DNA from: a virus
Lineage: Duplodnaviria; Caudoviricetes
Strand: one strand, 5' to 3'
IMG/VR virus record: IMGVR_UViG_3300022413_000011
Coordinates: 1 to 62,777 of that record
DNA: 62,777 nucleotides
Shown: in pieces, positions 1 through 62,777 of the stretch
How the letters are laid out: the number at the start of each line of letters is the position of its first letter
Position numbering within the stretch: the first letter of the stretch is position 1
The notes under the pieces: model-generated
Database searches by the model: none
Seen by the model: the letters and a program-made list of their open reading frames with translations, nothing else
Told to the model about the DNA's origin: nothing
Made by a program: the position numbers and the translations under genes

Positions 1-22
1 CAAGAGTAGCCACTACGCGGAC

Positions 23-763
23 GTGTGTGAGTATCTCACGGGGGTCTCGGGGGCAAGGGTTGCCAAACGGAAAATACCACCTCGTGCCCATATTGAGAAG
101 AAACCCAGAGAATTCCACTACACACTGAGGGACGTAGATGACTGGCACAAACGGATGGACAAAGAACCCAGGGAGTGGTGCCACGATAGGTACGGTCTCA
201 GCAACGAGACGATGGACCAGTTCGACATTGGTTTGGGGACCTTCAAAGTCCCCTGCAAGGGAGGTGTGTATAGAGCAGAGACACGTATAGTCATACCGTG
301 TAAGCACCATGATGAACTGACAGGTATCAAGATACGCTCATTCCCGGGCGACGCGCCTCCCAAGTATCTCTGGAGAGGCAAAGAGGGACAGACGATTTTT
401 AACCTGGACGCCATTACGGAGGACACTGACCAGGTGATTATCACCGAGGGTGAGATTGATGCAATCAGACTGTGCCAGATGGGGATGCCAGCAATCTCGG
501 CCACCTCCGGTAGTGGACTCTGGAAACAGGAATGGAATGAACACATATCACACGTAAGAAACGTGTTTCTGTGCTTCGACAACGACGAAACTGGCAGAAA
601 GTCGGCAGTTAGGTTCAAGAGACATTTCAGGAGAGCCACGATTCTGGACTGGCTACCCCCTGAACTACAGGGGGAGTACAAGGACATCTCCGAGTTTCTC
701 AGGGTGGAAGAATCTCTTGGAGAGAACTACCTGTGGAGGACGATAGCGAACTCCATGAAATGA
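23..763 (+). CDS. DNA primase, Toprim domain (5'-truncated; frame open to the window edge)
   Basis: Toprim motifs ITEGEIDA and CFDNDETG; C-terminal KDISEF. Confidence 0.9.
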   Translation: MCEYLTGVSGARVAKRKIPPRAHIEKKPREFHYTLRDVDDWHKRMDKEPREWCHDRYGLSNETMDQFDIGLGTFKVPCKGGVYRAETRIVIPCKHHDELTGIKIRSFPGDAPPKYLWRGKEGQTIFNLDAITEDTDQVIITEGEIDAIRLCQMGMPAISATSGSGLWKQEWNEHISHVRNVFLCFDNDETGRKSAVRFKRHFRRATILDWLPPELQGEYKDISEFLRVEESLGENYLWRTIANSMK

Positions 764-777
764 AAAGTTTGCCAAGT

Positions 778-806
778 TTGCTATTAGGAAACAAATGTGT
801 TACAAT
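778..806 (+). promoter_or_regulatory. Sigma70-type promoter
   Basis: TTGCTA-17 bp-TACAAT. Confidence 0.7.
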
Positions 807-811
807 AAGAA

Positions 812-978
812 ACATTGCACGCATCATGCTCTGTGGTGGGGCTGAGATGCGTGAGCAACCATGACTCGTGAATTTTCTTACCTGCCTGTGCAACTCATAT
901 ATGGATACGGTTGCAATCCATATATGAGTCACCACCACCACAGGCACAGGCTGGTAAGAAAGCGCACGAGTTTTTTTG
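812..978 (+). ncRNA. Structured leader RNA, C4/CI antisense-RNA-like architecture, ending in a T-run
   Basis: Nested stems 864-870/965-971, 874-882/953-961, 883-890/939-946, 893-906/916-929; loop and bulge complementary to upstream sequences. Confidence 0.65.
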
Positions 979-992
979 TTCCATGAAAGGAC

Positions 993-1259
993 ATGACCAT
1001 GACAGCAGATATAAACGTCACGAAGATACCAACACACAGCAAGGCCAAAAGCTTGCTGGGGGCAACCATACTGAGAATGTATGGCATAAAGCCCGTCTTT
1101 ACCAACACGGGACACCTGACGAAGAAGAGTCGAGATAAAATTACCGAGGTAGGGTACTACTGGTCCCCCTCTTTGGCCACCTGGGTTTTTAGACCAGAGC
1201 TTGGCAATGGGGACAAGTCCAGAGAGAGATTCCGGCCTGGAAGCAGAATGAAAGGATAA
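993..1259 (+). CDS. Hypothetical protein
   Basis: ORF with GAAAGGA RBS. Confidence 0.6.
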   Translation: MTMTADINVTKIPTHSKAKSLLGATILRMYGIKPVFTNTGHLTKKSRDKITEVGYYWSPSLATWVFRPELGNGDKSRERFRPGSRMKG

Positions 1260-1262
1260 ATC

Positions 1263-1445
1263 ATGGCAAGCAGCAATATAAGCGTTATGGGTGAATGGAA
1301 TAAGGACGATCATTGGGACAAGTTGAGTGACGAGGAGAAACTAACCAGACTGTATAACTACATACGAGAGTGTAATCGCAACTTATTCATGGATAAACCA
1401 GGACTCCAAACTTACGGCGATTACGTAGAGAAGATCAGACGTTGA
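1263..1445 (+). CDS. Hypothetical protein
   Basis: ORF with GAAAGGA RBS, follows the upstream ORF by 3 bp. Confidence 0.65.
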   Translation: MASSNISVMGEWNKDDHWDKLSDEEKLTRLYNYIRECNRNLFMDKPGLQTYGDYVEKIRR

Positions 1446-1471
1446 ACGCGTTGAGTTCGAAAGGATAAATC

Positions 1472-1717
1472 ATGAGCGAATTAGACAAAAAAGTCGAGGA
1501 ATTAAAAGTAGCAAGAATTCAAGCCAGAGACCTCTTGGATAGACTTGCTGCCCAAAAGGTGGCGAGTGACGAGAGATTCCAGGAGGAAAACAAGGACCTT
1601 ATCAAGCAGGAGAACGAGGCGAGTGAGCGCGCGGCCCTGTGCTACGAGAAACTGAGAGATGTGGCGATAGAGGCTTACAGGGAAAACCCCTCCACACTCG
1701 AACCAGAAGAGAGATGA
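1472..1717 (+). CDS. Hypothetical coiled-coil protein
   Basis: GAAAGGA RBS; E/K/R-rich heptads. Confidence 0.7.
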   Translation: MSELDKKVEELKVARIQARDLLDRLAAQKVASDERFQEENKDLIKQENEASERAALCYEKLRDVAIEAYRENPSTLEPEER

Positions 1718-1767
1718 GCGACCTGGATTGGGCTGAATGGATAGAGGAGTTTTTCGTGAGGTGATTT

Positions 1768-2976
1768 ATGAGCACATACAGAGTAGTACACAACAAGGAT
1801 AACCCATACTACATAAAGAGCAGGATTGCTCCAAACGACCCACTCCTGTCTTTCAAGGCGAAGGGTATCCATGACTGGCTTATGTCAAAACCTGATGACT
1901 GGTTGGTCATCATGGATGTAATCATAAAAGCATCCTCAGATGGCGAAACGTCTGTTCGGTCTGGCATCAAGGAACTTGAGGCGCACGGCTATGTTCAGCG
2001 CAGACGCGTCACTGACGAAAAAACCGGCAAGGTTCTGAGGTGGGAAACTCATGTATTTGAGTCCCCACAGGAACCAGATCCAAACCTGGCAGAAGACAAT
2101 GAACCAGATGTTGATTATCCAGATGTGGAAAACCCACATGTGGATAACCCAGATGTGGATAATCAAGCCCTACTAAGTAAAGATATACAAAGTAAAGATA
2201 AACTAAGTAAAAAGATTGGCGCTGCTGACGCAGACGCATCTTTGGACCTGGAAAATTTGGAAGATGAAGAAAAGCTAGCAGAGGTATCCCTTTCTTCTGC
2301 TAGTTCTTCTGAAGATGATGACACCGAAGAAACTCCGACTGAAGATGCAGTTGATGAGAACGCGCCCGACCACATCGGACCTACCGGGCTCCCGGAGTCG
2401 GAGAGACCCAACGACAAGAACGGGAAACCTCTAACGGATATCCAGTGGTATCTCAAGGAGTGGGCAGAGGCACAGGGAACTGACCCCACGAAATTGAATG
2501 GACAGGGTCCGCGCCAGTCTGCTGGTGCAAAGAACCTCCTGCAAAACGAGATTTCGATACCAGAGATGGTTCGCGCAATCAACGTTATGAAGCGCGACAA
2601 TTTCAACACTGGTCGCACCATCAGTTTTCAGGAGGTGGTCAAGGATGCCCCGGCCATCCTGCAAATAGACATCCCACTGACAAAGGAGCAGCAGGACATT
2701 GAGGATTTGATGTACAGACTCACCTCCAGAGATAAGGAGACAGCCAGCAAGGATGACTACCTGACAATCAAGAGGGCAGCAGTCATCCTTCAGGGGAAGG
2801 GATGCACATTTGAAACCATGACAGAGTGGTATCAGACATGGGTTAAGGCTTATGGGGTGGTCGTGAGACCAACCCCGTCGAGCGCACAGCAGAAATTGTG
2901 TGCATTCATAGATGATAAGAATGGCAACCCGTTTGACGATGCCCCCAAGAAGGAAACCAAGTGGGGCGAACTGTAA
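1768..2976 (+). CDS. Phage replication initiator (N-terminal HTH, PDVENP-type repeats, acidic linker)
   Basis: LSFKAKGIHDWLMSKPDDW...GIKELEAHGYV winged-helix pattern typical of phage replisome organisers; GAGGTG RBS. Confidence 0.8.
   Translation: MSTYRVVHNKDNPYYIKSRIAPNDPLLSFKAKGIHDWLMSKPDDWLVIMDVIIKASSDGETSVRSGIKELEAHGYVQRRRVTDEKTGKVLRWETHVFESPQEPDPNLAEDNEPDVDYPDVENPHVDNPDVDNQALLSKDIQSKDKLSKKIGAADADASLDLENLEDEEKLAEVSLSSASSSEDDDTEETPTEDAVDENAPDHIGPTGLPESERPNDKNGKPLTDIQWYLKEWAEAQGTDPTKLNGQGPRQSAGAKNLLQNEISIPEMVRAINVMKRDNFNTGRTISFQEVVKDAPAILQIDIPLTKEQQDIEDLMYRLTSRDKETASKDDYLTIKRAAVILQGKGCTFETMTEWYQTWVKAYGVVVRPTPSSAQQKLCAFIDDKNGNPFDDAPKKETKWGEL
2104..2216. repeat. Putative origin: four 15-bp iterons with DnaA boxes, then an AT-rich repeat
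   Basis: CCAGATGTTGATTAT/CCAGATGTGGAAAAC/CCACATGTGGATAAC/CCAGATGTGGATAAT; TGTGGATAA at 2139 and 2154; AAGTAAA x3 downstream. Confidence 0.65.
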
Positions 2977-3004
2977 TTTCCTACATAGGAAGAAAGGACG
3001 AGTC

Positions 3005-3424
3005 ATGTCGGCAGATAAGAAAAGTGGTGAGATACTCGATCTCAACAAGCAAATGGAATCCAATTGGACTCAACTGTCCAATGAGATTGACCGTCTAATC
3101 GGAACCATGTTTGGATACGCAGGTGAGATTCAACAAATTGTAGACGCATCACACTCAAACCTACCCATGAGTGACCTGGAAGCATCCATTGCAGACGCAT
3201 ACAGCACTGCTGAGTCTCTATCGAAGGAACTGGGGGTAGGTGGCACCATGACCATCACATTCCCTGACTTTGGTTCCGTCCTTGGCTACGTGACGGTGTG
3301 GGTTTCAACAGGGGAGGATGTCACACCGTACAAGGGCGCATCTCTCATTGATGCACTTCGCGCTGCATCCCGTGGCGTGGGGGAGCAAATAGAGGCCCTG
3401 GACAAGCAAAGAAGCCCCTTTTAA
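3005..3424 (+). CDS. Hypothetical protein
   Basis: ATG 3005 preceded by GAAAGGA. Confidence 0.7.
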   Translation: MSADKKSGEILDLNKQMESNWTQLSNEIDRLIGTMFGYAGEIQQIVDASHSNLPMSDLEASIADAYSTAESLSKELGVGGTMTITFPDFGSVLGYVTVWVSTGEDVTPYKGASLIDALRAASRGVGEQIEALDKQRSPF

Positions 3425-3488
3425 TGTATTTGTACCACGCGGGCTAAAAAGCCCCGTGTAGAGCCCCTGGTGGGGTCACGGAGGACGT

Positions 3489-4592
3489 ATGGACACGAAG
3501 GTGTTAGGAAAAATACTAAAAGCTTGCGCGGCTGTCGCACCAAAGCGCAGCGCAATGGCCACGGGACCGATGGTGCGACTAAGTGTCGAGGACGGAATGT
3601 TGGAAGCGTCGGCAACCGACCTCCAGGTGGGTGTTGTGGTAATTACCGACACCGATTTACCAGACCTTGATGTGTGTGTCAATGCTGAAATGCTGCATAA
3701 GTTCGTAGATAGCATTCAGGGAGAAGAGGTGTCAGCAAAAATCACCCGAGGGAAACTTCTTGTGGAGGGAGGGGGCATTAGAGCAACGTTCCCCACTATG
3801 GACGGTGGGGACTTCCCCAGAATCGGTGGCAACAACGATGGTGAGCTTCTGGAGAATGCCCCTATCGGGCTGATAGACGCGCTCCTGGGGTGCTTCGAGA
3901 CAACAACCAAGAGTGGCGCGCAATCACTCATGGGCGCGTGTATTGAGGCATCCCCCGGGATGATAAGAATCATGAGCAGCGAGTCAGGGGCGATAAACTC
4001 CCTGGCTAGCACAGCGTATGATGGTGAGGCGCGCGGAGAGTTCATCGTGATGCCCACCACGGCCATCAAGACGGCCCTGGCAATGGTGGGAGATGAACCA
4101 GAGGAGAGGATGGTTCTGTCACCCACGACTATCCTGCTTCACTTTACCGGAAATGGATACACGGCGAAGGTGTACTCACAGACTGTTGACGCGCGGTTCC
4201 CATGCAGTACCTTCCACACATTCTTTGAGCTACCAGGTTCTTGGTCGTGTACGGCAGACTTGGGGCATATAAATCACACTCTCAAGTCATCCAAGGCGTT
4301 GGGTGCGGAGAAAGTGGTTCTATCTCTCTCCAAGGATGGGGGAGAAATCGAGTCGGTAGCCAACAACGGCTCCCCATCTTGTAAGGGCAAGTTCGGTGTC
4401 TCCGAGTATCTCGGGGATGACGAGTATATGGCCACGATGTCTTTGCCGTACCTAACCAAGGTTATGATGGATGGTGACGGTGGTGATGAGATAGACATTT
4501 TTGTGGACCCGCGCGGCATCATCAAATCAGTCGTTGATGATGGCCACGTCAACATGCGCAGAATCCTGATGCCAGTGACAGGTGGTGCGTGA
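3489..4592 (+). CDS. dnaN: DNA polymerase III beta sliding clamp-like protein
   Basis: 367 aa; LEASATDLQVGV, FPTMDGGDFP, VDARFP and terminal ILMPV match beta-clamp landmarks. Confidence 0.8.
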   Translation: MDTKVLGKILKACAAVAPKRSAMATGPMVRLSVEDGMLEASATDLQVGVVVITDTDLPDLDVCVNAEMLHKFVDSIQGEEVSAKITRGKLLVEGGGIRATFPTMDGGDFPRIGGNNDGELLENAPIGLIDALLGCFETTTKSGAQSLMGACIEASPGMIRIMSSESGAINSLASTAYDGEARGEFIVMPTTAIKTALAMVGDEPEERMVLSPTTILLHFTGNGYTAKVYSQTVDARFPCSTFHTFFELPGSWSCTADLGHINHTLKSSKALGAEKVVLSLSKDGGEIESVANNGSPSCKGKFGVSEYLGDDEYMATMSLPYLTKVMMDGDGGDEIDIFVDPRGIIKSVVDDGHVNMRRILMPVTGGA

Positions 4593-5281
4593 TGCCAAGA
4601 AATCTTGTTCTTCCCCAGCAGCAGTCTACCGTGTTTGATATGTTCGGGGTCGATGCCCCAGAGGGGTTTGCTCCAAAGGTGGACAAAATGAGTCCGGCCA
4701 TGAGCTTCTCGTTCGACCAGGATGAGATACTCCTGTGGGTTATGGCGCTCTTTAATGATGGCGACAGGTTCGACATAGACGCCACCTACGGGAAAGGAAA
4801 CTTCTACTCTGGCAAGGTGCCGAAACCGGCTAGAATCTTTGATGCCGAGCCACAGCCAGGAACGGGGGCAGAGCAAGGATTCTCATACGCTCTGCCCCTA
4901 GAGGATGCCTCTGTTGGAAGCATCGTATACGACCCCCCGTTCCTCCCTTACACCAGTGAGGGGAGTGTTATCAAGGAGCACTTTCGTCAATACTCGTCGT
5001 ACGGCGCTTTGCGCGAAGACTGGTCAAGGTCGATGGATGAGTTCTGGAGAGTGTTGAGGCCAGGAGGATTCGTTCTGTTCAAATATCAGAACAGCGTCTC
5101 GTCAGGAAGCAACGTGTGGTTGGAAGACTGGCTGCGTCCCTACTGTTACCTGGGGGGATGGAAAAGAAAGGATGCGTTTTTTCTAATGAGCACATCAACA
5201 ATCAATCACTACCCGGGGGGAATGCAGTATCATGCACGAAAAGGCGTCAGCTTTTTTGACGTGTGGGAGAAGCCAAAATAA
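4589..5281 (+). CDS. DNA amino-methyltransferase (N6A/N4C type)
   Basis: IDATYGKG SAM-binding motif, YDPPF catalytic motif, RVLRPGG. Confidence 0.85.
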   Translation: MMPRNLVLPQQQSTVFDMFGVDAPEGFAPKVDKMSPAMSFSFDQDEILLWVMALFNDGDRFDIDATYGKGNFYSGKVPKPARIFDAEPQPGTGAEQGFSYALPLEDASVGSIVYDPPFLPYTSEGSVIKEHFRQYSSYGALREDWSRSMDEFWRVLRPGGFVLFKYQNSVSSGSNVWLEDWLRPYCYLGGWKRKDAFFLMSTSTINHYPGGMQYHARKGVSFFDVWEKPK

Positions 5282-5373
5282 TGGAGAGCAGCATAGGACC
5301 AACACTAGCCAACTTCCTGATGATTCTCGGATTGATTGTATGGATGTTGGTTGAATGGAGTAGCTATGAGTAG
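5281..5373 (+). CDS. Small single-TM peptide (30 aa)
   Basis: TAATG coupling to the methyltransferase; MESSIGPTLANFLMILGLIVWMLVEWSSYE. Confidence 0.45.
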   Translation: MESSIGPTLANFLMILGLIVWMLVEWSSYE

Positions 5374-6832
5374 CACGAGCACAATGCCAAATTTTGTAGT
5401 GGGTGATGAAGCTGATGTCAACCTAGTAAAGGCCACGGAGGAGTGCGCGGAGCATTTGGTGGCTGCTCTGTGGTACGACTTGAAAAGTGTTCCGTGGGTT
5501 ATGGAACACCTTAAGCCAGATGTGTTCCGCGCGGCCCTGCCCGGGCCGTGTGCTATGGTGTACAGCGAGATGGTGCGATTGCAAATCTCTGGTCAGCTAA
5601 ATCCTGGTCAGCTAAAAAACTCCCTGATAAAGCAAGCAGTCGATATGGAATGGCTATCCAGGGTGCAAAATGATGTAGACATTTACACTTCACAGGAGAT
5701 GCACGATTTCTCAATGGAGGTCATCAACCTCCATCAGGTGAACGTGTTGAGGGGGATTCTGTCTGAGGGTTCTAAATCCCTGGCGCAAACCGACGCGGAC
5801 GCACCCGAGGTTGCTGGAGTCGTGGTGTCGGCTATCACGGCACTGGGCTCCGACATAGACGGGGACGTAGAGGACGTAGGGAAAATAACAAGCAGGTTAC
5901 GAGCCCAGCACGGGCAACGAATTCTTGGCAATGACCCCGTGGTGAGAACCGGAATAGCTTCACTGGACTCGAGGCTATCCATGAAGAACGGTGGGCTCTA
6001 CCTGTTTGTAGCAGAACCAAGTATGGGTAAAACGGCTTTTGTTAGACGTATTATATACAACGTGGCAAAGGCAATTGAGTATCCTGAAGAAGAATGCGTG
6101 ATGGTGTTTTCAATGGATGACACTCCAGACGAATTCATACACATGATGGCCTGTTCGGTAGCTAACGTCGATAGCACCAGGCTGGACCAGAATACCCAGG
6201 ACCAGGAGGAGGACGATGCGTACCTCTTGGCCCTGGATGAGATTGAGAGTCTGCCAATCAAGGTCTCTGGGATGCAGACGATGTCTCCAGATGTGGACAC
6301 ATTATTTTATGAGGCGTCGATGGTTAACGCACAGAAGAGTATCAAGCTATGCGTGATTGACTATATGAGTCAGCTATCTGTAAAGACAGAGAGAGGGTCG
6401 AGCGAGACGAGAATATATCAGCGCATTGCCCAGGGGTGTAAGAGCATGGGGAGAATACTCAATTTCCCAACCATTCTTCTTCACCATCTCAATAAATCTG
6501 TGGTATCGAGCGACGACAAGGTGCCAAGGCCAGATGATATTCCCTACAGTGGGTTCAGGGAATCCACTGCTATTCTCGGAATAATGAGACCGGACCAGTA
6601 CAAAAAGAATAGCGAGAGCGTCGAGATAGATGAGCCCTGGGAGAAGGATGTTGTGGTACTCAACCTGATGAAGAACAAGTTTGGGACTCTTCACAAGTTT
6701 GTTATGGGCTGGTATGGCCCGTACACAGGGTTCTACGATTTCGCTGAACCACAAGAACGCGCGGACTATATCCACCTGACGGGCAACAGGCCCGCGGTGA
6801 GTCTGTTTGACATAAGATTTGGGAACAACTAA
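5366..6832 (+). CDS. dnaB: DnaB-like replicative helicase (divergent)
   Basis: TGIASLD, Walker A AEPSMGKT, Walker B CVIDYMSQL, KNKFG; start uncertain (5336/5366/5384). Confidence 0.85.
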   Translation: MSSTSTMPNFVVGDEADVNLVKATEECAEHLVAALWYDLKSVPWVMEHLKPDVFRAALPGPCAMVYSEMVRLQISGQLNPGQLKNSLIKQAVDMEWLSRVQNDVDIYTSQEMHDFSMEVINLHQVNVLRGILSEGSKSLAQTDADAPEVAGVVVSAITALGSDIDGDVEDVGKITSRLRAQHGQRILGNDPVVRTGIASLDSRLSMKNGGLYLFVAEPSMGKTAFVRRIIYNVAKAIEYPEEECVMVFSMDDTPDEFIHMMACSVANVDSTRLDQNTQDQEEDDAYLLALDEIESLPIKVSGMQTMSPDVDTLFYEASMVNAQKSIKLCVIDYMSQLSVKTERGSSETRIYQRIAQGCKSMGRILNFPTILLHHLNKSVVSSDDKVPRPDDIPYSGFRESTAILGIMRPDQYKKNSESVEIDEPWEKDVVVLNLMKNKFGTLHKFVMGWYGPYTGFYDFAEPQERADYIHLTGNRPAVSLFDIRFGNN

Positions 6833-6843
6833 CAGGAGGAAAC

Positions 6844-7083
6844 ATGGAAAAACTTGGTATATTTATCAACGGAGACAACTGCTGGCCAGACCTGAAGATG
6901 TTAGAGCATAAAACTGTGAGGGAAAAACTTAGTGGAATTGCCAGGATCCCTGGTGGAATGGCATCCGGGAAATCGTCTGTGACCTTCAGGGTTGATTTGC
7001 CTGACGGGGGAGTAGTTTTGGCTCAGACAAGTATGGACCTATTCCTGTACGCGGCAATGTTGTTTTCTGACGTGGAGGAATAA
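6844..7083 (+). CDS. Hypothetical protein
   Basis: AGGAGG RBS. Confidence 0.7.
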   Translation: MEKLGIFINGDNCWPDLKMLEHKTVREKLSGIARIPGGMASGKSSVTFRVDLPDGGVVLAQTSMDLFLYAAMLFSDVEE

Positions 7084-7086
7084 ACA

Positions 7087-7590
7087 ATGGGTGAAATGAT
7101 TGTAGTAGCAGATGCAGAAGTGGAGTGTGTTAGTTGTGGCTCCATTGCGAACGTAGTAGTTTTGGATACAGGTGTCCTCACGTGCGTATCGTGCAACGGG
7201 GAGGGGTCTCGTGACCAGCTTGGTGACTGTGAGTCCGGTCTTGCTCTTTTCGCTGAAATTGTCCACAAAACCAGTCTGAGAATTGGCTGGTGGGACGACA
7301 AGAGTCATCTCCTTGGCTCCCGAGACCCCATGATAGCCCCAAAGGATGTGATGGCAGAGGTGGCACAGATTCACAAGGAACTCTCTGAATCCGTCGAAGC
7401 ACTGGCGCACGGAAACCCAGAAGATAAGCACTTGAGGTGTACCCCGTCGTTTCTGGTTGAACTCGTGGACGCAGCGATAAGAATACTGGACCTCGCGGAG
7501 GGAATTTACCCCGGCAAGGTCGGTGAAACCCTGGTAGAAAAACACGTATACAACAGAACGAGGGAGTACAAACACGGGAAGCTCCTATGA
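7087..7590 (+). CDS. MazG-like NTP pyrophosphohydrolase with N-terminal Zn ribbon
   Basis: ELSESVEAL...ELVDAAIRILDL acidic motifs; two CxxC; terminal NRTREYKHGK. Confidence 0.75.
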   Translation: MGEMIVVADAEVECVSCGSIANVVVLDTGVLTCVSCNGEGSRDQLGDCESGLALFAEIVHKTSLRIGWWDDKSHLLGSRDPMIAPKDVMAEVAQIHKELSESVEALAHGNPEDKHLRCTPSFLVELVDAAIRILDLAEGIYPGKVGETLVEKHVYNRTREYKHGKLL

Positions 7591-8345
7591 ACCAAATAGT
7601 TTCTACCGATGGTGATGTGTTGGACAAAGATAGGACAGGTCTGACCATAAACGGGTGGGTTCCTGGCAAGGGGCTCACCCTAGAGGTGTGGGGAAACCAG
7701 TTTGGCCTGTGTTCTCTCTTGCCAGAGACATCGCGAATCGCAATGGGCGACATGATACTGTACGCAGAAAACAATTTTGGGGACACGTACACGGATTTTT
7801 GCGACATGTGGAACAGACCCCTGTCCACCCTGGCGAATTACGTGTCCTGCGCGAAACACGTCCCAATGGAGGTGAGAAAGTTTCACCTTGGACTCCTGTA
7901 CAGTCACCACCTACAGGTAGCCAGAATCCACATGATAAAGCCACTTCCAGTTGACTGGAAGTCAATCCAAAATAGACTTTTAGTCAATGCAGCAGACAAC
8001 AGGATGACGGTAAGAGAGCTTGCCCTCCTTGTAGACAAGGAGGTGGAAAGACTTACACCCAAAGATAATCGCTCCAAGGATGAAAGACTCCGGTTAAACA
8101 TGGAGACCGTCATGGTCAATGGCGAGGAACCCGTCACCGTTGACCATGCCCTGAAATCCGTAATGCCCAGCACGGACAACGTGCCAGAGAGACACAAGGA
8201 CAATGATTGGGTCGCGGCCCTGGTTCTGTACTACTCCAGGGTGACGGACATGAGCAGAGAGCAAGCCTTGCGTGGGCTTGCCAGAAGCATGTTGTCTCAT
8301 TTGAGGCAGGAAGGACTACTGGACGATGATAGCAGAGATGGTTAA
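7587..8345 (+). CDS. Putative DNA-binding protein, LmbU-like N-terminus
   Basis: MGDMILYAENNFGDTY and YSHHLQVA resemble LmbU-family motifs. Confidence 0.5.
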   Translation: MNQIVSTDGDVLDKDRTGLTINGWVPGKGLTLEVWGNQFGLCSLLPETSRIAMGDMILYAENNFGDTYTDFCDMWNRPLSTLANYVSCAKHVPMEVRKFHLGLLYSHHLQVARIHMIKPLPVDWKSIQNRLLVNAADNRMTVRELALLVDKEVERLTPKDNRSKDERLRLNMETVMVNGEEPVTVDHALKSVMPSTDNVPERHKDNDWVAALVLYYSRVTDMSREQALRGLARSMLSHLRQEGLLDDDSRDG

Positions 8346-9090
8346 GGAAGCCAGAAAGAAGGCTGACTACACCCAGACTCATTTGGCTAACTTGATGGGA
8401 TATGGGGTTAGCACACAGCGTAGGTACGAGGACGGAACATCGTCCCCGAGCATGGAGACGCTCGTCAACATCATGCTGGTGTGCAACCAGAATCCCGTCG
8501 TTGCGCTGTATTATGCCCTCTCCCCAGAGCAAAGGGAAAGCCTGGGGACAATAACCCGATACGCGCTGGAAGAAGAGGGACAGAACTTTACGATGTCTCA
8601 CGGGTACGAATATGTCGTTCTCGTAAGGAAGGTCGTATCTGGAAACCACCAGTTTTTAGTTCTACGTACGCCAGAGAACAGGATGGACCTGGCCCTGGCG
8701 TGGTCCCAGTGGGCCACAGAAGGTGACTGGGAACTCCTGCATACTGGAGACGTGATTGACTTCGCGACAGTGAAGACGCACGACCCCCAAGCGTTGTATG
8801 ACAATCCGAAAGGGGAAACCATTCCCATAAAACCTATGACTCGAGATATTGTGTCTCTGTCAGACATCCCTGCCGACAGAAGGGCTCCCAAAATAGGGGA
8901 CTGGTACGCGGAACTGAGCCACATGGCAACATCTCTGCCCTACTGTGATTCAAACGAAGAGTTTGTAGACGCCGCGGGAAGCATCCTCGGGTTACTCGCG
9001 GCCATCTCCAGAAGTAGAGGAATGAGCCTGATTCAGGTGGGGCGCACGTATCTGAAGAATATCACTAGCACGAGAGGGGGGGAATGGTGA
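8326..9090 (+). CDS. XRE-family HTH protein with uncharacterised C-terminus
   Basis: ARKKADYTQTHLANLMGYGVSTQRRYEDGTSSPS. Confidence 0.75.
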   Translation: MIAEMVKEARKKADYTQTHLANLMGYGVSTQRRYEDGTSSPSMETLVNIMLVCNQNPVVALYYALSPEQRESLGTITRYALEEEGQNFTMSHGYEYVVLVRKVVSGNHQFLVLRTPENRMDLALAWSQWATEGDWELLHTGDVIDFATVKTHDPQALYDNPKGETIPIKPMTRDIVSLSDIPADRRAPKIGDWYAELSHMATSLPYCDSNEEFVDAAGSILGLLAAISRSRGMSLIQVGRTYLKNITSTRGGEW

Positions 9091-9317
9091 ACAATCTTCT
9101 GAATGGACCGTACCGGATTGGTGGACTTGTGGACTATGACGATAGTGACCCGAACAGCAGAGGACCATTTGTAATCATTGTGTCTGACTACGTGGACGGA
9201 AACGTGGCAGACGTGTACGGGGAAACCATCGTGAAAGCCGAGAAAATGGCCAAGAGTATCGTTGGCCTATTGAATACAATAGAGAACGTGAAGCGTGGAG
9301 GAAAATCTAATGTTTAA
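9084..9317 (+). CDS. Hypothetical protein
   Basis: Coupled ORF with GAGGGG RBS. Confidence 0.65.
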   Translation: MVNNLLNGPYRIGGLVDYDDSDPNSRGPFVIIVSDYVDGNVADVYGETIVKAEKMAKSIVGLLNTIENVKRGGKSNV

Positions 9318-9690
9318 CGCAACGATTTCAGGTCGCCTCGGGAATGACCCCGATATGCGATACACCCCAAACGGGGACCCAGTTTGCAGCTTTTCTCTCG
9401 CCACCGACATGGGGTGGGGCGAAAGGAAAGAGACGACATGGTTCAGAGTCACCTTCTGGAGGAAGCAGGCCGAATCCCTGGCCAATCACTTCCACAAGGG
9501 AGATGGGATAATAATATCTGCAAAGGATTTGCGTCTGAATTTGTATGATAAGAACGATGGGGGGCAGGGGGTCAGCCTCAATGTTACAGGTGACTCCTGG
9601 TGGTTCCCGGAAGGTAGCAAGAGCGACGGAGGGTGTAGCAACGGTAGCGCGCCACGGAAGAAGGAGACCAAAAGTGACATACCCTTCTAA
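9310..9690 (+). CDS. ssb: Single-stranded DNA-binding protein
   Basis: GRLGNDPDMRYTPNG...TTWFRVTFW; C-terminal DIPF. Confidence 0.95.
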   Translation: MFNATISGRLGNDPDMRYTPNGDPVCSFSLATDMGWGERKETTWFRVTFWRKQAESLANHFHKGDGIIISAKDLRLNLYDKNDGGQGVSLNVTGDSWWFPEGSKSDGGCSNGSAPRKKETKSDIPF

Positions 9691-9997
9691 CGAAATCAGA
9701 TCGCTATTGAACAAGTTGATGGAGGATTCTCAAACTAACGAAATCAGATCGCTATTGAACAAGTTGATGGAGGATTCTCAAATCTCTCCAGACTTTGCCG
9801 AGGCAACGAGTCACAGGTATGGGTGTCGATGTGACTCGTGCAAGCAGTGGTGGGTCAAAATGGGTCCCACGGAACATGATGTCAGAGATGAATGGTCGTA
9901 TGGCCCATTCAGCGAAGAAGAGTACGTGGCCGCGGGGGGTAAAGTTATCAGTGACCCCCCGTCCGTCTACTTTGCCAAGGAGGTTCTGGATGAGTGA
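9674..9997 (+). CDS. Hypothetical protein with YGCRCDSC motif and a 16-aa duplication
   Basis: GTG 9674 after AAGGAG; frame of ORF 9545..9997. Confidence 0.6.
   Translation: MTYPSNEIRSLLNKLMEDSQTNEIRSLLNKLMEDSQISPDFAEATSHRYGCRCDSCKQWWVKMGPTEHDVRDEWSYGPFSEEEYVAAGGKVISDPPSVYFAKEVLDE
9687..9782. repeat. Perfect 48-bp tandem duplication
   Basis: CTAACGAAATCAGATCGCTATTGAACAAGTTGATGGAGGATTCTCAAA x2. Confidence 0.97.
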
Positions 9998-10178
9998 CCA
10001 AGAAATAGCAGCAATTGACTTGCTTGCGCTGGTCTACGGAGAAAGCATCGGAGTGGACCTTCTTGAAGAGTGTTTTGTGTCACCCACTATGGAGGCTCAC
10101 AGAACCGATATCCTGGTGGACCTGATTGGAGCCATAAAGGATAGACGGGAAGAAATCAGAGCAAACTCTGATACATAG
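9990..10178 (+). CDS. Hypothetical protein
   Basis: ATG 9990 after AAGGAGG. Confidence 0.6.
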   Translation: MSDQEIAAIDLLALVYGESIGVDLLEECFVSPTMEAHRTDILVDLIGAIKDRREEIRANSDT

Positions 10179-10455
10179 ACAGCCAGACTATCACGAACAC
10201 AACAAGGAGCAACAGGGTCAAAGCACCAGCGATGGTCTTGTTGCTCACTCGTTTTCCCTTGCCAGCTTCTTCGCAGTCCCTCGCTGTATACCCCACTGGG
10301 TCCTTCTGAAACAAATCGGAATCCCCTCTTAGGTAGGCTCTTACCAGAGAGTTTACCCACACTGTAAAAACCACACTTTGAATCAAAAACCAAATAATCA
10401 CAATTGTATCGGCAGCATACCTAGCCATCATCAAATATTTAATACTATCGTCCAC
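10156..10455 (-). CDS. Two-TM membrane protein, possible holin
   Basis: Two hydrophobic helices; last gene of the structural block. Confidence 0.5.
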   Translation of the reverse strand: MDDSIKYLMMARYAADTIVIIWFLIQSVVFTVWVNSLVRAYLRGDSDLFQKDPVGYTARDCEEAGKGKRVSNKTIAGALTLLLLVVFVIVWLSMYQSLL

Positions 10456-11523
10456 CTATTGCCCCACGTGTTTCTCAAGCAGGTCTTTCAGCCTGTCAAT
10501 CTCTTCCTGTTGCTCTTGTACTGCCCTGACCAGAGGAGCGATGAACTCCGTATATATCAGGCTGTGCTGGTCTGTCTCCTCATCATAGACGTATCCCCCA
10601 AATCCAGACCCGGCTATTTCGGCTATGCTCTGCGCAGAGAATCCATAATGAGTCTTGCTTGCCCCCATATGCCATCTCCACTTCAGTGGATTTAGGGACA
10701 AAATAAAATCTAGCCCCAAGTCAGATTGAGACACATCTGATTTATATCGTATGTCAGATGTCTGTATTGTTCCGTTTGCAGACCATACGGCAGACCATCT
10801 CTGGCCAGACTTCCCACAGGTCATGGTGTCGTCTACCAGGGGGTAAATGGCGTCACCGACAGAGTCAAAGAACACGGAGCCCACGGTGCCATCCTGAGAA
10901 ACTTTTCCTGCCAACTCTTGCCCTATCCCATACAGGTGAGCAGTTAGGTTGGCAGTTGTGTCAACCTCGGATGGTGCTGCTGACGGGGTGTATCCAATTG
11001 CCACCCAGTCAATATCCATCCTGTCCCCATCAAACTCGTCTGACCCCTCGGAGACGTGTGTAGCAGAATGAGACGAGGATGCTTTCCCCGACAAAGACCC
11101 CTCCACCGTGTCAACGCGCGCGGACATCTCTCCGAGAGACGCAGACACACTCGCATTTATGGCGCTCTCTGCCGAATAGCTACCCTGTACCCACTTGCTG
11201 GACTCTGTTGAGTAAACAAATCTCACAACATTGTCACTGGAAATCTGTCCAGAGAACCCTATGTTTCCCGTGTTTGATATGGACAGGGTCCATCCAGGAC
11301 CAGGGTGAACCATAATCTCTAGGCCATCCCTCCCCCCATTGATGGTGTCCAGGCTTGACCCATTGACAAGGACCATGTCCGATGTCAGGGATATGGCACC
11401 AGACGAAGGTGTGTGAGAAACCCAGCCACCGCGCGCAGTGTTTCTGTGCTCTAAATCTGTCAGCCGACTGTCCACGTCTCGGAAGGAGTCGGCAATCTGA
11501 GACATCATCGTATCTAGGCTCAT
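10456..11523 (-). CDS. Tail fibre with C-terminal intramolecular chaperone (peptidase S74)
   Basis: TSDIRYKSDV...GLDFILSLNP...GFSAQ...YTEFIAPLVRAVQEQQ. Confidence 0.88.
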   Translation of the reverse strand: MSLDTMMSQIADSFRDVDSRLTDLEHRNTARGGWVSHTPSSGAISLTSDMVLVNGSSLDTINGGRDGLEIMVHPGPGWTLSISNTGNIGFSGQISSDNVVRFVYSTESSKWVQGSYSAESAINASVSASLGEMSARVDTVEGSLSGKASSSHSATHVSEGSDEFDGDRMDIDWVAIGYTPSAAPSEVDTTANLTAHLYGIGQELAGKVSQDGTVGSVFFDSVGDAIYPLVDDTMTCGKSGQRWSAVWSANGTIQTSDIRYKSDVSQSDLGLDFILSLNPLKWRWHMGASKTHYGFSAQSIAEIAGSGFGGYVYDEETDQHSLIYTEFIAPLVRAVQEQQEEIDRLKDLLEKHVGQ

Positions 11524-12605
11524 GGCAAGCTCTCCATCTTGACCGACACGCTCATATCTCCATTCCTGTCTGACCTGGCTCTGAATGACTTGACGATACA
11601 CTCGTACGAGCTACCGTTTACGCTGACGTTGACCACGTCACCCAGGTCGTAATCCAAACCAAATCTATAGCCATCGACATCGACTGACTCGGCGCTCACC
11701 GACACCTTGGCCCTGTTCTTATTGATTTCGCTGAGTCCAGCGTCCGACAGGACCGTATGGCTAAACTCCTGACCCTTCGTAATGAATGCCTCATACCTGT
11801 CTATCCCCGTGGGATTTTGTATCCTCTGGTCCCTGGCCTCCACAACTATCTGTTCCGGTCCCTGCCCCTCTCCCCCCACATACACGTGAGTGACTTCATT
11901 TTCCCAAGACACCTCTAGCTCCACGTCAGAGATGTTTCCCCTGTCTGGCGAAAGGGATAAGTCTCGGACTACGCCTAGAACAGATGGTCTAATAATCACC
12001 CTGTATGGTTTTTGGATGTAACCCGTATAGACTACATCCACGTGGACAGGCATTCCCTTCTCCGTGGATTCGGAATTGATGTTACTTATGACGGAGAGAA
12101 GACTTTTCCATGCGCCCTTTGACTCGACAGATGGAGCTACCCCAGACACCTGCTCCACCTCGACCAGGTCATCAAGGGCTCTGACAGGGTTTAGTGGGGC
12201 TATGAGATTCTCATACAGGTAGTCGTAAATCATTCTATCTGCATTGGTGTTGTTGCCCATCTCCGTCGTTTTTTCTGCGTAGGTGGTCTCCCCTGGGTGA
12301 GCGACAATCCTCTGTTTATCCAGGATACTGAGCGCGCACTTTGCAGAAAGCTCGATGGTGTCCTCCTCCTCGGAAAATGTCACTTTCTTAAGGAGCCATA
12401 TGGTTTTGCCAAGCACGGTGGATGCAGGGATGTCGGTCCTTCTGACAACGAACTGCATGTCCTTTGACCAGTGGGACATGGGGATAGTGTTGGGAATGGT
12501 GATTTTCAGGGTCCCTACACGCCCCATCGCTTTCGCTACATCCACCTCATAGTATCTCAGAGACCCCAGGGAGACCCCCTTTTTGTACATATCCACAGAG
12601 AACAT
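11520..12605 (-). CDS. Siphovirus minor tail/hub protein (ReqiPepy6 Gp37-like)
   Basis: Position after Dit; VYVGGEGQG, RYEAF, FGLDYDLGDVV. Confidence 0.75.
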   Translation of the reverse strand: MFSVDMYKKGVSLGSLRYYEVDVAKAMGRVGTLKITIPNTIPMSHWSKDMQFVVRRTDIPASTVLGKTIWLLKKVTFSEEEDTIELSAKCALSILDKQRIVAHPGETTYAEKTTEMGNNTNADRMIYDYLYENLIAPLNPVRALDDLVEVEQVSGVAPSVESKGAWKSLLSVISNINSESTEKGMPVHVDVVYTGYIQKPYRVIIRPSVLGVVRDLSLSPDRGNISDVELEVSWENEVTHVYVGGEGQGPEQIVVEARDQRIQNPTGIDRYEAFITKGQEFSHTVLSDAGLSEINKNRAKVSVSAESVDVDGYRFGLDYDLGDVVNVSVNGSSYECIVKSFRARSDRNGDMSVSVKMESLP

Positions 12606-15600
12606 TAGTACGCCTCCGGTATACCAGCATACAGGTTTTCCCAGATAAGACGCACTGCCATCATCTCGTCCGTCTTGACAACTATCTTGTTGTGTCCTGG
12701 CACCATGACAATCTGCTGCGAAGATCCACTCATGTACCTCTCTACGTCCCCCTTGTTGTCGGTCCTAGCAATGGCCACCCCATCTCTCCCCTCAATCGTC
12801 AGCACGTCCGATTCCAAACTCAAACCCTTGAAGAGAATCTCCTGGCCAGTCGTGATGTTTTTGACGTAATGAACGGCTCCCGTACCGGATACGGTTATCT
12901 GTGGTGATGTATGGTCACCGGACTCGCAGAGTATCTCCTGGACATCCTCCGTGGATGCTGAGTAGAATCCGTACCCAACGTTATATTCTGTTCCTATGGC
13001 AACTGTTCTTTCCCCGATGTGGATGCTGCGCATTGGACGTTGTTTTATACCGGCAGGGGAAATGCGCCATTCCGACCCCGTCCACAACACAACGTTTCCA
13101 TCTACGTATTTTGGAACCCCCCATTTGCCATTCTGGATTATCCCAACAATCCACATTCTACCGTCACTGTCCCAGTCAAAGTCTTGAACCCCTGGTCCAA
13201 TTCCCCCACCAAAACTCTCTAGCCTCGAACCAGTCCATCGCACCAATGCGCCCATAGGCCACTCGGATGACGGGTCTGTGGTGGACGATACCGGAATAAA
13301 TCCTCCAAAGTAGACGGCTCCATCTCTGCCTACACGTACTCGATTAACATACTGAAGTGGAAGGCTCACGGGTGTCTCAGGTACGGTGTATCCCCCAGAT
13401 GTCCCGGTCCCTGACAGGATGGGATCTCCCCTCATAATCCCTATGAAACCAATCTCTCCCGTGTCTGGGTTGATTTGTGCGCAGTTTGTGTTCACCCGTA
13501 TCTGCTGGCCTGGGGTTGGTCCTGCCAGTGGTCTCACAAGACTTATTTGTCCACCCACATAGATGGTGCCATCCTGCGCTATGTCGGCACTGTTAATAGT
13601 CCCCTCTATGCTCCATGTTGACCCCGACGTGAAATTCTGCCATACAGACGTGTGTCGAACGCTGGTGCGTGCAACCCCGTTGGATATATTGATGCCCCCA
13701 ACGAGCGATTGCGTCATGCTGCCAAACGCGTATATGTATTCCCCGCGTACGATAGCCTTTTTCACCGAACCACCACTTAGACCACTGGCAATGGCAAACG
13801 AACTAAACGTCTTTGTTACAGCGTATATGCCTGAGTGGGGCGTAGTCATATCTCCACACACAATAATGCCACCAGCAGAGTTTCCTTCCCCTGGTATCAT
13901 GTCGTGTATCGTGGCGTTTGGTCTCAGCCCCTCCATTGCTTCGTAGGTGGGCAGATATGGATTAGAGTCTCTCCCGTCAGGGGAGAAACGGAACAGATTT
14001 GTCAGTTGAGTGCCCTGGGAAATCATGTCGAAGTTTCCACCGACATACAGCTTTCCATCGACTTCAGCCCAGGAGGTGGCTATTCCACTGACAGAAGATG
14101 CTGCTGCATTGCTCGGGTCTGATGGGGACCACGACCCGTCCGGTGCCTGGAACAAGAAGAGGCTCCTGGATTCCTGTATAAGGTTCCACGTGACAAACTC
14201 GGCGTTTCTCTGAGATGAAATCAGGCCATCGTACGTACGAAGCTGGATGGCGTACTGGGCCTGATTGAAGTTGTCGTACGTGCCCTCCATGCCAGATACG
14301 TACACACACGGGATTCTCACGCTGTCCCCGACGGGATACCCCAACCTGTCAACCGGCTGGAATATCAGCATCTTTCGGCCATCGTTGCCACTTCTCGGAT
14401 TAAACAACCTGATAACAGATGACTTGTTTCGATTTAGCTGTACGTCGTTGTCGCCAAAAACTCTACCTGTTATCGTAAAGTTCCTGGCCTGAACCTTACT
14501 CTTCTCGAGGGTGACAGGTCCTTCCGTGTCTCTCTCCACATACTCGACGGATGGCATATCGAGACCCGTGATGGATGTCGTCATAAACCCTGAGTCTCTC
14601 AGGGACACCATCCGACCACCATTCCATGCGTGAGCATCCCTTCTGGAGAACGAGTTATTCTTTGGTCCCATCCACTCGTACCCGTCCCCCATGTCTCCAC
14701 TGGCAAACGTGGTTGGGTAATCCTTTGCCTCCACTTGCCAGGAGTCGGTTTTGTAGTAGGAGCCAGATATGTAGTTGGATGCCTCAGAAACCAGACTTAC
14801 CTCATACTGGTCAACCTCTTTGAGGGAGAATATGAGATGGACGCGCGTCCACCTTGAGTCTCTCAGGATAAGTGTGTTTCTGGAGAGGTATAGACCCGGG
14901 GAGCCCAAGTCCCCAAGTTTGTTCACGTGCATGGAAAACTTCTGGCCAGCAAACCCTTTGATATACAGTGACCAGGTGTACTTCCCCGTGGGCATACTGT
15001 CCAGGAGATATGAGGACACGCTGGAATTTGTGGACAGTGGGACCCTCATGCACCTGTCACCACTGTGAAAGTCGCCCATGTCAATGTGAGGGACACCGCG
15101 CGTACCCGTAAACGTGTACCGTAGGTTCCCAAACCCAAACGACGGGTTTTTCACGAGATTTACGGTCTCTTCTGGGACTACTACATGCCAGAACGAACCG
15201 GGGGAATCCAAGGCATATCCCGATACCGGCTCCGGGACTGCGTATAGGCTGGGTGGGCCAGAGGTAGATATGGCAAACGCGTCGTTGTACGTGACAGCAG
15301 GTGTCACAGGGGACGGGATGGTCTCCTCGCGATACTCGGCATACGCAGTCGCCTGTGTGACTCGTATCTCGTCTTCGATTTCGCGATACTCAGCATATGC
15401 CTGTGCCTGAGTAATCTTCAGTCCAGCCGACAGTTCCCTGTATTCCAGATACCCAACAACCTGGGTAACCTTCAGAGTGGCTGGTTGAGGTCTGTACTCG
15501 GCATACCCTATCGCCTGAGTAACTCGTATCTCTACCGATGCTGCTGGTGGCGCACCATCGGAATATTCAATAATAAGTTCTGTTTCGTCGTACGATACGT

Positions 15601-15634
15601 TATCGTACGACCCAGCCCGTCTCTCGTTGGCCAT
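12605..15634 (-). CDS. Evolved distal tail protein (Dit) with carbohydrate-binding and beta-propeller insertions
   Basis: NLVKNPSF CBM-like start, RNFTITG Dit core, LYVGGNF/IYVGG repeats, C-terminal PGHNKI. Confidence 0.65.
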   Translation of the reverse strand: MANERRAGSYDNVSYDETELIIEYSDGAPPAASVEIRVTQAIGYAEYRPQPATLKVTQVVGYLEYRELSAGLKITQAQAYAEYREIEDEIRVTQATAYAEYREETIPSPVTPAVTYNDAFAISTSGPPSLYAVPEPVSGYALDSPGSFWHVVVPEETVNLVKNPSFGFGNLRYTFTGTRGVPHIDMGDFHSGDRCMRVPLSTNSSVSSYLLDSMPTGKYTWSLYIKGFAGQKFSMHVNKLGDLGSPGLYLSRNTLILRDSRWTRVHLIFSLKEVDQYEVSLVSEASNYISGSYYKTDSWQVEAKDYPTTFASGDMGDGYEWMGPKNNSFSRRDAHAWNGGRMVSLRDSGFMTTSITGLDMPSVEYVERDTEGPVTLEKSKVQARNFTITGRVFGDNDVQLNRNKSSVIRLFNPRSGNDGRKMLIFQPVDRLGYPVGDSVRIPCVYVSGMEGTYDNFNQAQYAIQLRTYDGLISSQRNAEFVTWNLIQESRSLFLFQAPDGSWSPSDPSNAAASSVSGIATSWAEVDGKLYVGGNFDMISQGTQLTNLFRFSPDGRDSNPYLPTYEAMEGLRPNATIHDMIPGEGNSAGGIIVCGDMTTPHSGIYAVTKTFSSFAIASGLSGGSVKKAIVRGEYIYAFGSMTQSLVGGINISNGVARTSVRHTSVWQNFTSGSTWSIEGTINSADIAQDGTIYVGGQISLVRPLAGPTPGQQIRVNTNCAQINPDTGEIGFIGIMRGDPILSGTGTSGGYTVPETPVSLPLQYVNRVRVGRDGAVYFGGFIPVSSTTDPSSEWPMGALVRWTGSRLESFGGGIGPGVQDFDWDSDGRMWIVGIIQNGKWGVPKYVDGNVVLWTGSEWRISPAGIKQRPMRSIHIGERTVAIGTEYNVGYGFYSASTEDVQEILCESGDHTSPQITVSGTGAVHYVKNITTGQEILFKGLSLESDVLTIEGRDGVAIARTDNKGDVERYMSGSSQQIVMVPGHNKIVVKTDEMMAVRLIWENLYAGIPEAY

Positions 15635-15640
15635 ATTATT

Positions 15641-18232
15641 TTATAGTCCAGTCATGTCGTTGTCAGCAACAACGACGCTGATTGAGTTTCCCGATGCCCA
15701 CCCTGCACGGTCATATATTTCCTGGATTATGGCTGTCATGGATGGGGAATCATAGACCGTGCCAGCAGTCCATGACTCTATGGTATTCCACGTCACCATA
15801 GCCGTGCTCCGTGGTCGTCCAGACACGTCGTTGTTTGCCGTGGTGAACTGTGGAGCATCATCGTATGTAAGGGTTCGAAAATAGAGGGTGGCTGACTCTG
15901 CGTTTGTTTTTGATGCCGTGAATCTGAGCTTGGCAGACACGATGGTTTTACCCGTAGGAAGAGTCACGCTGGGAAATCTAATTCCCACTATCTTCTCAGT
16001 GGCACCCATGTTCAGATCGTTGCCCGTAGCGAGGATCGTATCGTCCAGGGCCTCCTCCACATCATCCAGACTGGCCAGAGGTTTCATGATAATCTCTGTT
16101 GTCGATTGCCCTGCTCCAGTCTCAAGATAGAATTTACGAACAGTCAACTCATCGTTCGTGGATGACATAAGCCATCCGGTCTTTCCATCCTGCGACAACC
16201 ACTTAGAGGGAATCTCTGCCCTCTCACCTGGACCCATGTCCCAGGATTCCGTGTAGTAAATGGTCGTCCAGGGACCCCACGGGTCTTCTGCCTCAAACAT
16301 GGCAAACCCCCCTGCGAATCTCACGTCGCCTGTAAAATGGGTCTGCCAAAGAATGTATCTGGAGATTCCTGGGTTCCAGTTGACGCTGTGCCTCAAGCAT
16401 CGACCAGAGTCGGTAAATATTGGTGCTCTGTTTGCTATGTTGGAGTCCCAGGCTGGTGACGCTGGTGTGCCCGAGAAAAATTCGTACGAGCCCCTGGTGG
16501 TAATCGAGCCAACCGGCACCCTGGCTAGAACAAAATCATCCCCTGGCGTATATGCACTCGCAGTGTCCGCGGCTACGCAGTATACGTAGCTGTCCTGCGC
16601 ACCAGAGTAATCCTTGCCATAGTTGATGAATGAGACATAGCCGAACTCTGGCAAAAATCCCGTGTGTTCTGTCCAGGTTATCGCGCCGTCAGTGGAACTC
16701 CACAGGTCTACTTGCTGACCGTTACCGTTTACGTTTCGTACCCACAGGTAGAGAACGTTGGATACAGACAGAATGCCACTGGATTTCTTCCCCTGTCTCC
16801 CATGCCCCAGGGGCACTGTTGTTCCTATAATGTTTGTGCCCAGTATGTCTGGTGGTGCTCCACTCACATTAGCAAAACCCATCGACACAGATGTGGACCC
16901 AGAGTCAAACCCTTTACCATCAAGATATGTGACGTACAGGTCGTTATCCAGCCCCCATGTGGATGCCCAACCGTCCGAGTCTATACCGATTGCAACTGCC
17001 GTCTGCACACCCTCCCAGGTTACATCCGTCACGTATGTGGACCGTGAGTAGGGGGCACCCGGGAATTCACCTGGCTCCTGACCACCACCACCACCTCCCC
17101 CATCACCACCACTATCCCCAAAGGTTCTGAGGTCGTTGATTCTGGTGAGCATCTCGTCAGGGGCAGTTGTCACCCCTGCCTCACCTGCCTCCACGGTCGA
17201 GGCAGGGTCCACAAAGACAGTGCCATTATTCCTTACTAGCACGTTCGTGATGTTGGTAAACGTGTTGTACGAGTAGAACATGGTGACCAGGGGTCTACCC
17301 GCGGGTTTCTCATTGATGTGAGCGCCACGACCCGTATGGTCCTTGTAGTGATTGTCGTAAAAGTAGCAGGTAAAACCGTTCCCCTGGTCGATGGCGTAAA
17401 AGCGCGTGCCACCCTCAGAGTTTCCACCCTCAAAGAAATTGTTGTGCCAATATATCTCGTTTCCGTCTGGGCACTTGCTTGGCTTGTCTCTATCCTTTAC
17501 GTGATTCCCACATACCTCGCCTGAATCCACGTGCAGGTCTATACCATACTCGTTTGTATTTGGTGCGCTATGCACATAGTTTGAGTACACAGAAACCAGG
17601 GTTGGGAGTGGCGCTCCGTTTAGGGAGTTATCACCGTCACCGGCAGAGATACCGTGGTACATGTACTGGCCAGACACCTCGCAGAATCGAACGGTGGCAC
17701 GCGCCACCCCCTCCATGTATATGCCAGTCCTTCCCCCAATAACATTCAGTCTCTCTGCTAAAAAGTTGAGCCCCTTACCGATGTTTATGAGGTGAATCAC
17801 GCGTCCGTTTGCGTCCAGGGTCATGTCCCTGATTACCACGTTTTGCGCTTTCCCGTAATGGAGAAGGGAAGACGCATCTGGTATATTTCCAGCCTTGAGG
17901 ACTGTCGCGCCAACTCCAGAACCCTGAATGATGACGCGCGCGTCATACAGGGTGCCACTCCTGGCGTTGACCGTGGTGTTCATTGTGTACGTGCCAGGAG
18001 CAATCGTCAGGGTTCCACCACCCTGGGCCTTCAACTCGGCAACACCATCATATATCTCGTTTGTCGTGGACGCGGTTATAGAGCGTGTTGGCAGTACGCC
18101 CAAGAAGTCATCCAGAACAAATCCCCACTGGGGGAACTGGAGGTTTTTTGTGCTATCCCCATCTGTCGGATCGGTATACTTCCCCTCCTCGACAGGGTTT
18201 CTGATTGGACCGTTGAATGGAAGGTCGGCCAT
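15641..18232 (-). CDS. Tail-associated protein: right-handed beta-helix, DUF4185-like propeller, C-terminal beta-sandwich
   Basis: GGGTLTIAPGTY pectin-lyase-like start; SDGWASTW, WSSTDGAITW, PWGPW; DDVEE...VGIRF...GWASGNS. Confidence 0.7.
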   Translation of the reverse strand: MADLPFNGPIRNPVEEGKYTDPTDGDSTKNLQFPQWGFVLDDFLGVLPTRSITASTTNEIYDGVAELKAQGGGTLTIAPGTYTMNTTVNARSGTLYDARVIIQGSGVGATVLKAGNIPDASSLLHYGKAQNVVIRDMTLDANGRVIHLINIGKGLNFLAERLNVIGGRTGIYMEGVARATVRFCEVSGQYMYHGISAGDGDNSLNGAPLPTLVSVYSNYVHSAPNTNEYGIDLHVDSGEVCGNHVKDRDKPSKCPDGNEIYWHNNFFEGGNSEGGTRFYAIDQGNGFTCYFYDNHYKDHTGRGAHINEKPAGRPLVTMFYSYNTFTNITNVLVRNNGTVFVDPASTVEAGEAGVTTAPDEMLTRINDLRTFGDSGGDGGGGGGGQEPGEFPGAPYSRSTYVTDVTWEGVQTAVAIGIDSDGWASTWGLDNDLYVTYLDGKGFDSGSTSVSMGFANVSGAPPDILGTNIIGTTVPLGHGRQGKKSSGILSVSNVLYLWVRNVNGNGQQVDLWSSTDGAITWTEHTGFLPEFGYVSFINYGKDYSGAQDSYVYCVAADTASAYTPGDDFVLARVPVGSITTRGSYEFFSGTPASPAWDSNIANRAPIFTDSGRCLRHSVNWNPGISRYILWQTHFTGDVRFAGGFAMFEAEDPWGPWTTIYYTESWDMGPGERAEIPSKWLSQDGKTGWLMSSTNDELTVRKFYLETGAGQSTTEIIMKPLASLDDVEEALDDTILATGNDLNMGATEKIVGIRFPSVTLPTGKTIVSAKLRFTASKTNAESATLYFRTLTYDDAPQFTTANNDVSGRPRSTAMVTWNTIESWTAGTVYDSPSMTAIIQEIYDRAGWASGNSISVVVADNDMTGL

Positions 18233-18236
18233 TATC

Positions 18237-19373
18237 TTATCCCGTTACATACAGTCTTAGTTTTAGGGTGTTTATGTAATCCTCAATATCTCCGTACCCA
18301 GAGCGTGCTGGGTCACTATCATACTGAGCAGCAGTGGCAGACAAGGTGTCATTCCACAACTTGTACGATGTGGAGATTGATAGTCGGTTTGCGTGTGCAA
18401 TCTGGTAGTCACCAAGAGCCAAATAGGAGCCATACGCGGTGGATGCCTGGTCCGTCTTTCTTCCGACAATACCACCAAATATTTTATCAAGTTCCCAGCC
18501 CGCGACTGGTGCTAGTGCCACAAACCCGAACTGCGACTCCTCTCCAATGGTACTGGAGTGAAGGTGGGTCGTGTCCCCATCGCTATCTGTGTCGTCAACG
18601 GCATCGTACAGACTGACTGTACCTTCCGGTGTCCAGTCTGTAGTTGGGGTTGTTCCATCCGAATTAGGCACAATCGGGAAAAACCTGCGCGGAACCGGCA
18701 CAACGGGTGCATCATTAAACTTTTGCGCTTCCCACCATGCGTCGTCTATGAGCATGGTGGCATCCCAACCATACGACGTTACGCCAGACGGTTGTCTCAC
18801 ACCACCAGCCCACAGTCCGGTTACACGGTTTCGATTGTTGGCATTTGCACCCTGGACATCCAGAGCAAGCGTGTCGTTTACGTACAGCCTCATGTACGGC
18901 GTTTCATCTGGGTTTGTGGCATCAAAAAGTGCATCCATACCGATGAACAACCACGTATCCGGCACAAACCCAACCGAACTGGCATTGACGGATGACTCTG
19001 TGCCAGCAGAAACACTCTTTAGGGTCCCGGTCTCCGGGTCAAACCAGAATCCAAAAAGGTTGCTTTCGCCATCAATAGACACACCAATCAACCAGGGCAT
19101 CTCTGCGCTACCGGCAGCATATGTTGCTCCGGTGTGCTTTATGAAAAACCCTGCCGTGACTCTGTTTGGGTCTTCTAATGACGGCGCTGGGTCTATATCT
19201 CTACTCAGCAGATAATCGTCAAACCATCCAGCAGGAGACATATCCCCTGAGAAACCCAAGCACTGCGCCCCCGTATAGGCTCCAGCCTGTAGAGATGGAG
19301 GATACCCAGTGTGGTATACGCTGTACTCAGCTTTCCCCATCTCAAACCCTGTTCTAAACAAAGATACTGTCAT
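18237..19373 (-). CDS. Minor tail protein, LamG/ConA-like domain
   Basis: TGFE start, DTWLFI, RLYVND, IDDAW; follows the tape measure gene. Confidence 0.6.
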   Translation of the reverse strand: MTVSLFRTGFEMGKAEYSVYHTGYPPSLQAGAYTGAQCLGFSGDMSPAGWFDDYLLSRDIDPAPSLEDPNRVTAGFFIKHTGATYAAGSAEMPWLIGVSIDGESNLFGFWFDPETGTLKSVSAGTESSVNASSVGFVPDTWLFIGMDALFDATNPDETPYMRLYVNDTLALDVQGANANNRNRVTGLWAGGVRQPSGVTSYGWDATMLIDDAWWEAQKFNDAPVVPVPRRFFPIVPNSDGTTPTTDWTPEGTVSLYDAVDDTDSDGDTTHLHSSTIGEESQFGFVALAPVAGWELDKIFGGIVGRKTDQASTAYGSYLALGDYQIAHANRLSISTSYKLWNDTLSATAAQYDSDPARSGYGDIEDYINTLKLRLYVTG

Positions 19374-19381
19374 GTCATCTC

Positions 19382-22300
19382 CTAAAACGAACTCATTATT
19401 GCAAAATCGCTAACTACACCCTGAGAACTGCGAGGTGTGTTTACGCTCAGATTGTAGTAGTTTGTGTTGTTGTAGTTGTTGGATGGCCCACTGGCATATG
19501 CTGGTGACTGTACGTTGCTCATCGACGCAGCGAGGGACGTGACCCCCACCATCACGGACTGCGCTGCATCCATGATGCTTTTTGCCCCATTCTGAATCCC
19601 CTTGGCAATGCCCTCAGAGAATGGTTCGCCCACCTCTTTGATGGCTACCTTGGATGGAGAGGCAGTCTTGGTTGCATCCTTTGCTGCTTTCCGCGCGGCC
19701 TCGCCAGCCTTTTGAGCAGCATGACGGATTTCATTTAACTTGTTCAGGATTCCGTCCGCGATACCCTGGCCAAATCTCTCACCAATCTCCACGCCCCAGT
19801 CAGCAAATTTCTCCTGCAAGAACCTGACCAACTCCTCAAACTTCTTTATCAGGTCTGCAACCATGCGATCTACGGTGCGCAGAACAGCCCTTCGCATATC
19901 CTCAAACATTTTCACGACTGCCTTGGTCATCTTGTCAACCAGGGCAATCAATTGGGTCTTGAGTAACTCAAACTGGGCTATAATCAGGAGTCTCATCGAC
20001 GTGACCAGTGATATGGTCGTGTCGTGCATATCCTGGAACCTGTCCACTACAAATATCTGAGTCTCCTCGACTAATGATGTGACCACCGTCTTCATGTCAG
20101 TGAAAAAGGTCAGCGTCTCGTCCAAGAACAAGGTCAGAATTGTGTTTACTTCCAACTTTGTCGCGTTGAACTGGGAAACCACCCCGATACGGAAAAAGAT
20201 AGCCTGGGCAACCAGCAGGGCAATGCCCAGGAGAGTTGACGACAGCAGTGTGTTAAACAGGGAGGGCATCGGGTCATCCTCTTTGGCTGACTTGATGCCA
20301 GCGAAGATGCCCTGTGTAATGGGTTGACCAATGTCGCGCTCTGCTTTTTTCGATGGAGACTTGGATTCCCACCACTCTCTGGCCGAGTCGTAGATGTATT
20401 TCATGGAGTTGTCCACGGACTCCTTGACACCTGCAATCTTGTCTAAGCCAGCCGTGATACCACTAATGACGCTCTCGCCCAGACCCTCTGCCTTTGTTTT
20501 TATACTGCCCAGGAGGTCAACGCTGATAACGGAGTCAAACATGTCGGTCAGGGACTTCTTGACTGTTGAAAAGCTTATCTCTACATACGCTTTAATCCCA
20601 TCCACCACGCTGTTGGCCATAGCCGTGCCAGACGATAGGAACCTAATGATGAAATCCGGTGACGATATGGCATCACGGATTTTTATGAACTTATCCTTTA
20701 TTGCCTGAACCTTTTCGTCTATTGCCTGTCCGATGCCGTCCAGGACACCATAAACAATTGGTTTGCCTATCTCCTCTGCTGCCAGGGTCGATGGCGAACT
20801 GATACCCCAGTACGCCTTGATTGCAACGGCAATCACGCGGAATATTGTGGCGATTTTCTCGTTGGTTATTTCATTCGCCGCGTCCAAGAGACCCTGGACT
20901 ACGCCGTCTATAATTGCTTGGCCTATTTCGTTGAATGACGGAATTACATCTGTGATAAATTTGCCCAGAAAAACCGTCCTGAATGTTGTCAGGTCTATTT
21001 CGCTACTGGTTGGTTTTAGTATGAACAAGAACAAGTTGAGTACAGCATCCTTGACAGCCTTCCAGTAATCAGCATCCGTGCTAAACACACCAGCCAACTG
21101 GGTGGGCAACGTCTCCGTTAGATAGTTAATCGCATTGGGCAGGGCCTCCCCGATGGCTACGGTGATATTCTCCTCAAGACTTGTGGCCATCCCTGAGAAC
21201 GCGCTGGATATGGAGCCCGAGATTCCCAGGGCCAACTTTTCTGGTTGAATCACGTGCGTGAGTGCGCCACCCAGACCCGTGTCAGCGTAGTTCCTTATGG
21301 ATGTGAGCATCCCATCGAAAAACACGGCAGCGTCAAAGCTCTCCCACGCCTTTTTTATTCTTTCCGTGATTGCAGGGATGTCTATGCCAAGTTCCTGGAG
21401 CCTGGTGTTAATCTTGGGAACATGCTCGTCCACCAAGTCTCTGAAGCCAAGGAAATTGCTCTGATACGCCTCGTAGAGAAGCCAGCCAGCCGTAATCACC
21501 CACCCAATAGGACCCGTGAGTAACCCAAGTGCCCTTCCCAGGAGAAGCGACACACCACGCAGGAGGCTAAACCTGGACACTAGTGGCAGCAGCAGTCTGC
21601 TAAGTGGGGCAAGGATAACCCCAAGAATTCTTATGGAGCCACTCAAAGCCTTAAATGGTGCCTTTATCAGGAGGAGGACGCGCACTAGACCTCGCAGCGC
21701 GCCAGAGAATATACCGGCTTGCGCAATGGACTTGATGAACAGGCCACCAGAAACAACTGCCTTTGTGCCCTTCCACACTGCTGTGAGCAGGAGTAGCATT
21801 TTTATGGTACTGAGCAGAGGGGATTCCCCCGTTGCAGGGTCACGCGGCTTGAGAAAATCTGGCAGGCTGTTGTTTATGTCCTCGAATGCCTTTTTCGCTG
21901 CATCGGCCATGTCGGTGAAGCTTTTCTTTATCTCTTTTATTTTGTTGTCAAATTCAGTGAGTGAACCAGCAAACCCAGCATCCTCCAGGGAGGGGAACTC
22001 ATGGGCGAACAGAGCCCCAAGGTCGTCCGATAGACCACCTACCCCATCGCTGGTATCCTTAATAACAATCTGCATGTCACGAAGTGGCTGGAGATCCACG
22101 CCAAATTTTGCAGCCTCAATGTCCCTGAGTTGCGCACGTATAGCTAACTCTTGCAACTCTAGCTGCGCAGCTACCTTCTCGGCCTCCGTTGCCGTTTCTG
22201 ACTCCAGAATCTTGCGCAACTCGGCCGCGCGCACAAGGTCCCTGAGTTCCTCGCGCTGTATCTGGATGGCTTTTAGCTGCCTTTCCAGTGGAGACAGGCC

Positions 22301-25300
22301 CTTCTTCATGGCCTTTGCCATGCTGCCAGCAGCGCCCTTGGCCTGGTCTAGCAGGGATTTCTGTTCTGCCAGCAGTTTGTTTTGCCCCTCCTGGAGACCC
22401 AGTCTCTCCTTGAAGTTGGCTATCTCGAATTCGGCTCTATCGACCGCACCCTTGGCCTGTTCAGACTCCGATTCCAGTTGGTCCTTCTTTACGTCTCGCT
22501 GTCTCTCCTGTAAACGTATTTGCTTGTTTAGCTGAATCTCTTCAATTCTAAGCTGAGTTGACCTCTGCTTATCGGACGAGATTCCAGGTGTAGAAAGAAT
22601 GCGAAACAGCTTGGCAAGTTCTTTCTCGTCTGCAATGTCCTGCTGCTGGTCCTTAATGCCTTGCAGACGGCCCTTCAGGGGGCTCAGGATGGTGTCAAAC
22701 AGCCTCATGGCACCATTGAGCCTACTCTGAGCTCTCTCGTAGTTCAGGGCGCTCCTGGCCACCTCTGAGTACCTTGAAATCAGACTGCCAATAGCAGGGC
22801 CAACCTTGGCACCCAGACTTCCTATGTCGGAAAATGTTTGGACGGAGACCTGGCCAAATCTGCGTATATCATCAATCGCCTGGGCAGTTATGTCGTTGGC
22901 CCTAAACTGAACCTCTGGGACGCTGGCCTTTTCTATCTGACCCGTACCAGCCAGGTTGTCCAGGATGGTACGAACGTTGGACCCAAAATCCTTCAAGGAC
23001 GCAAAGTCGGCTTTCTGCCAGCCCTGTAGATAAATGTTTGCTGCCTCTTCGCCCCACTTATCTATGTCTGGCACAATGCGCGGAGGTGATGCTGGTTGCA
23101 GGAAGTACGAAATCATGTTTCCGATGGCTGTCAGCGCACTGGCCACAGCTTCGACTGCTGCTGCCATACCAGAGGCAAATATCTCAACCGCGCGCTGACC
23201 CCAGGTGGCAAGCTGTGTCAAAAACGAGCTAAATGCAGTTGACAGGTTCGACAGAACCGACATGGTGCTTACCTGCACACTCAAAAACCCGGTAGTCCAC
23301 TCGGCAACCAAAAGGCCACCACCCGTAATCAGAAGACCAATCGGGGAAAGAACGGCTCCCAGGGCCGCGGACAGCAGACCCACGGCAACGACAACGGCAG
23401 CGATACCGACTGCTGTGACGGCAAACACGGCTGCAAACTTTACTACCTGTGGGTCAATACTCACGAGCGTATCGAACAGACCAGCGATTGCTGTCCTGAG
23501 ACGAGTGATTGCGCCAAAGAGGTACTCTCCAATCAGTTGACCAAGAGCGATTACGGATGCCCTCCAGTCACCATCTTCGTCCGTGAAGAAGTTCACCAAG
23601 CTCTCGAACCCCTCCTGGAGGGGACCCAGGAGAGCGATAAAGAAATCTCTCAGAGAGTTATTTTTGATGTCTCGCAGGGATGACAGCAAACCTGTAAGAG
23701 TCAGCGCGCTGGCCGCGGCTGCACCCTCGAACTCCTTGAAAAAGTCGCTTAGAACCTTGATGGCCAGACTGGAGGGCAAGAGCCCCTTTCTGGTCATCTT
23801 CTCCAGTTCTGTCCTGGTGACGCCGAGGTTATCAGCCAAAAGTTTTCTGATGGGGATACCGGCATTGGCAAGCTGACGAACCTCCTCACCAGCAAGCTTG
23901 CCCTTTGTCTGTATGTCGCCAATGGCTCTAGCCACATTCGCCAATTTCGCGGGGTCAGTACCAAACGCCGTACCGAAGTCCACAATTTGCTTGGTGAGTC
24001 CCCTCGACACGGCAGCAGGAATATCGCGCGTCACCAAATTGGTGAACACCTCCTGTATCTGCCCTGTCTCGAATGGAGACTTAATGGCCAGCCTATCAAA
24101 CTCCTGGGCCAAACCGCGCGCGAGGACCTTGGCCTTTTGCAGGTTCTCCACCTGGCTCGCCGTGGGGTCTGTTTGCGACAACTCCCTGAAGATAAATGCC
24201 GTGTTCGCAAACTGTAGCCTCTCAAACTGAGAAGCTACATCCAGGGATTGGGAGAACAGACGGCTAAACGCTCTGATTACTCCCTCCACAGAGTTTTTAA
24301 AGTTTACGACGCTGCGCACGGCAAACGCGGCCACGACAAACTTTCGAAATGTGCTGGTTGTTTGGGTGAGACGCTCCATCGACCGTTCGGCTCTACCAGT
24401 CTCCCTGGTGAAACCCTTGATAGGAGCAGCCAGGTTGGGCATTGACCCCTGGATACCCCCAACCACATTCTTGTAGTTGACCACGGCATCGAGCGATCTG
24501 TCCCAGCTTTTGTGTAGGACACCCACTGATTTGGCCAGATTAAAGATGGACGCGCTGGCCTTACCCGTATCAACCAATTTTCCAAGGGCAATTTTCCCAG
24601 CAGACCCACTCTTGCTTACGGCCACGCGGAATGCGTTGATGGCTCCCGCGGCATTCGTGTATGATGCCTGGACGCGCTTTCCTACGCTGTCCAGATTGGA
24701 TAGGGCTCCCTTGGCAGCGTTTATGGATTGACTGGACCTGCGAACGGCATCACTGACAGCAGCAGCAGCCTTCGCTACCTGCTGTTGGGACGCCCCCGGC
24801 GTTGTCAGGGCAGCACCATACTTCTGATACGCCAGAGTAACACGCGCCAGGTCAGTTGAGGCCAACTTCACGGCACTGGCCAAAGACCTGGCACCACCCA
24901 CTGCCTTTTGTGATTCTGCCTGATATGCACCCACGGCAGCAGATGCGTTTCTGGCTGCATCTGCTACCGCGTCTATACTGGCATCAGCAAGACCAAGAGA
25001 CTTGAGAGACGCAGACACACTTGCTGCCTTACCCTGTGCCTGGTCAAATTGCGTGACCAGGTCCTTCATGCTGGTGACACCTCTTCCAATGGAGGAGGCG
25101 TCTAGCCTTAGTTGGTCTGGCAGGTCTCCAAAGTCTTGGGCCAGTTGCCGAACCTGACTCGTGACTTTACTCAGGTCAGGGACTTGGGCATTGGGAATAT
25201 TTATGGACAGGCTCTTTTGAGCACCTACGGTCTGTTTTATTGCGTTGGCAACACCCCTGGTGTACTGACTCAGCCCCTTATTGAACTGAGATACATCAAA

Positions 25301-25327
25301 GACGCCTTTTAGACCTATTATTCTCAT
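19382..25327 (-). CDS. Tail tape measure protein
   Basis: 1981 aa, Ala-rich helical; AIKSPF...GKLAGEEVRQLANAGIP domain; repeated SPS motifs. Confidence 0.95.
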   Translation of the reverse strand: MRIIGLKGVFDVSQFNKGLSQYTRGVANAIKQTVGAQKSLSINIPNAQVPDLSKVTSQVRQLAQDFGDLPDQLRLDASSIGRGVTSMKDLVTQFDQAQGKAASVSASLKSLGLADASIDAVADAARNASAAVGAYQAESQKAVGGARSLASAVKLASTDLARVTLAYQKYGAALTTPGASQQQVAKAAAAVSDAVRRSSQSINAAKGALSNLDSVGKRVQASYTNAAGAINAFRVAVSKSGSAGKIALGKLVDTGKASASIFNLAKSVGVLHKSWDRSLDAVVNYKNVVGGIQGSMPNLAAPIKGFTRETGRAERSMERLTQTTSTFRKFVVAAFAVRSVVNFKNSVEGVIRAFSRLFSQSLDVASQFERLQFANTAFIFRELSQTDPTASQVENLQKAKVLARGLAQEFDRLAIKSPFETGQIQEVFTNLVTRDIPAAVSRGLTKQIVDFGTAFGTDPAKLANVARAIGDIQTKGKLAGEEVRQLANAGIPIRKLLADNLGVTRTELEKMTRKGLLPSSLAIKVLSDFFKEFEGAAAASALTLTGLLSSLRDIKNNSLRDFFIALLGPLQEGFESLVNFFTDEDGDWRASVIALGQLIGEYLFGAITRLRTAIAGLFDTLVSIDPQVVKFAAVFAVTAVGIAAVVVAVGLLSAALGAVLSPIGLLITGGGLLVAEWTTGFLSVQVSTMSVLSNLSTAFSSFLTQLATWGQRAVEIFASGMAAAVEAVASALTAIGNMISYFLQPASPPRIVPDIDKWGEEAANIYLQGWQKADFASLKDFGSNVRTILDNLAGTGQIEKASVPEVQFRANDITAQAIDDIRRFGQVSVQTFSDIGSLGAKVGPAIGSLISRYSEVARSALNYERAQSRLNGAMRLFDTILSPLKGRLQGIKDQQQDIADEKELAKLFRILSTPGISSDKQRSTQLRIEEIQLNKQIRLQERQRDVKKDQLESESEQAKGAVDRAEFEIANFKERLGLQEGQNKLLAEQKSLLDQAKGAAGSMAKAMKKGLSPLERQLKAIQIQREELRDLVRAAELRKILESETATEAEKVAAQLELQELAIRAQLRDIEAAKFGVDLQPLRDMQIVIKDTSDGVGGLSDDLGALFAHEFPSLEDAGFAGSLTEFDNKIKEIKKSFTDMADAAKKAFEDINNSLPDFLKPRDPATGESPLLSTIKMLLLLTAVWKGTKAVVSGGLFIKSIAQAGIFSGALRGLVRVLLLIKAPFKALSGSIRILGVILAPLSRLLLPLVSRFSLLRGVSLLLGRALGLLTGPIGWVITAGWLLYEAYQSNFLGFRDLVDEHVPKINTRLQELGIDIPAITERIKKAWESFDAAVFFDGMLTSIRNYADTGLGGALTHVIQPEKLALGISGSISSAFSGMATSLEENITVAIGEALPNAINYLTETLPTQLAGVFSTDADYWKAVKDAVLNLFLFILKPTSSEIDLTTFRTVFLGKFITDVIPSFNEIGQAIIDGVVQGLLDAANEITNEKIATIFRVIAVAIKAYWGISSPSTLAAEEIGKPIVYGVLDGIGQAIDEKVQAIKDKFIKIRDAISSPDFIIRFLSSGTAMANSVVDGIKAYVEISFSTVKKSLTDMFDSVISVDLLGSIKTKAEGLGESVISGITAGLDKIAGVKESVDNSMKYIYDSAREWWESKSPSKKAERDIGQPITQGIFAGIKSAKEDDPMPSLFNTLLSSTLLGIALLVAQAIFFRIGVVSQFNATKLEVNTILTLFLDETLTFFTDMKTVVTSLVEETQIFVVDRFQDMHDTTISLVTSMRLLIIAQFELLKTQLIALVDKMTKAVVKMFEDMRRAVLRTVDRMVADLIKKFEELVRFLQEKFADWGVEIGERFGQGIADGILNKLNEIRHAAQKAGEAARKAAKDATKTASPSKVAIKEVGEPFSEGIAKGIQNGAKSIMDAAQSVMVGVTSLAASMSNVQSPAYASGPSNNYNNTNYYNLSVNTPRSSQGVVSDFAIMSSF

Positions 25328-25630
25328 CTGCCTTTACGACCCCTTTTCCTGTTCCTGTTCTTTGAGTCTCTCTCAGACCTTTCCTCGGACAACTTTTGCT
25401 CGTATGCTTCTATGGTGAGCTTTGTCCGTCGTGTTGCCACAGCGTATGCCTTGTCCTCCTCGCTCAAGCTTAAAAATTCAGTGAGGGTAAGATTCAGTTC
25501 AGACGCTATGGTCGATTGCTCATACGTTGTCCCGTGTCGCCAATTGGTGTCCGGTAGCCTCTTGCGTATGTCCTCCAGCGACAACGATTGGTCCAGTTCC
25601 CTGTCCGTTATGTACCGGATCTCGAAAAGA
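25324..25630 (-). CDS. Tail assembly chaperone, frameshifted (GT-type) C-terminal extension
   Basis: +1 frame open from just upstream of TCT TTT CGA (25630-25622) to 25324; ELNLTLTEFLSL motif. Confidence 0.65.
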
Positions 25631-26143
25631 GTCTTCTGCTATTTGAATCGACTCCTCTGACACACCAGACATGCTGGTCACGGTTTTTACAAGATGTTCC
25701 AGTTGTTCGTCGGTGATGTGGTACATCAAGTAATCGACTTTTAGGACATCTTCATCGGTAGGGACAGGTGCTCCCATCTGCGTATATATAGACATCCACT
25801 CTGTGTCATCCTCGGGGATTCTAAAGCTTGTCCCATACACGAAGATGACATTCATAATGGCTGTGTTGTGCTTGTCCTCAATATCAGACCGTTGCTCGGT
25901 GTACGCCTCCCACTTGGCAGCATCGCCCGGTGTTTCGGCAGCAACCTGGGCATCCATTGGCCACCACTCCTCTTTTCCAGATGCCGTTTTGACCATGTAT
26001 TTTGGTCTCTCAGGCATCTTGAAAGACTTCTGGACCATGCCCATTCTCATCTTGTTGACTCGTCTAAACTTTACTACCACCCCATTATCCAGCGTGATAA
26101 ATGGAGCAGGATCACTCTGTGGTAAATTTTCTGTTGACATCAT
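25520..26143 (-). CDS. Tail assembly chaperone (G-type)
   Basis: Between tail tube and tape measure genes; CGGAGG RBS. Confidence 0.75.
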   Translation of the reverse strand: MMSTENLPQSDPAPFITLDNGVVVKFRRVNKMRMGMVQKSFKMPERPKYMVKTASGKEEWWPMDAQVAAETPGDAAKWEAYTEQRSDIEDKHNTAIMNVIFVYGTSFRIPEDDTEWMSIYTQMGAPVPTDEDVLKVDYLMYHITDEQLEHLVKTVTSMSGVSEESIQIAEDSFRDPVHNGQGTGPIVVAGGHTQEATGHQLATRDNV

Positions 26144-26176
26144 GCCTCCGATTTACCCCCGTTTTACACTTATGGA

Positions 26177-26217
26177 CCGAGGGGGGACGCACGGAGGTCG
26201 GAAGCGTCCCCCCTCGG
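26177..26217 (-). promoter_or_regulatory. GC-rich hairpin (14-bp stem) between tail tube and chaperone genes
   Basis: CCGAGGGGGGACGC / GCGTCCCCCCTCGG, 13-nt loop, no U-tail. Confidence 0.7.
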
Positions 26218-26260
26218 GTTCCAACTAGAAACATTTGTTTCTCATCAGGATACAAATTGC

Positions 26261-27730
26261 CTATGAAGCATCTCCACTGGCAATGAATCCTGTGGATGCC
26301 TGTGCGTTTCCACAGACGAAAAACTTTCTGTCGTCACAGATGAACAGGTCGGTGAGCCCGGTGTTGGTTGGGACCGTAATGGGCTCCCAGTAGAATCCAC
26401 CCGTTACCGTGCGCAGCACAACGCTGTTTCCACCACCCGTGGTGTGAATCATGTAGCCAAGAATCTCGTTTCTAAACGCCATTTGCGCGATAGACCCGGT
26501 TCCCGACCCAGAGAATGTTCGCTGGGTCCAGGTGACACCGGCATCGGCAGTGCTATAGATGTTGCCGTTCCCATAGCCAACCCATGCGCGGTTTCGATCC
26601 AAGCATGTCACGGCTGTGATGTCTTGACCTGCCTGTGGACCAGTGATGGCCTCCCAAGCAACTCCACCGTCGATGGAACGGGCCAGCGCGTTACTCGCGC
26701 CCCCCATCCATCCATCGGTTGCACTTGAGAAGTGAATGTCATTGATTACACCAGTCGTGACAACCCCTGCATCCTGAACCGTCCAGGTCACACCAGAATC
26801 ATCAGACTTGTAGATGTATCCGTCATCGGTGCCAACGAAAACATTTCTCAGGTCATACGCGCTCAGTGATGTGACATACTGGCCAGTCACAACGCCCACG
26901 TCAACAGCGGTCCATGTTGCACCACTGTCATCGCTGTAGGCCACTTCTGCTGCTGCGCCTGCATCGGTCTCTGCTCGAGACACCACAACACGGAACTGGT
27001 CAGCACCGAGGTCCAAGCCCACGATGTCGCCACAATCCTCGTCAATCCCAAATGGGTCTGCTGCTGCTGCTGTCCAGGTTCCTCCAGAATCGGTGGTTTT
27101 CAAGACATTAGCTGTCACGCCAGCCCCGGCTGCGCAGGACGCATAGCCGATCTGACACGATTTGCGCGCGGGGGTTGTGGCCGTCCGCGGACGAGCATCA
27201 CCCACGAACACGATGCTATCAACGTTGTTCACTTCCGAAATCGCCTGTCTGGAGATGGCTTGCGCAGTCACCTTGATGACTGCCTCTGCTTCCAGGTCGT
27301 ACGTGTTCAGAGAGGCATCTGTCTCATCAGGGTCACGCGCTGCGATGTTCGTACTACCGCGGCTGGTAATCTTGGTGTTGACAAATGCTTGCGAACGCAG
27401 GTAATTGCTAAAGTTGTCCCGTCGTCCCGTGCGCACTTTGTGTGCAAACATGGTGAAAGGGAACGCTGGGTCAATCTTCTCCATCTCGGAAAGTGTGTCT
27501 GACATCGTCTCTTCCAACGAGAAGGACGGTGCGTCACCGGCTCCACGGATGGAGCCAACCACCTTGAATGCCCCAGCTTTTGTTTCGTCAGGGCAGTAAA
27601 TCAGGGTAATATCACCCTCTGGTATATCAACATCCCCCAAGCTGGCACACCCGATGTACATGGGTGCCGTATTGGGACCGTCGCTTTGAACCCAAAGAGA
27701 TGAATCACCACTGGTAAGAGTTTCAGCCAT
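26261..27730 (-). CDS. Major tail (tube) protein fused to an Asp-box/BNR beta-propeller
   Basis: Position before the chaperone; SDDSGATW, SDDSGVTW, SIDGGVAW, TADAGVTW repeats. Confidence 0.7.
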   Translation of the reverse strand: MAETLTSGDSSLWVQSDGPNTAPMYIGCASLGDVDIPEGDITLIYCPDETKAGAFKVVGSIRGAGDAPSFSLEETMSDTLSEMEKIDPAFPFTMFAHKVRTGRRDNFSNYLRSQAFVNTKITSRGSTNIAARDPDETDASLNTYDLEAEAVIKVTAQAISRQAISEVNNVDSIVFVGDARPRTATTPARKSCQIGYASCAAGAGVTANVLKTTDSGGTWTAAAADPFGIDEDCGDIVGLDLGADQFRVVVSRAETDAGAAAEVAYSDDSGATWTAVDVGVVTGQYVTSLSAYDLRNVFVGTDDGYIYKSDDSGVTWTVQDAGVVTTGVINDIHFSSATDGWMGGASNALARSIDGGVAWEAITGPQAGQDITAVTCLDRNRAWVGYGNGNIYSTADAGVTWTQRTFSGSGTGSIAQMAFRNEILGYMIHTTGGGNSVVLRTVTGGFYWEPITVPTNTGLTDLFICDDRKFFVCGNAQASTGFIASGDAS

Positions 27731-28199
27731 TGCTGTTATCCTCCACTAATGAAATAATCGTATTTGCGTTTAATCTCAGCAAGGAAGAGATTACCCCTGC
27801 GACCTCGCTGGGACGAGTTCTCAGGTCATGCGTATCAAAATAGCCTGCTTTGCGCAGAGCTTTTGCTACCGTTTTCGGTGTGAGCGTAATGGTCGGTAGG
27901 ACTTCCTCCCACTCAACCCCGTGTGGGATGGCCTCTGAGACAACTGCCTTGCCATCCTGAACGCTCATTTTGGGGAGCCATCCCCGTTTCAGGTCCCCAT
28001 TCTCGGCCCATTGCACGAGTACGTTGTTATCGGCTCTGTCAACCTGCCTAACTTGTACTCTCCGCGACAAACTTGGCGAGGGCTTCTTCGAGCTCTGCTT
28101 CGAACTGTGGGCCGACTTCTTCCTCGACCGCGGACTCGAAGTCTCTGGCTGGGAATCCGGGGTGCCTGACTGGTCTAAAGACTCTTCTGTTTCTAGCAT
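27723..28199 (-). CDS. Hypothetical protein
   Basis: ATG 28199 with AGGAGG RBS (alternative TTG 28070). Confidence 0.6.
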   Translation of the reverse strand: MLETEESLDQSGTPDSQPETSSPRSRKKSAHSSKQSSKKPSPSLSRRVQVRQVDRADNNVLVQWAENGDLKRGWLPKMSVQDGKAVVSEAIPHGVEWEEVLPTITLTPKTVAKALRKAGYFDTHDLRTRPSEVAGVISSLLRLNANTIISLVEDNSNG

Positions 28200-28545
28200 G
28201 TCTGCCTCCTGAACGAGCAGATAAACTGCCCGGAGTTGTTTTTGCTGTGTAATCTGCAATCCTGAGATACCCGTAGTTGATTGGGGCAATATCGTGGGGA
28301 GGGGCCCCGTCGTTGACCAGCGTGTACACATCATCCTCCACGTATGCCTCAAAAAATATTTCCTGGCCGCGCGTGCTCTGCCGTCTACGAGCCTGGACTT
28401 TCCTGGTCCAGGTCTTCGTGGGTCTCTCAAGCCCTCTTTTGGCACGAACACTGTTCCTGCGTACCACGTCTGCCAGGTCCTTTTTGAATCCAGATGACCT
28501 GTCTTTTCTCTTGGGAACTATGCTCTGGAATCTGATTCTGCTCAT
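28048..28545 (-). CDS. Neck/tail completion protein (HK97 gp10-like)
   Basis: Basic protein; VNDGAPPHDI and VRHPGFPARDF motifs. Confidence 0.65.
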   Translation of the reverse strand: MSRIRFQSIVPKRKDRSSGFKKDLADVVRRNSVRAKRGLERPTKTWTRKVQARRRQSTRGQEIFFEAYVEDDVYTLVNDGAPPHDIAPINYGYLRIADYTAKTTPGSLSARSGGRHARNRRVFRPVRHPGFPARDFESAVEEEVGPQFEAELEEALAKFVAESTS

Positions 28546-28646
28546 TTGCCAACGACTCTGATTGAAATTGCAATATGTGTGCCTGTATAGGTTTTTAACA
28601 TCAGGTGGAGAACTGGGCGTTTGGGAACCAGTCGCCAAAAACCGTA

Positions 28647-28847
28647 CTAAACGCTCTCCATAGGTTCATGCCCTAGAGCATGAGCCTTTTCTTGTTCCTC
28701 CCCATCGTTCAACTGCTTGCCAACTTTTTTAAGAAGGGCCAGAACCCACAGAAGTACGGTGAGGCAGCACGCGCCCACCAGGAACGTGCCACACGCCATG
28801 AGAATGAAAGCAAAAGCAATAAATTCAGCGAACCATTGACCCCACAT
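28647..28847 (-). CDS. Small membrane protein
   Basis: Long hydrophobic segment. Confidence 0.55.
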   Translation of the reverse strand: MWGQWFAEFIAFAFILMACGTFLVGACCLTVLLWVLALLKKVGKQLNDGEEQEKAHALGHEPMESV

Positions 28848-29276
28848 CTATGTGATTCTCCCACCCTTGTACACCTTGACTTCCTCATACTCCCTGGTGT
28901 CCCAACGGTACACCCTCTTCGTTGTGGGTAGTCCACCGTAGACCACTTTCCCACTGTCAATGTCCCATCTTTCTATGGTGGAGGGAACACCTGGCACACC
29001 CTTGCTGGCGTTTCTCTTTGCCATTTTCAAACCCAGCTTCTCTGCCCACGCCTTCCAGCTACACATTGTTTTTAAGATGTACGACGCGCTGGGAATGGGA
29101 TGGGACCTGTGGGCATCAAAGTGGGACGTAGATGGCATATGCCCATCACTAGACAGCCTGAGTATCTCGCGGGCTACCATCGCTTCTCGTTCGTCAACAC
29201 CTATCTTTGACCACCCAGTTTTACTTGGCATACAGACCCTTTCTACATTACGGTTTCTTAATTGGGGTCTGCGCAA
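28848..29276 (-). CDS. Putative DNA-binding protein with homing-endonuclease-associated repeat-like segment
   Basis: GHMPSTSHFD...PSASYILKTMCSWKAWAEKLGL. Confidence 0.5.
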   Translation of the reverse strand: MRRPQLRNRNVERVCMPSKTGWSKIGVDEREAMVAREILRLSSDGHMPSTSHFDAHRSHPIPSASYILKTMCSWKAWAEKLGLKMAKRNASKGVPGVPSTIERWDIDSGKVVYGGLPTTKRVYRWDTREYEEVKVYKGGRIT

Positions 29277-29296
29277 AAGCTGTACAAACCCCCCAA

Positions 29297-29333
29297 AATA
29301 GGTTCTGATTATTTATAGAAATGAGAACCTATT
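29297..29333. promoter_or_regulatory. Inverted repeat, candidate operator in an AT-rich intergenic gap
   Basis: AATAGGTTCT-17 bp-AGAACCTATT upstream of 29276. Confidence 0.5.
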
Positions 29334-29357
29334 GCAAATAATCAGCTTAACCTTGCC

Positions 29358-29429
29358 TTACCACAGGAGCAGCATGACTATCACCACAAAGGCTATCATG
29401 ACCCAGTACAGGGCATCTCCATTCCTCAT
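29358..29429 (-). CDS. 23-aa single-TM micropeptide
   Basis: MRNGDALYWVMIAFVVIVMLLLW; GGGAG upstream. Confidence 0.45.
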   Translation of the reverse strand: MRNGDALYWVMIAFVVIVMLLLW

Positions 29430-29434
29430 TGTAA

Positions 29435-29845
29435 CTACACTCCCACCCTAAATGTTCGCCACATAGTGTATATCAAGATATGCACCATAAGACCAGAGAT
29501 CATCATCCTCGTGGCTGTGATGAGAGAGATAAGCTCATTGCCGAACGTGAACCCATCACTGGAAGACACGGAAGATATGTTTGCCATGTGCAAGAGGGTC
29601 ATTATCGCCCCTATATACAGTCCCATCTCGGAGAACAGGATGGACATTGGGTCGTGGCGAATCTTTGCGAACCTGTAGAGAAGAAGGGCGCACAGACACA
29701 CTCCACCCGCGGCAGATATTGGATAAATAAAGATTCTGAATTTCCAAAGTGCTTCCGGGCTGGCACTGAGTACCCCGATAAAGGCCAGCATCATCACGGA
29801 CACACGTATGGCCGATATTTTCAAATGTGCCATGTTATATCCCAC
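29435..29845 (-). CDS. Four-TM membrane protein
   Basis: Four hydrophobic helices. Confidence 0.7.
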   Translation of the reverse strand: MGYNMAHLKISAIRVSVMMLAFIGVLSASPEALWKFRIFIYPISAAGGVCLCALLLYRFAKIRHDPMSILFSEMGLYIGAIMTLLHMANISSVSSSDGFTFGNELISLITATRMMISGLMVHILIYTMWRTFRVGV

Positions 29846-30368
29846 CCGTGACTTGCAGACCGACTATGAGAAGACCCAAGAAAAGACTTAGAAAAATCAG
29901 GTAAAATATGTGCTCAGTATATCGTGTCCCCCTGTTTCCATCGGGGTATTTTCTAATCTTCAACTCTGCTTCCACGCGACCCATTCTGCTATCCACCTGC
30001 TCCAGGGTAACCTGGAGATATGCAAGCTTCTTGTATATTTCTAGTAACTCTTTGCCATTCAAGTTATCACCCTCACTGGAGTCTATAGTTATCCTGTTCC
30101 TGTAACCCCCACTCTCTTTCCAGTGATTGGATAAAACTAGGTTCTTTAGGTGTTGATTTCCTGGGTTCTCTGAAAACGAGCCTAGAACCAGGGCAGATAA
30201 CTTGTTTCTCCTCTGTGCCCAAGAGACTAGGTTGCCTACCACCTCAGTAAAGCTTTCTCCCCCTACTATATCGCCTAGGTCTTCGTCAAGATGTGTACGC
30301 ACAACACGCACCATTTCTGCCTTATTAAAGGCATCTAGTAAAGCCTCAACTATCTGTTCCCGGTCCAT
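29835..30368 (-). CDS. Effector-associated domain 1 (EAD1), coiled coil and C-terminal TM helix
   Basis: EALLDAF...LDEDLGDIVGG...VVGNLVSWAQRRNKLSALVLGSFSENPGNQHL matches the EAD1 pattern. Confidence 0.8.
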   Translation of the reverse strand: MDREQIVEALLDAFNKAEMVRVVRTHLDEDLGDIVGGESFTEVVGNLVSWAQRRNKLSALVLGSFSENPGNQHLKNLVLSNHWKESGGYRNRITIDSSEGDNLNGKELLEIYKKLAYLQVTLEQVDSRMGRVEAELKIRKYPDGNRGTRYTEHIFYLIFLSLFLGLLIVGLQVTGGI

Positions 30369-30374
30369 CTCGTT

Positions 30375-32846
30375 TTACACATTGTACGTTATCGTCCAAC
30401 TGTATGGAGGCAACTTCAGCGTTTCCAGGTTTGCCTGTTGCGCAGCAGATGGAGATGCGTTGCTCCCTTCCAGGCTAAGAGTAATGGCGTTATTGTAGTT
30501 ATCTCTAGCTGCCCATATATCATCGCAGACCTGGTCTACTTCGGTTGTTGTCCAACTACAACCGTGAAATCGCATTTGTGTCGCGTCCACCCACAGCCCA
30601 GCAGCACCACCAGTACCGTACGATACATTTGTGTTAGTCGATGTGTTGATTACATATATAGCTGTCAGGCTTGTCCACTCTGAAATATCAGCACTCACGC
30701 TTGTCGCATTTATATATACAATACTCAACCCAGTCAACGTGCCTATATCTTGTCCATCTCCTGACACGCCAGAACCACCAAAGTGCATATACGTTAGACT
30801 GGTCAGCGCACTCAGTACGGATATGTCGCCAGTCATAGAAGCATTGGTGTGTAGGCGTATCTCCTCCAGGCTAGTTAGTGCCGTCAAGTCCGGTAAGGCT
30901 GTAAGGCCCTGGTCAGGAGCATTGAAATCTGTCACGCTGGCAGCAGTCGGAAACTCCACCACCACGGTTTGACTAGACCCATCAAGCACCTTGCTCGGGC
31001 TGTTGTTGGTCTGAATCTCGCCATCCTCAAAATACGCGTTGGCCGTTCCACTGCTTAGTACAAATGTGGGGTCAAATGTACCATTTTTATCGGTTTCCAT
31101 TGACACCTGGTTTGCGATGCTGCCAATATCGTATGATGTTGCGCTGGTAAACCTTTGTGCAGCCGTCACCAAGTACGCATCCTCTGTCGGACTATACGTA
31201 TACACACGTATCTCCCCGACACTACGCATCATTTGATAGATTCGTAGATAGCCCTCACCACCTTCTGCTCTGTCTTGGTAGTTGGCTAGGTACTGATGGA
31301 CTACATTCCCACCGTCACGCGTGTCGTCCAGGGACCCAACCCCGGGAGACAGCACGTGACCACCATGCACCATTTTCACGTTTTCACGGGTCAGTAAAAT
31401 CTTGTTGTATATCTGACGACCATTGTTAATCGTCGTGGACTCGGAGCCTGTATCAAACTCGTTTTCTGGCAGGTACAGGTGGCCTGAATCACCATGCCGT
31501 GTGTCATCGGTATACATATAAGCATGTGTAGCGATGACAGTCAGGTGGTTTGGATAGGTGTCAATTATGCCCGCGGCCCATGACAGGACAGCATCGCGCG
31601 GCCCATACTCCAGGGTCATGAACAGATAGTCTTTGCCACCTAGACGCGCTGTGTAGTATGCGTTTTCGCTGCGTCCACCCTCGTAGAACCCACCGTTCCA
31701 CCAGGTTTCAGACGTATACCTCGACTGTGGGAATCGCGTATTAAATTCCGTCACATCGCTGCGTACTGGTGGACTACCACTCATGTTGTCGTAGTCATGG
31801 TTCCCTACAGAAATCAAGTGGGGAATGTTATTTGTCGCCAGTGTCGCCATGCCAGCCACACCATTATCCCACTGGCCAGACACATCATCGTCAACCACAT
31901 CCCCAACGTGCAGCACAGCACCGATTTTGTATTTGCTCTGATTTGAGACTATCCAATCTGTCTGGTCAGTAAATGTGACGGGATAATCCTGACTGTAGAA
32001 TTGTGTATCAGGCAGAATGACCAGAGACCAGTCAAGTCCACTCGAAAGTTGCATTGGGCGATTTAGTCCAATGTCCCACTTTTTGGACAGATAGTCCTCT
32101 GCTTGCTCCATCTCGCTGTCAGTGAGCCCAGCGCGGTACGCAAGGATTTCGCCATGCTGACCGTTAAACAACCAGTCCAGACCGACGAAATCGAAATCAC
32201 CCACGTTTGACAACGCATCAGCATCTTTTAGCGCGCCAGTATGCGCAACGGCTGCGCCCAGTTGAATGCCGTTCTGCCTGATGATCTGGTCTGTCCCGTT
32301 GTACCTGAAGGAGAATATGTTCCACCCAGTCAAAGGCTCATTCGGTGTCTCTGTGTGGTCCACCCTGGTGGTCGTTATTGTCGTAAACTGCACGTTACCA
32401 GTCGAACGAATAGCGCAGAAAAACGTGCCATTGGTACTGCTATCGTGCTGACTGAGAAGCATCTGGTCAATACTGTCCGTGTCAGCCTTGCACACGACGA
32501 AAACAGTCAAACCGGCTGCATAGAAATCAATCTCAGGGCCTACAAACTCGTCATTGCCACCCCAGTCAATGGTGTTCAGGCTATTTTTGGTAACCAGTGT
32601 GGACTGAGGCTGATTGGCCGTCACACCCTGTGTGAACGCGTGTGCATTGCTGCTCTTGTCGGTCCACTGACTGACATGTGTAGCATCAGCAAGAGCAATG
32701 GTAGACGTGTCGGACGCGTCCAACCACAGGGAGAGATTGTCAATGGTTGTTGGCAGGAACAACGATGAAATCGCCTCCCCCGTGACACCCACGCCAATCC
32801 CAGGGTCCAACAGGGCATAGTCTGTTACTCTATGACTGCCCAGCAT
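30375..32846 (-). CDS. LamG-like, calcineurin-like metallophosphoesterase and leucine-rich-repeat protein
   Basis: LWLDASD LamG-like start; PDTQ, GDVVD, GNHD, THAY, GHV motifs; LTALTSLEEIRL-type LRRs. Confidence 0.8.
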   Translation of the reverse strand: MLGSHRVTDYALLDPGIGVGVTGEAISSLFLPTTIDNLSLWLDASDTSTIALADATHVSQWTDKSSNAHAFTQGVTANQPQSTLVTKNSLNTIDWGGNDEFVGPEIDFYAAGLTVFVVCKADTDSIDQMLLSQHDSSTNGTFFCAIRSTGNVQFTTITTTRVDHTETPNEPLTGWNIFSFRYNGTDQIIRQNGIQLGAAVAHTGALKDADALSNVGDFDFVGLDWLFNGQHGEILAYRAGLTDSEMEQAEDYLSKKWDIGLNRPMQLSSGLDWSLVILPDTQFYSQDYPVTFTDQTDWIVSNQSKYKIGAVLHVGDVVDDDVSGQWDNGVAGMATLATNNIPHLISVGNHDYDNMSGSPPVRSDVTEFNTRFPQSRYTSETWWNGGFYEGGRSENAYYTARLGGKDYLFMTLEYGPRDAVLSWAAGIIDTYPNHLTVIATHAYMYTDDTRHGDSGHLYLPENEFDTGSESTTINNGRQIYNKILLTRENVKMVHGGHVLSPGVGSLDDTRDGGNVVHQYLANYQDRAEGGEGYLRIYQMMRSVGEIRVYTYSPTEDAYLVTAAQRFTSATSYDIGSIANQVSMETDKNGTFDPTFVLSSGTANAYFEDGEIQTNNSPSKVLDGSSQTVVVEFPTAASVTDFNAPDQGLTALPDLTALTSLEEIRLHTNASMTGDISVLSALTSLTYMHFGGSGVSGDGQDIGTLTGLSIVYINATSVSADISEWTSLTAIYVINTSTNTNVSYGTGGAAGLWVDATQMRFHGCSWTTTEVDQVCDDIWAARDNYNNAITLSLEGSNASPSAAQQANLETLKLPPYSWTITYNV

Positions 32847-33118
32847 ATTTTCTCTCCAGATACGTCAGCATCGAATTTGTAGGATTCCAATGAGCACTGG
32901 GGAGTCGGATAGCTTTGCCCCAAACCCAGTGGATACCCATCTGTTGCACTCTGGCCTATCACCCACATGACACCCGTATTATCCGGGTGTGCTTTTATCA
33001 AAAACCGAGCAACCCCAGTAGCCTCTGGGCCACTCACAGGGGTTCCTGCCGTTGTGACGGTTACTTGCCCCGTCAAATCACCGGAGAACGCTCGTTCTGT
33101 TGGAGACAAAGCTGGCAT
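32825..33118 (-). CDS. Small beta-rich virion protein
   Basis: VTVTTAGT, IKAHPDNTG; GGAG RBS. Confidence 0.65.
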   Translation of the reverse strand: MPALSPTERAFSGDLTGQVTVTTAGTPVSGPEATGVARFLIKAHPDNTGVMWVIGQSATDGYPLGLGQSYPTPQCSLESYKFDADVSGEKICWAVIE

Positions 33119-33127
33119 AATTTACTC

Positions 33128-33463
33128 CTACTCTATTAGTCCCTTAATCACGGTTATTTCGTTTTCAATAACCCACGTTGTTCTATCACCACTATCATCG
33201 ACTTCAACCTCAATTGAGACTGGCCTTGACAACGGGGTTACCATCCACGTCGTATTCCTTGGAAGCACAACCGACACCAAACTGTTGGGCCAGTCCGCGC
33301 CAGGGTCTCCCGACGCGCACGCAACTGGCTGCGTCAAGAGTCTGGCATCCTGACGCAGAGCAGCACGTACGATGGCGTTTCCAGGTATCAGGAACGATGA
33401 CCCGTCCAACTCAAGTTGAACTTTGAGAACAGAATCGTCCCCAGTCACAATCGTTACTGCCAT
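33128..33463 (-). CDS. Ig-like virion protein (BppU N-terminal-like)
   Basis: IVTGDD start, beta-strand pattern. Confidence 0.5.
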   Translation of the reverse strand: MAVTIVTGDDSVLKVQLELDGSSFLIPGNAIVRAALRQDARLLTQPVACASGDPGADWPNSLVSVVLPRNTTWMVTPLSRPVSIEVEVDDSGDRTTWVIENEITVIKGLIE

Positions 33464-33465
33464 GA

Positions 33466-33873
33466 TTAGGCATTCCCGTCTGTCAAGGTAAATGTGGTCA
33501 CGGTGAACTGCTGGCCCGTGGCCAGAGACGTGTTATCTAACTCCATGTCTCCACCACCAGAGGTGGCAGTGATGGTCCCCTGCATATGGCAGGCTGTGTC
33601 ACCGTTGTTGTAGATACGAAAATGCGCCGCGGTGCCCGTGGCATCTGCCGACGTGTCTTCCCATGTCCCGGTTTTTGCTTTTGTTCCACTGGAAGCCGCG
33701 GCCATCCAGTCACTCGGAAGATTACACGTGGCCAAAACCGTTCCACTGTCTGCCGTCGCGCAATCTACTGGCGCTGCGCCAGTTCGGATTCGCAGGATGG
33801 CTGACACCCCTACCGTTGTTTCTATTTGGTCCAATCTGGCGTCTCTGACGCCTACAGATAGCTGTATTGCCAT
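33466..33873 (-). CDS. Virion structural protein
   Basis: LRIRTGAAP...ADATGTAAHFRI...MQGTI, pattern of phage fibre-associated proteins. Confidence 0.7.
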   Translation of the reverse strand: MAIQLSVGVRDARLDQIETTVGVSAILRIRTGAAPVDCATADSGTVLATCNLPSDWMAAASSGTKAKTGTWEDTSADATGTAAHFRIYNNGDTACHMQGTITATSGGGDMELDNTSLATGQQFTVTTFTLTDGNA

Positions 33874-33884
33874 TTTTTCCTCAC

Positions 33885-35723
33885 TTATAAATCGACTGAT
33901 CCACTCAGCACGTCATTGGACACCTGTCCACCCCGAGATTTGTGGATAATACCGAGTGCAACCATCACAACCAGACTGGTTTCAATGGTTGCTGTACCAG
34001 ATAAAATAACATCCCCTAGCGTTACACCAAGTGTCCCCGTGCTTCCGGGCTGGTCACTCGACACCAGGGTCACATCCCCTAGCGTTGCAGATACGGTGCC
34101 AACTACCAGAACGTTGGCCGTGGACACTAGAGTTACATCCCCCAGCGTCGTAGATACCGCGCCAACCACAAAGACGCTGGCTGTGGACGCTGTGGACACA
34201 TCCCCCAACGTTGCAGATACCGCGCCAGAGACAGACCCTCCACCACCAGAAGACACCAGTGTCACGTCGTCAAGCGTTGGGCCAGATGAGCCACTTACTA
34301 GCACGCTGGCAGCAGATGATGCTGTTGCATCACCCAGCGTGCTAGACAGGGAAGCGTCTACTAGAACAGCACCAGTGGATGCTACCGTAGCATCTTCTAG
34401 GGTGGGACTCGCTGTTGCTGACACATCGACCGATGATGCAGACGATAGGGCAACATCATCCAGGGTCGAATCCAAGATTCCAAACGAGCCAGATCCACCA
34501 TTAGACGACAGTGAAACGTCCTCGAGTGTCACAGACAGGGTCGCGTCTACCGGGGCAGCACCAGCAGAAACCAGTGTTGCATCCCCTAACGTTGAAGAGA
34601 CCTGACCAGAGACAACGACTTCTGAAGCAGACACCAAAGAAGCATCTTCGAGAGTCTGCGCGAGTGTCCCAGACACCCCTATCGTTCCACTTGACGAAAG
34701 GGTCACATCGTCAAGTGTGGTGCTTGTTTGGCCATCCACCAGGACGGCTGCTGCTGACGCCAAGGTGACATCAGCTAACGTCGCTGATGTCTGACCCAAA
34801 ACCGTTATGCTGGCAGCAGATGAAAGGGATGTATCGGCCAACGTAACTGCTGCTGCACCATCCACCAGGACCGTTGACGCTGACACCAGGGTGGCATCAC
34901 CCAAGGTCTGTGTGAGTGTCCCGGAGACACCTCCGTCTACCGTTCCACTTGACGAAAGGGTCACATCTGCTAGGGTGGCGCTCGTTGTGCCATCTACGTC
35001 TACCTCCCCTGTGCCAGAGAGGGTCAAGTCTGCTAGAGTGACGCTCGTTGTGCCGTCTACATCCACCTCTCCAGTGCTGGAGAGGGTTAGGTCTGCTAGA
35101 GTGGCACTCGTTACACCGTCTACGTCCACCTCTCCAGTGCTGGAGAGGGTTGTATCGTCCAGAATTTTTGATAGTTGGCCCGTTACCAGGGCAACTGCCA
35201 GGGACGATACGCTGGCATCCTCCAGGGTGACCGACAGTGTAGCATCGACAAGAGAAACGCCAGTAGATGATAGGGTGACATCCCCCAGTGTGTTTGTGGA
35301 TGTTGCAACCACATCCACTTCACCTATACCACTAAGGGTCAGGGAGCCCAGGGTGGCACTCGTTGTGCCATCCACATCCACCTCTCCCGTACTAGAGAGG
35401 GTGGCGTCACCCAGAGTCTTTGTAAGTGTTCCTGATACCCCAGCGCCACCCTCCGACGCTGCTTCCATAAAGACTGGGAATGCCAAACGGCTGGTGATCC
35501 AGGTATCAAAATCGCCAGTTGACCCACTGGCAGGCTTTGCTACATCAAAGGTTTCTCGATTGGTGATCCAATCGTCAAATGTAGTAGTACCACCCGGGGG
35601 TGCAGCATCTACTACCCAAACCGAAAACGACCGATTGGTAATCCATCGGTCCAAGTCCCCTGTTGAGCCAGTGCTGGCTACGACAGTTCGGGTGATTCGG
35701 TTTGATACCCATTTGTCGAACAT
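33885..35723 (-). CDS. Thr/Ser/Val-rich 21-aa repeat fibre-like protein
   Basis: About 20 copies of TL(G/A/E/D)D(V/A)TLxS; four N-terminal DxW(I/V)(T/S)xR repeats. Confidence 0.75.
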   Translation of the reverse strand: MFDKWVSNRITRTVVASTGSTGDLDRWITNRSFSVWVVDAAPPGGTTTFDDWITNRETFDVAKPASGSTGDFDTWITSRLAFPVFMEAASEGGAGVSGTLTKTLGDATLSSTGEVDVDGTTSATLGSLTLSGIGEVDVVATSTNTLGDVTLSSTGVSLVDATLSVTLEDASVSSLAVALVTGQLSKILDDTTLSSTGEVDVDGVTSATLADLTLSSTGEVDVDGTTSVTLADLTLSGTGEVDVDGTTSATLADVTLSSSGTVDGGVSGTLTQTLGDATLVSASTVLVDGAAAVTLADTSLSSAASITVLGQTSATLADVTLASAAAVLVDGQTSTTLDDVTLSSSGTIGVSGTLAQTLEDASLVSASEVVVSGQVSSTLGDATLVSAGAAPVDATLSVTLEDVSLSSNGGSGSFGILDSTLDDVALSSASSVDVSATASPTLEDATVASTGAVLVDASLSSTLGDATASSAASVLVSGSSGPTLDDVTLVSSGGGGSVSGAVSATLGDVSTASTASVFVVGAVSTTLGDVTLVSTANVLVVGTVSATLGDVTLVSSDQPGSTGTLGVTLGDVILSGTATIETSLVVMVALGIIHKSRGGQVSNDVLSGSVDL

Positions 35724-37117
35724 TATGCTGCTGCCACCGTATCAAAAAATGTAGCATAACTGCCACTGGTTGCTGTGTTAAGGCTTTGTAGCTCCACCAC
35801 TACATACGGTGGATTCGCCGCGGGCGTAAATGTGTCAGATAGTTGATTCCACGTTGACGCACTGCCCACGTCTGTGGTCGTACGGTCTGATTGTCCGGGC
35901 TGCTTTATTACCATGCGCGGATTAGTACCAGCATAGTTGGTTTCGCGGTAACAGTATACTGAGATCGTTATACTAGAGCCACCATGTTCAACAAATAACT
36001 GCTGACTGCCAGCATCAGCTAGTTTAATGCTGGCCGTGCTACCCCCCTGCGTGGTCGTGGTTTCGCGCTCACTGGGTTGGTACTGCACAGCGCCCCATGA
36101 TTTCTTGGCGCTGGTGGTTGGGCGCGTTATGCCATATATGTCATCTGCTGCCTCAGTAGTCCCGGCAATGCGCGCAATCTGTGACCATTCCGACAGTTTG
36201 CCTGTGAATGGCGCACCAAACTCGATACCATCTAGCTGTATGGGTGGCTCAAATAGCGCGGGGTATGTGTTTGAGTTTGTACCTGTCGTCACGTTTGTGC
36301 GCGCTGTGCCAACTGCGTATATATTGTTGTAATCCTCTGTCAAGTCGCCACTGTTGGCAGCCGTTAGGCCCGTATTTTGGCCTATAATTGTGCAATTATT
36401 GACGGTAACGGTATCACTCAGCGCGCCGGTCACTTCGACGCCCAAATAGCCCCCGATCAACGTGCAGTTTTTTATGAGCGTATCACCTATCAGATTGGCC
36501 GTAATACAGGCCGTGTTATACCGTCCCGGCCCAAAAAATATGCAGTTTTCGATCAGATAGTTCGCTGTCGCATGGTCGCTACCATGATACAGGTAGATGC
36601 ACGCCTCGCGCCCCCCATAAAAAACGCACCGTCGAATAATCAGATTGGTGCCTGTCCCACCAATAAAAACAGTTTGAGTATTTACATCTACTGCGTGAAA
36701 AACGCAATCCTCTATGATGATGTCATCCTGTCCATTGGTCGCATTGAATAGGTATGATGTACACATATCCATAGTAAAGCCGCGGAAAGTGCGAAAGTCG
36801 CGACCAGCGCCAGATGTGCAAATAATACAATTCCCACGCGTCGCGGTCGTGTCGTTGTCGCTACCCGTGATGCGCACTACACCCCCCACGCCGTCGGTGT
36901 TGTCGCCAGTGACATCGCCTATGTAGGTGATGGGGTTGCCAGATGTGCCAGCGACATCGCATGTCAATGCTTCGCGATAGACCCCCGGTCCGACATAAAC
37001 AGTGTCGCCAGCAGCCACCGGCTCGTCCTCCGCGCCGTTGAGCGTCAGGAATCGATTAGCCCAGGACAAGCCATCGTTTGTGTCGTTGCCACCACTGCCG
37101 ACATAGTACGTTGTCAT
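35723..37117 (-). CDS. Right-handed beta-helix protein, paralog B
   Basis: YYV...GNDTNDGLSW...AGDTVYVGPGVYRE; IENC/IKNC/VNNC coils. Confidence 0.85.
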   Translation of the reverse strand: MTTYYVGSGGNDTNDGLSWANRFLTLNGAEDEPVAAGDTVYVGPGVYREALTCDVAGTSGNPITYIGDVTGDNTDGVGGVVRITGSDNDTTATRGNCIICTSGAGRDFRTFRGFTMDMCTSYLFNATNGQDDIIIEDCVFHAVDVNTQTVFIGGTGTNLIIRRCVFYGGREACIYLYHGSDHATANYLIENCIFFGPGRYNTACITANLIGDTLIKNCTLIGGYLGVEVTGALSDTVTVNNCTIIGQNTGLTAANSGDLTEDYNNIYAVGTARTNVTTGTNSNTYPALFEPPIQLDGIEFGAPFTGKLSEWSQIARIAGTTEAADDIYGITRPTTSAKKSWGAVQYQPSERETTTTQGGSTASIKLADAGSQQLFVEHGGSSITISVYCYRETNYAGTNPRMVIKQPGQSDRTTTDVGSASTWNQLSDTFTPAANPPYVVVELQSLNTATSGSYATFFDTVAAA

Positions 37118-38499
37118 TAGGCGACCTCCAACGTGTCAAAAAATGCTGCATAGCTGCCCGATGTCGCGGTGTTTAGTGATTGCAACTCCACTACGCAGTA
37201 AGGGGGGTCAGCCGCGGGAGTAAACGTGTCAGATAGTTGATTCCACGTACTAACGCTGCCGGTGTCCGTGGTCGTGCGGTCGGCCACGCCCGGCTGCTTG
37301 ATGACCATTGTAGGCAGCGTCCCGGCGTAATTTGTCTCACGATAGCAGTAGACCGTGATTGTCGTGCTCGCGTTGGTTGTCGGTACGAATATCTGATGAG
37401 CCCCGGCATCGGCTAATTTAATGCTGGCCGTACTGCTGCCCTGCGTGGTCGTGGTTTCGCGCTCACTCGGCTGGTACTGAATAGCGCCCCACGATTTTTT
37501 GGCGCTGGTGGTTGGGCGCGTTATGCCATAAAAATCGTCGGTCGCTTCGCCAGTGCCAGCAATGCGCGCAATCTGTGACCATTCCGACAGTTTGGCGCTG
37601 AATGCCGCGCCGTACTCTATACCATCCATCAGAATAGGAGCATCATATAGCGCGGGATAACTTACGCTGTTGGTTCCTGCGGTCACGTTCGATCTGTCGG
37701 TGCCATTCCCGTAAACTGCATTGTAATCTTCAACCAGATCGCCAGACGCGGACGCCTTCAGGCCCGTATTGCAACCTGCAATTATGCAATTGTTGACGGT
37801 GACAACCCCGGTCATGCTAACGGCTGTTTCTATGCCCAGGTTCGATCCCGTAATCGTGCAATTTTTTATTGTAATGCCACCTACATAATATGATGATACA
37901 CTGCCGACATTTGTACGCCCCCCACCGATAAATACGCAATTTTCGACGGTTGCATTCGCCGTTGTGTGGTCTGATGAACGATAAAAATATATTCCAGCGT
38001 CTCTCAGACAATGAAAAAAGCAGCGTCGAATTATAGTTCCGTCACTCGTGCCACTAATAAATATGCCCGCAGTGTTCCCGCCCTGCCTCGTTACAATCGA
38101 ACAATCTTCTATGATTAGTGATGTAGGAGCAGATGAAGTAATGATGTAGCTGGTCCCCGCGTCCATCGCCAAGCCGCGAAATGTGCGATAGTCACGATTG
38201 CACACTATGCAATTCGACCGCGTTTCTGTCTGGTCATTGTCGCTGCCAGTAATGCGCACCGTACCCCCCACGCCGTCTGTGTTGTCGCCAGTGACATCGC
38301 CTATATAGGTGATGGGGTTGCCAGATGTGCCAGCGACATCGCATGTCAGCGTCTCGCGATAGACGCCCGGCGCAACATAAACAGTATCGCCAGCAGCCAC
38401 CGGCTCGTCCTCCGCGCCATTCAGCGTCAAAAACCGATTGGCCCACGAAAGACCATCGTTTGTGTCATTGCCACCACTGCCGACATAGTACACAGCCAT
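37117..38499 (-). CDS. Right-handed beta-helix protein, paralog A
   Basis: Same architecture; N- and C-termini near-identical to 35723..37117. Confidence 0.85.
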   Translation of the reverse strand: MAVYYVGSGGNDTNDGLSWANRFLTLNGAEDEPVAAGDTVYVAPGVYRETLTCDVAGTSGNPITYIGDVTGDNTDGVGGTVRITGSDNDQTETRSNCIVCNRDYRTFRGLAMDAGTSYIITSSAPTSLIIEDCSIVTRQGGNTAGIFISGTSDGTIIRRCFFHCLRDAGIYFYRSSDHTTANATVENCVFIGGGRTNVGSVSSYYVGGITIKNCTITGSNLGIETAVSMTGVVTVNNCIIAGCNTGLKASASGDLVEDYNAVYGNGTDRSNVTAGTNSVSYPALYDAPILMDGIEYGAAFSAKLSEWSQIARIAGTGEATDDFYGITRPTTSAKKSWGAIQYQPSERETTTTQGSSTASIKLADAGAHQIFVPTTNASTTITVYCYRETNYAGTLPTMVIKQPGVADRTTTDTGSVSTWNQLSDTFTPAADPPYCVVELQSLNTATSGSYAAFFDTLEVA

Positions 38500-38500
38500 A

Positions 38501-38779
38501 CTATTCTAGCCCCTCGCGTCGTAAGCCTGCCCGCAAGCCCAACTCGTACAGCGTCGCGTTTTCATCCTCGCCCAGTTCCGAAAAATCGGCAGGAAACTGC
38601 ACAAAATTATGCTCAACTACCGTCTCACCATTGGGCGCAGGAATGTCGCCCTCAGTCGTGCCAAAATAGTGCCATGTGATTGCGCCCAGTTCGTCTATCA
38701 GTTTGGCGCGGAAATTGACCCGGCGACTGATTCCCGCGGTATCAATGCTATCGGTCCAGATTTCGCTTACGTTTGCCAT
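38501..38779 (-). CDS. Hypothetical protein
   Basis: TAATG-coupled ORF. Confidence 0.7.
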   Translation of the reverse strand: MANVSEIWTDSIDTAGISRRVNFRAKLIDELGAITWHYFGTTEGDIPAPNGETVVEHNFVQFPADFSELGEDENATLYELGLRAGLRREGLE

Positions 38780-39990
38780 TAGATAGATCCCCCGTTCATG
38801 GTGTGACTAGAGACTATGGAGAGTAACCTTGCTGCCTCAAGCTCACCCTGCTTGCTGCCAAAGCCAGCTATGGCATTGTATGACTCGAGAAGAACCGTGT
38901 TGTAAAACGCGCTCCCCCTACTGCCCTCCACTCTTGCCGTGTCCGTCGTCAGGTATTTGTAGAACTTGTTCACAGACTCACAGCCACACGGGAAATCTGG
39001 CAGTCTGGCAGTGGCCAGGTAGGTGACAGCTTTTGCCAGATACGGGTGAATGGGGTCTATCGACAGCCCGTCCTTGTAGTCGTCCGTTCTAGCCCCTGCC
39101 ATGTACCAGACAACCGTACTGTCTGGGTCACTGTATGGCACCGTCCCGGCTGTCCATATCTGCGTACCAGCATCATAGGAGGCAGCAGACGCTACAGCGT
39201 ATCCGTGTTGGGGGGAGTGAACGTATGCTCTACCCAATTCGACCCTGGGCTCTGGAAGGACAGCACAACTGGTTGGGTCCATTCCCCACGTCATCTGGCA
39301 GCTAGTTTCCGTGGAGTCCAACTCCTCCAGGTACACATCGACAGTGACGCTGAAGTTTGAGTCATCAGTCAGTTCTATGGCAGCACTGATGCCATATTCG
39401 TATATATCCGGTTTTACCAGCAGCCACTTTTTCATCTTGATAGTGGCTGTTGTGCCCGGACCATCCACCGTCACGCTGGACAGTGGCCTTACTTCTATGT
39501 CTGTTCCTGGGTGATACACACGCACCTTCTGGGGGTCAAACGTGAATCCGGTGACCACCACGGTGCCTTCCTCGCTGAAGGAGTCTCCGTCTGCGTCGCC
39601 AAATGAGACGGACGCACCAGCTTCAACGAGGGTTTTCTTCCTTTTGCCAGCCCCTATCACCTCTCTGTTTCTAAGAGAGAGTGGGAACTGGTTAATGATG
39701 GGACTATGGCGATAAATGTTGCTTGCGTGTTCTTCCCTCAGATACATGGGTCCTATGGGGTGTCCGAGATACTCCTGGACCTCTTTCTCGGCCCTTTGTA
39801 TCTCCAGAGAGAGTTCATGTCTCCCTACCATGTAGTCACCTTGCCAACCGTACTCTGACCACACCTCGTTGCACACCACACTTGGTGTGTCGTAGTGAAG
39901 CGTGTTCGCATTGCAGCCCCAAAAATGGGCAGGGGACATCCCCATGTGTCTGGCGTATGTCTCTAGTGGCAAAATCGTCTTGACAATCAT
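38779..39990 (-). CDS. Head-tail connector/adaptor-like protein
   Basis: Position after capsid; IQRAEKEVQEYLGHP helix; YMAG...LAKAVTYLA. Confidence 0.5.
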   Translation of the reverse strand: MIVKTILPLETYARHMGMSPAHFWGCNANTLHYDTPSVVCNEVWSEYGWQGDYMVGRHELSLEIQRAEKEVQEYLGHPIGPMYLREEHASNIYRHSPIINQFPLSLRNREVIGAGKRKKTLVEAGASVSFGDADGDSFSEEGTVVVTGFTFDPQKVRVYHPGTDIEVRPLSSVTVDGPGTTATIKMKKWLLVKPDIYEYGISAAIELTDDSNFSVTVDVYLEELDSTETSCQMTWGMDPTSCAVLPEPRVELGRAYVHSPQHGYAVASAASYDAGTQIWTAGTVPYSDPDSTVVWYMAGARTDDYKDGLSIDPIHPYLAKAVTYLATARLPDFPCGCESVNKFYKYLTTDTARVEGSRGSAFYNTVLLESYNAIAGFGSKQGELEAARLLSIVSSHTMNGGSI

Positions 39991-40334
39991 TATTTTCCTG
40001 CGTCGGAAAGCATTCCAAACATGACGTAGGCAAACCCAGAGGCAGCAAACACAGCCACCGCGATGTTTACCCAGGGGACATACAGAAGGGCGAAACTAAT
40101 TCCCGATGTCCACACCATGTTGCACAGAATGCAGTGGTATGCCTTTGCAATCTCACGCCTCAACCCAGTAAGTTCCGGGTCCACCACTATTTCAGAATAC
40201 TCGTCATATCTCAGGCCAACAATGTACCTGAGAGTCTCGAACACATCGTACGGGCCATCTGTCAGCGTCAGTATCATCGACAGGCTAAACCCCGATGCTC
40301 CAGCAACGGCAGCATTAACCAGCAAGGAGACCAT
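39990..40334 (-). CDS. DUF1360-like membrane protein
   Basis: DGPYDVFETLR and CILCNMVW motifs with TM helices. Confidence 0.7.
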   Translation of the reverse strand: MVSLLVNAAVAGASGFSLSMILTLTDGPYDVFETLRYIVGLRYDEYSEIVVDPELTGLRREIAKAYHCILCNMVWTSGISFALLYVPWVNIAVAVFAASGFAYVMFGMLSDAGK

Positions 40335-40848
40335 TGGCCATTTCCTTAACCTTCCCGGCCATGACTTTACCGAATCCCTTAATCTTTACCAGGTCATCCA
40401 CGCTGGCAAGAGCAACCTGTCTGACCTCCGTGTATCCATTATCGCGGAGGACATTTACATGGCGCTCCTGAAGATTTAGGTCATCCAGGGTGGGGTCCTC
40501 CACGCGCGGTTGCACCTCTGGAGTCTCCAGAGAGGACCGTATGTCCTCTAGGGACTCTACGGGCTTTTCGGGAGCCTTCTTTTCTACTGGAGGAGCGCCC
40601 TGGTCTTCCATGACAATAAACATATGGCTTTTAGCGTGCTGTTCTTGTACGAAGAACACCTCGCCATTCTTTCTGTGCCCGTAAGACACCGGGCCAGTGG
40701 GACTGGACAGGATAACTGAGTGTCTGCCAGCGTTCCCGTCGTTCAATTTTACTTTTACAAGATTTTCCATAATAAGTGACCTCCTGGAGACAGGGGTGCC
40801 TGCTCTAGGTGCAGGCACCCCCGATCCACCACAGCTTCTACAACCCAT
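40315..40848 (-). CDS. Helix-hairpin-helix protein with N-terminal GCxxCGG
   Basis: LRDNGY...ASVDDLVKIKGFGKVMA. Confidence 0.75.
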   Translation of the reverse strand: MGCRSCGGSGVPAPRAGTPVSRRSLIMENLVKVKLNDGNAGRHSVILSSPTGPVSYGHRKNGEVFFVQEQHAKSHMFIVMEDQGAPPVEKKAPEKPVESLEDIRSSLETPEVQPRVEDPTLDDLNLQERHVNVLRDNGYTEVRQVALASVDDLVKIKGFGKVMAGKVKEMANGLLAG

Positions 40849-40850
40849 GA

Positions 40851-42293
40851 CTAGCGTGAACTCACGCCGTCGTTGCCACGGAACCCAGCGTCACCAGGGA
40901 ACGGTGTCACTGTGTGTAGTGTGGTGCTGTACTTAATATCGTCAATACGCGCGGCCAACCACGGAGTACGCAAGATAGCGCGCGGTGTTACTGAAGCCTT
41001 CAGCTTGAAGCAGAAGTTCAGGTTCTCAATCGCCCACATAAACTTGCCTTGGTCAGTCCAGAAGTTGACCTTATCTCGACCAGGCATACCGGCCAACTGC
41101 TCGTTAATGCCAGTGAAGTTCATGTACTGCCAGTATAGGCTCGGGAAGTTCCCCCGAACGGTCATGGGCAGGAATGCGATGCTGGACGAATAGTCGTCTG
41201 CGTTGGGCAGGTTCACAGGGTCGTCCGAATTGGTCAACTCGGTCATCCCGTCATCCAAGACCACGCTGTAGCGACGGCCATTCAGAGGCAGGTACATGCC
41301 CTCGCGCATGGCGTCTCGCATGTCGGTCTGGCTGCTGTCATTCAGGACAACGGGCGTTTGACCGTCGTTGTCGTTCGTGGCGCGGCAGTTATCGGTCAGA
41401 TAGCGACATGGCCACACGGCAGTCAGGTGGTGCCACAGGTCGGCACGCATGGCGATTCTCCACGTGACGGGAGCCATGCCAGTTCGGTTGGCCATCGTGT
41501 ACAGGTAGTGCTCAGTACGAGCAAGAGTCGCCACAATGTCTGTCGTGGTGCTGTCTACAGGCTCAAAGGCAAAGTCCACAATGGTGGAGTCGATGCTTGG
41601 TACTGCACCTGCTGTTTCGGCGTCTACATAGCCAGTTTTAATCAGGCGATCCAGACCGTCGAACTCTTTGTAGCCACCATTGGCCGTGTTGTTGGCAGGA
41701 TTGCCATTCCACAGCATTTTGGCCAGCTTGCGTTCCATGCGAACACCCACAGAGGCCATCTCGTGCTGCACAACCATGTTCAGCACACCATTGACGTTCG
41801 TGGTCGGACTCATGGGGGTTTGTCCGTAAATGGACGAAATCAGATTCAGGTCACTGTTTCCACCACGGATCTGCTCCACCAAACCCTGAATTTCTACGGT
41901 TTTTGTGTCGCGAGTCACATGGCCAAAGGTGGCCGTGAGTACAGCAGAGGTGCTCACGCCAGTCGGCGCGTCACCACATGGGTCCACTGGCTCAGAGCCC
42001 ACATCGTCCCCAAAACCCGTCCATACGCCGTAGCGCGGGTCGGTTGTGTTATTTGGGATGGCTGGCATTACAGCGCCAATTCCCTGGGGGGTCGTGTGAA
42101 TCCCGAGAACATCGGTTTCCATATTGTGAACGGCAAACATGCCAGTTGGCTGCGCCAGAAGCGTAGCGTCAGTCACCGTGGCAGGTGCCTTGTTTAGCAT
42201 ACCGGACTTGGTGAACGCGTCCAGGATTGCAGCCTTCTGGACATCGCCTTCAGCGTTTTCGGCCAGGGCCGCGAGAATTGCAAGATTATTCAT
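40851..42293 (-). CDS. Major capsid protein
   Basis: Follows protease/scaffold; MLWNGN...EFDGLDRLI HK97-fold-type motif; AGGAGGT RBS. Confidence 0.8.
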   Translation of the reverse strand: MNNLAILAALAENAEGDVQKAAILDAFTKSGMLNKAPATVTDATLLAQPTGMFAVHNMETDVLGIHTTPQGIGAVMPAIPNNTTDPRYGVWTGFGDDVGSEPVDPCGDAPTGVSTSAVLTATFGHVTRDTKTVEIQGLVEQIRGGNSDLNLISSIYGQTPMSPTTNVNGVLNMVVQHEMASVGVRMERKLAKMLWNGNPANNTANGGYKEFDGLDRLIKTGYVDAETAGAVPSIDSTIVDFAFEPVDSTTTDIVATLARTEHYLYTMANRTGMAPVTWRIAMRADLWHHLTAVWPCRYLTDNCRATNDNDGQTPVVLNDSSQTDMRDAMREGMYLPLNGRRYSVVLDDGMTELTNSDDPVNLPNADDYSSSIAFLPMTVRGNFPSLYWQYMNFTGINEQLAGMPGRDKVNFWTDQGKFMWAIENLNFCFKLKASVTPRAILRTPWLAARIDDIKYSTTLHTVTPFPGDAGFRGNDGVSSR

Positions 42294-44026
42294 TAGATAC
42301 CTCCTGACGCGGCCACCAGGCCATCCAGGAAGGAGCCAAGGCCAGTGCTGCTGGCTGACTCTTTTTCCTCGGTCTCTTTGGGACCTTTCAGCGATTTACT
42401 TTCACCCACCGTGGTGGGCTGGTTCACAACGTGACCAGCCAGAATGTCTGCTAGGCTAGCGCGCGGTGTTTCAACCAAAGCCTTTTCTGCCTCCTGGCTT
42501 TTTAGTTCTTTCTCCAGGAGTTCAATTCTGTCTGCGTACGCCTTCAAGATGGGCGCGAGTGTCTCACCCACCTCTTTGATTACATCCTCTCGGACCCCCT
42601 CTTCCTTCTTGTTCTCTGGGGTCTCGTCCTTGGACTCGGCATCGGTGGTGGAGGCTCCCTCTTGGGTTTCCTCATCTTCCGATTTCCGGTCCAGTTCTTC
42701 GCCTTCTGCTGCCTTATCCGCGATAGTCGATTCAATCGCGGCAGGATCAAAGCCCAATTCGGCAAGGAAGGACTTTTGGCCATCACTTAGAGCCATATCG
42801 TTCTCCTCAATTATGAATCCCGTCAAAAGGTTCGCTGCCTTGCTAACTGGCAGCACGCTCACCTCTGACGTGATTGCAAAGTCAATCACGCTTTCATCCG
42901 TCGAGTCGCGACGGATATATCGTCTCGGCATCCCGTGGCTCATGCCCAGGTCTACCATTTCTGCCAACTTGTTGGCTTTTGCTTCTTGCCCTTCGTCTAT
43001 GAGCCCAGAACACATCTGGAACCCATCTGCGTACGATACCCAGTCGCACGCCCCGATTCTTGAGCCAGAAACGTGCCATGCCCATAGTTCCGGATATGGC
43101 GTCACGCCTTCCTTGCACAAAAATTCAAAAGCTCTATGAGCCTTTTCACTAATTATGTCCCCGTCTCTGTCACGGTAGTTGTTGGAGTAAATCCCTAGGA
43201 ATCGTACTCGGCCATCCTTCTGTTTGTTCAGGATGAAACTAGCATGTGACTTCAGGGTGTCTGGTGGGCTTTTGCCCAGCTTCCTGTAGAGCCCTCTGAG
43301 CCTCGCTTTTGCCTTCGGTATGTCACCGGAGGGTATGGGGGTTTTGTTGCCTCTCAGACCTGCCTCAGACAGCGCAGAGACCACGCGGCCCAACTGGGCA
43401 ACGGTCACATTCCCACTCTTGCCCTCTGCAATGCGCAATTTCCAGTCAGAAGGGTCATTGGATGGAGTGTACAGATAATCGCTCTTTTTAAATGTGACAC
43501 CCGAATCCGTTTTGGAAGCCTTGCTGTCCGACCCGGGATTCCCCTCTGAGATACGCATGACGTATTCATCCGACAGAGACCGAATGGCATTGGCCTTGTC
43601 ATCAGAATCTCCACTCATGACACTACCAATCATTGTTACAAATGCCTGTGTGTCGTCCTGGATAATCTGCGACTTTTCGCGCGCCTCAAGCCACATGTCG
43701 TAATCCTCAAATGAGGAAATGCCCCAGGGGGGTGATGGTCTCCAATGCTTCTGCGTTTCTTGGCTCATTTTCATCCACGGAATCGCATCCTTGGTGGGCA
43801 CCTCACTGGTGGCACCAATTGGTGCCCAATACCCGTCGTCCCCCTCTTCGTACTCCCGAACATGGTATCGGCCATCAGAACCGGACTTTGTGATGACGCC
43901 ACGAACGACAGGGGTTACCCCCTTTGCCGTGCGCACATACGAGCCATCACGCAACTCCTCTTTTGATGCCACATGGTTGGTCTGCCCAACCTCACTCATT
44001 TCTTTTACTTTATCTATGTTGACCAT
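42293..44026 (-). CDS. Prohead protease/scaffold with long N-terminal extension
   Basis: RDRDGDII, LWAWH, GMSHG, EVSVLP...AAN; acidic scaffold-like C-terminus. Confidence 0.75.
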   Translation of the reverse strand: MVNIDKVKEMSEVGQTNHVASKEELRDGSYVRTAKGVTPVVRGVITKSGSDGRYHVREYEEGDDGYWAPIGATSEVPTKDAIPWMKMSQETQKHWRPSPPWGISSFEDYDMWLEAREKSQIIQDDTQAFVTMIGSVMSGDSDDKANAIRSLSDEYVMRISEGNPGSDSKASKTDSGVTFKKSDYLYTPSNDPSDWKLRIAEGKSGNVTVAQLGRVVSALSEAGLRGNKTPIPSGDIPKAKARLRGLYRKLGKSPPDTLKSHASFILNKQKDGRVRFLGIYSNNYRDRDGDIISEKAHRAFEFLCKEGVTPYPELWAWHVSGSRIGACDWVSYADGFQMCSGLIDEGQEAKANKLAEMVDLGMSHGMPRRYIRRDSTDESVIDFAITSEVSVLPVSKAANLLTGFIIEENDMALSDGQKSFLAELGFDPAAIESTIADKAAEGEELDRKSEDEETQEGASTTDAESKDETPENKKEEGVREDVIKEVGETLAPILKAYADRIELLEKELKSQEAEKALVETPRASLADILAGHVVNQPTTVGESKSLKGPKETEEKESASSTGLGSFLDGLVAASGGI

Positions 44027-45685
44027 TTATACATTTCCCTGTGGCTGTGCCGAGGCTTCAGCCTGATCATTCGTTCCCTCCAGGGGGTTTTCCTCCTGAA
44101 GAGACTCCTCCAATGCAGCCACCTCTACAAGCGACTCGGACTCCACCCTGAGTTTCTCAAGCGCAGCAATAGAGAGTCGTATGCGCCATCGTCTCTTCTC
44201 GCCCTGTATCGCATTCAAAGCCGTGTACGCTCTCTCCAGAGCATCTGTTGTCTCTTCAAGAACGACATCGGCGTTTTCGGATGTCATCCTTACCGGACGT
44301 GTGACTTCTTTGAGCAACAGTTCAATCATGGGGTCACTGGAGTAAAACAACGAATAGACATCGTCCCCGTCCGGGGTTCGCCCATCGGAAAGCTCGAGTG
44401 TTTCAAATTCGAATTTTGTAATCTCACCCTTACGCATCATCATCATGCGCTGGGTTCGTGTGTCAGTTAGACCACTGGCCACATCCCTGCTGCGCGCGGT
44501 GGCGCGCATAGCATGGATTCGTGCCGTGGCCTCATCCTGCGAATCGTCCAGTGAGTCAAAGGTGGCAGACAACCCTTCAGGGCAGTATTTCTCAGTGAGT
44601 TGCTCTGCCAGGTCGTCTGTAAACTCTTTCAATCCTTTTGTTTTCAGCTTGCGATCCATCGTCTCCGCGTCGCCCTTGGTGGCTCCCTGTAAGCCAAAGG
44701 CGATGTTCAGGTCTCGCAAGTCAAGGCCAAACGCTGAAGCAACCACGGACATATCTATCAGATATGTTTCCGTGCGATTGAACCCGTCCGGTGTTCCTGC
44801 CAGGTCTATTTTGTTCAGCTTCAGACTGGACGCGGCCATCTTGGGTGCCAGCAAGAGGGTCTTTGAGAAATAATCGTTACCAGATGCAGAAAGCTTCACA
44901 TGGTGGGCACCCACAGCCGACTCGATTTGGTCCACTGTCGCCCCGGTTTCCACGTAGAGTATCTGGCGCGCTGGCTTACTCCCTAGCTTCTCCTCTAGGT
45001 AGCTAGAAATCGCCTTCTGCTCTCTGGCAGACTCCAGACACGAAGAGACCGGACAAAAGCCCACACCGTTAAGTTCAGGGTCGGGGTTTGGCAGCTTCGT
45101 CATATGGACAAGGCGCGTATGGTGTATGGGGTACTGCTGCATATCGGTGTGGGTGTATACAATGGGGTATTCAGGGGAACTAGTCCTCATGCAGAGGGCA
45201 CTTTGCATGTGTGCTAGGCCATATGGTCTCCCAACAATAGGCCCGTCCTTGTTCCCCTGGCCCAGGACAAGCATAAATGCACCGTTATCCTGGGTTAAAT
45301 AGTCCTGCACAAATTTCTGTAGCTCATTCCTCAGTCCACCCATCATGCCAGAGTTTCTCATGAGGGAGACTCGCATCTCCTCGGCCATCTTGACCATTCT
45401 GGAGACACTTCTGTCATCTGCTTCAATGGTGAGAGGGACAGACAACAGCTTGCTCGTAAATGTGACGATGGATATTTTGAGTACATCGGCGTCAAACGCC
45501 AGTTTTCTTAGCGCGGAGTCACGGTGCGCACTCCAGTACGGGGGAATACCAGATACGCTGCCCGGGAGCAGAAAGGCGACGCGATGACTCATCCCACTGC
45601 TGTCGGCATCCGTCTCCGTTTCCCAGGGCGCGCCTGACATAACCTCTTGTAATTTATCAGGCATAATCCATTCCCATTCCGTCAC
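44027..45685 (-). CDS. Portal protein
   Basis: Between terminase and protease; DYLTQDNGAF, GFCPV, VASAFGL. Confidence 0.8.
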   Translation of the reverse strand: MTEWEWIMPDKLQEVMSGAPWETETDADSSGMSHRVAFLLPGSVSGIPPYWSAHRDSALRKLAFDADVLKISIVTFTSKLLSVPLTIEADDRSVSRMVKMAEEMRVSLMRNSGMMGGLRNELQKFVQDYLTQDNGAFMLVLGQGNKDGPIVGRPYGLAHMQSALCMRTSSPEYPIVYTHTDMQQYPIHHTRLVHMTKLPNPDPELNGVGFCPVSSCLESAREQKAISSYLEEKLGSKPARQILYVETGATVDQIESAVGAHHVKLSASGNDYFSKTLLLAPKMAASSLKLNKIDLAGTPDGFNRTETYLIDMSVVASAFGLDLRDLNIAFGLQGATKGDAETMDRKLKTKGLKEFTDDLAEQLTEKYCPEGLSATFDSLDDSQDEATARIHAMRATARSRDVASGLTDTRTQRMMMMRKGEITKFEFETLELSDGRTPDGDDVYSLFYSSDPMIELLLKEVTRPVRMTSENADVVLEETTDALERAYTALNAIQGEKRRWRIRLSIAALEKLRVESESLVEVAALEESLQEENPLEGTNDQAEASAQPQGNV

Positions 45686-46985
45686 AATCGTTCAAAAATG
45701 TGACAGAGTATCTTAGAGTATCACACGAGTGATCGTGTATCTTTTTTGGTTTCTCTTGCACACCGTCTTTATTCTCTGCCCACACGTATCCGGGGATTTC
45801 CTCTATGATTCCACTGGGCAACCCCTTTTCCTCGCAGACCTCATCTGGTTCTTCGAGACATCCAGAATAAATCGTCAGAGAGGGTCTCCCGTCGTCATCG
45901 AGTTCGAGTTTCTCAGACACCCTTTCGATGCCATATAACACGTCGTTGTTTGCTGGCACAGCAGGTAGTCCTGCTTCAACAAATTGCTGTAGAAACTCTG
46001 GCCTGGCAGGGTCACAGACAAAGATGTCTGGGTGATATATGGCCGACAACTCCCTAGCCTTTTCAATCCACCACTCTATGGTTCTCTGAGTCTTGGACAC
46101 CTCGTGCAAGACGCGCACATCGCGTTTTACATCCATAGAGGAGACCATCATCGTCCCCCTGCTGGTGTATCCCCAGTCAACACCCACTGCCGTGATTGTT
46201 GTGACTTCTGGGTTGGGCAGGATATGGGTGTTGTCCCAGAGTGTGGCTGGCGTTTTTGTGCCACGAACCGTAGCGTCCAGCATTTTTTGTCTGGACACCG
46301 AGTGAATACTGTCATTCCAGTCCCAGATGACGCCTTCGGACTGAGCCCATTTCCCCTCTAGCAGACGAAGTCTCGTAACCCCTGTTAGCTTTCTTAGAGA
46401 CTCTATATAGTCGTCTGGGTTATATGGGTTGTCCAGGGGACCTGCCTCGTACACAGAGGCTTCTCCCCCTAGTATCAGCCTCCTGCGAATCCAGTGCATT
46501 GGGCCATCTGGATTTGTAGACAGAATAATCTGCCTCCAGGGTGCTGCTTGCCCTCTCATGCGCCCCAGAATCTCGTTGTAATCGCTCTCGAGGAATCTGG
46601 TTGCCTCTTCCATCCAGGCTATATCAATAGACCCTGCTTGCCCGATGGAGCGAATCGCTTCTTTCTGCTCCTCATCGGCCATGCCTCCATAAGCCAGGAT
46701 GCTACCGTTTGCATACTCAAATCTAAGCTTGGACGAGAAATGACGTATGAATGGGTCGCCCTGCACCACCGTTCTCTCGAACATCAGAACGGTGGAGTTT
46801 GTCATACTTTGTCGCTTTTTGCGCAGCATGACCCCCATTGCGTCGGGATACTTCCTGAGATACGCATCCATCTTTTGGGCTGCGCACATACTGCGCCCTG
46901 CTCCAGCAGGACCAGACAAGAGAACAGTAGATGACTTGTCCCGAAGTGGGGGAATTTGCCACGCCAATGGCGTAAAAGAATTCAC
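45657..46985 (-). CDS. terL: Terminase large subunit (PBSX-like)
   Basis: SGPAGAGRS, AWMEEA, LSTNP, RLLEGKW, GVDWG, DHSCDTLRY. Confidence 0.93.
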   Translation of the reverse strand: MNSFTPLAWQIPPLRDKSSTVLLSGPAGAGRSMCAAQKMDAYLRKYPDAMGVMLRKKRQSMTNSTVLMFERTVVQGDPFIRHFSSKLRFEYANGSILAYGGMADEEQKEAIRSIGQAGSIDIAWMEEATRFLESDYNEILGRMRGQAAPWRQIILSTNPDGPMHWIRRRLILGGEASVYEAGPLDNPYNPDDYIESLRKLTGVTRLRLLEGKWAQSEGVIWDWNDSIHSVSRQKMLDATVRGTKTPATLWDNTHILPNPEVTTITAVGVDWGYTSRGTMMVSSMDVKRDVRVLHEVSKTQRTIEWWIEKARELSAIYHPDIFVCDPARPEFLQQFVEAGLPAVPANNDVLYGIERVSEKLELDDDGRPSLTIYSGCLEEPDEVCEEKGLPSGIIEEIPGYVWAENKDGVQEKPKKIHDHSCDTLRYSVTFLNDCDGMGMDYA

Positions 46986-47456
46986 CTATTTGAATACGCC
47001 AATCGCCGTAATTGTAATCGGACTGGTAATAGTTAGATCGGCATTAACACAGGTGTATCGTCCAAAAACAGCGTGCTGCACCAGCGCATCCTCATCAGCC
47101 ACAACCGCGGACGCGGGCACAGGACCGTTGTCAAAGGTAATAAGGTCATTGGTGTGCTGGATTGTCAACGTGGTCGTGTTGACCGTCCCCACATCAATCA
47201 CATGCTGGAAGTCAACGATTTCATAGGCAGACGCCTCAAAACAGGTGCGCTTGTCGGCAGTCAGCACCTCTGCGTCAAAAAACTCATAAACGCGCGCTGT
47301 CCCACTTTGCAGATTAACCGATGCGACCGGGGTTACGATTGCCTGTGGCGCGGCGTTTGCCCGATTGGTTCCGTCAGACGGAATCGCAAGGATAAATGCC
47401 ACGGCAAGCACAGCTAACACCAAAATGGCCGACGCGACTTTGTTTCTGTGATTCAT
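46986..47456 (-). CDS. Secreted or membrane-anchored beta-rich protein
   Basis: Basic N-terminus, hydrophobic helix, ANA-A site; lies between terS and terL. Confidence 0.7.
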   Translation of the reverse strand: MNHRNKVASAILVLAVLAVAFILAIPSDGTNRANAAPQAIVTPVASVNLQSGTARVYEFFDAEVLTADKRTCFEASAYEIVDFQHVIDVGTVNTTTLTIQHTNDLITFDNGPVPASAVVADEDALVQHAVFGRYTCVNADLTITSPITITAIGVFK

Positions 47457-47459
47457 AAT

Positions 47460-47843
47460 TTATTCCTCTATTAGAAATTCCTCTTCTTGTACTTCGATCT
47501 CAACATCATCCCAGTCATCTGGCGTAAACCCGATGAATGCCTTGATTTCTCCGTTGTTGATGATTTGGCCGTCCTTGTATTTATCAGGTTTGTGTGCCTT
47601 CAGCATCTTTTCTAGGAGCATATCGCTGTCCGATAATGCCCGTCTCCCTGCTTCACCCTCCAGTCGGTCGGCAAAGTCGGATTGGGCATCATCGAATTCT
47701 TCCTTAAACTGGGGGTTGTCTCGAATAGCCTTTCTGACGACACTGGAACTCACCCCAGCCTCCAGGGATGCCTCGTAAATGTTTCCTTTTACTATGTATG
47801 ACTCCAGAAACGCTGGCATCCAGATACCGTCAGAGATACTCAT
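47460..47843 (-). CDS. terS: Terminase small subunit
   Basis: WMPAFL...GNIYEAS...FKEEFDDA...LEGEAGRRA...SDMLLEKMLKAHKPDKY. Confidence 0.75.
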   Translation of the reverse strand: MSISDGIWMPAFLESYIVKGNIYEASLEAGVSSSVVRKAIRDNPQFKEEFDDAQSDFADRLEGEAGRRALSDSDMLLEKMLKAHKPDKYKDGQIINNGEIKAFIGFTPDDWDDVEIEVQEEEFLIEE

Positions 47844-47910
47844 GGGCCTACTAATACAACATGCGCATCCTAATGTCAACTGACGGAATACATCAGTATC
47901 CTTACAGGAA

Positions 47911-47992
47911 ACATTTTTTCCGGAAAAATCTGGAAAAATCTGGAAAAATGTGGATTTTTCCGGAAAAATCTGGAAAAATCCACATTTTTCCG
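47911..47992. repeat. 10-bp-phased GGAAAAAT array with nested palindromes
   Basis: 20-bp inverted repeat 47942-47961/47972-47991; 18-bp palindrome 47953-47970. Confidence 0.92.
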
Positions 47993-48000
47993 GCGAATCC

Positions 48001-48029
48001 TTGCTTTTGGTGCCTCGTCGTGCTATAAT
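48001..48029 (+). promoter_or_regulatory. Sigma70-type promoter (extended -10)
   Basis: TTGCTT-17 bp-TATAAT with TG. Confidence 0.75.
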
Positions 48030-48070
48030 GCTGCATAGTGCTGCACGAAACGATAAAAATAGGAGGGGTT

Positions 48071-48445
48071 ATGAGTATGAGACCGTCAGTAAACCTAAAC
48101 ACACCAGAATTGGTGGAAATGTTTGAGGTTGTAGCAGAGAGGGTTAGAAGATTTCATCCAAAGGCCAGTGACTCAGATGTGTTTATCCTGATATTGGTGG
48201 ACAAGTACAACTACTACACAGATCCACATCCAAAAAAGGAAAGCGAGTCAAGTCTGGCCAGAATAGAGAATATGCTGAAGGTTCTGCTAGACGAAAAGGG
48301 CGTGGAGTACATCCCCCCATACAAAGACATGGATTTTTCCGACTGTGACAATCCATATATCGAAGAGATGAGTTTGTCCGATGCCCTTGATGTTTTCCAT
48401 ACCGTAAGGGATGCGATAGGCAATAATAGCACATCCCAAATTTGA
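48071..48445 (+). CDS. Hypothetical protein, possible DNA-binding regulator
   Basis: AGGAGG RBS; beta-helix-helix-like N-terminus. Confidence 0.65.
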   Translation: MSMRPSVNLNTPELVEMFEVVAERVRRFHPKASDSDVFILILVDKYNYYTDPHPKKESESSLARIENMLKVLLDEKGVEYIPPYKDMDFSDCDNPYIEEMSLSDALDVFHTVRDAIGNNSTSQI

Positions 48446-48470
48446 CATTCGCCCAAATGTACGGTATGAT
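48442..48470 (+). promoter_or_regulatory. Sigma70-type promoter
   Basis: TTGACA-17 bp-TATGAT. Confidence 0.8.
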
Positions 48471-48496
48471 AATCACATGGACAGAAAGGAGGCAGT

Positions 48497-50041
48497 ATGC
48501 CGAACAGAAAAATTGTGGGGCTGGCAACCCTGTATGTTGCCCTGACGGGTGCAATGGGTCTACTTGTGTATATGGGCCTCACGGCAGTGGGGGCACAGGT
48601 AGACCCATTGGTTATTACCGTCATTGCCGTGCCAGTCACAACGCTGATTTTTGTGTGGATAATGAATAGCCAAAAAACTAGCCCTAGAAAAAACAGAGAA
48701 TTGGACTTCGTGGTGCCAGTGCATCGCGCGTCCGCGCCACCCACGGATAGCTCTCCACCAGTTACCCAAAAAGCCAAGAAGGTTGTCACGGACGCAGACC
48801 TTCTGGCCCTGCGAGAAGCGTCAAACAGAGAGGAGTGGGGGATTCGGTTTGGCAAAGGGAACGTGCTGTCTCGCCACACGGTATACTCTCTGTGGCTGGC
48901 GAATGGGGTCACCTCCAGGAATGTCCTTAAACTAAGGGACCATATGGCAGACATTATATATAGGGGTCGTGGGAACCAAGGCGAACAGAGAGTAAAAGTC
49001 ACCTTCGTGTCTCAGCCAGCCACCATAATAGTGCCACGCCTAAATCCAGACATCCTGAGATACTCCGACGCACCCACACCCGGGTCGTACACGGCAAACC
49101 TGGGGGTAACGGCATCGTACCCAGAAAAAGATGTCTCTGTGAACCTTGGGGGAAACAGCGAGTTCTCTCTTCTAATAGGTGGGGCTCCTGGTAGTGGGAA
49201 ATCAAATCTACTAGATGGCATCATCGTACAGTTGGCCATGCACAACTCCCCAGAGGACATCCAGTTTATCCTGGCAGACATGAACGAGAAGCACCTGTCC
49301 CCGTATGAGCGTATCCCCCACGTGAGGACTATGGTGAAGACCCCTGGGGAGATGATGAAACAAATCAGATGGATAAAGGAGCATCTGTTCAAAGGCAAGG
49401 ACGGGGATTTCTCCCAAAGAACCGTCCTAATTGTAGACGAGGCAGACTGGTACACGGGCACCCATGACTCTAACCCGAACGTACGGTCACTGCGTCATGA
49501 GTTAACCCTGATTGTAAACAAGGGTAGAGGTTTTGGCGTGTCAGTCATAATGGCAACGCAGAAACCATCAAACGACAATATGCCAACCAACCTGCGAGAC
49601 GCCTTCCCCACCAGAATTTCTGGCAAAACGGGGAGTGTCCCTCAGTCAACAATGATTTTAGGCCCTGGGTTCGACCAAGGGGCTTACCTCTCCGGGGAGG
49701 GCCACTTCTTTATCCAGGGACGAGAACAGGAGCGCGAGTTTCTCTCGTACCTTGTGGAGGACAGGGAGAAGGAGATACAGAGGATTGTTGAGAAGTGGCC
49801 AGGGTTTTCTAGGGGAGGAACATCGGTTGACGATGTGGAAATACCGGAAAGAGTTCTGGCTGTCTTCAGAGAGTGTGACGATGGTCTGGGAAACCTGTCT
49901 GGCCACAAGGTGAAGGCAATGAAGGCCCTGTCATCTGTTCTAGGCAGGTCTCACGCTGGAGACAACTACGCAGAGTTTACAGAGCGTGTGAATGAAATGG
50001 TAGACAAGTACAGGAGGGACAACCATGAGCATGGAGTATGA
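48497..50041 (+). CDS. FtsK/SpoIIIE-family ATPase with two N-terminal TM helices
   Basis: GGAPGSGKS, LIVDEAD, KGRGFGV, ATQKP, GAYLSGEGHF. Confidence 0.9.
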   Translation: MPNRKIVGLATLYVALTGAMGLLVYMGLTAVGAQVDPLVITVIAVPVTTLIFVWIMNSQKTSPRKNRELDFVVPVHRASAPPTDSSPPVTQKAKKVVTDADLLALREASNREEWGIRFGKGNVLSRHTVYSLWLANGVTSRNVLKLRDHMADIIYRGRGNQGEQRVKVTFVSQPATIIVPRLNPDILRYSDAPTPGSYTANLGVTASYPEKDVSVNLGGNSEFSLLIGGAPGSGKSNLLDGIIVQLAMHNSPEDIQFILADMNEKHLSPYERIPHVRTMVKTPGEMMKQIRWIKEHLFKGKDGDFSQRTVLIVDEADWYTGTHDSNPNVRSLRHELTLIVNKGRGFGVSVIMATQKPSNDNMPTNLRDAFPTRISGKTGSVPQSTMILGPGFDQGAYLSGEGHFFIQGREQEREFLSYLVEDREKEIQRIVEKWPGFSRGGTSVDDVEIPERVLAVFRECDDGLGNLSGHKVKAMKALSSVLGRSHAGDNYAEFTERVNEMVDKYRRDNHEHGV

Positions 50042-50510
50042 CATCCAAAGAATGCCAGAAGTCGATGAGGGGGTAACCAAGTCCTGGTCGTACAAAGCTG
50101 TGTTTCTGGGCAACCTAGCTGCCCTGATTGTCGTCATCATCGTGACCCTCGCTGGGATTGTCGCATACGTCCACTGGATTCTAGGAGAAACTGCTGGTAT
50201 AATTACGGCAATTGGATTCATCCTGGTTGCAGTCATGATTCTCATCCTGTTTCTGCATGACAGAAGTCAGGAGCGACACGTGGCACACCTGATGGGCACC
50301 GTGCAGGTTGCCCTACGGCACATTGGCCCCGCGATGAGAACGGACCTGGAGGAACAGGCCAAGACACACTGGGGTGGGGTACGGCAGGAGCAGAGATACT
50401 TTACAAACAGCGCACTCCTAGAAAAGCAGACGGATGAACGCCTGCGCGCCTCGCAGGAAAAGGTGGGACACCAGTTCAGTGCGCCACCGGAAGGATGGGA
50501 AGACGAATGA
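50025..50510 (+). CDS. Two-TM membrane protein coupled to the FtsK-like gene
   Basis: Two hydrophobic helices; overlapping start. Confidence 0.75.
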   Translation: MSMEYDIQRMPEVDEGVTKSWSYKAVFLGNLAALIVVIIVTLAGIVAYVHWILGETAGIITAIGFILVAVMILILFLHDRSQERHVAHLMGTVQVALRHIGPAMRTDLEEQAKTHWGGVRQEQRYFTNSALLEKQTDERLRASQEKVGHQFSAPPEGWEDE

Positions 50511-50872
50511 GGAGACTCACGAAAGATGGACGGACGCAGAGCATAACGAAATGGGCCAAGGAATTAGGTATATCTAGCCCCACGATATACAGAAGGTTGG
50601 ATCGTGGGGATACGGACGAAAGAGCACTGAGACCCGTTAGGGAGAAACTTGACAAACCTGACGCGTACGATGAGATAATCAGAATCTATCTCGACGCCCA
50701 AACCACTCCATCCATTAGACAGGTGGCCGACGAGATGGAGATGCCCGTCTCCACCATCGGGGACAGAATCCAGGAAATGGTGAAAAAGGGTCTGCTGAAA
50801 AAGGGCTCTGGGTCTCACAAGAACCTTTATGTTCCACAGGAGGGAGACAACAATGGGCCTCAACAAGCATGA
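50507..50872 (+). CDS. Double HTH protein (C-terminal LexA-N-like winged helix)
   Basis: WAKELGISSPTIYRRL; TPSIRQVADEM...STIGDRIQEMVKKGLL. Confidence 0.75.
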   Translation: MRRLTKDGRTQSITKWAKELGISSPTIYRRLDRGDTDERALRPVREKLDKPDAYDEIIRIYLDAQTTPSIRQVADEMEMPVSTIGDRIQEMVKKGLLKKGSGSHKNLYVPQEGDNNGPQQA

Positions 50873-51392
50873 GCAGATGCAGTTGTTTAGCAACGTTTCA
50901 ACTGAAACCAGGGAAAAAGCCCTGACAGACTACCCAGAATTGGCTTCTATAATTTTGGCCGCGAAGTCTCCCAATGGGAAACAGAATGGTCCTCACAAGC
51001 ACAATGCTGCCAGGACAGAGGTCGATGGGGTGAAGTATGACTCAACTGGTGAGAAGGACCGTCACTATGTCTTGATGCAGTGGCAGGAGACTGGCATTAT
51101 ATCCGGTCTAAAGCTGAAACCGACCCTGGTCGTTCAGGAGAAGTTCTCCTACAGAGGAAAAAAGTTTCAGCAAATAACGTGGACCCCGGATTTTAGGTAC
51201 TACGATAAAGAGTATGGCGTGTGGGTGTTTGAGGACTGGAAGAGAATGGACAAGAAGACTGGCAAGGCTTACATGACAGAGGATTTCAAGGTGAAAATCA
51301 AGATTGTGTTGTTCCGTTACCCAGACAATCACTTTTTCATTAACTGCCATCCGTACGGGAGGTACTCAGGGTCCCTGTACAGCACTGATTGA
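50853..51392 (+). CDS. DUF1064-family PD-(D/E)xK nuclease-like protein
   Basis: HKHNA...VDGVKYDS.GE, WTPDFRY, EDWK. Confidence 0.75.
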   Translation: MGLNKHEQMQLFSNVSTETREKALTDYPELASIILAAKSPNGKQNGPHKHNAARTEVDGVKYDSTGEKDRHYVLMQWQETGIISGLKLKPTLVVQEKFSYRGKKFQQITWTPDFRYYDKEYGVWVFEDWKRMDKKTGKAYMTEDFKVKIKIVLFRYPDNHFFINCHPYGRYSGSLYSTD

Positions 51393-51417
51393 CAATTTGG
51401 CAAAATCATGCTATGAT
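51389..51417 (+). promoter_or_regulatory. Sigma70-type promoter
   Basis: TTGACA-17 bp-TATGAT with TG. Confidence 0.8.
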
Positions 51418-51422
51418 AATCT

Positions 51423-51509
51423 CACTGTTTGTCATCGCTCATGATTAAACAGTGTCCTTTCATATGGAATAGGTCTCGGGATGGTGAATCTCCCGAGACC
51501 TATTTTTTT
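51423..51509 (+). ncRNA. Candidate ~87-nt small RNA
   Basis: Consensus promoter and terminator with no ORF between; 5' hairpin and anti-SD segment. Confidence 0.6.
51468..51509 (+). terminator. Intrinsic terminator
   Basis: AATAGGTCTCGGGA/TCCCGAGACCTATT followed by a T-run. Confidence 0.85.
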
Positions 51510-51519
51510 GCCTGACTTC

Positions 51520-51978
51520 TTAGACGGTAATTGAGAAATCCATTGGCTCCCAATCGCCATCCTCCCCGAGAAAGAAGCTCCGTAGACCCTCCTCGTCTAG
51601 TTCCACATCGTCATTTATGGTGTAGAACGGGGGGTTCCATCTAAGCATGTAGTACCCCTCATAATGTTCACCATCTGGGTCCCCCTTGCGCAGTATGGCG
51701 TCCATTACCCCGAACGTCATTGCCTTAGAGCGACCCAGGACAGAGCCTCCGGTCTTTATTTCAACCAGGGATATTTTTCCCAGGGGGTCCCCATTGGCAA
51801 GACTTCCGTATCTTCTCACGACGAGGTCCAGGTCTTCCAGGACCATACCCTCGCCCCCCGTTGGTAAGTTCTCCCTGGCCCAATCTCTCCAGGGTAACTG
51901 CTGATATAAATCCGGTCTATCGAACACTGGTTTACTCATAAAAACACTCTGTTTCCTGTTAGAATACATTCCGGGCAA
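51520..51978 (-). CDS. PD-(D/E)xK-like protein
   Basis: DLDLV...LVEIKT; start may be 51939. Confidence 0.5.
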   Translation of the reverse strand: MPGMYSNRKQSVFMSKPVFDRPDLYQQLPWRDWARENLPTGGEGMVLEDLDLVVRRYGSLANGDPLGKISLVEIKTGGSVLGRSKAMTFGVMDAILRKGDPDGEHYEGYYMLRWNPPFYTINDDVELDEEGLRSFFLGEDGDWEPMDFSITV

Positions 51979-51984
51979 AATAAA

Positions 51985-52260
51985 TTACCCCTCAGATGCC
52001 TTTTTTATGGCATTCTCTACCCATTCTGGGATTATGGACCGTGATCCACCTTTTTTTGGTTTTCCATACAGTCTGTGCGCCACCCTTCTGGCAGTGGACG
52101 TTGACTGTATGCTGGTTCCTTCAACTATCTCCCGGTAGGTGGGACCCCTGAAATGGGAGCCCCACCACCAGTCCACACAATCAGTTAATTCCCGTTCATA
52201 CTCCAGATTGTTCTTCCTCGACATCGAAAAATCCCTCTTCAAACATTCCTCGGGTGACAA
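51985..52260 (-). CDS. LexA N-terminal-like HTH protein
   Basis: GPTYREIVEGTSIQSTSTARRVAHRL; start uncertain. Confidence 0.6.
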   Translation of the reverse strand: MSPEECLKRDFSMSRKNNLEYERELTDCVDWWWGSHFRGPTYREIVEGTSIQSTSTARRVAHRLYGKPKKGGSRSIIPEWVENAIKKASEG

Positions 52261-52789
52261 GTTTTCTCAGGTTTCTCTTGTTATTCAACCAATCCTTAGC
52301 CCTGAAGCTAAGTTGGTATGTCCCACTGTTCCCCACAACCCACCCGGCCTTGTGTAGGTTTCTCATCCCCCTGGATGCCTCTTCCCCGTTTGACTCCAGC
52401 CCTATGGCAACGCTATTTACGTCCCATGAAACGTTGTTTGTATCTCTCGGATACACATCCCCTATTAACCACCTCAAGCACTTCCAGGGTGCCGTCTCCT
52501 TGCCCCTCCATGTATTACCAGGTAGCTCGAGTGGTTTGAGAACCATCTGGGGTTTCTCTTCCTCACTCTTCTCTGGAATATCCTTAACTGCGTGCCCAGA
52601 GGATGTCTCCACGTTGTCAGGCATACTGTCTGGCCCGAGGTCCCCTTCCATCTCCAGAACTTGCACAAGGCACTCTAGCACCTGCCCACCGAGTTCACGG
52701 TTCGACGGATAGCAGTAGTGAGTCTTTGAGTATCTCTTTTTCAGTGCTTCATACACAACGTCCGGTATGGAAACCGTTGCAATTTTCAT
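52196..52789 (-). CDS. Putative DNA-binding protein (RHH-like N-terminus, winged-helix-like C-terminus)
   Basis: ATVSIPDVVYEALKKR; GAAAGGA RBS. Confidence 0.6.
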   Translation of the reverse strand: MKIATVSIPDVVYEALKKRYSKTHYCYPSNRELGGQVLECLVQVLEMEGDLGPDSMPDNVETSSGHAVKDIPEKSEEEKPQMVLKPLELPGNTWRGKETAPWKCLRWLIGDVYPRDTNNVSWDVNSVAIGLESNGEEASRGMRNLHKAGWVVGNSGTYQLSFRAKDWLNNKRNLRKLVTRGMFEEGFFDVEEEQSGV

Positions 52790-53026
52790 TCAAGTGTCCT
52801 TTCTTGACCTTTTGGGTAATATTGAGTATTATGCTCATACGCGCGCGGCTCCCTCCAGGAGTCGCATATGAAAAATCCTCGTCACAGACATTCTCTCAGG
52901 AGAGAGAGAAATCGTAAGGGCAAGAAGTTTTCAAAGGCGTACCTCAAAACAGTAACCAAGAACCACCAGTAAGAATTTAGCCTAACCTAACACAAGTCAC
53001 TAGACCACCACACAGAGCCGCGCGCG

Positions 53027-53977
53027 TCAATCCACCTTCACAATCTTCGGTTTGTATATTTCGTGCTGTAAACCCCTCTGGTGAGAGGAGACCCACACGG
53101 TTTTCCCATTACTCAGGGTTCTCGTGTGTCCAGCCACGTCGAACCGGAACGACACATGCCTCCCTGTGTTTCTCCTGCCCTCGCTGGGTGCATATCTGTT
53201 CTTGTTCCACTTGCAGATATAGTAATCAGGCAATTCTCGTTTGCCCTTCCGTCGCCTTTTTCTGTTTATATCATGATGGCTGGTTCTCTCCAGTTCCATG
53301 CCAGAAGAATTCATGTAAACAATACATAGCTGGGCTAAGTTTACAATTCTCTGCTTGTCCATCCTGCCAGTTTCAGTTCCCCCGGTGCTGGGATCGTAAT
53401 GAACCTCGCCCCTTTTATTCATATAGGCGATTGCCCGATTATGAGCCGTGCTACCGTAATAGGCAGACACAGAAAAAGCACGGTTAGACTCAAGTTCACC
53501 TTCATCTGGAAACCCTATAACCAATCCTGCGACCACATCATCCGTTTCTTCGTCTATCTTATGGATTGTATCAACACCAAGAATCCTTGCTGCCTCTTTA
53601 GGTGAAATCTCTCCTGGAGATGGTGGGCCAGGGTCAACCAGGAACTCACTCTGGGGAATGGCCTCCGTGAACTGGATTACCATGTATCTAAATGGTATAT
53701 CGTATGACCCGGGAACAATCGGCCTGTCCACGACCCTGAGAAACTCTGTGATTTGCTCAGTCGAAAACAGGACTGTCTGCGCACTTGAACAAATGTGCGC
53801 ATTCACGATTATGTCCACCAGGTCTGCCAGACTTCCTCTCTCGTCCTCTGGAACAAGAAGCATGGCATCGGGAGATAAAATGTTGCTTGCCGTAACTCCG
53901 TATTGAGAAAAATGTTTAAAACCTGCTGACCCAGCCTTTACTGCCAAAGCCAGGATTTCGTCCTTTATGAGCCTCAT
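53027..53977 (-). CDS. Phage hypothetical protein with basic C-terminal VxGHxR motif
   Basis: INRKRRRKGK...FDVAGHTR...VWVSSHQRG; AGGGGAGG RBS. Confidence 0.75.
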   Translation of the reverse strand: MRLIKDEILALAVKAGSAGFKHFSQYGVTASNILSPDAMLLVPEDERGSLADLVDIIVNAHICSSAQTVLFSTEQITEFLRVVDRPIVPGSYDIPFRYMVIQFTEAIPQSEFLVDPGPPSPGEISPKEAARILGVDTIHKIDEETDDVVAGLVIGFPDEGELESNRAFSVSAYYGSTAHNRAIAYMNKRGEVHYDPSTGGTETGRMDKQRIVNLAQLCIVYMNSSGMELERTSHHDINRKRRRKGKRELPDYYICKWNKNRYAPSEGRRNTGRHVSFRFDVAGHTRTLSNGKTVWVSSHQRGLQHEIYKPKIVKVD

Positions 53978-53987
53978 TCTCCTCCCC

Positions 53988-54623
53988 TTAAGGTGTGCAT
54001 CGCCCTGGATAGACACACGGATTTTCCAGAGCCATTTTGTTTGGTAAGAATGGGAAATATATCAGGTTCGCGATGTACTTGTCCTCTGGCTCCGTTTCTC
54101 CTCCTACAGACGGCCACTGAAACACACCGTACACGTTCCCCTGAGACTCTATGCAGTATGGGCCAGAGTTCTGCGCATAAAAGACGAACTCAAACGTATT
54201 TGCCTCTCCAGTCAGGTCACTTAGCACCTGACCGTTACATGGGGTTATATAAAGGGCTTCCCCTGGGTTGTGCGCCAACACAACTCCTCTCACAACGGTG
54301 TGGCCGATGATACCCACCTCAGAATCCACAATATTGTGGATTCTGTGTATCTTCTCAAGCTTTGGGATGTTCACGTTGCAATTTTCTGAGCAACTCCACG
54401 CCGCGCGACTATCTTTCGATAGTGGGACCCCTACTCTCACGGAGTCTTCTTGCTGGGTGTAATGGTAATATACCCCATCCTCGCATGACTCACCGACACA
54501 CGTGAGAGAGACAGACGGCAGGCTGGAATCCTCGATTCCACTCGCTCTTACGCTAGGCAGGAAAACTGTAAAATGTAGCAGGAAAACTGTAAAACACAAG
54601 AAAAATCTCATACCAAACTCCAT
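53988..54623 (-). CDS. Secreted Cys-rich protein with C-terminal IYFPFL motif
   Basis: Signal peptide (VRA-S); LIYFPFLPN. Confidence 0.7.
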   Translation of the reverse strand: MEFGMRFFLCFTVFLLHFTVFLPSVRASGIEDSSLPSVSLTCVGESCEDGVYYHYTQQEDSVRVGVPLSKDSRAAWSCSENCNVNIPKLEKIHRIHNIVDSEVGIIGHTVVRGVVLAHNPGEALYITPCNGQVLSDLTGEANTFEFVFYAQNSGPYCIESQGNVYGVFQWPSVGGETEPEDKYIANLIYFPFLPNKMALENPCVYPGRCTP

Positions 54624-54637
54624 TTGCTACACCGACA

Positions 54638-54874
54638 CTATGTAATTGTTACTCCGCGTACGACCTCTGACGAATACCGGACAATCCTGATTTTTTCGAT
54701 TCCATGAGTTTCGCACGCGACTTGGTATAATTTACTCGCCCTGTCTTCAGTGAACTTCGTGATGCCCCCATCCACCTCTGGAAGTGCTTGCCAGTAGGGT
54801 TCTTCACCCACACCATCGGTCCATAGATGAATTTCGTAGTAGGTGCCAATGGCGCGCGCGTTAATCCTCATCAA
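54638..54874 (-). CDS. Hypothetical protein
   Basis: Coupled ORF. Confidence 0.6.
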   Translation of the reverse strand: MMRINARAIGTYYEIHLWTDGVGEEPYWQALPEVDGGITKFTEDRASKLYQVACETHGIEKIRIVRYSSEVVRGVTIT

Positions 54875-55166
54875 TCATTTCCCCTAAAAATATTCTAACC
54901 TTTTCCTGGATAAGATCCAGATTGTCCACAACCCCACCTTTCCCCAACTGGTATCCTGCTGCAAATAGTGCCCTTTCCTCAAAGGTTGAACTATCGCTCA
55001 TGTACTCTTCTACATAGGCGATTATCTTTTGTAGATCCGTTATCAAGATGGAGTACCATCTGTCGATGGGCTTCCTTTCCAGGGTCCTGTGTGACTTGGC
55101 CACAGAAAGGGCTTCTCTAAGGTGATGCAAAAGTTGCTCGTCATAGTGGTCTTTTTCTGTATACAA
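54861..55166 (-). CDS. Hypothetical protein
   Basis: AGGAGG RBS before TTG. Confidence 0.65.
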   Translation of the reverse strand: MYTEKDHYDEQLLHHLREALSVAKSHRTLERKPIDRWYSILITDLQKIIAYVEEYMSDSSTFEERALFAAGYQLGKGGVVDNLDLIQEKVRIFLGEMIDED

Positions 55167-55176
55167 GGTAAGCCTC

Positions 55177-55926
55177 CTAGTTAAAAATCATGGACAACCA
55201 CACCCAGAACATTCCTTCTGGCTCCTCATTCTCGGGTAGCGACAGGGCGCATTCCTGGCTGTCTATACACGGAGTCGGTGTGGGGGTCGAGATGACAACC
55301 GTCACCTCTGGCATCGGTGTGTCTGGCTCACTCACCGTGGTGGGGATAATGGTTGTGACCGTCACGGCAGGAACTCGCGTGCTTGTTGGCGTTGGGGTTT
55401 CTGTTGGAGATGGACCCGTGGTTGGCGTTTCTAGGGGAACCACGTAGTCGAGTGCATAAAAGCTCTCGGTTCCCCTCCAGCAAAAGTCCCCCTCGTAGGG
55501 GGCTGTGAAAAATCCATACCACGTGAGTGTCACAGGCACATCTAGCAGGGAGACATCATTTGTGCAATCCGTAATAGATTCCGTCCGGTCAGCACGGTCC
55601 CTGTCTAAACCCAGTAGCAATACAGTCTGGCTTTGCTTTAGATACGCCAGGGGTGCCACTGTGGTGGCTGGCAGCATGGTTACCAGGGGGATGTCGCTGT
55701 CACAGTCCCCACCATCGCATCTCCAGCATTCCACGGTCTGGGCATCACTCTCTTCTGTTGGTCTTGCAATAACGGCTCTACGGAACTTCACGAAGTAATT
55801 ACCATCGAGGTTACCACACTGCTCCTGACCACTGCCTATATGGGTCAGGATGGGGAAGTTGCTCTGCGACAACACCGTCACAGGGGTGGCCAAAAGAACT
55901 AAAATGGCCACAATTAGTTGTCTCAC
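55177..55926 (-). CDS. Secreted protein with Pro/Thr linker and C-terminal VWLSMI motif
   Basis: Signal peptide; TPTTGPSPTETPTPT; FWVWLSMIFN. Confidence 0.8.
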   Translation of the reverse strand: MRQLIVAILVLLATPVTVLSQSNFPILTHIGSGQEQCGNLDGNYFVKFRRAVIARPTEESDAQTVECWRCDGGDCDSDIPLVTMLPATTVAPLAYLKQSQTVLLLGLDRDRADRTESITDCTNDVSLLDVPVTLTWYGFFTAPYEGDFCWRGTESFYALDYVVPLETPTTGPSPTETPTPTSTRVPAVTVTTIIPTTVSEPDTPMPEVTVVISTPTPTPCIDSQECALSLPENEEPEGMFWVWLSMIFN

Positions 55927-56033
55927 GACTCTGTGTCCTTTCCTTCACTTCGTGCGCCAACAATCACGGCACACACAAATACAAACGACGAACATATTGC
56001 AAAAAAGAGGAACAGGCATAACAGGAACTCCAA
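55923..56033 (-). CDS. 36-aa single-TM peptide
   Basis: AAAGGA RBS, TTG start, GTGA overlap with the next gene. Confidence 0.5.
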   Translation of the reverse strand: MEFLLCLFLFFAICSSFVFVCAVIVGARSEGKDTES

Positions 56034-56159
56034 TGCCTATCCTTTATCCACCACACCGTCTATCTGCTGGCTCGTTCAGTGAGCACCACACAGAAGGATG
56101 AGCAGAAATGCTTTTCAAAGCTCCCTCATGGCCCGAATAGCTGTCTCAAATGCAGTAGA

Positions 56160-56264
56160 TTATCCACCTCTCTTATGTTCCCACACGACCACGGCAAACA
56201 GAATGACCAGGGAAACAAATGCCAGCAAAAAAGCTACGATGTCTTGCCTATCTAAGAGCGACAT
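56160..56264 (-). CDS. 34-aa single-TM peptide
   Basis: MSLLDRQDIVAFLLAFVSLVILFAVVVWEHKRGG. Confidence 0.45.
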   Translation of the reverse strand: MSLLDRQDIVAFLLAFVSLVILFAVVVWEHKRGG

Positions 56265-56346
56265 GGGGGAAGTCGCTTGGACCCAGCAAGGTCAGCAGAA
56301 AATAGAGGAAAATCACGGAAACAACAAACAGAATAAACGACCTCAT
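56248..56346 (-). CDS. 32-aa single-TM peptide
   Basis: ATGA overlap; MRSFILFVVSVIFLYFLLTLLGPSDFPHVALR. Confidence 0.5.
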   Translation of the reverse strand: MRSFILFVVSVIFLYFLLTLLGPSDFPHVALR

Positions 56347-56477
56347 TCTATGACATCCTCGAGAATGTTTTTCCTCTTGATTCGTTTCGCTTCCATGAGT
56401 CCCAACCTCACCCCCACCCCTACCAGCAGGATGGTGCTAACTAGTGAGAATGAAATCACGACCAATATGTCTCTCAT
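56343..56477 (-). CDS. 44-aa single-TM peptide
   Basis: GGGGTG RBS; MRDILVVISFSLVSTILLVGVGVRLG. Confidence 0.55.
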   Translation of the reverse strand: MRDILVVISFSLVSTILLVGVGVRLGLMEAKRIKRKNILEDVIE

Positions 56478-56511
56478 GTCACCCCACCACGTTCTTGTCA
56501 GGAACGTTTTT

Positions 56512-57138
56512 CTATAAAAGGTCAGCACTAATAAGCATCGAAACAAACTCCTCCTTGTTTCGAGGGGCGAACGAGGCCATCAGGCAGGACACGAACGTGC
56601 CCAGGGGAATAGAATGACCATTTCTGAAGGTGGAATTTATCGCAACCTGACTCGCGTCCCCGTCCCCCGTCGCTTTCGATTTCGCTACTGTGGATATTGC
56701 AAAAGGCACATCCAGTTCGACAAGCTGCCTGTGCGCTTCTTCCACAACTCTTCGCACCTTCTCGACCGTTTCCTCATCCCCGTATTCCGGCCTATCCGAC
56801 ATGAGGGAATTTCTGAGATTCCCGGGTCTTCCATTCGCCATGTCTATCACGAAATGGATAAACTCGTGCGGTAGCTCCATCAAAGCGCACATTGCCTCGA
56901 TCAAGCATGAGCCATCTTCCTTACGGGACACCTGGGACACCACGCTGTCATCTAGTTCGACCGTGGCCATCACGGTAACCCCATTTTCACTGGCAACACG
57001 GAGGGCTTCCCCCAGTAAATCCAGAACCATCTGCTGATGGGGGTTAATCCCTTTATCATCACCTTGTTCAGACGGTGGCTCCCCACCACTTCTGAGGAAT
57101 TCCTCTATCTCTGAGCACAACTCTTTTTGTTTTTCCAT
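56512..57138 (-). CDS. Hypothetical protein, possibly two similar halves
   Basis: ATG 57138 after AAGGAG. Confidence 0.7.
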   Translation of the reverse strand: MEKQKELCSEIEEFLRSGGEPPSEQGDDKGINPHQQMVLDLLGEALRVASENGVTVMATVELDDSVVSQVSRKEDGSCLIEAMCALMELPHEFIHFVIDMANGRPGNLRNSLMSDRPEYGDEETVEKVRRVVEEAHRQLVELDVPFAISTVAKSKATGDGDASQVAINSTFRNGHSIPLGTFVSCLMASFAPRNKEEFVSMLISADLL

Positions 57139-57185
57139 GTATCTCCTTATCGCTCCTGCTATGATTATTAAATCCGGCAATACTT

Positions 57186-57214
57186 ATTGTACACTGATTG
57201 TGGGATTTTTGCAA
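57186..57214 (-). promoter_or_regulatory. Sigma70-type promoter (leftward)
   Basis: TTGCAA-17 bp-TACAAT on the minus strand. Confidence 0.7.
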
Positions 57215-57302
57215 GAGCTATAGCCCTTCAGGGGTGATTGTAGCACATATTATCTGAAAAATCAATCGGTACGAAACAGGATGAGTCTGCCAGTATCGTA
57301 AT

Positions 57303-57343
57303 TTGTCACTTATTAAATAATATGATATACTATTATTTAATAA
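57303..57343 (+). promoter_or_regulatory. Promoter overlapped by a 13-8-13 inverted repeat
   Basis: TTGTCA-17 bp-TATACT; TTATTAAATAATA-TGATATAC-TATTATTTAATAA. Confidence 0.75.
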
Positions 57344-57360
57344 TCACATGGGAGAGAGAC

Positions 57361-57798
57361 ATGAAGTACGCAACAACATTTAGTATGGACAAGGAAGTGG
57401 TGGACCTGCTGGCAGAGATGGCAGGGTCGCGCAGAAAGATGGGTAAGCTCCTGGGAACCCTCATTATGCAGGAGGCGTGCAGGAGGGGGTTAGAGGAATC
57501 CCAAGATGGCGTGTTTCAGTCTGAAGTGCTCTCTGAAATCACGGATGGGGTATTTGGGAATGAGTTCCTCGAGATTGTCCCGATGATTCACGGGACTGCT
57601 CACGTGAGGATAACCAAGAATGTTCTTAATGGCCCAGAAGTGGGTCTGGTACTGTCATCTCTGTACCTGTTGCACGTTGCCCTTTCTGTGACGAGGTATG
57701 AGAGTGTTGTGTTGAGCCAAGGGGATGACACGGTTCCGGGGTTAGCAGAGGCGATTCGTATGGCAATTAGAGCGAGTGAAATACTTGGAAAGGAGTAG
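57361..57798 (+). CDS. Ribbon-helix-helix-like regulator
   Basis: ATTFSMDKEVVDLLAEMA...MGKLLGTLIMQEA; GGAG RBS. Confidence 0.6.
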   Translation: MKYATTFSMDKEVVDLLAEMAGSRRKMGKLLGTLIMQEACRRGLEESQDGVFQSEVLSEITDGVFGNEFLEIVPMIHGTAHVRITKNVLNGPEVGLVLSSLYLLHVALSVTRYESVVLSQGDDTVPGLAEAIRMAIRASEILGKE

Positions 57799-57803
57799 GA
57801 GCG

Positions 57804-58112
57804 ATGAAGGTGATGAAAGCAATAGTGTGGGTGAAAGATGGAGAAGCAACGTTTCTGGATGCCAAGAGCCCTGACGACATCCAGTTGGAAACAATCGACA
57901 TGCTTGGTGGTCATTTCCCCCTGACAGACCTTTTCTCTAGGTCTGACGACATTGAGCAGGTGCAGGATTTCGTGGGCACGTTGCAAAACGGGCTACACGA
58001 GATAGGCATCATGACGAGGCGACTGGAATTTGCCGAAATCGACATAAAACCAGTCTACTGTGTGGGTTCTCGAATCATATCAAATTTAGTCCTATATTTA
58101 CACACAGGATAA
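57804..58112 (+). CDS. Hypothetical protein
   Basis: AAGGAG RBS. Confidence 0.7.
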   Translation: MKVMKAIVWVKDGEATFLDAKSPDDIQLETIDMLGGHFPLTDLFSRSDDIEQVQDFVGTLQNGLHEIGIMTRRLEFAEIDIKPVYCVGSRIISNLVLYLHTG

Positions 58113-58123
58113 GGAGGGTAGCA

Positions 58124-59089
58124 ATGAACAAAATCACACTGACGGACAGCGTGTACCCTGTTGGAGCCGACTTGGGAAACGGTTTTGTTAACCTATACAT
58201 GCAGGACCGACACGCTGGCCTACCGGCTGGATACATGCTCGAGAAACCCACAGGCCCATACGACCCCAAGCGCATGTCATACAAATCCCCAAAGGCGCAA
58301 GAGATTGTCGTCAACGATAAAACCGTATGGGTTGGCCGCGATACTCTCACTGACAAGATGGTGAGATACCTGGACGACACAAAGTACGACAAAGAGCATC
58401 TTCGTATCCTGTTCAGTGCAGGGTTGGCAGAATGGCTTTCCCTGACGAAGGCAAGCACCGAAGAAACGCTACGTCTACGCGTGGCATGTGGGATGCCAGC
58501 CGAAAAGTTCCAGGACCCCAAGAACCGCGCGCTTGCCGAGAAAGCGTACAAGGCTGCTTTTAAGGTGACTAACTCGGACCAGTGGCGCATCACGGTCGGT
58601 GGCAAAAGGATACGTCTGCTGACCGAGTTTGCTGGACTCAGACCCGAGACCGTTGGGTACGCTTGCGTAAGCAAGTTGCACAAAGGGTACACGGTGTTGA
58701 TGGACTGTGGTGCGGGAACCGTCGATGTGTGTGTGTTCCATAGCTCCCAACAGAAAACCCCCATAACTGTAAAATCCTTCAACATAGGGCTCATACACGC
58801 GTTTGACGACATCAACCCCATGCAGATGGACCTACCAGAACTCCTTCTGATTCGTAAGGAGATTGATCCATCGGTACTTAACCCGTACGTGGCGCAAATC
58901 AAGACGCTGACCACAAAGTTCTGTCGCAGGCTCGAAGTGAAGGGGCAGGAAATCAGGGTAAAAATTATTGGGGGCTTGCCTCACCTGATGAGCAAGGAGC
59001 AGCGCGCGTCTCTCTCAATGGGGATACCAGTCGTGTTTGGTGATGCTGGAGAAAACGCGCGGGCGTTTGCTAACTACGCTGGAGAGTAG
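58124..59089 (+). CDS. parM: Actin-like partition ATPase (ParM/StbA family)
   Basis: Phosphate-1 GADLGNGFVN, connect ACGMP and RPET, phosphate-2 MDCGAGTVD, adenosine IIGG. Confidence 0.85.
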   Translation: MNKITLTDSVYPVGADLGNGFVNLYMQDRHAGLPAGYMLEKPTGPYDPKRMSYKSPKAQEIVVNDKTVWVGRDTLTDKMVRYLDDTKYDKEHLRILFSAGLAEWLSLTKASTEETLRLRVACGMPAEKFQDPKNRALAEKAYKAAFKVTNSDQWRITVGGKRIRLLTEFAGLRPETVGYACVSKLHKGYTVLMDCGAGTVDVCVFHSSQQKTPITVKSFNIGLIHAFDDINPMQMDLPELLLIRKEIDPSVLNPYVAQIKTLTTKFCRRLEVKGQEIRVKIIGGLPHLMSKEQRASLSMGIPVVFGDAGENARAFANYAGE

Positions 59090-59097
59090 GGGTCCTG

Positions 59098-59155
59098 TCC
59101 CTAAATCCGTCGAAAATGGGATGGGTGCATCCCTAAATCCGTCAAGAACGGGATG
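59098..59155. repeat. Two 26-bp direct repeats between parM and the downstream gene
   Basis: TCCCTAAATCCGTCGAAAATGGGATG / TCCCTAAATCCGTCAAGAACGGGATG, period 32. Confidence 0.85.
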
Positions 59156-59159
59156 AAAA

Positions 59160-59435
59160 ATGGAAATCAGGTTCAGATTAGATGCCGTGGTAGATGTAAA
59201 ATTTTTGGAGAAATTCTCTCCCCTGGTGAACGCTGGTGCTTCACAGGGGGACGCGTTCCGCGCGTCTCTGCAACAACTACTACTAGAGGCAGAGAGGGGT
59301 GGCGTGATACTGGCCCTGTCCAGTCAGCCCCCAATGGTCAACAACTACGCCACACCGAGCACCAGCATGGGGAAGGCTGTGGAGACAGACTCCGACCCAT
59401 TTGATGTGGATTTTGACGATATTGTAATCAGTTAA
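59160..59435 (+). CDS. Putative ParR-like adaptor
   Basis: Small gene after parM; EIRFRLD beta-strand, helices, acidic disordered tail. Confidence 0.55.
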   Translation: MEIRFRLDAVVDVKFLEKFSPLVNAGASQGDAFRASLQQLLLEAERGGVILALSSQPPMVNNYATPSTSMGKAVETDSDPFDVDFDDIVIS

Positions 59436-59451
59436 AAACAAAGGAGACACT

Positions 59452-59886
59452 ATGAATGCACTGAGAACCTTAATCGTGGTTATGACATTTTTCATAATCA
59501 TTGGCGTTAGTGGGGCTGGAGCCCAAGGAAACCAGGGGGTCAATTTCGACCTCTGCCCACTAATCAATGACGTTGTCTTCTGCCCCTTTGATGAGTTTGG
59601 GCATGTTTACTGGGAACCTGCCGATGAGCCCGGAAATCCAGTCGTCAAACCTTGTGGCTTGAACGGCTGCTATTACGTCCTCCCGTCGTGTGGCACAATC
59701 GGGTGCCAGGTGGAATACAAGGCATGGGGTGGCAACAGTAAGGGCGAACTCAAGGAGTGGGCCGTCTCCATCTTTGTTGGGTTCGAAGGGGTGGCGCAAT
59801 ATCACCCAATCGCTGTCCCCGACCAGGGGTTGAGAACCTTCCTTCCAGCAGTCAAAAATCAGCCAGAACCAATTTTCACACCGTAG
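59452..59886 (+). CDS. Secreted Cys-rich protein with C-terminal TFLPAV motif
   Basis: Signal peptide (AGA-Q); LRTFLPAVKNQ; AAGGAG RBS. Confidence 0.8.
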   Translation: MNALRTLIVVMTFFIIIGVSGAGAQGNQGVNFDLCPLINDVVFCPFDEFGHVYWEPADEPGNPVVKPCGLNGCYYVLPSCGTIGCQVEYKAWGGNSKGELKEWAVSIFVGFEGVAQYHPIAVPDQGLRTFLPAVKNQPEPIFTP

Positions 59887-59893
59887 TCGTTCT

Positions 59894-59977
59894 GAGGGCA
59901 TAGCTCAATGGGAGAGCGACACTGAGGTTGGGTCCCTCTGTACTGTGTAGATGTGGGTTCGATTCCTACTGCCCTCG
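59894..59977 (+). tRNA. tRNA-like element with an enlarged anticodon arm (identity undetermined)
   Basis: Acceptor GAGGGCA/TGCCCTC, D-arm TAGCTCAATGGGAGAGC, T-arm GTGGG-TTCGATT-CCTAC; no encoded CCA. Confidence 0.7.
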
Positions 59978-59992
59978 TTTTAAGGAGACATC

Positions 59993-60325
59993 ATGATAAA
60001 AGTTTTACTGACAGCCCTGTTCCTGCTTATCTCCCTGCTCGCGTACGTGTCCTCCGTGGCCATAGAGAGTCACAACAGGGCCTACGTGGACGTGGAGGTG
60101 AGCAAGCAGGTCACCCAACAAACAGGCATCGAATGGGATGGCAGGGTTAGAATAGCCGAAATCGAGGCAAGTAGGGACGTAAGTGTTGCCGAGATACACA
60201 GGGACGAGGTTGTTTGGTCTAGCTGGGCCTGGAACGTGGGCAGCGTTATCCGTGGCCTCCTATGGGTTCTGGCCACGGTCGCCTGCCTGTACCTAATCCT
60301 GCTATATTCCAGGACATTCTCGTAG
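59993..60325 (+). CDS. Membrane protein (N- and C-terminal TM)
   Basis: AAGGAG RBS; two hydrophobic segments. Confidence 0.7.
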   Translation: MIKVLLTALFLLISLLAYVSSVAIESHNRAYVDVEVSKQVTQQTGIEWDGRVRIAEIEASRDVSVAEIHRDEVVWSSWAWNVGSVIRGLLWVLATVACLYLILLYSRTFS

Positions 60326-60338
60326 GGGGTCAGCGCAC

Positions 60339-60791
60339 ATGGACAAACAGGGACCAGAGTGGGGCTACACCCCCAAACCGTTCGAATTCCACGGTAGGAT
60401 GATGTACAAGAAGTGCTGGTTCTGCGCAACCTGGACGGACCCCGAAATAGAGCATGTTCTTAGCCATGTGCCCCCCGAAGGGCTCCAGGAGTGGATTTGT
60501 GGAGACTGTAAGGAGGGACTGGCCACTAAAAAGGCCAACTCAAAGGAAAGGAGGAGAGAACTCATAAGGATGCTCAAGGACGGACCCCTGACCGTCTCGG
60601 AGGCAGCAGAGGAACTCGGCGTCGTCTGGGCTATGGCAAACAGGGACATGGTCTCCCTGTGTGAACATAAATTCGCCAAGGAAACGGAAGTAAACGGCAA
60701 AAAAGCCGTGGAATTACGTGAGATAGACGGAAATATTGAAGAAATGCTCGAAAAGTACGAAGAAACCATTAGAAAACGCCGCGAGGCGTGA
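60339..60791 (+). CDS. Zn-finger plus winged-helix protein
   Basis: CWFC...CGDC; GPLTVSEAAEELGV. Confidence 0.7.
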   Translation: MDKQGPEWGYTPKPFEFHGRMMYKKCWFCATWTDPEIEHVLSHVPPEGLQEWICGDCKEGLATKKANSKERRRELIRMLKDGPLTVSEAAEELGVVWAMANRDMVSLCEHKFAKETEVNGKKAVELREIDGNIEEMLEKYEETIRKRREA

Positions 60792-60801
60792 AAGGACACT
60801 T

Positions 60802-61539
60802 ATGGAACACCTTCTAACAGGATTCGACATCGAAATAGCCACAAAACTGCCCGATGGCAAGCGCGATTGGACCATCTACTCCCCCGGAGTGACCTGCGCA
60901 GTCACAATGGACCACGAAAGCGTGCTGAAGAACAGAGACCCGGGAGTCTGGTACGGGACTGGCAAACACGGGGTAACAGCAGCGCAAATGAGCCCCGTCG
61001 AGGTCCGAAACTTGATGGATTGCATCATTGACTCGGCTGTGGGCCAGACAGCAAGCCGAAAAATCGTAACATGGAACGGTCTGTCCTTCGACTTCCCTGT
61101 GTTACTCAAGGAGGCTGGCAGATACGGTGATGAGATAGCCGACACCTGGAAACATATCGCCATTGCGCACCATATCGACCTGATGTATATGGTCGTATCA
61201 AAGGCTGGCCACTATCTGGCCCTGGACAAAGCCCTGAAGGGGGCTGGACTCGAGGGAAAAACGCCAGGAGTGGATGGAGCACTGGCACCGGAGATGTGGA
61301 AGGAAGGGAAATACGCCGAGGTAATCGAATACTGCGTCCAGGATGTTAAGCAAACCCTCCTGCTAGCCGATTGGGTCAACAAAAACAAGAAAATCGCCTG
61401 GACATCGGGCGCAGGGAACCTAACAGGCGTCCAGTTCCCTAACGGACTCCTGACCGTCTACGAGTGCATGAGCATACGTGGCCCAGATGAACCCCTGGTG
61501 GACCGAACCGCGGCCATGCGCTGGATGGAGGAAATATAA
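60802..61539 (+). CDS. RNase H-like 3'-5' exonuclease (DEDD family)
   Basis: FDIE, WNGLSFDFP, HIDL, YCVQDV. Confidence 0.85.
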   Translation: MEHLLTGFDIEIATKLPDGKRDWTIYSPGVTCAVTMDHESVLKNRDPGVWYGTGKHGVTAAQMSPVEVRNLMDCIIDSAVGQTASRKIVTWNGLSFDFPVLLKEAGRYGDEIADTWKHIAIAHHIDLMYMVVSKAGHYLALDKALKGAGLEGKTPGVDGALAPEMWKEGKYAEVIEYCVQDVKQTLLLADWVNKNKKIAWTSGAGNLTGVQFPNGLLTVYECMSIRGPDEPLVDRTAAMRWMEEI

Positions 61540-61886
61540 TGGCCCACGAAAACCTGATGGACGCAAAATTCAAGAACATGCTGAAAGGGCACGACGACGG
61601 ATACCTTTACGCTGTAGTCGAGAACGGAGCACTCACGGTACACCCAGTCGTGTGGGATGTGCCAGAAGGCACCATCCCCCGTGAGTTACTCCTGGTGGCC
61701 TACCAGTTGGACCTGATGAGAGAAGAGGAGTCCCTATCCTGGGAACGGAGCGAGGAAGGACTGGGCGTACGCTGGCACGATGAAAACAAATTCGTGCTCC
61801 TGGAGAATGTTGGAATTAGCAAGGAAATAGGATTTTATGTGAAGCCCCTGTTCCCAAATGAGGAGGACATATCCAAGGGCTACTAA
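61539..61886 (+). CDS. Hypothetical protein
   Basis: TAATG coupling, GGAGG RBS. Confidence 0.7.
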   Translation: MAHENLMDAKFKNMLKGHDDGYLYAVVENGALTVHPVVWDVPEGTIPRELLLVAYQLDLMREEESLSWERSEEGLGVRWHDENKFVLLENVGISKEIGFYVKPLFPNEEDISKGY

Positions 61887-61896
61887 AAACTCACTG

Positions 61897-61925
61897 TTGA
61901 CTAGCAGGAACATGTGTGATATGAT
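61897..61925 (+). promoter_or_regulatory. Sigma70-type promoter
   Basis: TTGACT-17 bp-TATGAT with TG. Confidence 0.75.
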
Positions 61926-61930
61926 TTGCG

Positions 61931-62086
61931 TGCCAATGTTTGTTCTCCGTAGCCCCACTTTCTCCTGTCGCAATTTAATGGGGTTCCGTGGCATGGCATT
62001 CTGATTTCTCCTTTAGGGTAATGTTGGTAGGATTATAGTTGATAGCAAAAGGGCCAGATCCATATGGATCTGGCCCTTTTGTTTTT
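61931..62086 (+). ncRNA. Candidate ~155-nt small RNA with three UUCUCC motifs
   Basis: Promoter-to-terminator unit with no credible plus-strand ORF. Confidence 0.45.
62046..62086. terminator. Perfect 36-bp palindrome, likely bidirectional terminator
   Basis: CAAAAGGGCCAGATCCAT-ATGGATCTGGCCCTTTTG then a T-run. Confidence 0.8.
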
Positions 62087-62218
62087 CACTAGAACCCATC
62101 ATGCACCCGGATATACTGGTCGCTTATTCCCAGTATTCCAGAAACCCATCATATATCATGACAATGGACCAGTCAACCCCCCTGGCGATTCCCTGCGTAC
62201 CGAAACATGACTTGACCG

Positions 62219-62340
62219 TAAAACACCCCTAAACATCCCACTAAAACATGACTAAAACACCCCTAAACATCCCTAAATAAATCCTAAACCCTAAAACCCC
62301 ATAATCTGCCCCCACTCGACTGAAAAACACCCCCTAAACT
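62219..62340. repeat. CCTAAA-rich repeat cluster
   Basis: TAAAACACCCCTAAACATCCC at 62219 and 62253; further CCTAAA copies up to 62338. Confidence 0.8.
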
Positions 62341-62777
62341 TATTTAGGAGTTCTTAAAATATGCCAATTCCTACGAAAAATCCTGAAATTGGGTCGCGCA
62401 CACCCCCGCGTCACTCACACATACCTACACGTGCTACACACGCACACCTACGCTCCCCACACACATGGGGAGACATGCCCACGTGATACACACGCAGACA
62501 TGGGTAACGCACATACAGGTAACACGTAGGTATACACACCCAAGCACAACCTGCCAACACGAACACATACGGGACACCCCCCTACTGCCCTCGCGTACGC
62601 ACGTAGGGGCACGCGCGCCCGTTGATATGAGGAAGGAATAGGGATGAGAGGGAGAAAGGGGAATGAACGAAGGGAGAAAGGGAGAATGGGGAGTTTGTAA
62701 TTGTGGGGGGATGCCCTCCTCTGCTGGATGGCTCCCCAAATCTCGAGCACCACCCCCCCCCACCCTAGCCCATTCGT

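Follow-up and report, generated by a model that had tools for sequence, protein, structure and literature searches.

A structured leader RNA with an apparent intrinsic terminator precedes the replication genes of a siphovirus-like phage

Genomic setting of the element

We analysed a 62,777-base IMG/VR virus record (IMGVR_UViG_3300022413_000011; called the window below), which is classed as linear and has a CheckV completeness of 81%. Scans with PHROG and Pfam indicated a siphovirus-like phage, with a replication block on one strand and the packaging and tail genes on the other (Table 1). The element described here lies in the 229-nt gap between the stop codon of the primase gene (763) and the first of three small ORFs, and the genes that follow it are, in order, those for an 86-aa protein related to helicase-associated (HA) repeats, two small ORFs, the replication initiator, the sliding clamp, a methylase and DnaB. 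Relatives of the terminase (at most 29% identity) and of the initiator (at most 40%) are found mostly in phages of Gram-positive hosts, in agreement with the TRTGn-type promoters and AAAGGA ribosome sites, and at the level of protein similarity the relatives of this phage point to phages of Gram-positive bacteria. The window encodes TerS and TerL, and no integrase, repressor module (CI-like ones included), antirepressor gene, Q-like or N-like protein, or reverse transcriptase was found in it. Judged from these genes, a temperate lifestyle is unproven.

The RNAs with which the earlier note on this DNA compared the element silence lytic or antirepressor genes downstream. Here, the first gene specifies a small HA-domain-like protein, with the replication genes beyond it. 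Judging from its homologs, the ORF that starts at 999 is a real gene, and its product is a conserved small protein related to HA repeats. Searched exhaustively with phmmer, a set of 1.84 billion representatives yielded 14 library proteins at E<=1e-3, including six small relatives of 59-81 aa (the best non-self match being 49% identical, E 1.7e-14) and seven longer ones, six of which carry 5-17 HA (PF03457) repeats according to Pfam. An AlphaFold model of the protein had a pLDDT of 78.6 and gave no PDB match at E<=0.001.

Two sets of direct repeats, an iteron and an AT-rich 15-mer, lie inside the initiator gene, approximately 1.1 kb beyond the start of the 86-aa gene, and together (2104-2211) form the likely origin of replication. 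This region was the only part of positions 1-3000 with DNA similarity to other phages in blastn searches, the matches being to Bacillus phage rep genes; plasmids gave no match. The location of the likely origin argues against the element itself serving as the origin.

Table 1. Coordinates of the features described in the text, numbered from the first base of the window
Feature	Position	Strand	Remarks
Replication block	1-10 kb	+	PHROG/Pfam
Primase gene	2-763	+	Truncated by the left end of the window
Predicted sigma-70/sigma-A type promoter with extended -10	778-806	+	TTGCTA, 17 nt, TG-n-TACAAT
Hairpin H1	818-853	+	Carries word a1; 8-bp outer stem 818-825/846-853; weak inner stem 828-832/838-842
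Word a1, CTGTGGTGGGGCTGA	831-845	+	Complementary to the rod bulge
Word b1, GCAACC	855-860	+	In a 10-nt single-stranded linker; complementary to apical loop 909-914; ATG 861 directly after
41-codon frame through the rod	861-986	+	Possible leader peptide only; the bulge reads as His codons (CAC x4); weak ribosome site (GAG only)
Rod	863-972	+	Four helices of 8+10+8+14 bp (40 bp); putative terminator stem
Apical loop, ACGGTTGCA	907-915	+	9 nt; holds b' (GGTTGC, 909-914); unpaired probability 0.71-1.00
One-sided bulge, CACCACCACCACAG	930-943	+	14 nt; holds a' (CCACCAC, 932-938)
T7 tract	971-977	+	Putative terminator tail directly 3' of the rod
Ribosome site and first gene past the putative terminator	986-1259	+	AAAGGA 986-991; ATG 999; 86 aa
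Three small ORFs	999-1259, 1263-1445, 1472-1717	+	
Second copy of GCAACCAT	1062-1069	+	63 nt inside the 86-aa gene; chance level
DnaD-like replication initiator	1768-2976	+	
15-nt iteron, 3.9 copies	2104-2162		Inside the initiator gene
AT-rich 15-mer, 2.7 copies	2171-2211		Inside the initiator gene
Sliding clamp	3489-4592	+	
Methyltransferase	4589-5281	+	
DnaB helicase	5336-6832	+	
SSB	9295-9690	+	
Small and large terminase, tape measure and tail proteins	10.4 to 47.9 kb	-	PHROG/Pfam
Actin-like partition protein	58124-59089		

Promoter and predicted fold of the leader RNA

The element begins with a promoter-like sequence that had been noticed earlier and was indeed present, matching the consensus at 9 of 12 positions with an additional TG extension ahead of the -10 hexamer. 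The exact pattern TTGCTA-17-TACAAT occurs once in the window (0.02 expected), and a regular expression for TTG plus an extended -10 found 11 sites window-wide, six of which, this one among them, fall in the few gaps between ORFs. A general promoter scan of 6 kb returned five sites, with 5.1 expected. The spacer design is shared with a second site at 61897-61925; since the pattern was derived from both sites, their agreement is circular. From the spacing of the promoter elements we infer that transcription starts near 813.

The RNA from 808 to 980 was predicted to fold with an energy of -78.5 kcal/mol, compared to a mean of -46.2 (sd 3.8) for shuffled sequences (z -8.42), and none of 200 shuffles folded as well. 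The rod (863-977) and H1 (813-860) had energies of -57.2 and -18.4 kcal/mol, respectively, and the full transcript one of -76.0 kcal/mol. The complementary strand gave a less stable RNA (-72.2 versus -78.5 kcal/mol), and a T-run 3' of the hairpin is found on the + strand only. The four-stem rod of approximately 110 nt followed by seven T residues, as described in the earlier note, was thus reproduced, and so was the word GCAACC in the linker. The description of H1 stood in part: the hairpin and the word GTGGTGG (833-839) are present, but the word is not fully unpaired. Owing to a weak inner stem, which includes two G-U pairs, only GUGGU (833-837) remains free in the minimum free energy (MFE) fold. 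The bulge of the rod is largely accessible, with unpaired probabilities of 0.80-1.00 for 930-942 and 0.62 for 943.

A stable hairpin that runs directly into a U-tract, located on the transcribed strand between a promoter and the first ribosome site, has the signature of an intrinsic terminator, and the terminated RNA is predicted to be approximately 165 nt long (813-977). A terminator scan did not list the rod, its criteria being restricted to loops of 3-8 nt and the rod loop having 9 nt. No tRNA-like gene was detected in the element using ARAGORN. We conclude that the element is a real, non-random regulatory element of the RNA type.

Complementarity of the bulge and apical loop to upstream words

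According to the earlier note, the bulge and the apical loop of the rod are exact complements of two words found further upstream in this RNA. This was borne out, and the match to the bulge is longer than the word originally reported, with nine contiguous pairs (831-839 with 935-943), or 13 pairs out of 15 over 831-845/929-943. The loop matches the linker over 6 bp (855-860 with 909-914). When the leader (813-863) was subjected to 5000 dinucleotide shuffles, a bulge match of at least 9 contiguous nucleotides was obtained with p=0.0042, a loop match of at least 6 with p=0.039, and the two jointly (at least 7 for the bulge and at least 6 for the loop) with p=0.0022, all of these being post hoc values. 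The words are arranged collinearly, a1 before b1 and b' before a', so both pairings could form at once, antiparallel, with a second molecule.

We also scanned the whole window for duplexes with the strictly unpaired parts of the two segments. No other + strand site scored as well as the leader (-30.6 kcal/mol; mean -13.6, sd 3.8), although the runner-up came close (-28.7), and two - strand coding sites rich in glycine codons outscored the leader (-34.4 and -32.4). Apart from this, an a..b word pair is found on the - strand at 35800-35768, ending 44 nt before the next start codon; an estimate from word counts gives approximately 0.6 such pairs by chance.

Downstream of the rod, in the region 978-1100, the longest contiguous match to the bulge was only 3 nt, a loop match of at least 6 nt occurred in 18% of shuffles (p 0.18), and no target was found at the ribosome site. 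The recurrence of GCAACCAT at approximately 1062 that had been pointed out earlier is real as a sequence, but it occurs at this chance level, within a gene and away from any ribosome site.

Comparison with known phage and plasmid RNA switches

The c4 RNAs are characterised by two unpaired segments that are complementary to two upstream words of the same transcript (a1/b1), and both c4 and CI RNAs are approximately 70-77 nt long and are processed by RNase P. The element had been proposed to be a switch of this kind. An Infernal search (cmscan) with the C4 model (RF01695) and related models of Rfam 15 did not support this assignment, with no match over the element at E<=10 either on positions 1-3000 or on the 341 bases of 760-1100; the only match at Rfam gathering scores in the whole window was a tRNA. 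What stands of the proposal is the anatomy, the collinear upstream words and the replication genes downstream, whereas the Rfam match, the downstream target and the antirepressor do not. Its suggestion of an immunity function is unsupported, no integrase or repressor module having been found in the window. On the sequence evidence, the element is similar to known RNA switches of phages only in its layout and belongs to no C4/CI family. Models for other structured RNAs fared no better: phi29 pRNA, 6S RNA, a retron ncRNA and a plasmid single-strand origin were considered and rejected, on the basis of absent Rfam matches, the failure to find a reverse transcriptase and the presence of TerS/TerL.

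One parallel is the CI RNA of P4. In extracts of PMC4825925, CI is described as being processed from an untranslated leader and as blocking the P4 replication genes through termination, with seqA upstream and seqC downstream as its pairing partners. As in P4, the RNA considered here would be made from the leader of a replication operon and contains a segment complementary to an upstream word of its own transcript, and premature transcription termination, the outcome in P4 (PMC4825925, in extract), is also the outcome in the attenuator reading discussed below. It differs from CI in having no downstream partner like seqC beyond what chance provides, in showing similarity neither by Rfam nor by sequence, in carrying its own terminator, and in its host group, the protein relatives here pointing to phages of Gram-positive bacteria. 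With c4 of P1 and P7 (RF01695) the element shares the two separate unpaired segments that are collinear complements of two upstream words, but it lacks a model match, a2/b2 words at the ribosome site, and icd/ant downstream. The excerpted motif table of PMC2864571 has only Proteobacteria and phages in its c4 row.

These likenesses raise the possibility that the rod, or a processed piece of it, is a trans-acting antisense immunity RNA of the P1 c4 or P4 CI type, which would silence downstream genes through a' and b' and so keep the prophage state. The collinear complementarity to two upstream words and the location in the leader of a replication-gene operon, as in P4 (PMC4825925, in extract), would both fit, and the actin-like partition protein hints at plasmid-like maintenance. 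We consider this explanation unlikely, if still worth weighing. Apart from the absent Rfam match even at the permissive threshold, the rod is 110 nt long and ends in a terminator, c4 and CI RNAs being shorter and processed by RNase P; the downstream region offers nothing beyond the 3-nt bulge match and the intragenic 6-nt loop match; and antirepressor, integrase and repressor module were not found. The c4 RNA acts around the ribosome site of ant (PMC12197685, in extract), which is absent here.

Two further systems share the arrangement of promoter, terminator and genes. In IsrK of Gifsy-1, a promoter is followed by an sRNA with its own Rho-independent terminator and by partial read-through into a small ORF and more genes, the short form of the RNA acting on the read-through form (PMC4825925, in extract). 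IsrK differs in activating translation of an antirepressor operon, and has no sequence relation to the element. At the lambda PR'-tR' locus, which encodes a 6S RNA, a constitutive promoter is followed within approximately 200 nt by a terminator that has to be overcome for the operon to be expressed. The same succession of promoter and terminator ahead of an operon is seen here, but in lambda it is late genes that are controlled, by means of the Q protein.

A candidate transcription attenuator

There is no space for a further promoter between the T7 tract and the 86-aa gene, and the primase operon upstream reads into the same rod terminator, so that expression of the replication genes depends on read-through. 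A promoter, a stable hairpin with a U-tract approximately 165 nt further on and a ribosome site beginning 9 nt past the T-tract (8 nt lying between the two) together form the signature of either a leader attenuator or an sRNA gene with read-through. Our preferred reading, put forward tentatively and with not quite an even chance of being correct, is that the element serves as a promoter-proximal transcription attenuator that gates the entry of polymerase into the replication-gene cluster. A structured, non-coding leader of approximately 165 nt, ending in a strong intrinsic terminator, would then control this entry.

Predicted folds of the nascent transcript suggest how read-through could be set. 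For transcripts ending at 860-930 the MFE fold contained H1. When the transcript ended at 944-952, an alternative was preferred in which 831-847 is paired both to the bulge (935-943) and to part of the rod's 5' arm (876-886), and from 962 onward H1 was found together with the rod. At full length, the alternative fold with a1 paired to a' had an energy of -56.8 kcal/mol compared to -76.0 for the terminator fold; being 19 kcal/mol less stable, it should leave termination as the default. In this scheme the usual outcome would be termination, freeing a stable RNA of 165 nt, and the fate of word a1 would set the fraction of read-through. If a1 is held by H1, the rod would zip up and terminate; if a1 is free as the bulge emerges, it may pair with a' and part of the 5' arm of the rod, and the terminator would be delayed. 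Any factor that releases or occludes a1 could alter the outcome. Two features of the folds weigh against a purely intramolecular switch. H1 forms first and the terminator fold is far stronger, and a cis antiterminator may therefore never form; moreover, little of the terminator stem is sequestered by the a1:a' helix.

The terminated RNA would display a' and b' unpaired and may dock on a1 and b1 of nascent leaders, enforcing termination. Such docking would amount to a negative feedback that depends on dose and follows the same logic as P4 CI or pIP501. We regard a feedback step in trans on nascent leaders as conceivable but doubtful.

Other explanations of the element

If the element were a free-standing sRNA gene, its targets would lie in the host or in further phage mRNAs, it would match its own leader only incidentally, and read-through would be leakage. 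Two more units consisting of a promoter, a hairpin and a T-run are found at 51389-51509 and 61897-62087, neither with a same-strand gene downstream, so the phage seems to make small RNAs, and other sites in the window pair with the bulge and loop about equally well. However, no second promoter serves the gene at 999, whose ribosome site starts 9 nt past the T-tract, and of the three units only that at 778-977 shows internal complementarity of its unpaired segments. We judge this explanation to be distinctly improbable.

An equally poor prospect, in our estimation, is that the rod is an ordinary terminator of the primase operon, with a promoter-like site and complementary words that arose by chance. 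The yield of the promoter scan, which did not exceed expectation, the post hoc nature of the complementarity p-values and the similar scores of other sites in the duplex scan are all compatible with it. Against it, the replication genes would go unexpressed, as no promoter follows the terminator; the promoter has an extended -10 and the spacer design of the site at 61897-61925 (subject to the circularity mentioned above); and a 40-bp rod of four helices far exceeds what a terminator needs.

Attenuation through a leader peptide, in which ribosomes on the 41-codon frame would melt the rod and stalling at His codons in the bulge would set read-through, appears very unlikely. The frame is open from ATG 861 across the rod, it contains five His residues within seven codons (CAC x4 plus one more) exactly at the bulge, and its stop codon (984-986) abuts the ribosome site of the next gene. 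Its own ribosome site, on the other hand, is GAG only, compared to AAAGGA at real genes here, its start codon lies at the base of the rod, and there is no evident reason to couple phage replication to histidine supply.

A function at the level of DNA, whether as a cruciform, as an inverted repeat bound by a protein or as a site where the adjacent primase initiates on a single strand, seems slightly less credible still. Folded as DNA, the single strand is likewise stable (-44.8 kcal/mol, z -8.3), and it adjoins the primase gene, but the likely origin, of classical type, sits in the rep gene, the upstream promoter, the T7 tract on one strand and the G-U pairs fit an RNA, and similar DNA was not found in phages or plasmids.

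We consider it extremely unlikely that a countertranscript made from the - strand controls the element in the manner of pIP501 or pT181. In those Gram-positive replicons a leader terminator likewise controls the replication initiator, pIP501 RNAIII attenuating the rep leader, and two loop pairs are required according to the title of a cited work (PMC4981023, in extract); there the antisense RNA comes from the opposite strand, whereas here the complementary segments share a strand and the - strand offers no convincing promoter. The one weak - strand promoter-like site (1105-1076, 8/12) is of chance quality, has no extended -10 and is not listed by the promoter scan, and the - strand terminator-like site at 829-817 is also weak.

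Implications of an attenuator ahead of the replication genes

To our knowledge, most documented cases in which RNA alone controls phage replication or immunity genes come from P1, P7, P4 and related elements of Proteobacteria. In the available portion of a 2025 review on small RNAs of phages (PMC12197685), the words 'Gram-positive' and 'Bacillus' do not occur. If the attenuator reading is correct, the element would represent a compact, portable attenuator of approximately 200 bp; should it be no more than a strong terminator with a leaky promoter, it would be ordinary. A more far-reaching form of the attenuator, which we think unlikely, is an independently evolved, same-strand 'self-antisense' device, in which a terminated leader docks on the next one through the bulge and loop, two collinear kissing contacts that would force termination. 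Such a device would set the dosage of the replication genes and also, via transcription across the iteron origin, the copy number, and a phage carrying it may be maintained as a plasmid. In function it would correspond to P4 CI and pIP501 RNAIII while being assembled from components unrelated to theirs, and a same-strand, terminator-ended leader that contains both antisense segments and their targets would imply that this logic arose more than once.

Distribution of the element and of its neighbouring genes

Close relatives of the primase, DnaB, the initiator or the 86-aa protein were not found across IMG/VR, JGI metagenomes, GTDB, GenBank phages and PLSDB plasmids. For the primase and for DnaB, scans of IMG/VR detected no relatives, and a search of 5.8 billion proteins with the primase returned the query itself and one 35% relative of different architecture. 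The initiator retrieved eight proteins, the best non-self match being 51% identical over 34% of the query. Relatives of the 86-aa protein were found only on NCBI, ENA or Logan contigs. Pattern matches to its gene in IMG/VR (6), JGI metagenomes (156) and GTDB genomes (600) yielded no confirmed case, all 30 stretches from a degenerate motif scan of metagenomes were unrelated, and tblastn against phages and plasmids found none.

At the level of the element, the exact apical hairpin had no copy in IMG/VR, and none of seven stretches matching the loop-plus-bulge pattern, three of which are the same sequence, had the surrounding hairpin. The gaps upstream of rep in two phages with distant Rep homologs, Bacillus B13 and TP901-1, contained neither a promoter-like match nor a T-run, an observation that weighs against the attenuator reading. 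No RNA sequencing run was listed as containing the stretch. It is contained in three sediment DNA runs, and contigs from two of these reach the element, one (X1) covering 452-1616 and the other (X2) 845-1050, both identical to the window at every position covered.

A likely replication origin and the DnaD-like initiator gene

A 15-nt iteron is followed by an AT-rich 15-mer repeat inside the gene for the DnaD-like initiator (Table), and this stretch is likely to be the replication origin of the phage. Within positions 1-3000, DNA similarity to other phages was confined to 2104-2211, where the sequence matched Bacillus phage rep genes at 75.5%.

Features of the window outside the leader RNA
Feature	Position	Remarks
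15-nt iteron CCAGATGTGGATAAC, 3.9 copies, then AT-rich 15-mer, 2.7 copies	2104-2211	within DnaD-like initiator gene
Perfect 48-bp tandem duplication	9687-9782	2.0 copies, 100% match
Densely packed GGAAAAATCT repeats with palindromes	47915-47993	divergent gap adjoining small terminase gene
Third unit: TTGACA-17-TATGAT with TG extension, then RNA of ~85 nt	51389-51509	
Back-to-back extended -10 promoters on opposite strands, around AT-rich palindrome	57237-57331	
tRNA-Pro, anticodon AGG	59893-59978	sole Rfam or ARAGORN RNA gene in window
Second extended -10 promoter, TTGACT-17-TATGAT, and folded RNA	61897-62087	
Non-coding tail	62100-62777	about five 10-11-nt repeats of TAAAACACCCC type at 62219-62277

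Other promoter-hairpin-terminator units and a second site for the two leader words

Two further units of promoter, hairpin and terminator were found in the window. The promoter of the second unit has a spacer resembling that of the leader promoter at 778-806, and its RNA of ~155 nt is folded (z -5.35) and closed by a perfect 18-bp terminator hairpin, with no + strand gene downstream. Comparison with Rfam ar35 gave 33.3 bits (E 3e-4), which is below the gathering score of 45. An unpaired UUUCUCCU loop in this RNA could pair with ribosome sites. The RNA of the third unit, which had no Rfam match, consists of two hairpins and a T7 tail, and the unit is flanked by convergent gene blocks.

The upstream words of the leader, GTGGTGG followed by GCAACC within 60 nt, occur at only one other site in the window, at 35768-35800 on the - strand. 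Here the two words are in the coding orientation, and 44 nt separate their end from the start of a 612-aa gene; the chance expectation is about 0.6 such pairs.

Candidate regulatory and packaging regions

The divergent promoter pair is flanked by genes for a 222-aa protein (- strand) and a 158-aa protein (+ strand), neither of which had a Pfam match, and the region is a candidate genetic switch. The array of GGAAAAATCT repeats may serve in packaging or in regulation. Beyond the TAAAACACCCC-type repeats, the sequence is of low complexity and strongly strand-biased to the end of the record.

Proteins and the extent of the source contig

The N-terminal domain of a 321-aa protein encoded at 58124-59089 is actin-like (Pfam ALP_N, 3.9e-7), and the PHROG match of this protein is annotated 'partition protein'; plasmid-like maintenance of the phage is possible. 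The window showed no integrase. The first gene after the leader terminator (999-1259) encodes an 86-aa protein. Its family is rare, consists of single-domain proteins that share a GYYW-P----W motif, and is related to helicase-associated (HA) repeats. The structure of the 86-aa protein was modelled with confidence, and the model had no PDB match. The primase gene (1-763) is truncated at the left end of the record. Full-length primase, of 332 aa, was found on an 80,458-base contig, and the window therefore lacks ~18 kb of the source contig.

Follow-up and report, generated by a model that had tools for sequence, protein, structure and literature searches.

A siphovirus-type genome from sediment with a ParM-family gene and a phage-borne EAD1 domain: a possible plasmid prophage

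The question raised by this locus is whether a tailed phage with an actin-like partition gene persists in its host as a plasmid, and in which host. The window, i.e. the whole stretch of DNA analysed here, is the entire IMG/VR virus record IMGVR_UViG_3300022413_000011 (linear, 62.8 kb). Its completeness was put at 81% by CheckV, an estimate that leaves ~19% of the genome outside it; the left end truncates a primase gene, and an 80,458-base contig on record carries the same proteins. The phage is clearly of siphovirus type, with genes for TerS, TerL, portal, tape measure and tail fibres. Packaging genes were located at 44027–47879 on the minus strand (TerS 47460–47879, a 156-aa ORF, TerL 45657–46985, portal 44027–45685), and the tail genes at 10456–25327 on the same strand include those for a tape measure protein of 1981 aa, for minor tail proteins and for a fibre that carries an S74 chaperone. 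A candidate repressor (XRE/HTH_3 protein, 254 aa) is encoded at 8326–9090 on the plus strand. GC content is even over the window (0.48–0.54), and a tRNA was the sole match in the Rfam search. Fragments at least 99% identical to 42778–62777 were present in three sediment runs (41 of 44, 47 of 50 and 29 of 32 contigs). The searches returned no related genomes, which leaves the phage isolated, and no relatives showing that the partition cassette is kept in its lineage. The best explanation, which taken as a whole we regard as evenly balanced, is that the window covers some four fifths of a temperate siphovirus genome from sediment, one that is new and phylogenetically isolated.

The actin-like partition gene named by an initial annotation of this DNA was borne out. 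A ParM-family actin-like ATPase of 321 aa is encoded at 58124–59089 (plus strand) and matched Pfam ALP_N (30.8 bits against a cut-off of 26.3, E 3.9e-7) and PHROG 691 'partition protein' (E 3.4e-9). Its AF2 model had a mean pLDDT of 94.4; in a Foldseek search of the PDB, ranks 1–25 were nearly all ParM, Alp or the archaeal actin Ta0583, with pSK41 ParM (E 1.3e-16), Dh-cParM1, Ta0583, R1 ParM and C. botulinum ParM as top matches. The actin phosphate-1, phosphate-2 and adenosine motifs were conserved in an alignment of 28 sequences. The family is small (40 representatives at E ≤ 0.001 among 1.84 billion); tblastn gave no match in 50,697 phage records or 72,556 plasmids. The operon is headed by a promoter-like site at 57303–57343 (plus strand, TTGTCA-17-TATACT with TG), which is overlapped by a perfect 13-bp inverted repeat and from whose region minus-strand promoter-like sites diverge, all of these sites being consensus matches only. 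Two ORFs of 158 and 102 aa (57322–58112, plus strand) lie 5′ of parM in the same operon, the 158-aa ORF with a faint RHH_1 hint (E 0.14).

The canonical ParR position is occupied by a 91-aa ORF (59160–59435, plus strand) whose N-terminus is beta-alpha-alpha-like and whose C-terminal tail is acidic; it had no Pfam match even at E 10, and its single-sequence AF2 model (pLDDT 45) was unusable. Judged by position and sequence, this ORF is most likely the partition adaptor, and the structure of R1 ParM in complex with a ParR C-terminal peptide (PDB, Foldseek rank 12) fits an adaptor that has a C-terminal tail. Two 26-nt direct repeats between parM and this ORF (59098–59155; 88% alike, 32-nt spacing, CCCTAAA in each) are a candidate operator or centromere. 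An array of five CCCTAAA heptamers in non-coding DNA at 62215–62340 (plus strand), with two exact 17-nt copies and a TRF period of 10–11, may be a parC or an iteron array. CCCTAAA was counted 15 times (5.6 expected), a number reached in 0 of 100 shuffles; the repeats flanking parM are only two, and the array at 62.2 kb has just the heptamer in common with them.

The phage brings its own replication module (23–6832, plus strand), comprising the truncated primase, an initiator, a sliding clamp, a methyltransferase and DnaB. The initiator gene (1768–2976; phrog_4707, E 1.4e-24) contains 15-bp iterons at 2104–2211, arranged as two adjacent 15-bp arrays of 3.9 and 2.7 copies whose units differ. Neither a tyrosine recombinase nor a serine recombinase nor a DDE transposase was found in six frames of the window: PF00589, PF00239 and PF00665 gave no match over 62.8 kb, and controls were positive in 14/14, 13/14 and 8/14 genomes, respectively. 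Scans of 63 ORFs against Pfam, PHROGs and NCBIfam likewise gave no recombinase, and no toxin-antitoxin or ParA/ParB genes were found. Plasmid lysogeny, as the initial annotation had proposed, is reasonable at the sequence level because a ParM-family gene with flanking repeats and an own replication module are present and no recombinase occurs in six frames; the missing ~19% of the genome could hold an integrase. Persistence as an extrachromosomal plasmid prophage is plausible, with the chances about equal either way. Lambda-style iterons within the initiator gene would serve as the start of replication with the phage's own DnaB, primase and clamp, and a ParMRC-type cassette would push genome copies apart, with the ParM-family ATPase as motor, the 91-aa ORF as most likely adaptor and the CCCTAAA-containing repeats as putative operator or centromere.

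Alternatively, the phage might integrate or be virulent, any recombinase lying in the unsequenced fifth, and the ParM-like ATPase might serve DNA positioning or replication during infection. We hold this to be possible but doubtful. It would accord with the incompleteness of the genome, with the position of parM in a long plus-strand early/replication block adjoining an exonuclease gene, and with the candidate rank of centromere and adaptor, the latter having no family match or usable model; ParM-fold proteins also occur in phages with no known plasmid state, e.g. Bacillus phage G, whose Gp506 was the top BFVD match. It is opposed by the recombinase result, by the agreement of ParM position, small downstream ORF and repeats with a ParMRC layout, and by the use of such cassettes in confirmed plasmid prophages, as stated in an extract of PMC11526630.

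The plasmid-prophage reading was also said to involve RNA-based control, which proved weak. A putative non-coding RNA unit at 61897–62092 (plus strand) consists of a promoter-like site (TTGACT-17-TATGAT, 61897–61925), ~160 nt and a strong terminator with an 18-bp hairpin and T run (~62047–62090); its fold z-score was −4.7, and 0 of 200 shuffles folded equally well. It matched no Rfam family, and over the whole region promoter-like sites did not exceed chance (8 sites, 5.4 expected), so that the unit, built on consensus matches, is a weak candidate. The YLP signals thought to sort surface proteins in the manner of the host were not confirmed: no YLP was found near the C-terminus of any credible ORF, and no NCBIfam sorting-signal model matched among 63 ORFs scanned.

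A membrane-anchored P-loop ATPase of the FtsK/SpoIIIE family (514 aa) is encoded at 48497–50041 (plus strand). It matched PF01580 (58.8 bits against a cut-off of 24, E 6.7e-16) and phrog_1358 (E 2e-38), gave PDB sequence matches to EccC and FtsK, and has a Walker A motif (GGAPGSGKS) and two hydrophobic segments at its N-terminus. Phage records matching it numbered 250 (178 Bacillus, 52 Mycobacterium, 2 Cylindrospermopsis). An FtsK-type pump is present, but it is not specifically TraB-like as first described: the NCBIfam TraB model, whose cut-off is 800 bits, aligned over 42 residues with a score of 23 bits, and scores to EccC, EssC and FtsK were better. Neither clt-like repeats nor Spd genes could be identified, and movement along filaments finds no footing in a protein of a generic family that Mycobacterium and Bacillus phages also carry. 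The FtsK-like homologue of RBClin15 is, in an extract of PMC11526630, only 'thought to regulate DNA segregation'. The protein probably handles DNA at the membrane and would be an accessory to the plasmid prophage. Downstream of it (50025–51392, plus strand) lie genes for a 161-aa protein with 2 TM segments, for a double-HTH protein of 125 aa and for a resolvase-like protein with DUF1064.

The most unusual element of the window is a phage-borne EAD1 domain, the presence of which was confirmed. The EAD1 protein (177 aa, 29835–30368, minus strand, within the late structural operon) has the domain at residues 2–78 followed by a linker and a C-terminal membrane anchor (hydropathy segment 150–168). 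PF19955 was matched with 44.6 bits (cut-off 24.2, E 2e-11), the neighbours in an Atlas structure search were EAD1 clusters, and true EAD1 domains from Calothrix and from an actinobacterium align with it. No match to it was found among GenBank phages or PHROGs, and the nearest homologue was no closer than ~35% identity. Immediately upstream lies the gene for an 823-aa protein (30375–32846, minus strand) in which a virion-protein-like N-terminus is fused to a calcineurin-like metallophosphatase (PF00149, E 1.7e-6; phrog_10356, E 8.7e-18); the start of a 136-aa protein with 3 hydrophobic segments (29435–29845, minus strand) overlaps the stop of the EAD1 gene by 11 nt. The membrane-tethered EAD1, a second accessory of the prophage, would most likely engage EAD1-dependent conflict systems of the host through homotypic binding.

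The host is probably a bacterium with EAD1 systems, of which Chloroflexota are only one candidate. According to an extract of PMC7159879, EAD1 occurs in actinobacteria, cyanobacteria, planctomycetes, chloroflexi and some proteobacteria, and EAD1 systems are significantly linked to multicellular prokaryotes. The commonest phylum was Cyanobacteriota or Actinomycetota in 4 of 6 Atlas EAD1 rows, Chloroflexota in 1 and Pseudomonadota in 1. The same element in a filamentous cyanobacterium or actinomycete is a tentative reading to which we give slightly more weight than to the non-plasmid one. All four PLSDB records matched by tblastn were Nostocales plasmids, so that the nearest EAD1 sequences found belong to filamentous cyanobacteria; identity to the Calothrix plasmid EAD1 was 34.6% (50 bits), whereas the actinobacterial EAD1 sequences compared reached 28% (32 bits) at best, and the two Cylindrospermopsis phages and a 135-aa virion protein (61.5% identical to that of Pseudanabaena phage Pan4) also point to cyanobacteria. 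An actinomycete is suggested by TerL (nearest to Streptomyces and Thermobifida phages, 27–29%), matches to Sipho_Gp37 and 'minor tail' PHROGs, an LmbU-like regulator and the cluster-J-type FtsK. However, every identity is low; the 135-aa gene, a promiscuous cassette, turns up in phages of Caulobacter and Vibrio too; Chloroflexota are heavily under-represented in PLSDB and among GenBank phages; and among 401 sampled Actinomycetota genomes EAD1 was above cut-off in just 2, the phage protein matching 1, marginally. The full initial reading, a 32-kb span rather than a motif taken as a phage-plasmid of multicellular Chloroflexota with ParM and RNA control, a TraB-like pump, YLP sorting and EAD1 directed against immunity, is very improbable. 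Its ParM, FtsK-family and EAD1 genes are real, the sediment origin and the link of EAD1 to multicellular prokaryotes suit it, and one large Atlas EAD1-NACHT cluster is commonest in Chloroflexota; yet no datum found is specific to that phylum, the TraB model gave a score below its cut-off, no YLP signal was found, the RNA is a consensus-level candidate, and cell-to-cell transfer by a single ATPase is pure inference.

The combination had been thought to have no described equivalent, but ParM-using plasmid prophages are described: for the Bacillus phages IEBH, Bp8p-C and B83 the plasmid prophage state is confirmed, and they combine a parM-like gene with an RHH/HTH adaptor, as given in an extract of PMC11526630. 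These phages of the Bacillus cereus group are likewise of siphovirus type, with a ParM-like ATPase, then a small adaptor gene, and an own replication protein; here the plasmid state is inferred, tblastn of ParM detected no sequence similarity, and the ParM belongs to another family and the phage to an unrelated lineage. In IEBH a small ORF comes after the partition gene, a DUF1064 resolvase is shared with the window, and no feature is named integrase in 50,000 of 53,104 bases (82 of 86 features; gp72 is annotated as transposase); unlike the window, it has no annotated FtsK or EAD1 gene among these features. In ParMRC systems, a multi-iteron parC lies upstream of parM. With those of plasmids R1 and pSK41, C. 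botulinum ParM and Alp7A, the window shares the actin fold, nucleotide-binding motifs, a small ORF after parM and direct repeats close by; it differs in 11–18% identity to solved ParMs, in having its repeats 3′ of parM and at a distance of 3 kb, and in an adaptor with no family match. Phage FtsK/SpoIIIE translocases (phrog_1358; Mycobacterium phages of cluster-J size and Bacillus phages) and Streptomyces TraB likewise have one FtsK_SpoIIIE motor with Walker A and B after an N-terminal membrane segment, whereas the window's protein is at most 25% identical over at most 75% coverage to the phage proteins and scores below the cut-off of the TraB equivalog model. Finally, the EAD1 of bacterial NTP-dependent conflict systems (Kaur, Burroughs, Iyer, Aravind 2020) is likewise all-alpha, ~80 residues long and N-terminal to a variable C-terminal part; in contrast, the window's copy, with no fused core NTPase, vWA or effector enzyme, is phage-encoded, sits in a late structural operon and is joined only to a linker and a membrane anchor.

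The 177-aa product of 29835-30368(-) is an EAD1 domain protein. It was matched by PF19955 at 44.6 bits against a gathering score of 24.2 (E 2e-11; residues 2-78 on profile positions 7-86 of 90), its structural neighbours in the Atlas structure-cluster search were EAD1 clusters, and it was alignable with bona fide EAD1 domains (alignment A4), which confirmed the EAD1 gene named in the initial annotation. By hydropathy, the domain is followed by a linker and a hydrophobic C-terminal anchor. The gene is located in the late operon between head and tail genes; its stop codon overlaps the start of a downstream gene for a 136-aa protein with 3 TM segments, and directly upstream lies 30375-32846(-), which encodes an 823-aa virion-type protein with a phrog_10356 N-terminus and a calcineurin-like metallophosphatase domain. 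Calcineurin-like phosphoesterases are among the effector domains of EAD and TRADD-N conflict systems in the article text of PMC8195603. No PHROG family matched the EAD1 protein, and tblastn found none in 50,697 GenBank phage records at E<=0.1. Matches in PLSDB came from 4 records only, plasmids of Calothrix (2), Fischerella and Nostoc, at 29-35% identity; a word-based protein search retrieved just the query among proteins of similar length and no longer protein, and no second EAD1 was detected with Pfam among the 63 window ORFs scanned. A phage-borne EAD1 was found neither in phage databases nor in the text of the two EAD papers, and the words 'decoy' and 'phage-encoded' are absent from the text of PMC8195603. 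The phage-borne EAD1 is the more unusual point of this genome and a ready candidate inhibitor or hijacker of EAD systems.

The 321-aa product of 58124-59089(+) is a ParM/Alp-family actin-like segregation ATPase. The family was defined by an actin/Hsp70 fold with phosphate-1 (DxGxx), phosphate-2 (DxGxGTxD) and adenosine (GG) motifs, and the nucleotide-binding positions D16/G18/N19, D194/G196/G198/T199/D201 and G283/G284 were invariant or nearly so in a 28-sequence alignment. Pfam ALP_N scored 30.8 bits (threshold 26.3); the protein falls outside the NCBIfam orthologue group PRK13917 because it reached 32.7 against a cut-off of 417. Its AF2 model (pLDDT 94.4) was searched with Foldseek against the PDB, where the best matches were pSK41 ParM, Desulfitobacterium cParM1, Ta0583, Bacillus thuringiensis and R1 ParM, Alp7A and Clostridium botulinum ParM; in BFVD the fold was present in only a handful of viral proteins, with Bacillus phage G Gp506 at the top. 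An exhaustive search of 1.84 billion proteins gave 40 representatives, and the family is therefore small; two relatives from a word-based protein search (69% and 60% identical) were on short Logan contigs, and the clusters of 10 relatives carried neither names nor taxa. On its 3' side parM is followed directly by two 26-nt direct repeats (59098-59155) and then by a 91-aa ORF with an acidic tail (59160-59435(+)) in the canonical position of the adaptor (ParR), and the operon head carries a promoter-like site overlapping a perfect 13-bp inverted repeat. The motif CCCTAAA from the 26-nt repeats recurs 5 times in a non-coding array at 62227-62338; the window as a whole contains 15 copies where 5.6 are expected, a count that none of 100 shuffles reached. 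The 91-aa ORF had no family match in Pfam and its AF2 model (pLDDT 45) was unusable, and complex prediction of ParM (alignment A1) with this ORF, which scored 0.27 and 0.16 (mark 0.32), speaks neither for nor against a pairing. From gene order and repeats we infer a ParMRC-like cassette, in which the ORF would be the putative adaptor and the repeats the putative centromere.

By gene content (Pfam, PHROGs, NCBIfam) this is a siphovirus-type tailed phage with a complete virion and packaging gene set. The late block, on the minus strand between 47.9 and 10.2 kb, comprises TerS, TerL, portal and head genes, a 1981-aa tape measure, minor tail proteins and an S74-chaperone fibre, and the replication module lies on the plus strand at 0-9 kb (primase, initiator, sliding clamp, methyltransferase, DnaB and an XRE-type regulator). 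GC content is even across the window (0.48-0.54). Within the late operon, adjacent paralogues of 464 and 460 aa (35723-38499(-)) have nearly identical C-terminal ends, and a right-handed beta-helix domain is present in one of them; receptor binding or depolymerase activity is their probable role, at an unusual head-proximal site. A perfect 48-bp tandem duplication was noted at 9687-9782(+) within a 150-aa ORF (9545-9997), and a 10-bp A-tract unit (GGAAAAATCT) is repeated about six times at 47919-47993, in the divergent intergenic DNA between terS and the ftsK block, where it may bend the DNA, form a pac/cos site or have a regulatory role. The window is a complete IMG/VR virus record, classed as linear, with a CheckV completeness of 81%; the primase gene is truncated by the left end of the record, and the EAD1 and ParM proteins are also known from an 80,458-base contig, which shows that ~18 kb of the genome, of ~78-80 kb in full, lies outside the window. 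At the right end, 62400-62777 is of low complexity and strongly strand-asymmetric (CA-rich at 62400-62600, then GA-rich at 62620-62700), which may be why assembly stopped there.

The initial annotation had proposed lysogeny as a plasmid with actin-based partitioning. The actin-like partition gene of this proposal is real, and the plasmid state of the prophage is putative. Autonomous replication functions are present at the sequence level: DnaB, primase, clamp and an initiator with internal iterons, that is, two neighbouring 15-bp arrays of 3.9 and 2.7 copies within the initiator gene. A putative origin at these arrays would follow the arrangement of lambda, whose origin lies inside the initiator gene. 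No tyrosine recombinase, serine recombinase or DDE transposase was found in six frames of the 62,777 bases (genome ~81% complete), with positive controls. A phage-plasmid is favoured by the ParM cassette, the autonomous replication module, the absence of a recombinase and the XRE-type regulator; against it stand the one fifth of the genome outside the window and the occurrence of the ParM fold in phages with no known plasmid state. On balance, plasmid lysogeny would be given an even chance.

RNA-based control of this state, also part of the proposal, found weak support. A candidate non-coding unit at 61897-62092 combines a 10-of-12 promoter match, the next ~160 nt and a strong terminator (fold z -4.7); a non-coding RNA there is plausible from these consensus matches, and the Rfam search over the window yielded no RNA family apart from a tRNA. 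This tRNA gene (59893-59978(+); Rfam 52.4 bits) has an anticodon region of 22 nt against 9 in the model. It was called Pro(AGG) by ARAGORN, while an extended stem drawn by eye would give a UUGGGUC loop, i.e. Pro(GGG); either a 13-nt insertion in a tRNA or degeneration of a copy could account for it.

The 514-aa product of 48497-50041(+) had been described as a TraB-like translocase. A single FtsK_SpoIIIE motor domain (PF01580, 58.8 bits against 24; Walker A GGAPGSGKS, Walker B VLIVDEAD) follows two hydrophobic segments at its N-terminus, and the protein matched phrog_1358 at E 2e-38. Relatives were found by tblastn in 250 phage records (178 Bacillus and 52 Mycobacterium), the best match having 24.8% identity over 75% of the query. 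These matches support an FtsK/SpoIIIE-family protein, as in other phages. The TraB model NF041214 has a cut-off of 800 bits, of which the protein reached 23.2 (residues 333-374), and it scored higher on the NCBIfam models EccCb (53.1 bits), EssC (48.7) and FtsK (42.5); given this wide miss and the better scores of the other models, the description as TraB-like is unsupported. TraB of Streptomyces has a C-terminal DNA-recognition domain and acts with cognate clt repeats and Spd spreading genes; in the C-terminus of the phage protein no wHTH family was matched in Pfam. PADLOC marked the FtsK protein as mad8 (E 1.8e-14) and an HTH protein two genes on as mad1 (E 4.9e-8; both within 48497-50872(+)). 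A MADS defence system was rejected, since the matches share generic P-loop and HTH domains only and the PADLOC result contained no further mad genes.

Host-type YLP sorting signals on surface proteins, defined as a C-terminal YLP motif with a hydrophobic helix after it, were not recovered: no YLP was found near the C-terminus of credible ORFs, the only YLP tripeptides lay 147-450 residues from the stop, and no NCBIfam sorting-signal model matched any of the 63 ORFs scanned.

The phage lineage is isolated. IMG/VR, GenBank phages, PLSDB and the GTDB species genomes yielded neither a close nor a moderately close relative, and none of the 53 comparison loci (L002-L054) had more than three genes in common with the window. 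In IMG/VR, TerL was matched in 37 of 41 stretches, all at 21-28% identity; ParM, the FtsK protein and a 403-aa head protein gave no relatives there, nor did ParM alignment A2 or the ParM relative P0007. Among the GTDB species genomes, TerL was matched in 7 of 34 stretches, distantly (22-26% identity; Actinomadura, Clostridia, Sporomusa), and ParM alignment A3 in 0 of 185. A metagenome search with the primase gave 4 distant matches, the 80,458-base contig not among them. Near-identical fragments were present in three sediment metagenome runs, all from 2018 and with short low-depth contigs only, which may be one campaign; their contigs contained no joints and nothing on the genome ends, and no RNA run with the phage was listed. 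A widely shared gene was 33466-33873(-), for a 135-aa 'virion structural protein' (phrog_3758, E 3e-34). It was found at 60-77% identity on 21 IMG/VR contigs, of which 16 share that gene alone and 5 also part of the 612-aa neighbour; its counterparts are 61% identical in Pseudanabaena phage Pan4 and in Caulobacter phage Seuss, and 42% in Microcystis phages, which have no further gene in common with the window. This gene looks like a highly conserved promiscuous cassette.

For the Chloroflexota host of the initial annotation, which had supplied much of the appeal of its hypothesis, nothing found gives support; the claim is unsupported and not refuted. A literature search found no paper joining phage-plasmids with Chloroflexota, and with Chloroflexi only a survey and a review, judged by their listing. 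The structural genes are actinophage-like at 25-29% identity, and in the Atlas search the 403-aa protein had only viral clusters as neighbours, head-completion or connector types among them, with no clue to the host. EAD1 was above the cut-off in 2/401 Actinomycetota genomes of an even sample, and the phage protein matched 1/401, marginally; the phage protein is closer to the best cyanobacterial EAD1 compared (50 bits) than to the best actinobacterial one (32 bits), on very few sequences. In Kaur et al. 2020, EAD1 is widespread across bacteria having these conflict systems, which argues for a host with EAD1 systems and not for one phylum.

Overall, most parts named in the initial annotation were real, and plasmid lysogeny is a reasonable reading of them; its Chloroflexota host, TraB and sorting-signal elements lack support, and the story that unites the parts is an inference. 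The main value lies in the EAD1 gene and in the isolated, ParM-bearing phage lineage. EADs have been proposed to couple effectors with the regulated suicide immunity of multicellular bacteria. The phage EAD1 protein would be made late, alongside virion proteins, and would bind the EAD1 of NTPase-centred 'apoptotic' conflict systems of the host by homotypic interaction; host EAD1 held at the membrane in this way would no longer recruit effectors, and the FtsK protein might drive passage of the replicon between connected cells. This reading as a whole, a late, membrane-tethered adaptor mimic combined with plasmid lysogeny (and possibly FtsK passage) as a lifestyle for filamentous multicellular bacteria of any phylum, is considered improbable. 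The phage EAD1 would provide a direct experimental handle on EAD-EAD coupling, which has so far only been predicted. Animal viruses encode decoys that consist of a death fold only, and an EAD1 decoy, if it is one, would be their prokaryotic counterpart.

As a candidate ParM-type plasmid prophage, the phage resembles a known kind, the Bacillus IEBH-like phages. [quoted passage not shown] In the IEBH record (50,000 of 53,104 bases), the partition gene is followed by a small ORF, a replication protein is present, no feature is named integrase and gp72 bears the annotation transposase. Should the present phage prove to be a plasmid, ParM-driven plasmid prophages would no longer be confined to Bacillus and Clostridium but would include an unrelated environmental lineage of phages. 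The phage differs from the IEBH-like phages in its unrelated lineage, in its new small ParM family and in two added genes, one of which encodes EAD1.

Follow-up and report, generated by a model that had tools for sequence, protein, structure and literature searches.

A phage-encoded, membrane-anchored EAD1 domain protein as a candidate decoy of host EAD1 networks

Genomic context of the EAD1 gene

The open reading frame at 29835..30368 on the minus strand of the virus record IMGVR_UViG_3300022413_000011 encodes a protein of 177 aa (P0001), in which the ORF list, Pfam and AF2 delineate an EAD1 domain, a linker, a heptad helix and a C-terminal transmembrane (TM) helix. The window analyzed here is the whole of this record, 62,777 bp of DNA classed as linear, for which CheckV gives a completeness of 81%. 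A protein identical to the EAD1 ORF product is also encoded on an 80,458-bp contig, which fits a genome size of about 80 kb.

The EAD1 gene lies in the middle of the late operon, among late structural genes. The gene upstream (30375..32846, minus strand) encodes 823 aa, and its stop codon is separated from the EAD1 ATG by 6 nt. The N-terminal part of its product is virion-structural and LamG-like (phrog_10356, 8.7e-18), and the protein also contains a calcineurin-like phosphoesterase part (Metallophos, 1.7e-6), which has 206 homologues, and a weak LRR match. The gene downstream (29435..29833, minus strand) encodes 132 aa with about four TM segments according to hydropathy. Its ATG lies 1 nt past the EAD1 stop, and an alternative GTG start at 29845 would produce an 11-nt overlap with the EAD1 gene. 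No assignment of this 4-TM protein was obtained from Pfam, PHROGs (including the holin families), PADLOC or the protein atlas, and no relatives were detectable. For a further neighbor, a 612-aa protein, no relative was found in IMG/VR, and a homing-endonuclease-associated repeat considered for the ORF at 28848..29276 was dropped for want of Pfam support. Between 25 and 34 kb, promoter and terminator consensus sites were no more frequent than in shuffled sequences, and none singles out the EAD1 gene.

Both gene junctions of the EAD1 ORF are bridged by independent Logan contigs with 0 differences, indicating that the placement of the gene is not an assembly chimera. These contigs derive from three sediment-metagenome DNA runs, and their fragments are identical and so hold no polymorphism data; no RNA runs are listed among the sequencing runs with this sequence.

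Judged by its gene content, the record is a tailed-phage genome, with genes for the large terminase (TerL; 45657..46985; phrog_2, 9.4e-28), portal (44027..45685) and tape measure protein (19382..25327; TMP_3, 1e-16) and with minor tail and tail-fibre genes (10456..12605). Together with the bridged junctions, these genes bear out an earlier statement, made from the sequence alone in a preliminary description, that the EAD1 protein is phage-encoded. A single, long, minus-strand late operon extends from about 47.9 kb to about 10.2 kb and is closed by a separate holin-like ORF (10156..10455; 99 aa, 2 TM). The replication block is on the plus strand and comprises a replication initiator, a sliding clamp, DnaB and a Toprim primase truncated by the left end. 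A ParM-like actin (58124..59089), an FtsK-like protein and HTH regulators are also encoded, and no integrase was seen in the record. No deposited phage has a TerL more than 29% identical to that of the record, and the search with the sliding clamp returned no homologue except itself. A peptidoglycan-hydrolase domain was detected in none of the 54 window ORFs scanned with Pfam, and none of five endolysin families was found in the six frames of the record.

The GC content of the EAD1 gene is 0.449 against an ORF mean of 0.511 (z -2.36), with only one of the 57 ORFs lower, which is consistent with horizontal capture of the gene.

The EAD1 domain

The preliminary description placed an EAD1 domain at residues ~1–78 and proposed a profile search, which has now given a match above the cut-off. 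The refuting outcome named there, the lack of any EAD1 HMM or structural match, was therefore not observed. Residues 2–78 of the phage protein align with positions 7–86 of the 90-position Pfam EAD1 profile (PF19955) at 44.6 bits and an E-value of 2e-11, the gathering cut-off of the family being 24.2 bits. The motifs quoted earlier are present (EALLDAF at 8–14, SWAQ at 49–52 and ENPGNQHL at 67–74), as are all the residues that are nearly invariant in a 50-sequence alignment (A3), namely A9, L19, L27, L31, L47, W50, L60, N71 and L74. A sub-threshold match to EAD7 is expected, as EAD7 is a related family. The profile score of the phage domain is lower than those of cellular copies (44.6 vs 58–91 bits), and given this weaker match its binding specificity may have drifted.

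The six-frame EAD1 search of the record gave a single match (46.9 bits, E-value 1.9e-13), whereas in the control, one of 14 genomes had a match and none had one above the cut-off. Neither a second EAD1 copy nor a fused core, effector or signaling domain was found in the 62.7-kb record, which suggests that a homotypic partner, if any, is either host-encoded or the protein itself. The absence of an enzymatic effector, also claimed earlier, agrees with the Pfam, PHROGs and PADLOC searches, none of which gave another domain in the protein, leaving an adaptor-only protein. PADLOC-DB 2.0 returned 0 families for eight proteins, the EAD1 protein and seven further window ORFs.

The domain (residues 1–85; 30114..30368, minus strand) is delimited by Pfam and the domain-only AF2 model as a six-helix all-alpha bundle. 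In the full-length AF2 model, built with a 50-sequence alignment, the mean pLDDT is 83 and residues 1–80 are at 93–98; the domain-only model reaches a pLDDT of 91.3 and a pTM of 0.81, with six helices in residues 3–80. As expected of an EAD1, the predicted domain is small, all-alpha and terminal, being at the N-terminus, and it matches no catalytic family. In the Foldseek search of the PDB, the top row for the domain model was a bacterial death-like domain, 8srz_A (TM-score 0.63/0.64, rmsd 3.3 A over 92 columns, probability 0.90, E-value 0.97), followed by the CARD of 9frr (TM-score 0.59), and lower rows included Death, CARD, PYD, vFLIP and ICEBERG entries. The model is thus suggestive of a death-like/CARD fold, with E-values that are not significant (0.97–1.7 for the top rows, 0 rows at E<=1e-3). 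A profile search of the sequences of solved structures in the PDB gave noise only. In the protein atlas, its structural neighbors are clusters of EAD1 proteins that come from Cyanobacteriota, Actinomycetota and Chloroflexota.

Heptad helix and membrane anchor

The EAD1 domain is followed by a low-confidence, disordered linker (residues 86–104; 30057..30113, minus strand), in which the pLDDT falls below 50 at residues 90–101, and then by a 36-residue amphipathic helix in the AF2 model (residues 105–140; 29949..30056, minus strand). Over residues 106–138 all a and d positions (100%) are L, I, V or M, a pattern of the coiled-coil type that accords with the coiled coil described earlier; the protein probably oligomerizes through this helix, judging from the heptad pattern. 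The single C-terminal TM helix of that description is likewise recovered, by both hydropathy and AF2, at residues 151–174 (29847..29918, minus strand), with a Kyte-Doolittle peak of 2.45 over residues 150–177. The residues before the TM helix are K/R-rich and only three residues follow it, by which the protein should be an N-in tail anchor with its EAD1 facing the cytoplasm.

XhlA-type proteins of phage lysis cassettes also consist of a coiled coil and a C-terminal TM helix and accompany holins. The phage protein shares with them the helix and tail-anchor design and the position beside a gene for a multi-TM protein, but it gives no match to XhlA (PF10779) even at E<=10, has no adjacent endolysin gene and carries an EAD1 in addition. 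This likeness bears on the possibility that the EAD1 protein and the 4-TM protein form a membrane module that serves the phage alone, as a holin regulator, anti-holin, superinfection-exclusion or assembly factor, with the EAD1 used for self-association or cytoplasmic docking only and without any tie to host EAD1 systems. The 1-nt gap between the two genes and the coherent membrane topologies of their products would fit such a module, as would the homology of the helix-TM part across a small family of relatives, one of which (P0052) aligns with the phage protein through residue 137. Nevertheless, no window protein matches PF10779, the 4-TM protein has no detectable relatives that would support a conserved pair, and an autonomous module gives no reason to retain an adaptor domain of immune networks with its core residues conserved, so that this explanation is regarded as rather unlikely.

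Relatives of the phage protein

Among 1.84 billion representatives searched with phmmer, 716 proteins matched the phage protein at E<=1e-3, 18 at E<=1e-10 and only the protein itself at E<=1e-30, nearly all of them through residues 1–85. A TM segment is predicted in 38 of the best 150 of the 716 matches. The cellular TM-bound EAD1 proteins include EAD1-TM-FGE-sulfatase (P0100/P0133) and EAD1-TM-fasciclin (P0072) proteins, indicating that EAD1 proteins attached to the membrane belong to what cells themselves encode. Like these, the phage protein has an N-terminal EAD1, predicted to be cytoplasmic, followed by a single TM helix; unlike them, it lacks an ectodomain and has a heptad helix before the TM, and the trees cluster its EAD1 with two other tail-anchored proteins, not with the EAD1-TM-ectodomain proteins.

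The whole architecture is common to three or four short metagenomic proteins of 165–186 aa. P0052, P0017 and P0046 consist of an EAD1, a linker, an amphipathic helix and a C-terminal TM helix and are 28–31% identical to the phage protein; P0052 aligns with it over residues 4–137 (31% identity, E-value 2e-19), and P0025 and P0114 are looser look-alikes. P0017 and P0046 resemble the phage protein in their shortened N-terminus and ENPGNQ motif; the nearly invariant Trp has been lost from both. In the IQ-TREE phylogeny of 126 single-domain rows, these two form a clade with the phage protein (SH-aLRT 83), and they are likewise nearest to it in a FastTree phylogeny of 194 rows. The recurring architecture and this clade suggest selection on the whole design. 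The phage protein and all five of these proteins are each singletons in a collection of 15 billion proteins, and the five sit on contigs of 870–4409 bp.

These relatives bear on whether the gene is a recently captured, neutral fragment of a cellular EAD1 gene that is functionless in the phage. Its low GC, the singleton status of its product and a Pfam score under those of cellular copies would all be expected of such a fragment. However, the reading frame is uninterrupted and closely spaced between neighbors of the same orientation, the core EAD1 residues are kept and the domain model is confident. Moreover, length and modular make-up are preserved in full-length relatives that are about 30% identical to it, which argues for long-term purifying selection on the architecture, and a neutral fragment is accordingly considered very unlikely.

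In comparison with cellular conflict systems, the phage EAD1 shares 41–45% identity with that of VMAP-type core components (P0042, L002). The closest locus read, L002, is a single locus obtained by scanning JGI metagenomes with the alignment A5, and it is a cellular system of textbook type. It contains genes for an (EAD1)-trypsin, an EAD1-VMAP-C, a MoxR-type AAA and a large FGE-sulfatase protein, and the EAD1 of its VMAP core component is 45% identical to that of the phage over residues 8–81. The JGI metagenome scan with the phage protein as the query found nothing, and a genome-contig scan with A5 gave no match.

Rarity in phages and possible hosts

The preliminary description knew of no characterized phage example of EAD1 and suggested a survey of viral databases; the survey yielded none either. 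No PHROGs family matches the EAD1 domain, tblastn searches of INPHARED with two queries (the phage protein and a typical EAD1) gave no match, and BFVD gave no fold match at E<=1e-3. The pattern scans of IMG/VR (with the phage protein, A2, A4, A5, P0052 and P0025), which require exact short patterns and are therefore insensitive, found no relative, and full-text searches of the literature yielded no report of a phage-encoded EAD1. These searches support the view that EAD1 is rare in phages, but not that this copy is unique.

Several hints from sequence comparison point weakly to a host in the Chloroflexota. The named top matches are proteins of Chloroflexota MAGs with 4–7 EAD1 repeats. In a motif scan of species genomes, 20 of 23 loci were from Chloroflexota, a proportion that is biased because the motif was derived from similar sequences. 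Of 301 genomes searched from the class to which G001 (titled Chloroflexia) belongs, three had a TerL match, the best with an E-value of 1.3e-57, and one of 301 genomes of cyanobacteria had one (E-value 3.7e-11). The genome with the best cellular TerL match, G675, has only TerL (35% identity over 439 aa) and a tape measure fragment in common with the phage, differs in GC (63% vs 51%) and, when searched with the EAD1 protein P0052, yielded nothing at E<=1e-6. The Chloroflexota genomes G001, G003 and G005 contain 24, 16 and 58 EAD1 matches, respectively. When 401 sampled genomes of the phylum of G001 were searched with the EAD1 query, the one match at E<=1e-6 was in the center genome itself. No full-length tail-anchored homologue was found in five genomes examined or in G001.

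Possible roles of the phage EAD1 protein

EADs are defined by a pattern in which one copy is found on the core component of a conflict system and more on effector or signaling domains within one operon or genome, and from this pattern they were proposed as homotypic coupling adaptors by analogy with the domains of the Death superfamily (Kaur et al., 2020; PMC7159879). An experimental test of EAD homotypic pairing was not found in the literature searched. The phage protein has the Pfam family PF19955 in common with the cellular EAD1 of the MoxR-vWA ternary (VMAP/iSTAND), GAP1 GTPase, NACHT-FGS and TRADD-N systems, as these are described in PMC7159879 and PMC8195603. Similar to these cellular copies, the phage EAD1 is N-terminal, small, all-alpha and non-enzymatic. 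In contrast to them, it is unfused, present as a single copy in the record, phage-encoded, tail-anchored and of lower profile score. Sequence and fold thus place it in the EAD1 family, but the phage lacks the contextual hallmark of EADs, in which core and effector proteins carry paired copies.

The best explanation at present, put forward tentatively and a little short of an even chance, is that the phage protein, consisting of an adaptor alone, acts as a decoy of the EAD1 networks of its host. In such a mechanism, the protein would be made late, alongside the virion proteins, its C-terminal helix would insert into the cytoplasmic membrane with the EAD1 on the cytoplasmic side, and the heptad helix would probably oligomerize it. 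The EAD1 may then pair homotypically with the EAD1 of host core components (VMAP, iSTAND, NACHT, GAP1) and effectors (trypsin, caspase and others), and the partners would be held at the membrane so that the sensor-effector complex cannot assemble. The outcome would be that of a dominant-negative decoy, comparable to the death-fold-only inhibitors of eukaryotic viruses. The domain identity, the architecture, the location in a phage and the single copy are established, and the topology, the oligomerization, the binding of host EAD1 and the inhibitory outcome are inferred. The decoy reading is supported by the retention of the core EAD1 residues and the 45% identity to the EAD1 of the VMAP core component in L002. 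It is also supported by the best PDB rows being death-like and CARD domains, the fold class of homotypic assembly, at E-values that are not significant, and by the very large EAD1 repertoires in the candidate host lineages of Chloroflexota. Further points in its favor are the Pfam score above the cut-off, the lack of any other domain, the single copy in the record, the homotypic coupling proposed by Kaur et al., the recurrence of the whole architecture in relatives, the apparent rarity of EAD1 in phages and the low GC of the gene.

On the other hand, genes of counter-defence are more often early, and the position of the EAD1 gene in the late structural operon, with no promoter-like site of its own, weakens the decoy reading, as does its translational coupling to a 4-TM protein that a decoy does not need. 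The weaker profile match, the loss of the Trp in P0017 and P0046 and the lack of a P0052 match in G675 also speak against it. A role in lysis or at the membrane would agree with the late location of the gene and its close coupling to the 4-TM protein about as well as a decoy would.

Death-fold-only inhibitors, such as vFLIP, viral CARD-only and pyrin-only proteins and ICEBERG, are produced by eukaryotic viruses and cells. In common with the vFLIP and viral CARD type, the phage protein is a virus-encoded adaptor domain without an effector; different from that type, it shows no sequence homology and a fold E-value that is not significant, is predicted to be membrane-anchored and belongs to a virus of a prokaryotic host.

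The same features could instead serve the lysis of the host. In that case, the membrane-tethered, oligomeric EAD1 would recruit and activate host EAD1-fused effectors, such as peptidoglycan hydrolases or proteases, at the end of the infection cycle, possibly with the assistance of the 4-TM protein, and the suicide machinery of the host would free the virions. This is unlikely but deserves consideration, as the gene belongs to the late operon and its translation is coupled to that of the 4-TM gene, while no peptidoglycan-hydrolase domain was detected in the 54 window ORFs scanned with Pfam and six-frame searches for five endolysin families gave nothing. Lysozyme and peptidoglycan peptidase are among the EAD1-linked effectors named by Kaur et al. 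A precedent is offered by LypABC, a CARD-NLR-like module that a Caulobacter gene transfer agent needs in order to bring about lysis (Banks et al., 2026; PMC13236601), so that there, too, a phage-derived element lyses the host by way of an immune module of the death-fold class. However, LypABC is host-encoded and contains peptidase and ATPase domains (PMC13236601), whereas the phage here carries the adaptor alone. Furthermore, about 19% of the phage genome is unseen, given the CheckV estimate and the 80,458-bp contig, and may hold a normal endolysin, a separate holin-like ORF ends the late operon, and the 4-TM protein matches no holin family. If the protein does prove to be a lysis accessory, it would be a second case, after the gene transfer agent and LypABC, of immunity modules serving virion release (PMC13236601).

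The ParM-like actin, the FtsK-like protein and the HTH regulators hint at a plasmid-prophage lifestyle, under which the gene might benefit the lysogen: a temperate or plasmid-like prophage would add a membrane sensor or adaptor to the EAD1 network of its host and thereby help to abort superinfecting phages. The existence of cellular EAD1-TM-ectodomain proteins with FGE-sulfatase or fasciclin parts would fit this, but the phage protein has only three residues past the TM helix and thus no sensing ectodomain. In addition, unlike typical morons, the gene has neither its own promoter nor its own terminator and is embedded in the late structural operon, and neither an integrase nor a PADLOC match was seen, which makes a benefit to the lysogen quite improbable.

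Overall, the descriptive points of the preliminary description are all borne out, and its functional reading, that the protein sequesters host EAD1 effectors or deliberately triggers them, is plausible and agrees with the evidence. The features of the EAD1 protein suggest that the phage may block or exploit the cell-suicide immunity of its host. The more specific proposition that it represents the first immune-adaptor mimicry in a phage, in which a captured, effector-less EAD1, tethered to the membrane as an oligomer, disarms or fires EAD1-wired cell death of the host, is held as a possibility well short of an even chance. If true, the protein would be the equivalent, in a virus of a multicellular-type bacterium, of vFLIP and viral CARD-only proteins, as well as a natural reagent for proving the homotypic pairing of EADs. 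If a host EAD1 was found to be bound and the outcome of infection changed, the homotypic-adaptor model would be validated, adaptor mimicry would join the counter-defence strategies of phages, and the parallel between bacterial and animal cell-death signaling would extend to the viral side. As a phage protein with an EAD alone, it offers a simple handle on the EAD wiring of the conflict systems of filamentous and multicellular bacteria, which was proposed from comparative genomics (PMC7159879).

EAD1 relatives and repertoires

The tryptophan that is nearly invariant across EAD1 domains, and that corresponds to W50 in the phage protein, is replaced in both P0017 and P0046, two short metagenomic proteins. 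They are the two closest tail-anchored relatives of the phage EAD1 protein, and it may be that canonical EAD1 pairing is gradually being lost in this subfamily. Other database homologues, P0002, P0003, P0004 and P0005, from metagenomes or Chloroflexota MAGs, each carry four to seven EAD1 domains in tandem, in some cases together with TM segments. No mention of such a poly-adaptor architecture was found in the portions of the EAD literature consulted.

Three Chloroflexota genomes were found to hold many EAD1 matches, with 58 in G005 (14.9 Mb, the genome that contains locus L024), 24 in G001 and 16 in G003; these are not gene counts, and some proteins contain several repeats. Kaur et al. (2020; PMC7159879) put the highest number of EAD1 proteins in a single genome at 22, a number exceeded by the 58 matches of G005, with the qualification that matches are not equivalent to genes.

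Other proteins of the late operon

The 823-aa late protein (30375..32846, minus strand) has a LamG-like, virion-structural N-terminal part, which is joined to a phosphoesterase of the calcineurin-like type and to a tail with a weak LRR match. Its phosphoesterase part has 206 homologues (E<=1e-5) at about 35-44% identity, most of them multidomain proteins. Those with a named source appear to come from Planctomycetota, Verrucomicrobia and Myxococcota. Among the homologues, P0156 bears two peptidoglycan-binding domains. The 823-aa protein may be a virion-borne envelope phosphodiesterase.

Just upstream of the tape-measure region lies the gene of a 489-aa protein (26261..27730, minus strand), whose C-terminal half contains BNR/Ycf48/sortilin-type beta-propeller repeats; a possible role is that of a tail protein decorated with a carbohydrate-binding part. 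Two long minus-strand ORFs, 27723..28451 and 28048..28638, overlap by approximately 400 nt in different frames, and neither has a family match; either one of them is not a real gene, or a programmed frameshift might join the two into one product. Inside the head-gene block, a 177-aa ORF (40315..40848, minus strand) matches the RNA polymerase alpha C-terminal domain/helix-hairpin-helix (2.8e-6).

Candidate lysis genes

No recognisable endolysin was found in the window (1..62777): the Pfam scan detected a peptidoglycan-hydrolase domain in none of the 54 ORFs it covered, and a six-frame search with five endolysin families gave no match there. Since the record is only 81% complete, the endolysin gene may be located in the missing part of the genome. 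The late operon is closed by a 99-aa ORF (10156..10455, minus strand) directly after the tail-fibre gene; its product has a charged loop and a pair of TM segments, and this ORF is holin-like in position and shape.

Possible segregation and DNA-handling proteins, and a tRNA

The plus strand encodes an actin-like protein of the ALP_N/ParM type (58124..59089) and an FtsK/SpoIIIE-like protein (48497..50041), a pair that might reflect segregation in the manner of a plasmid or an unusual way of handling DNA; the window showed no integrase. ARAGORN predicted a tRNA-Pro with the anticodon AGG on the same strand (59893..59978), which is unusually long at 86 nt.
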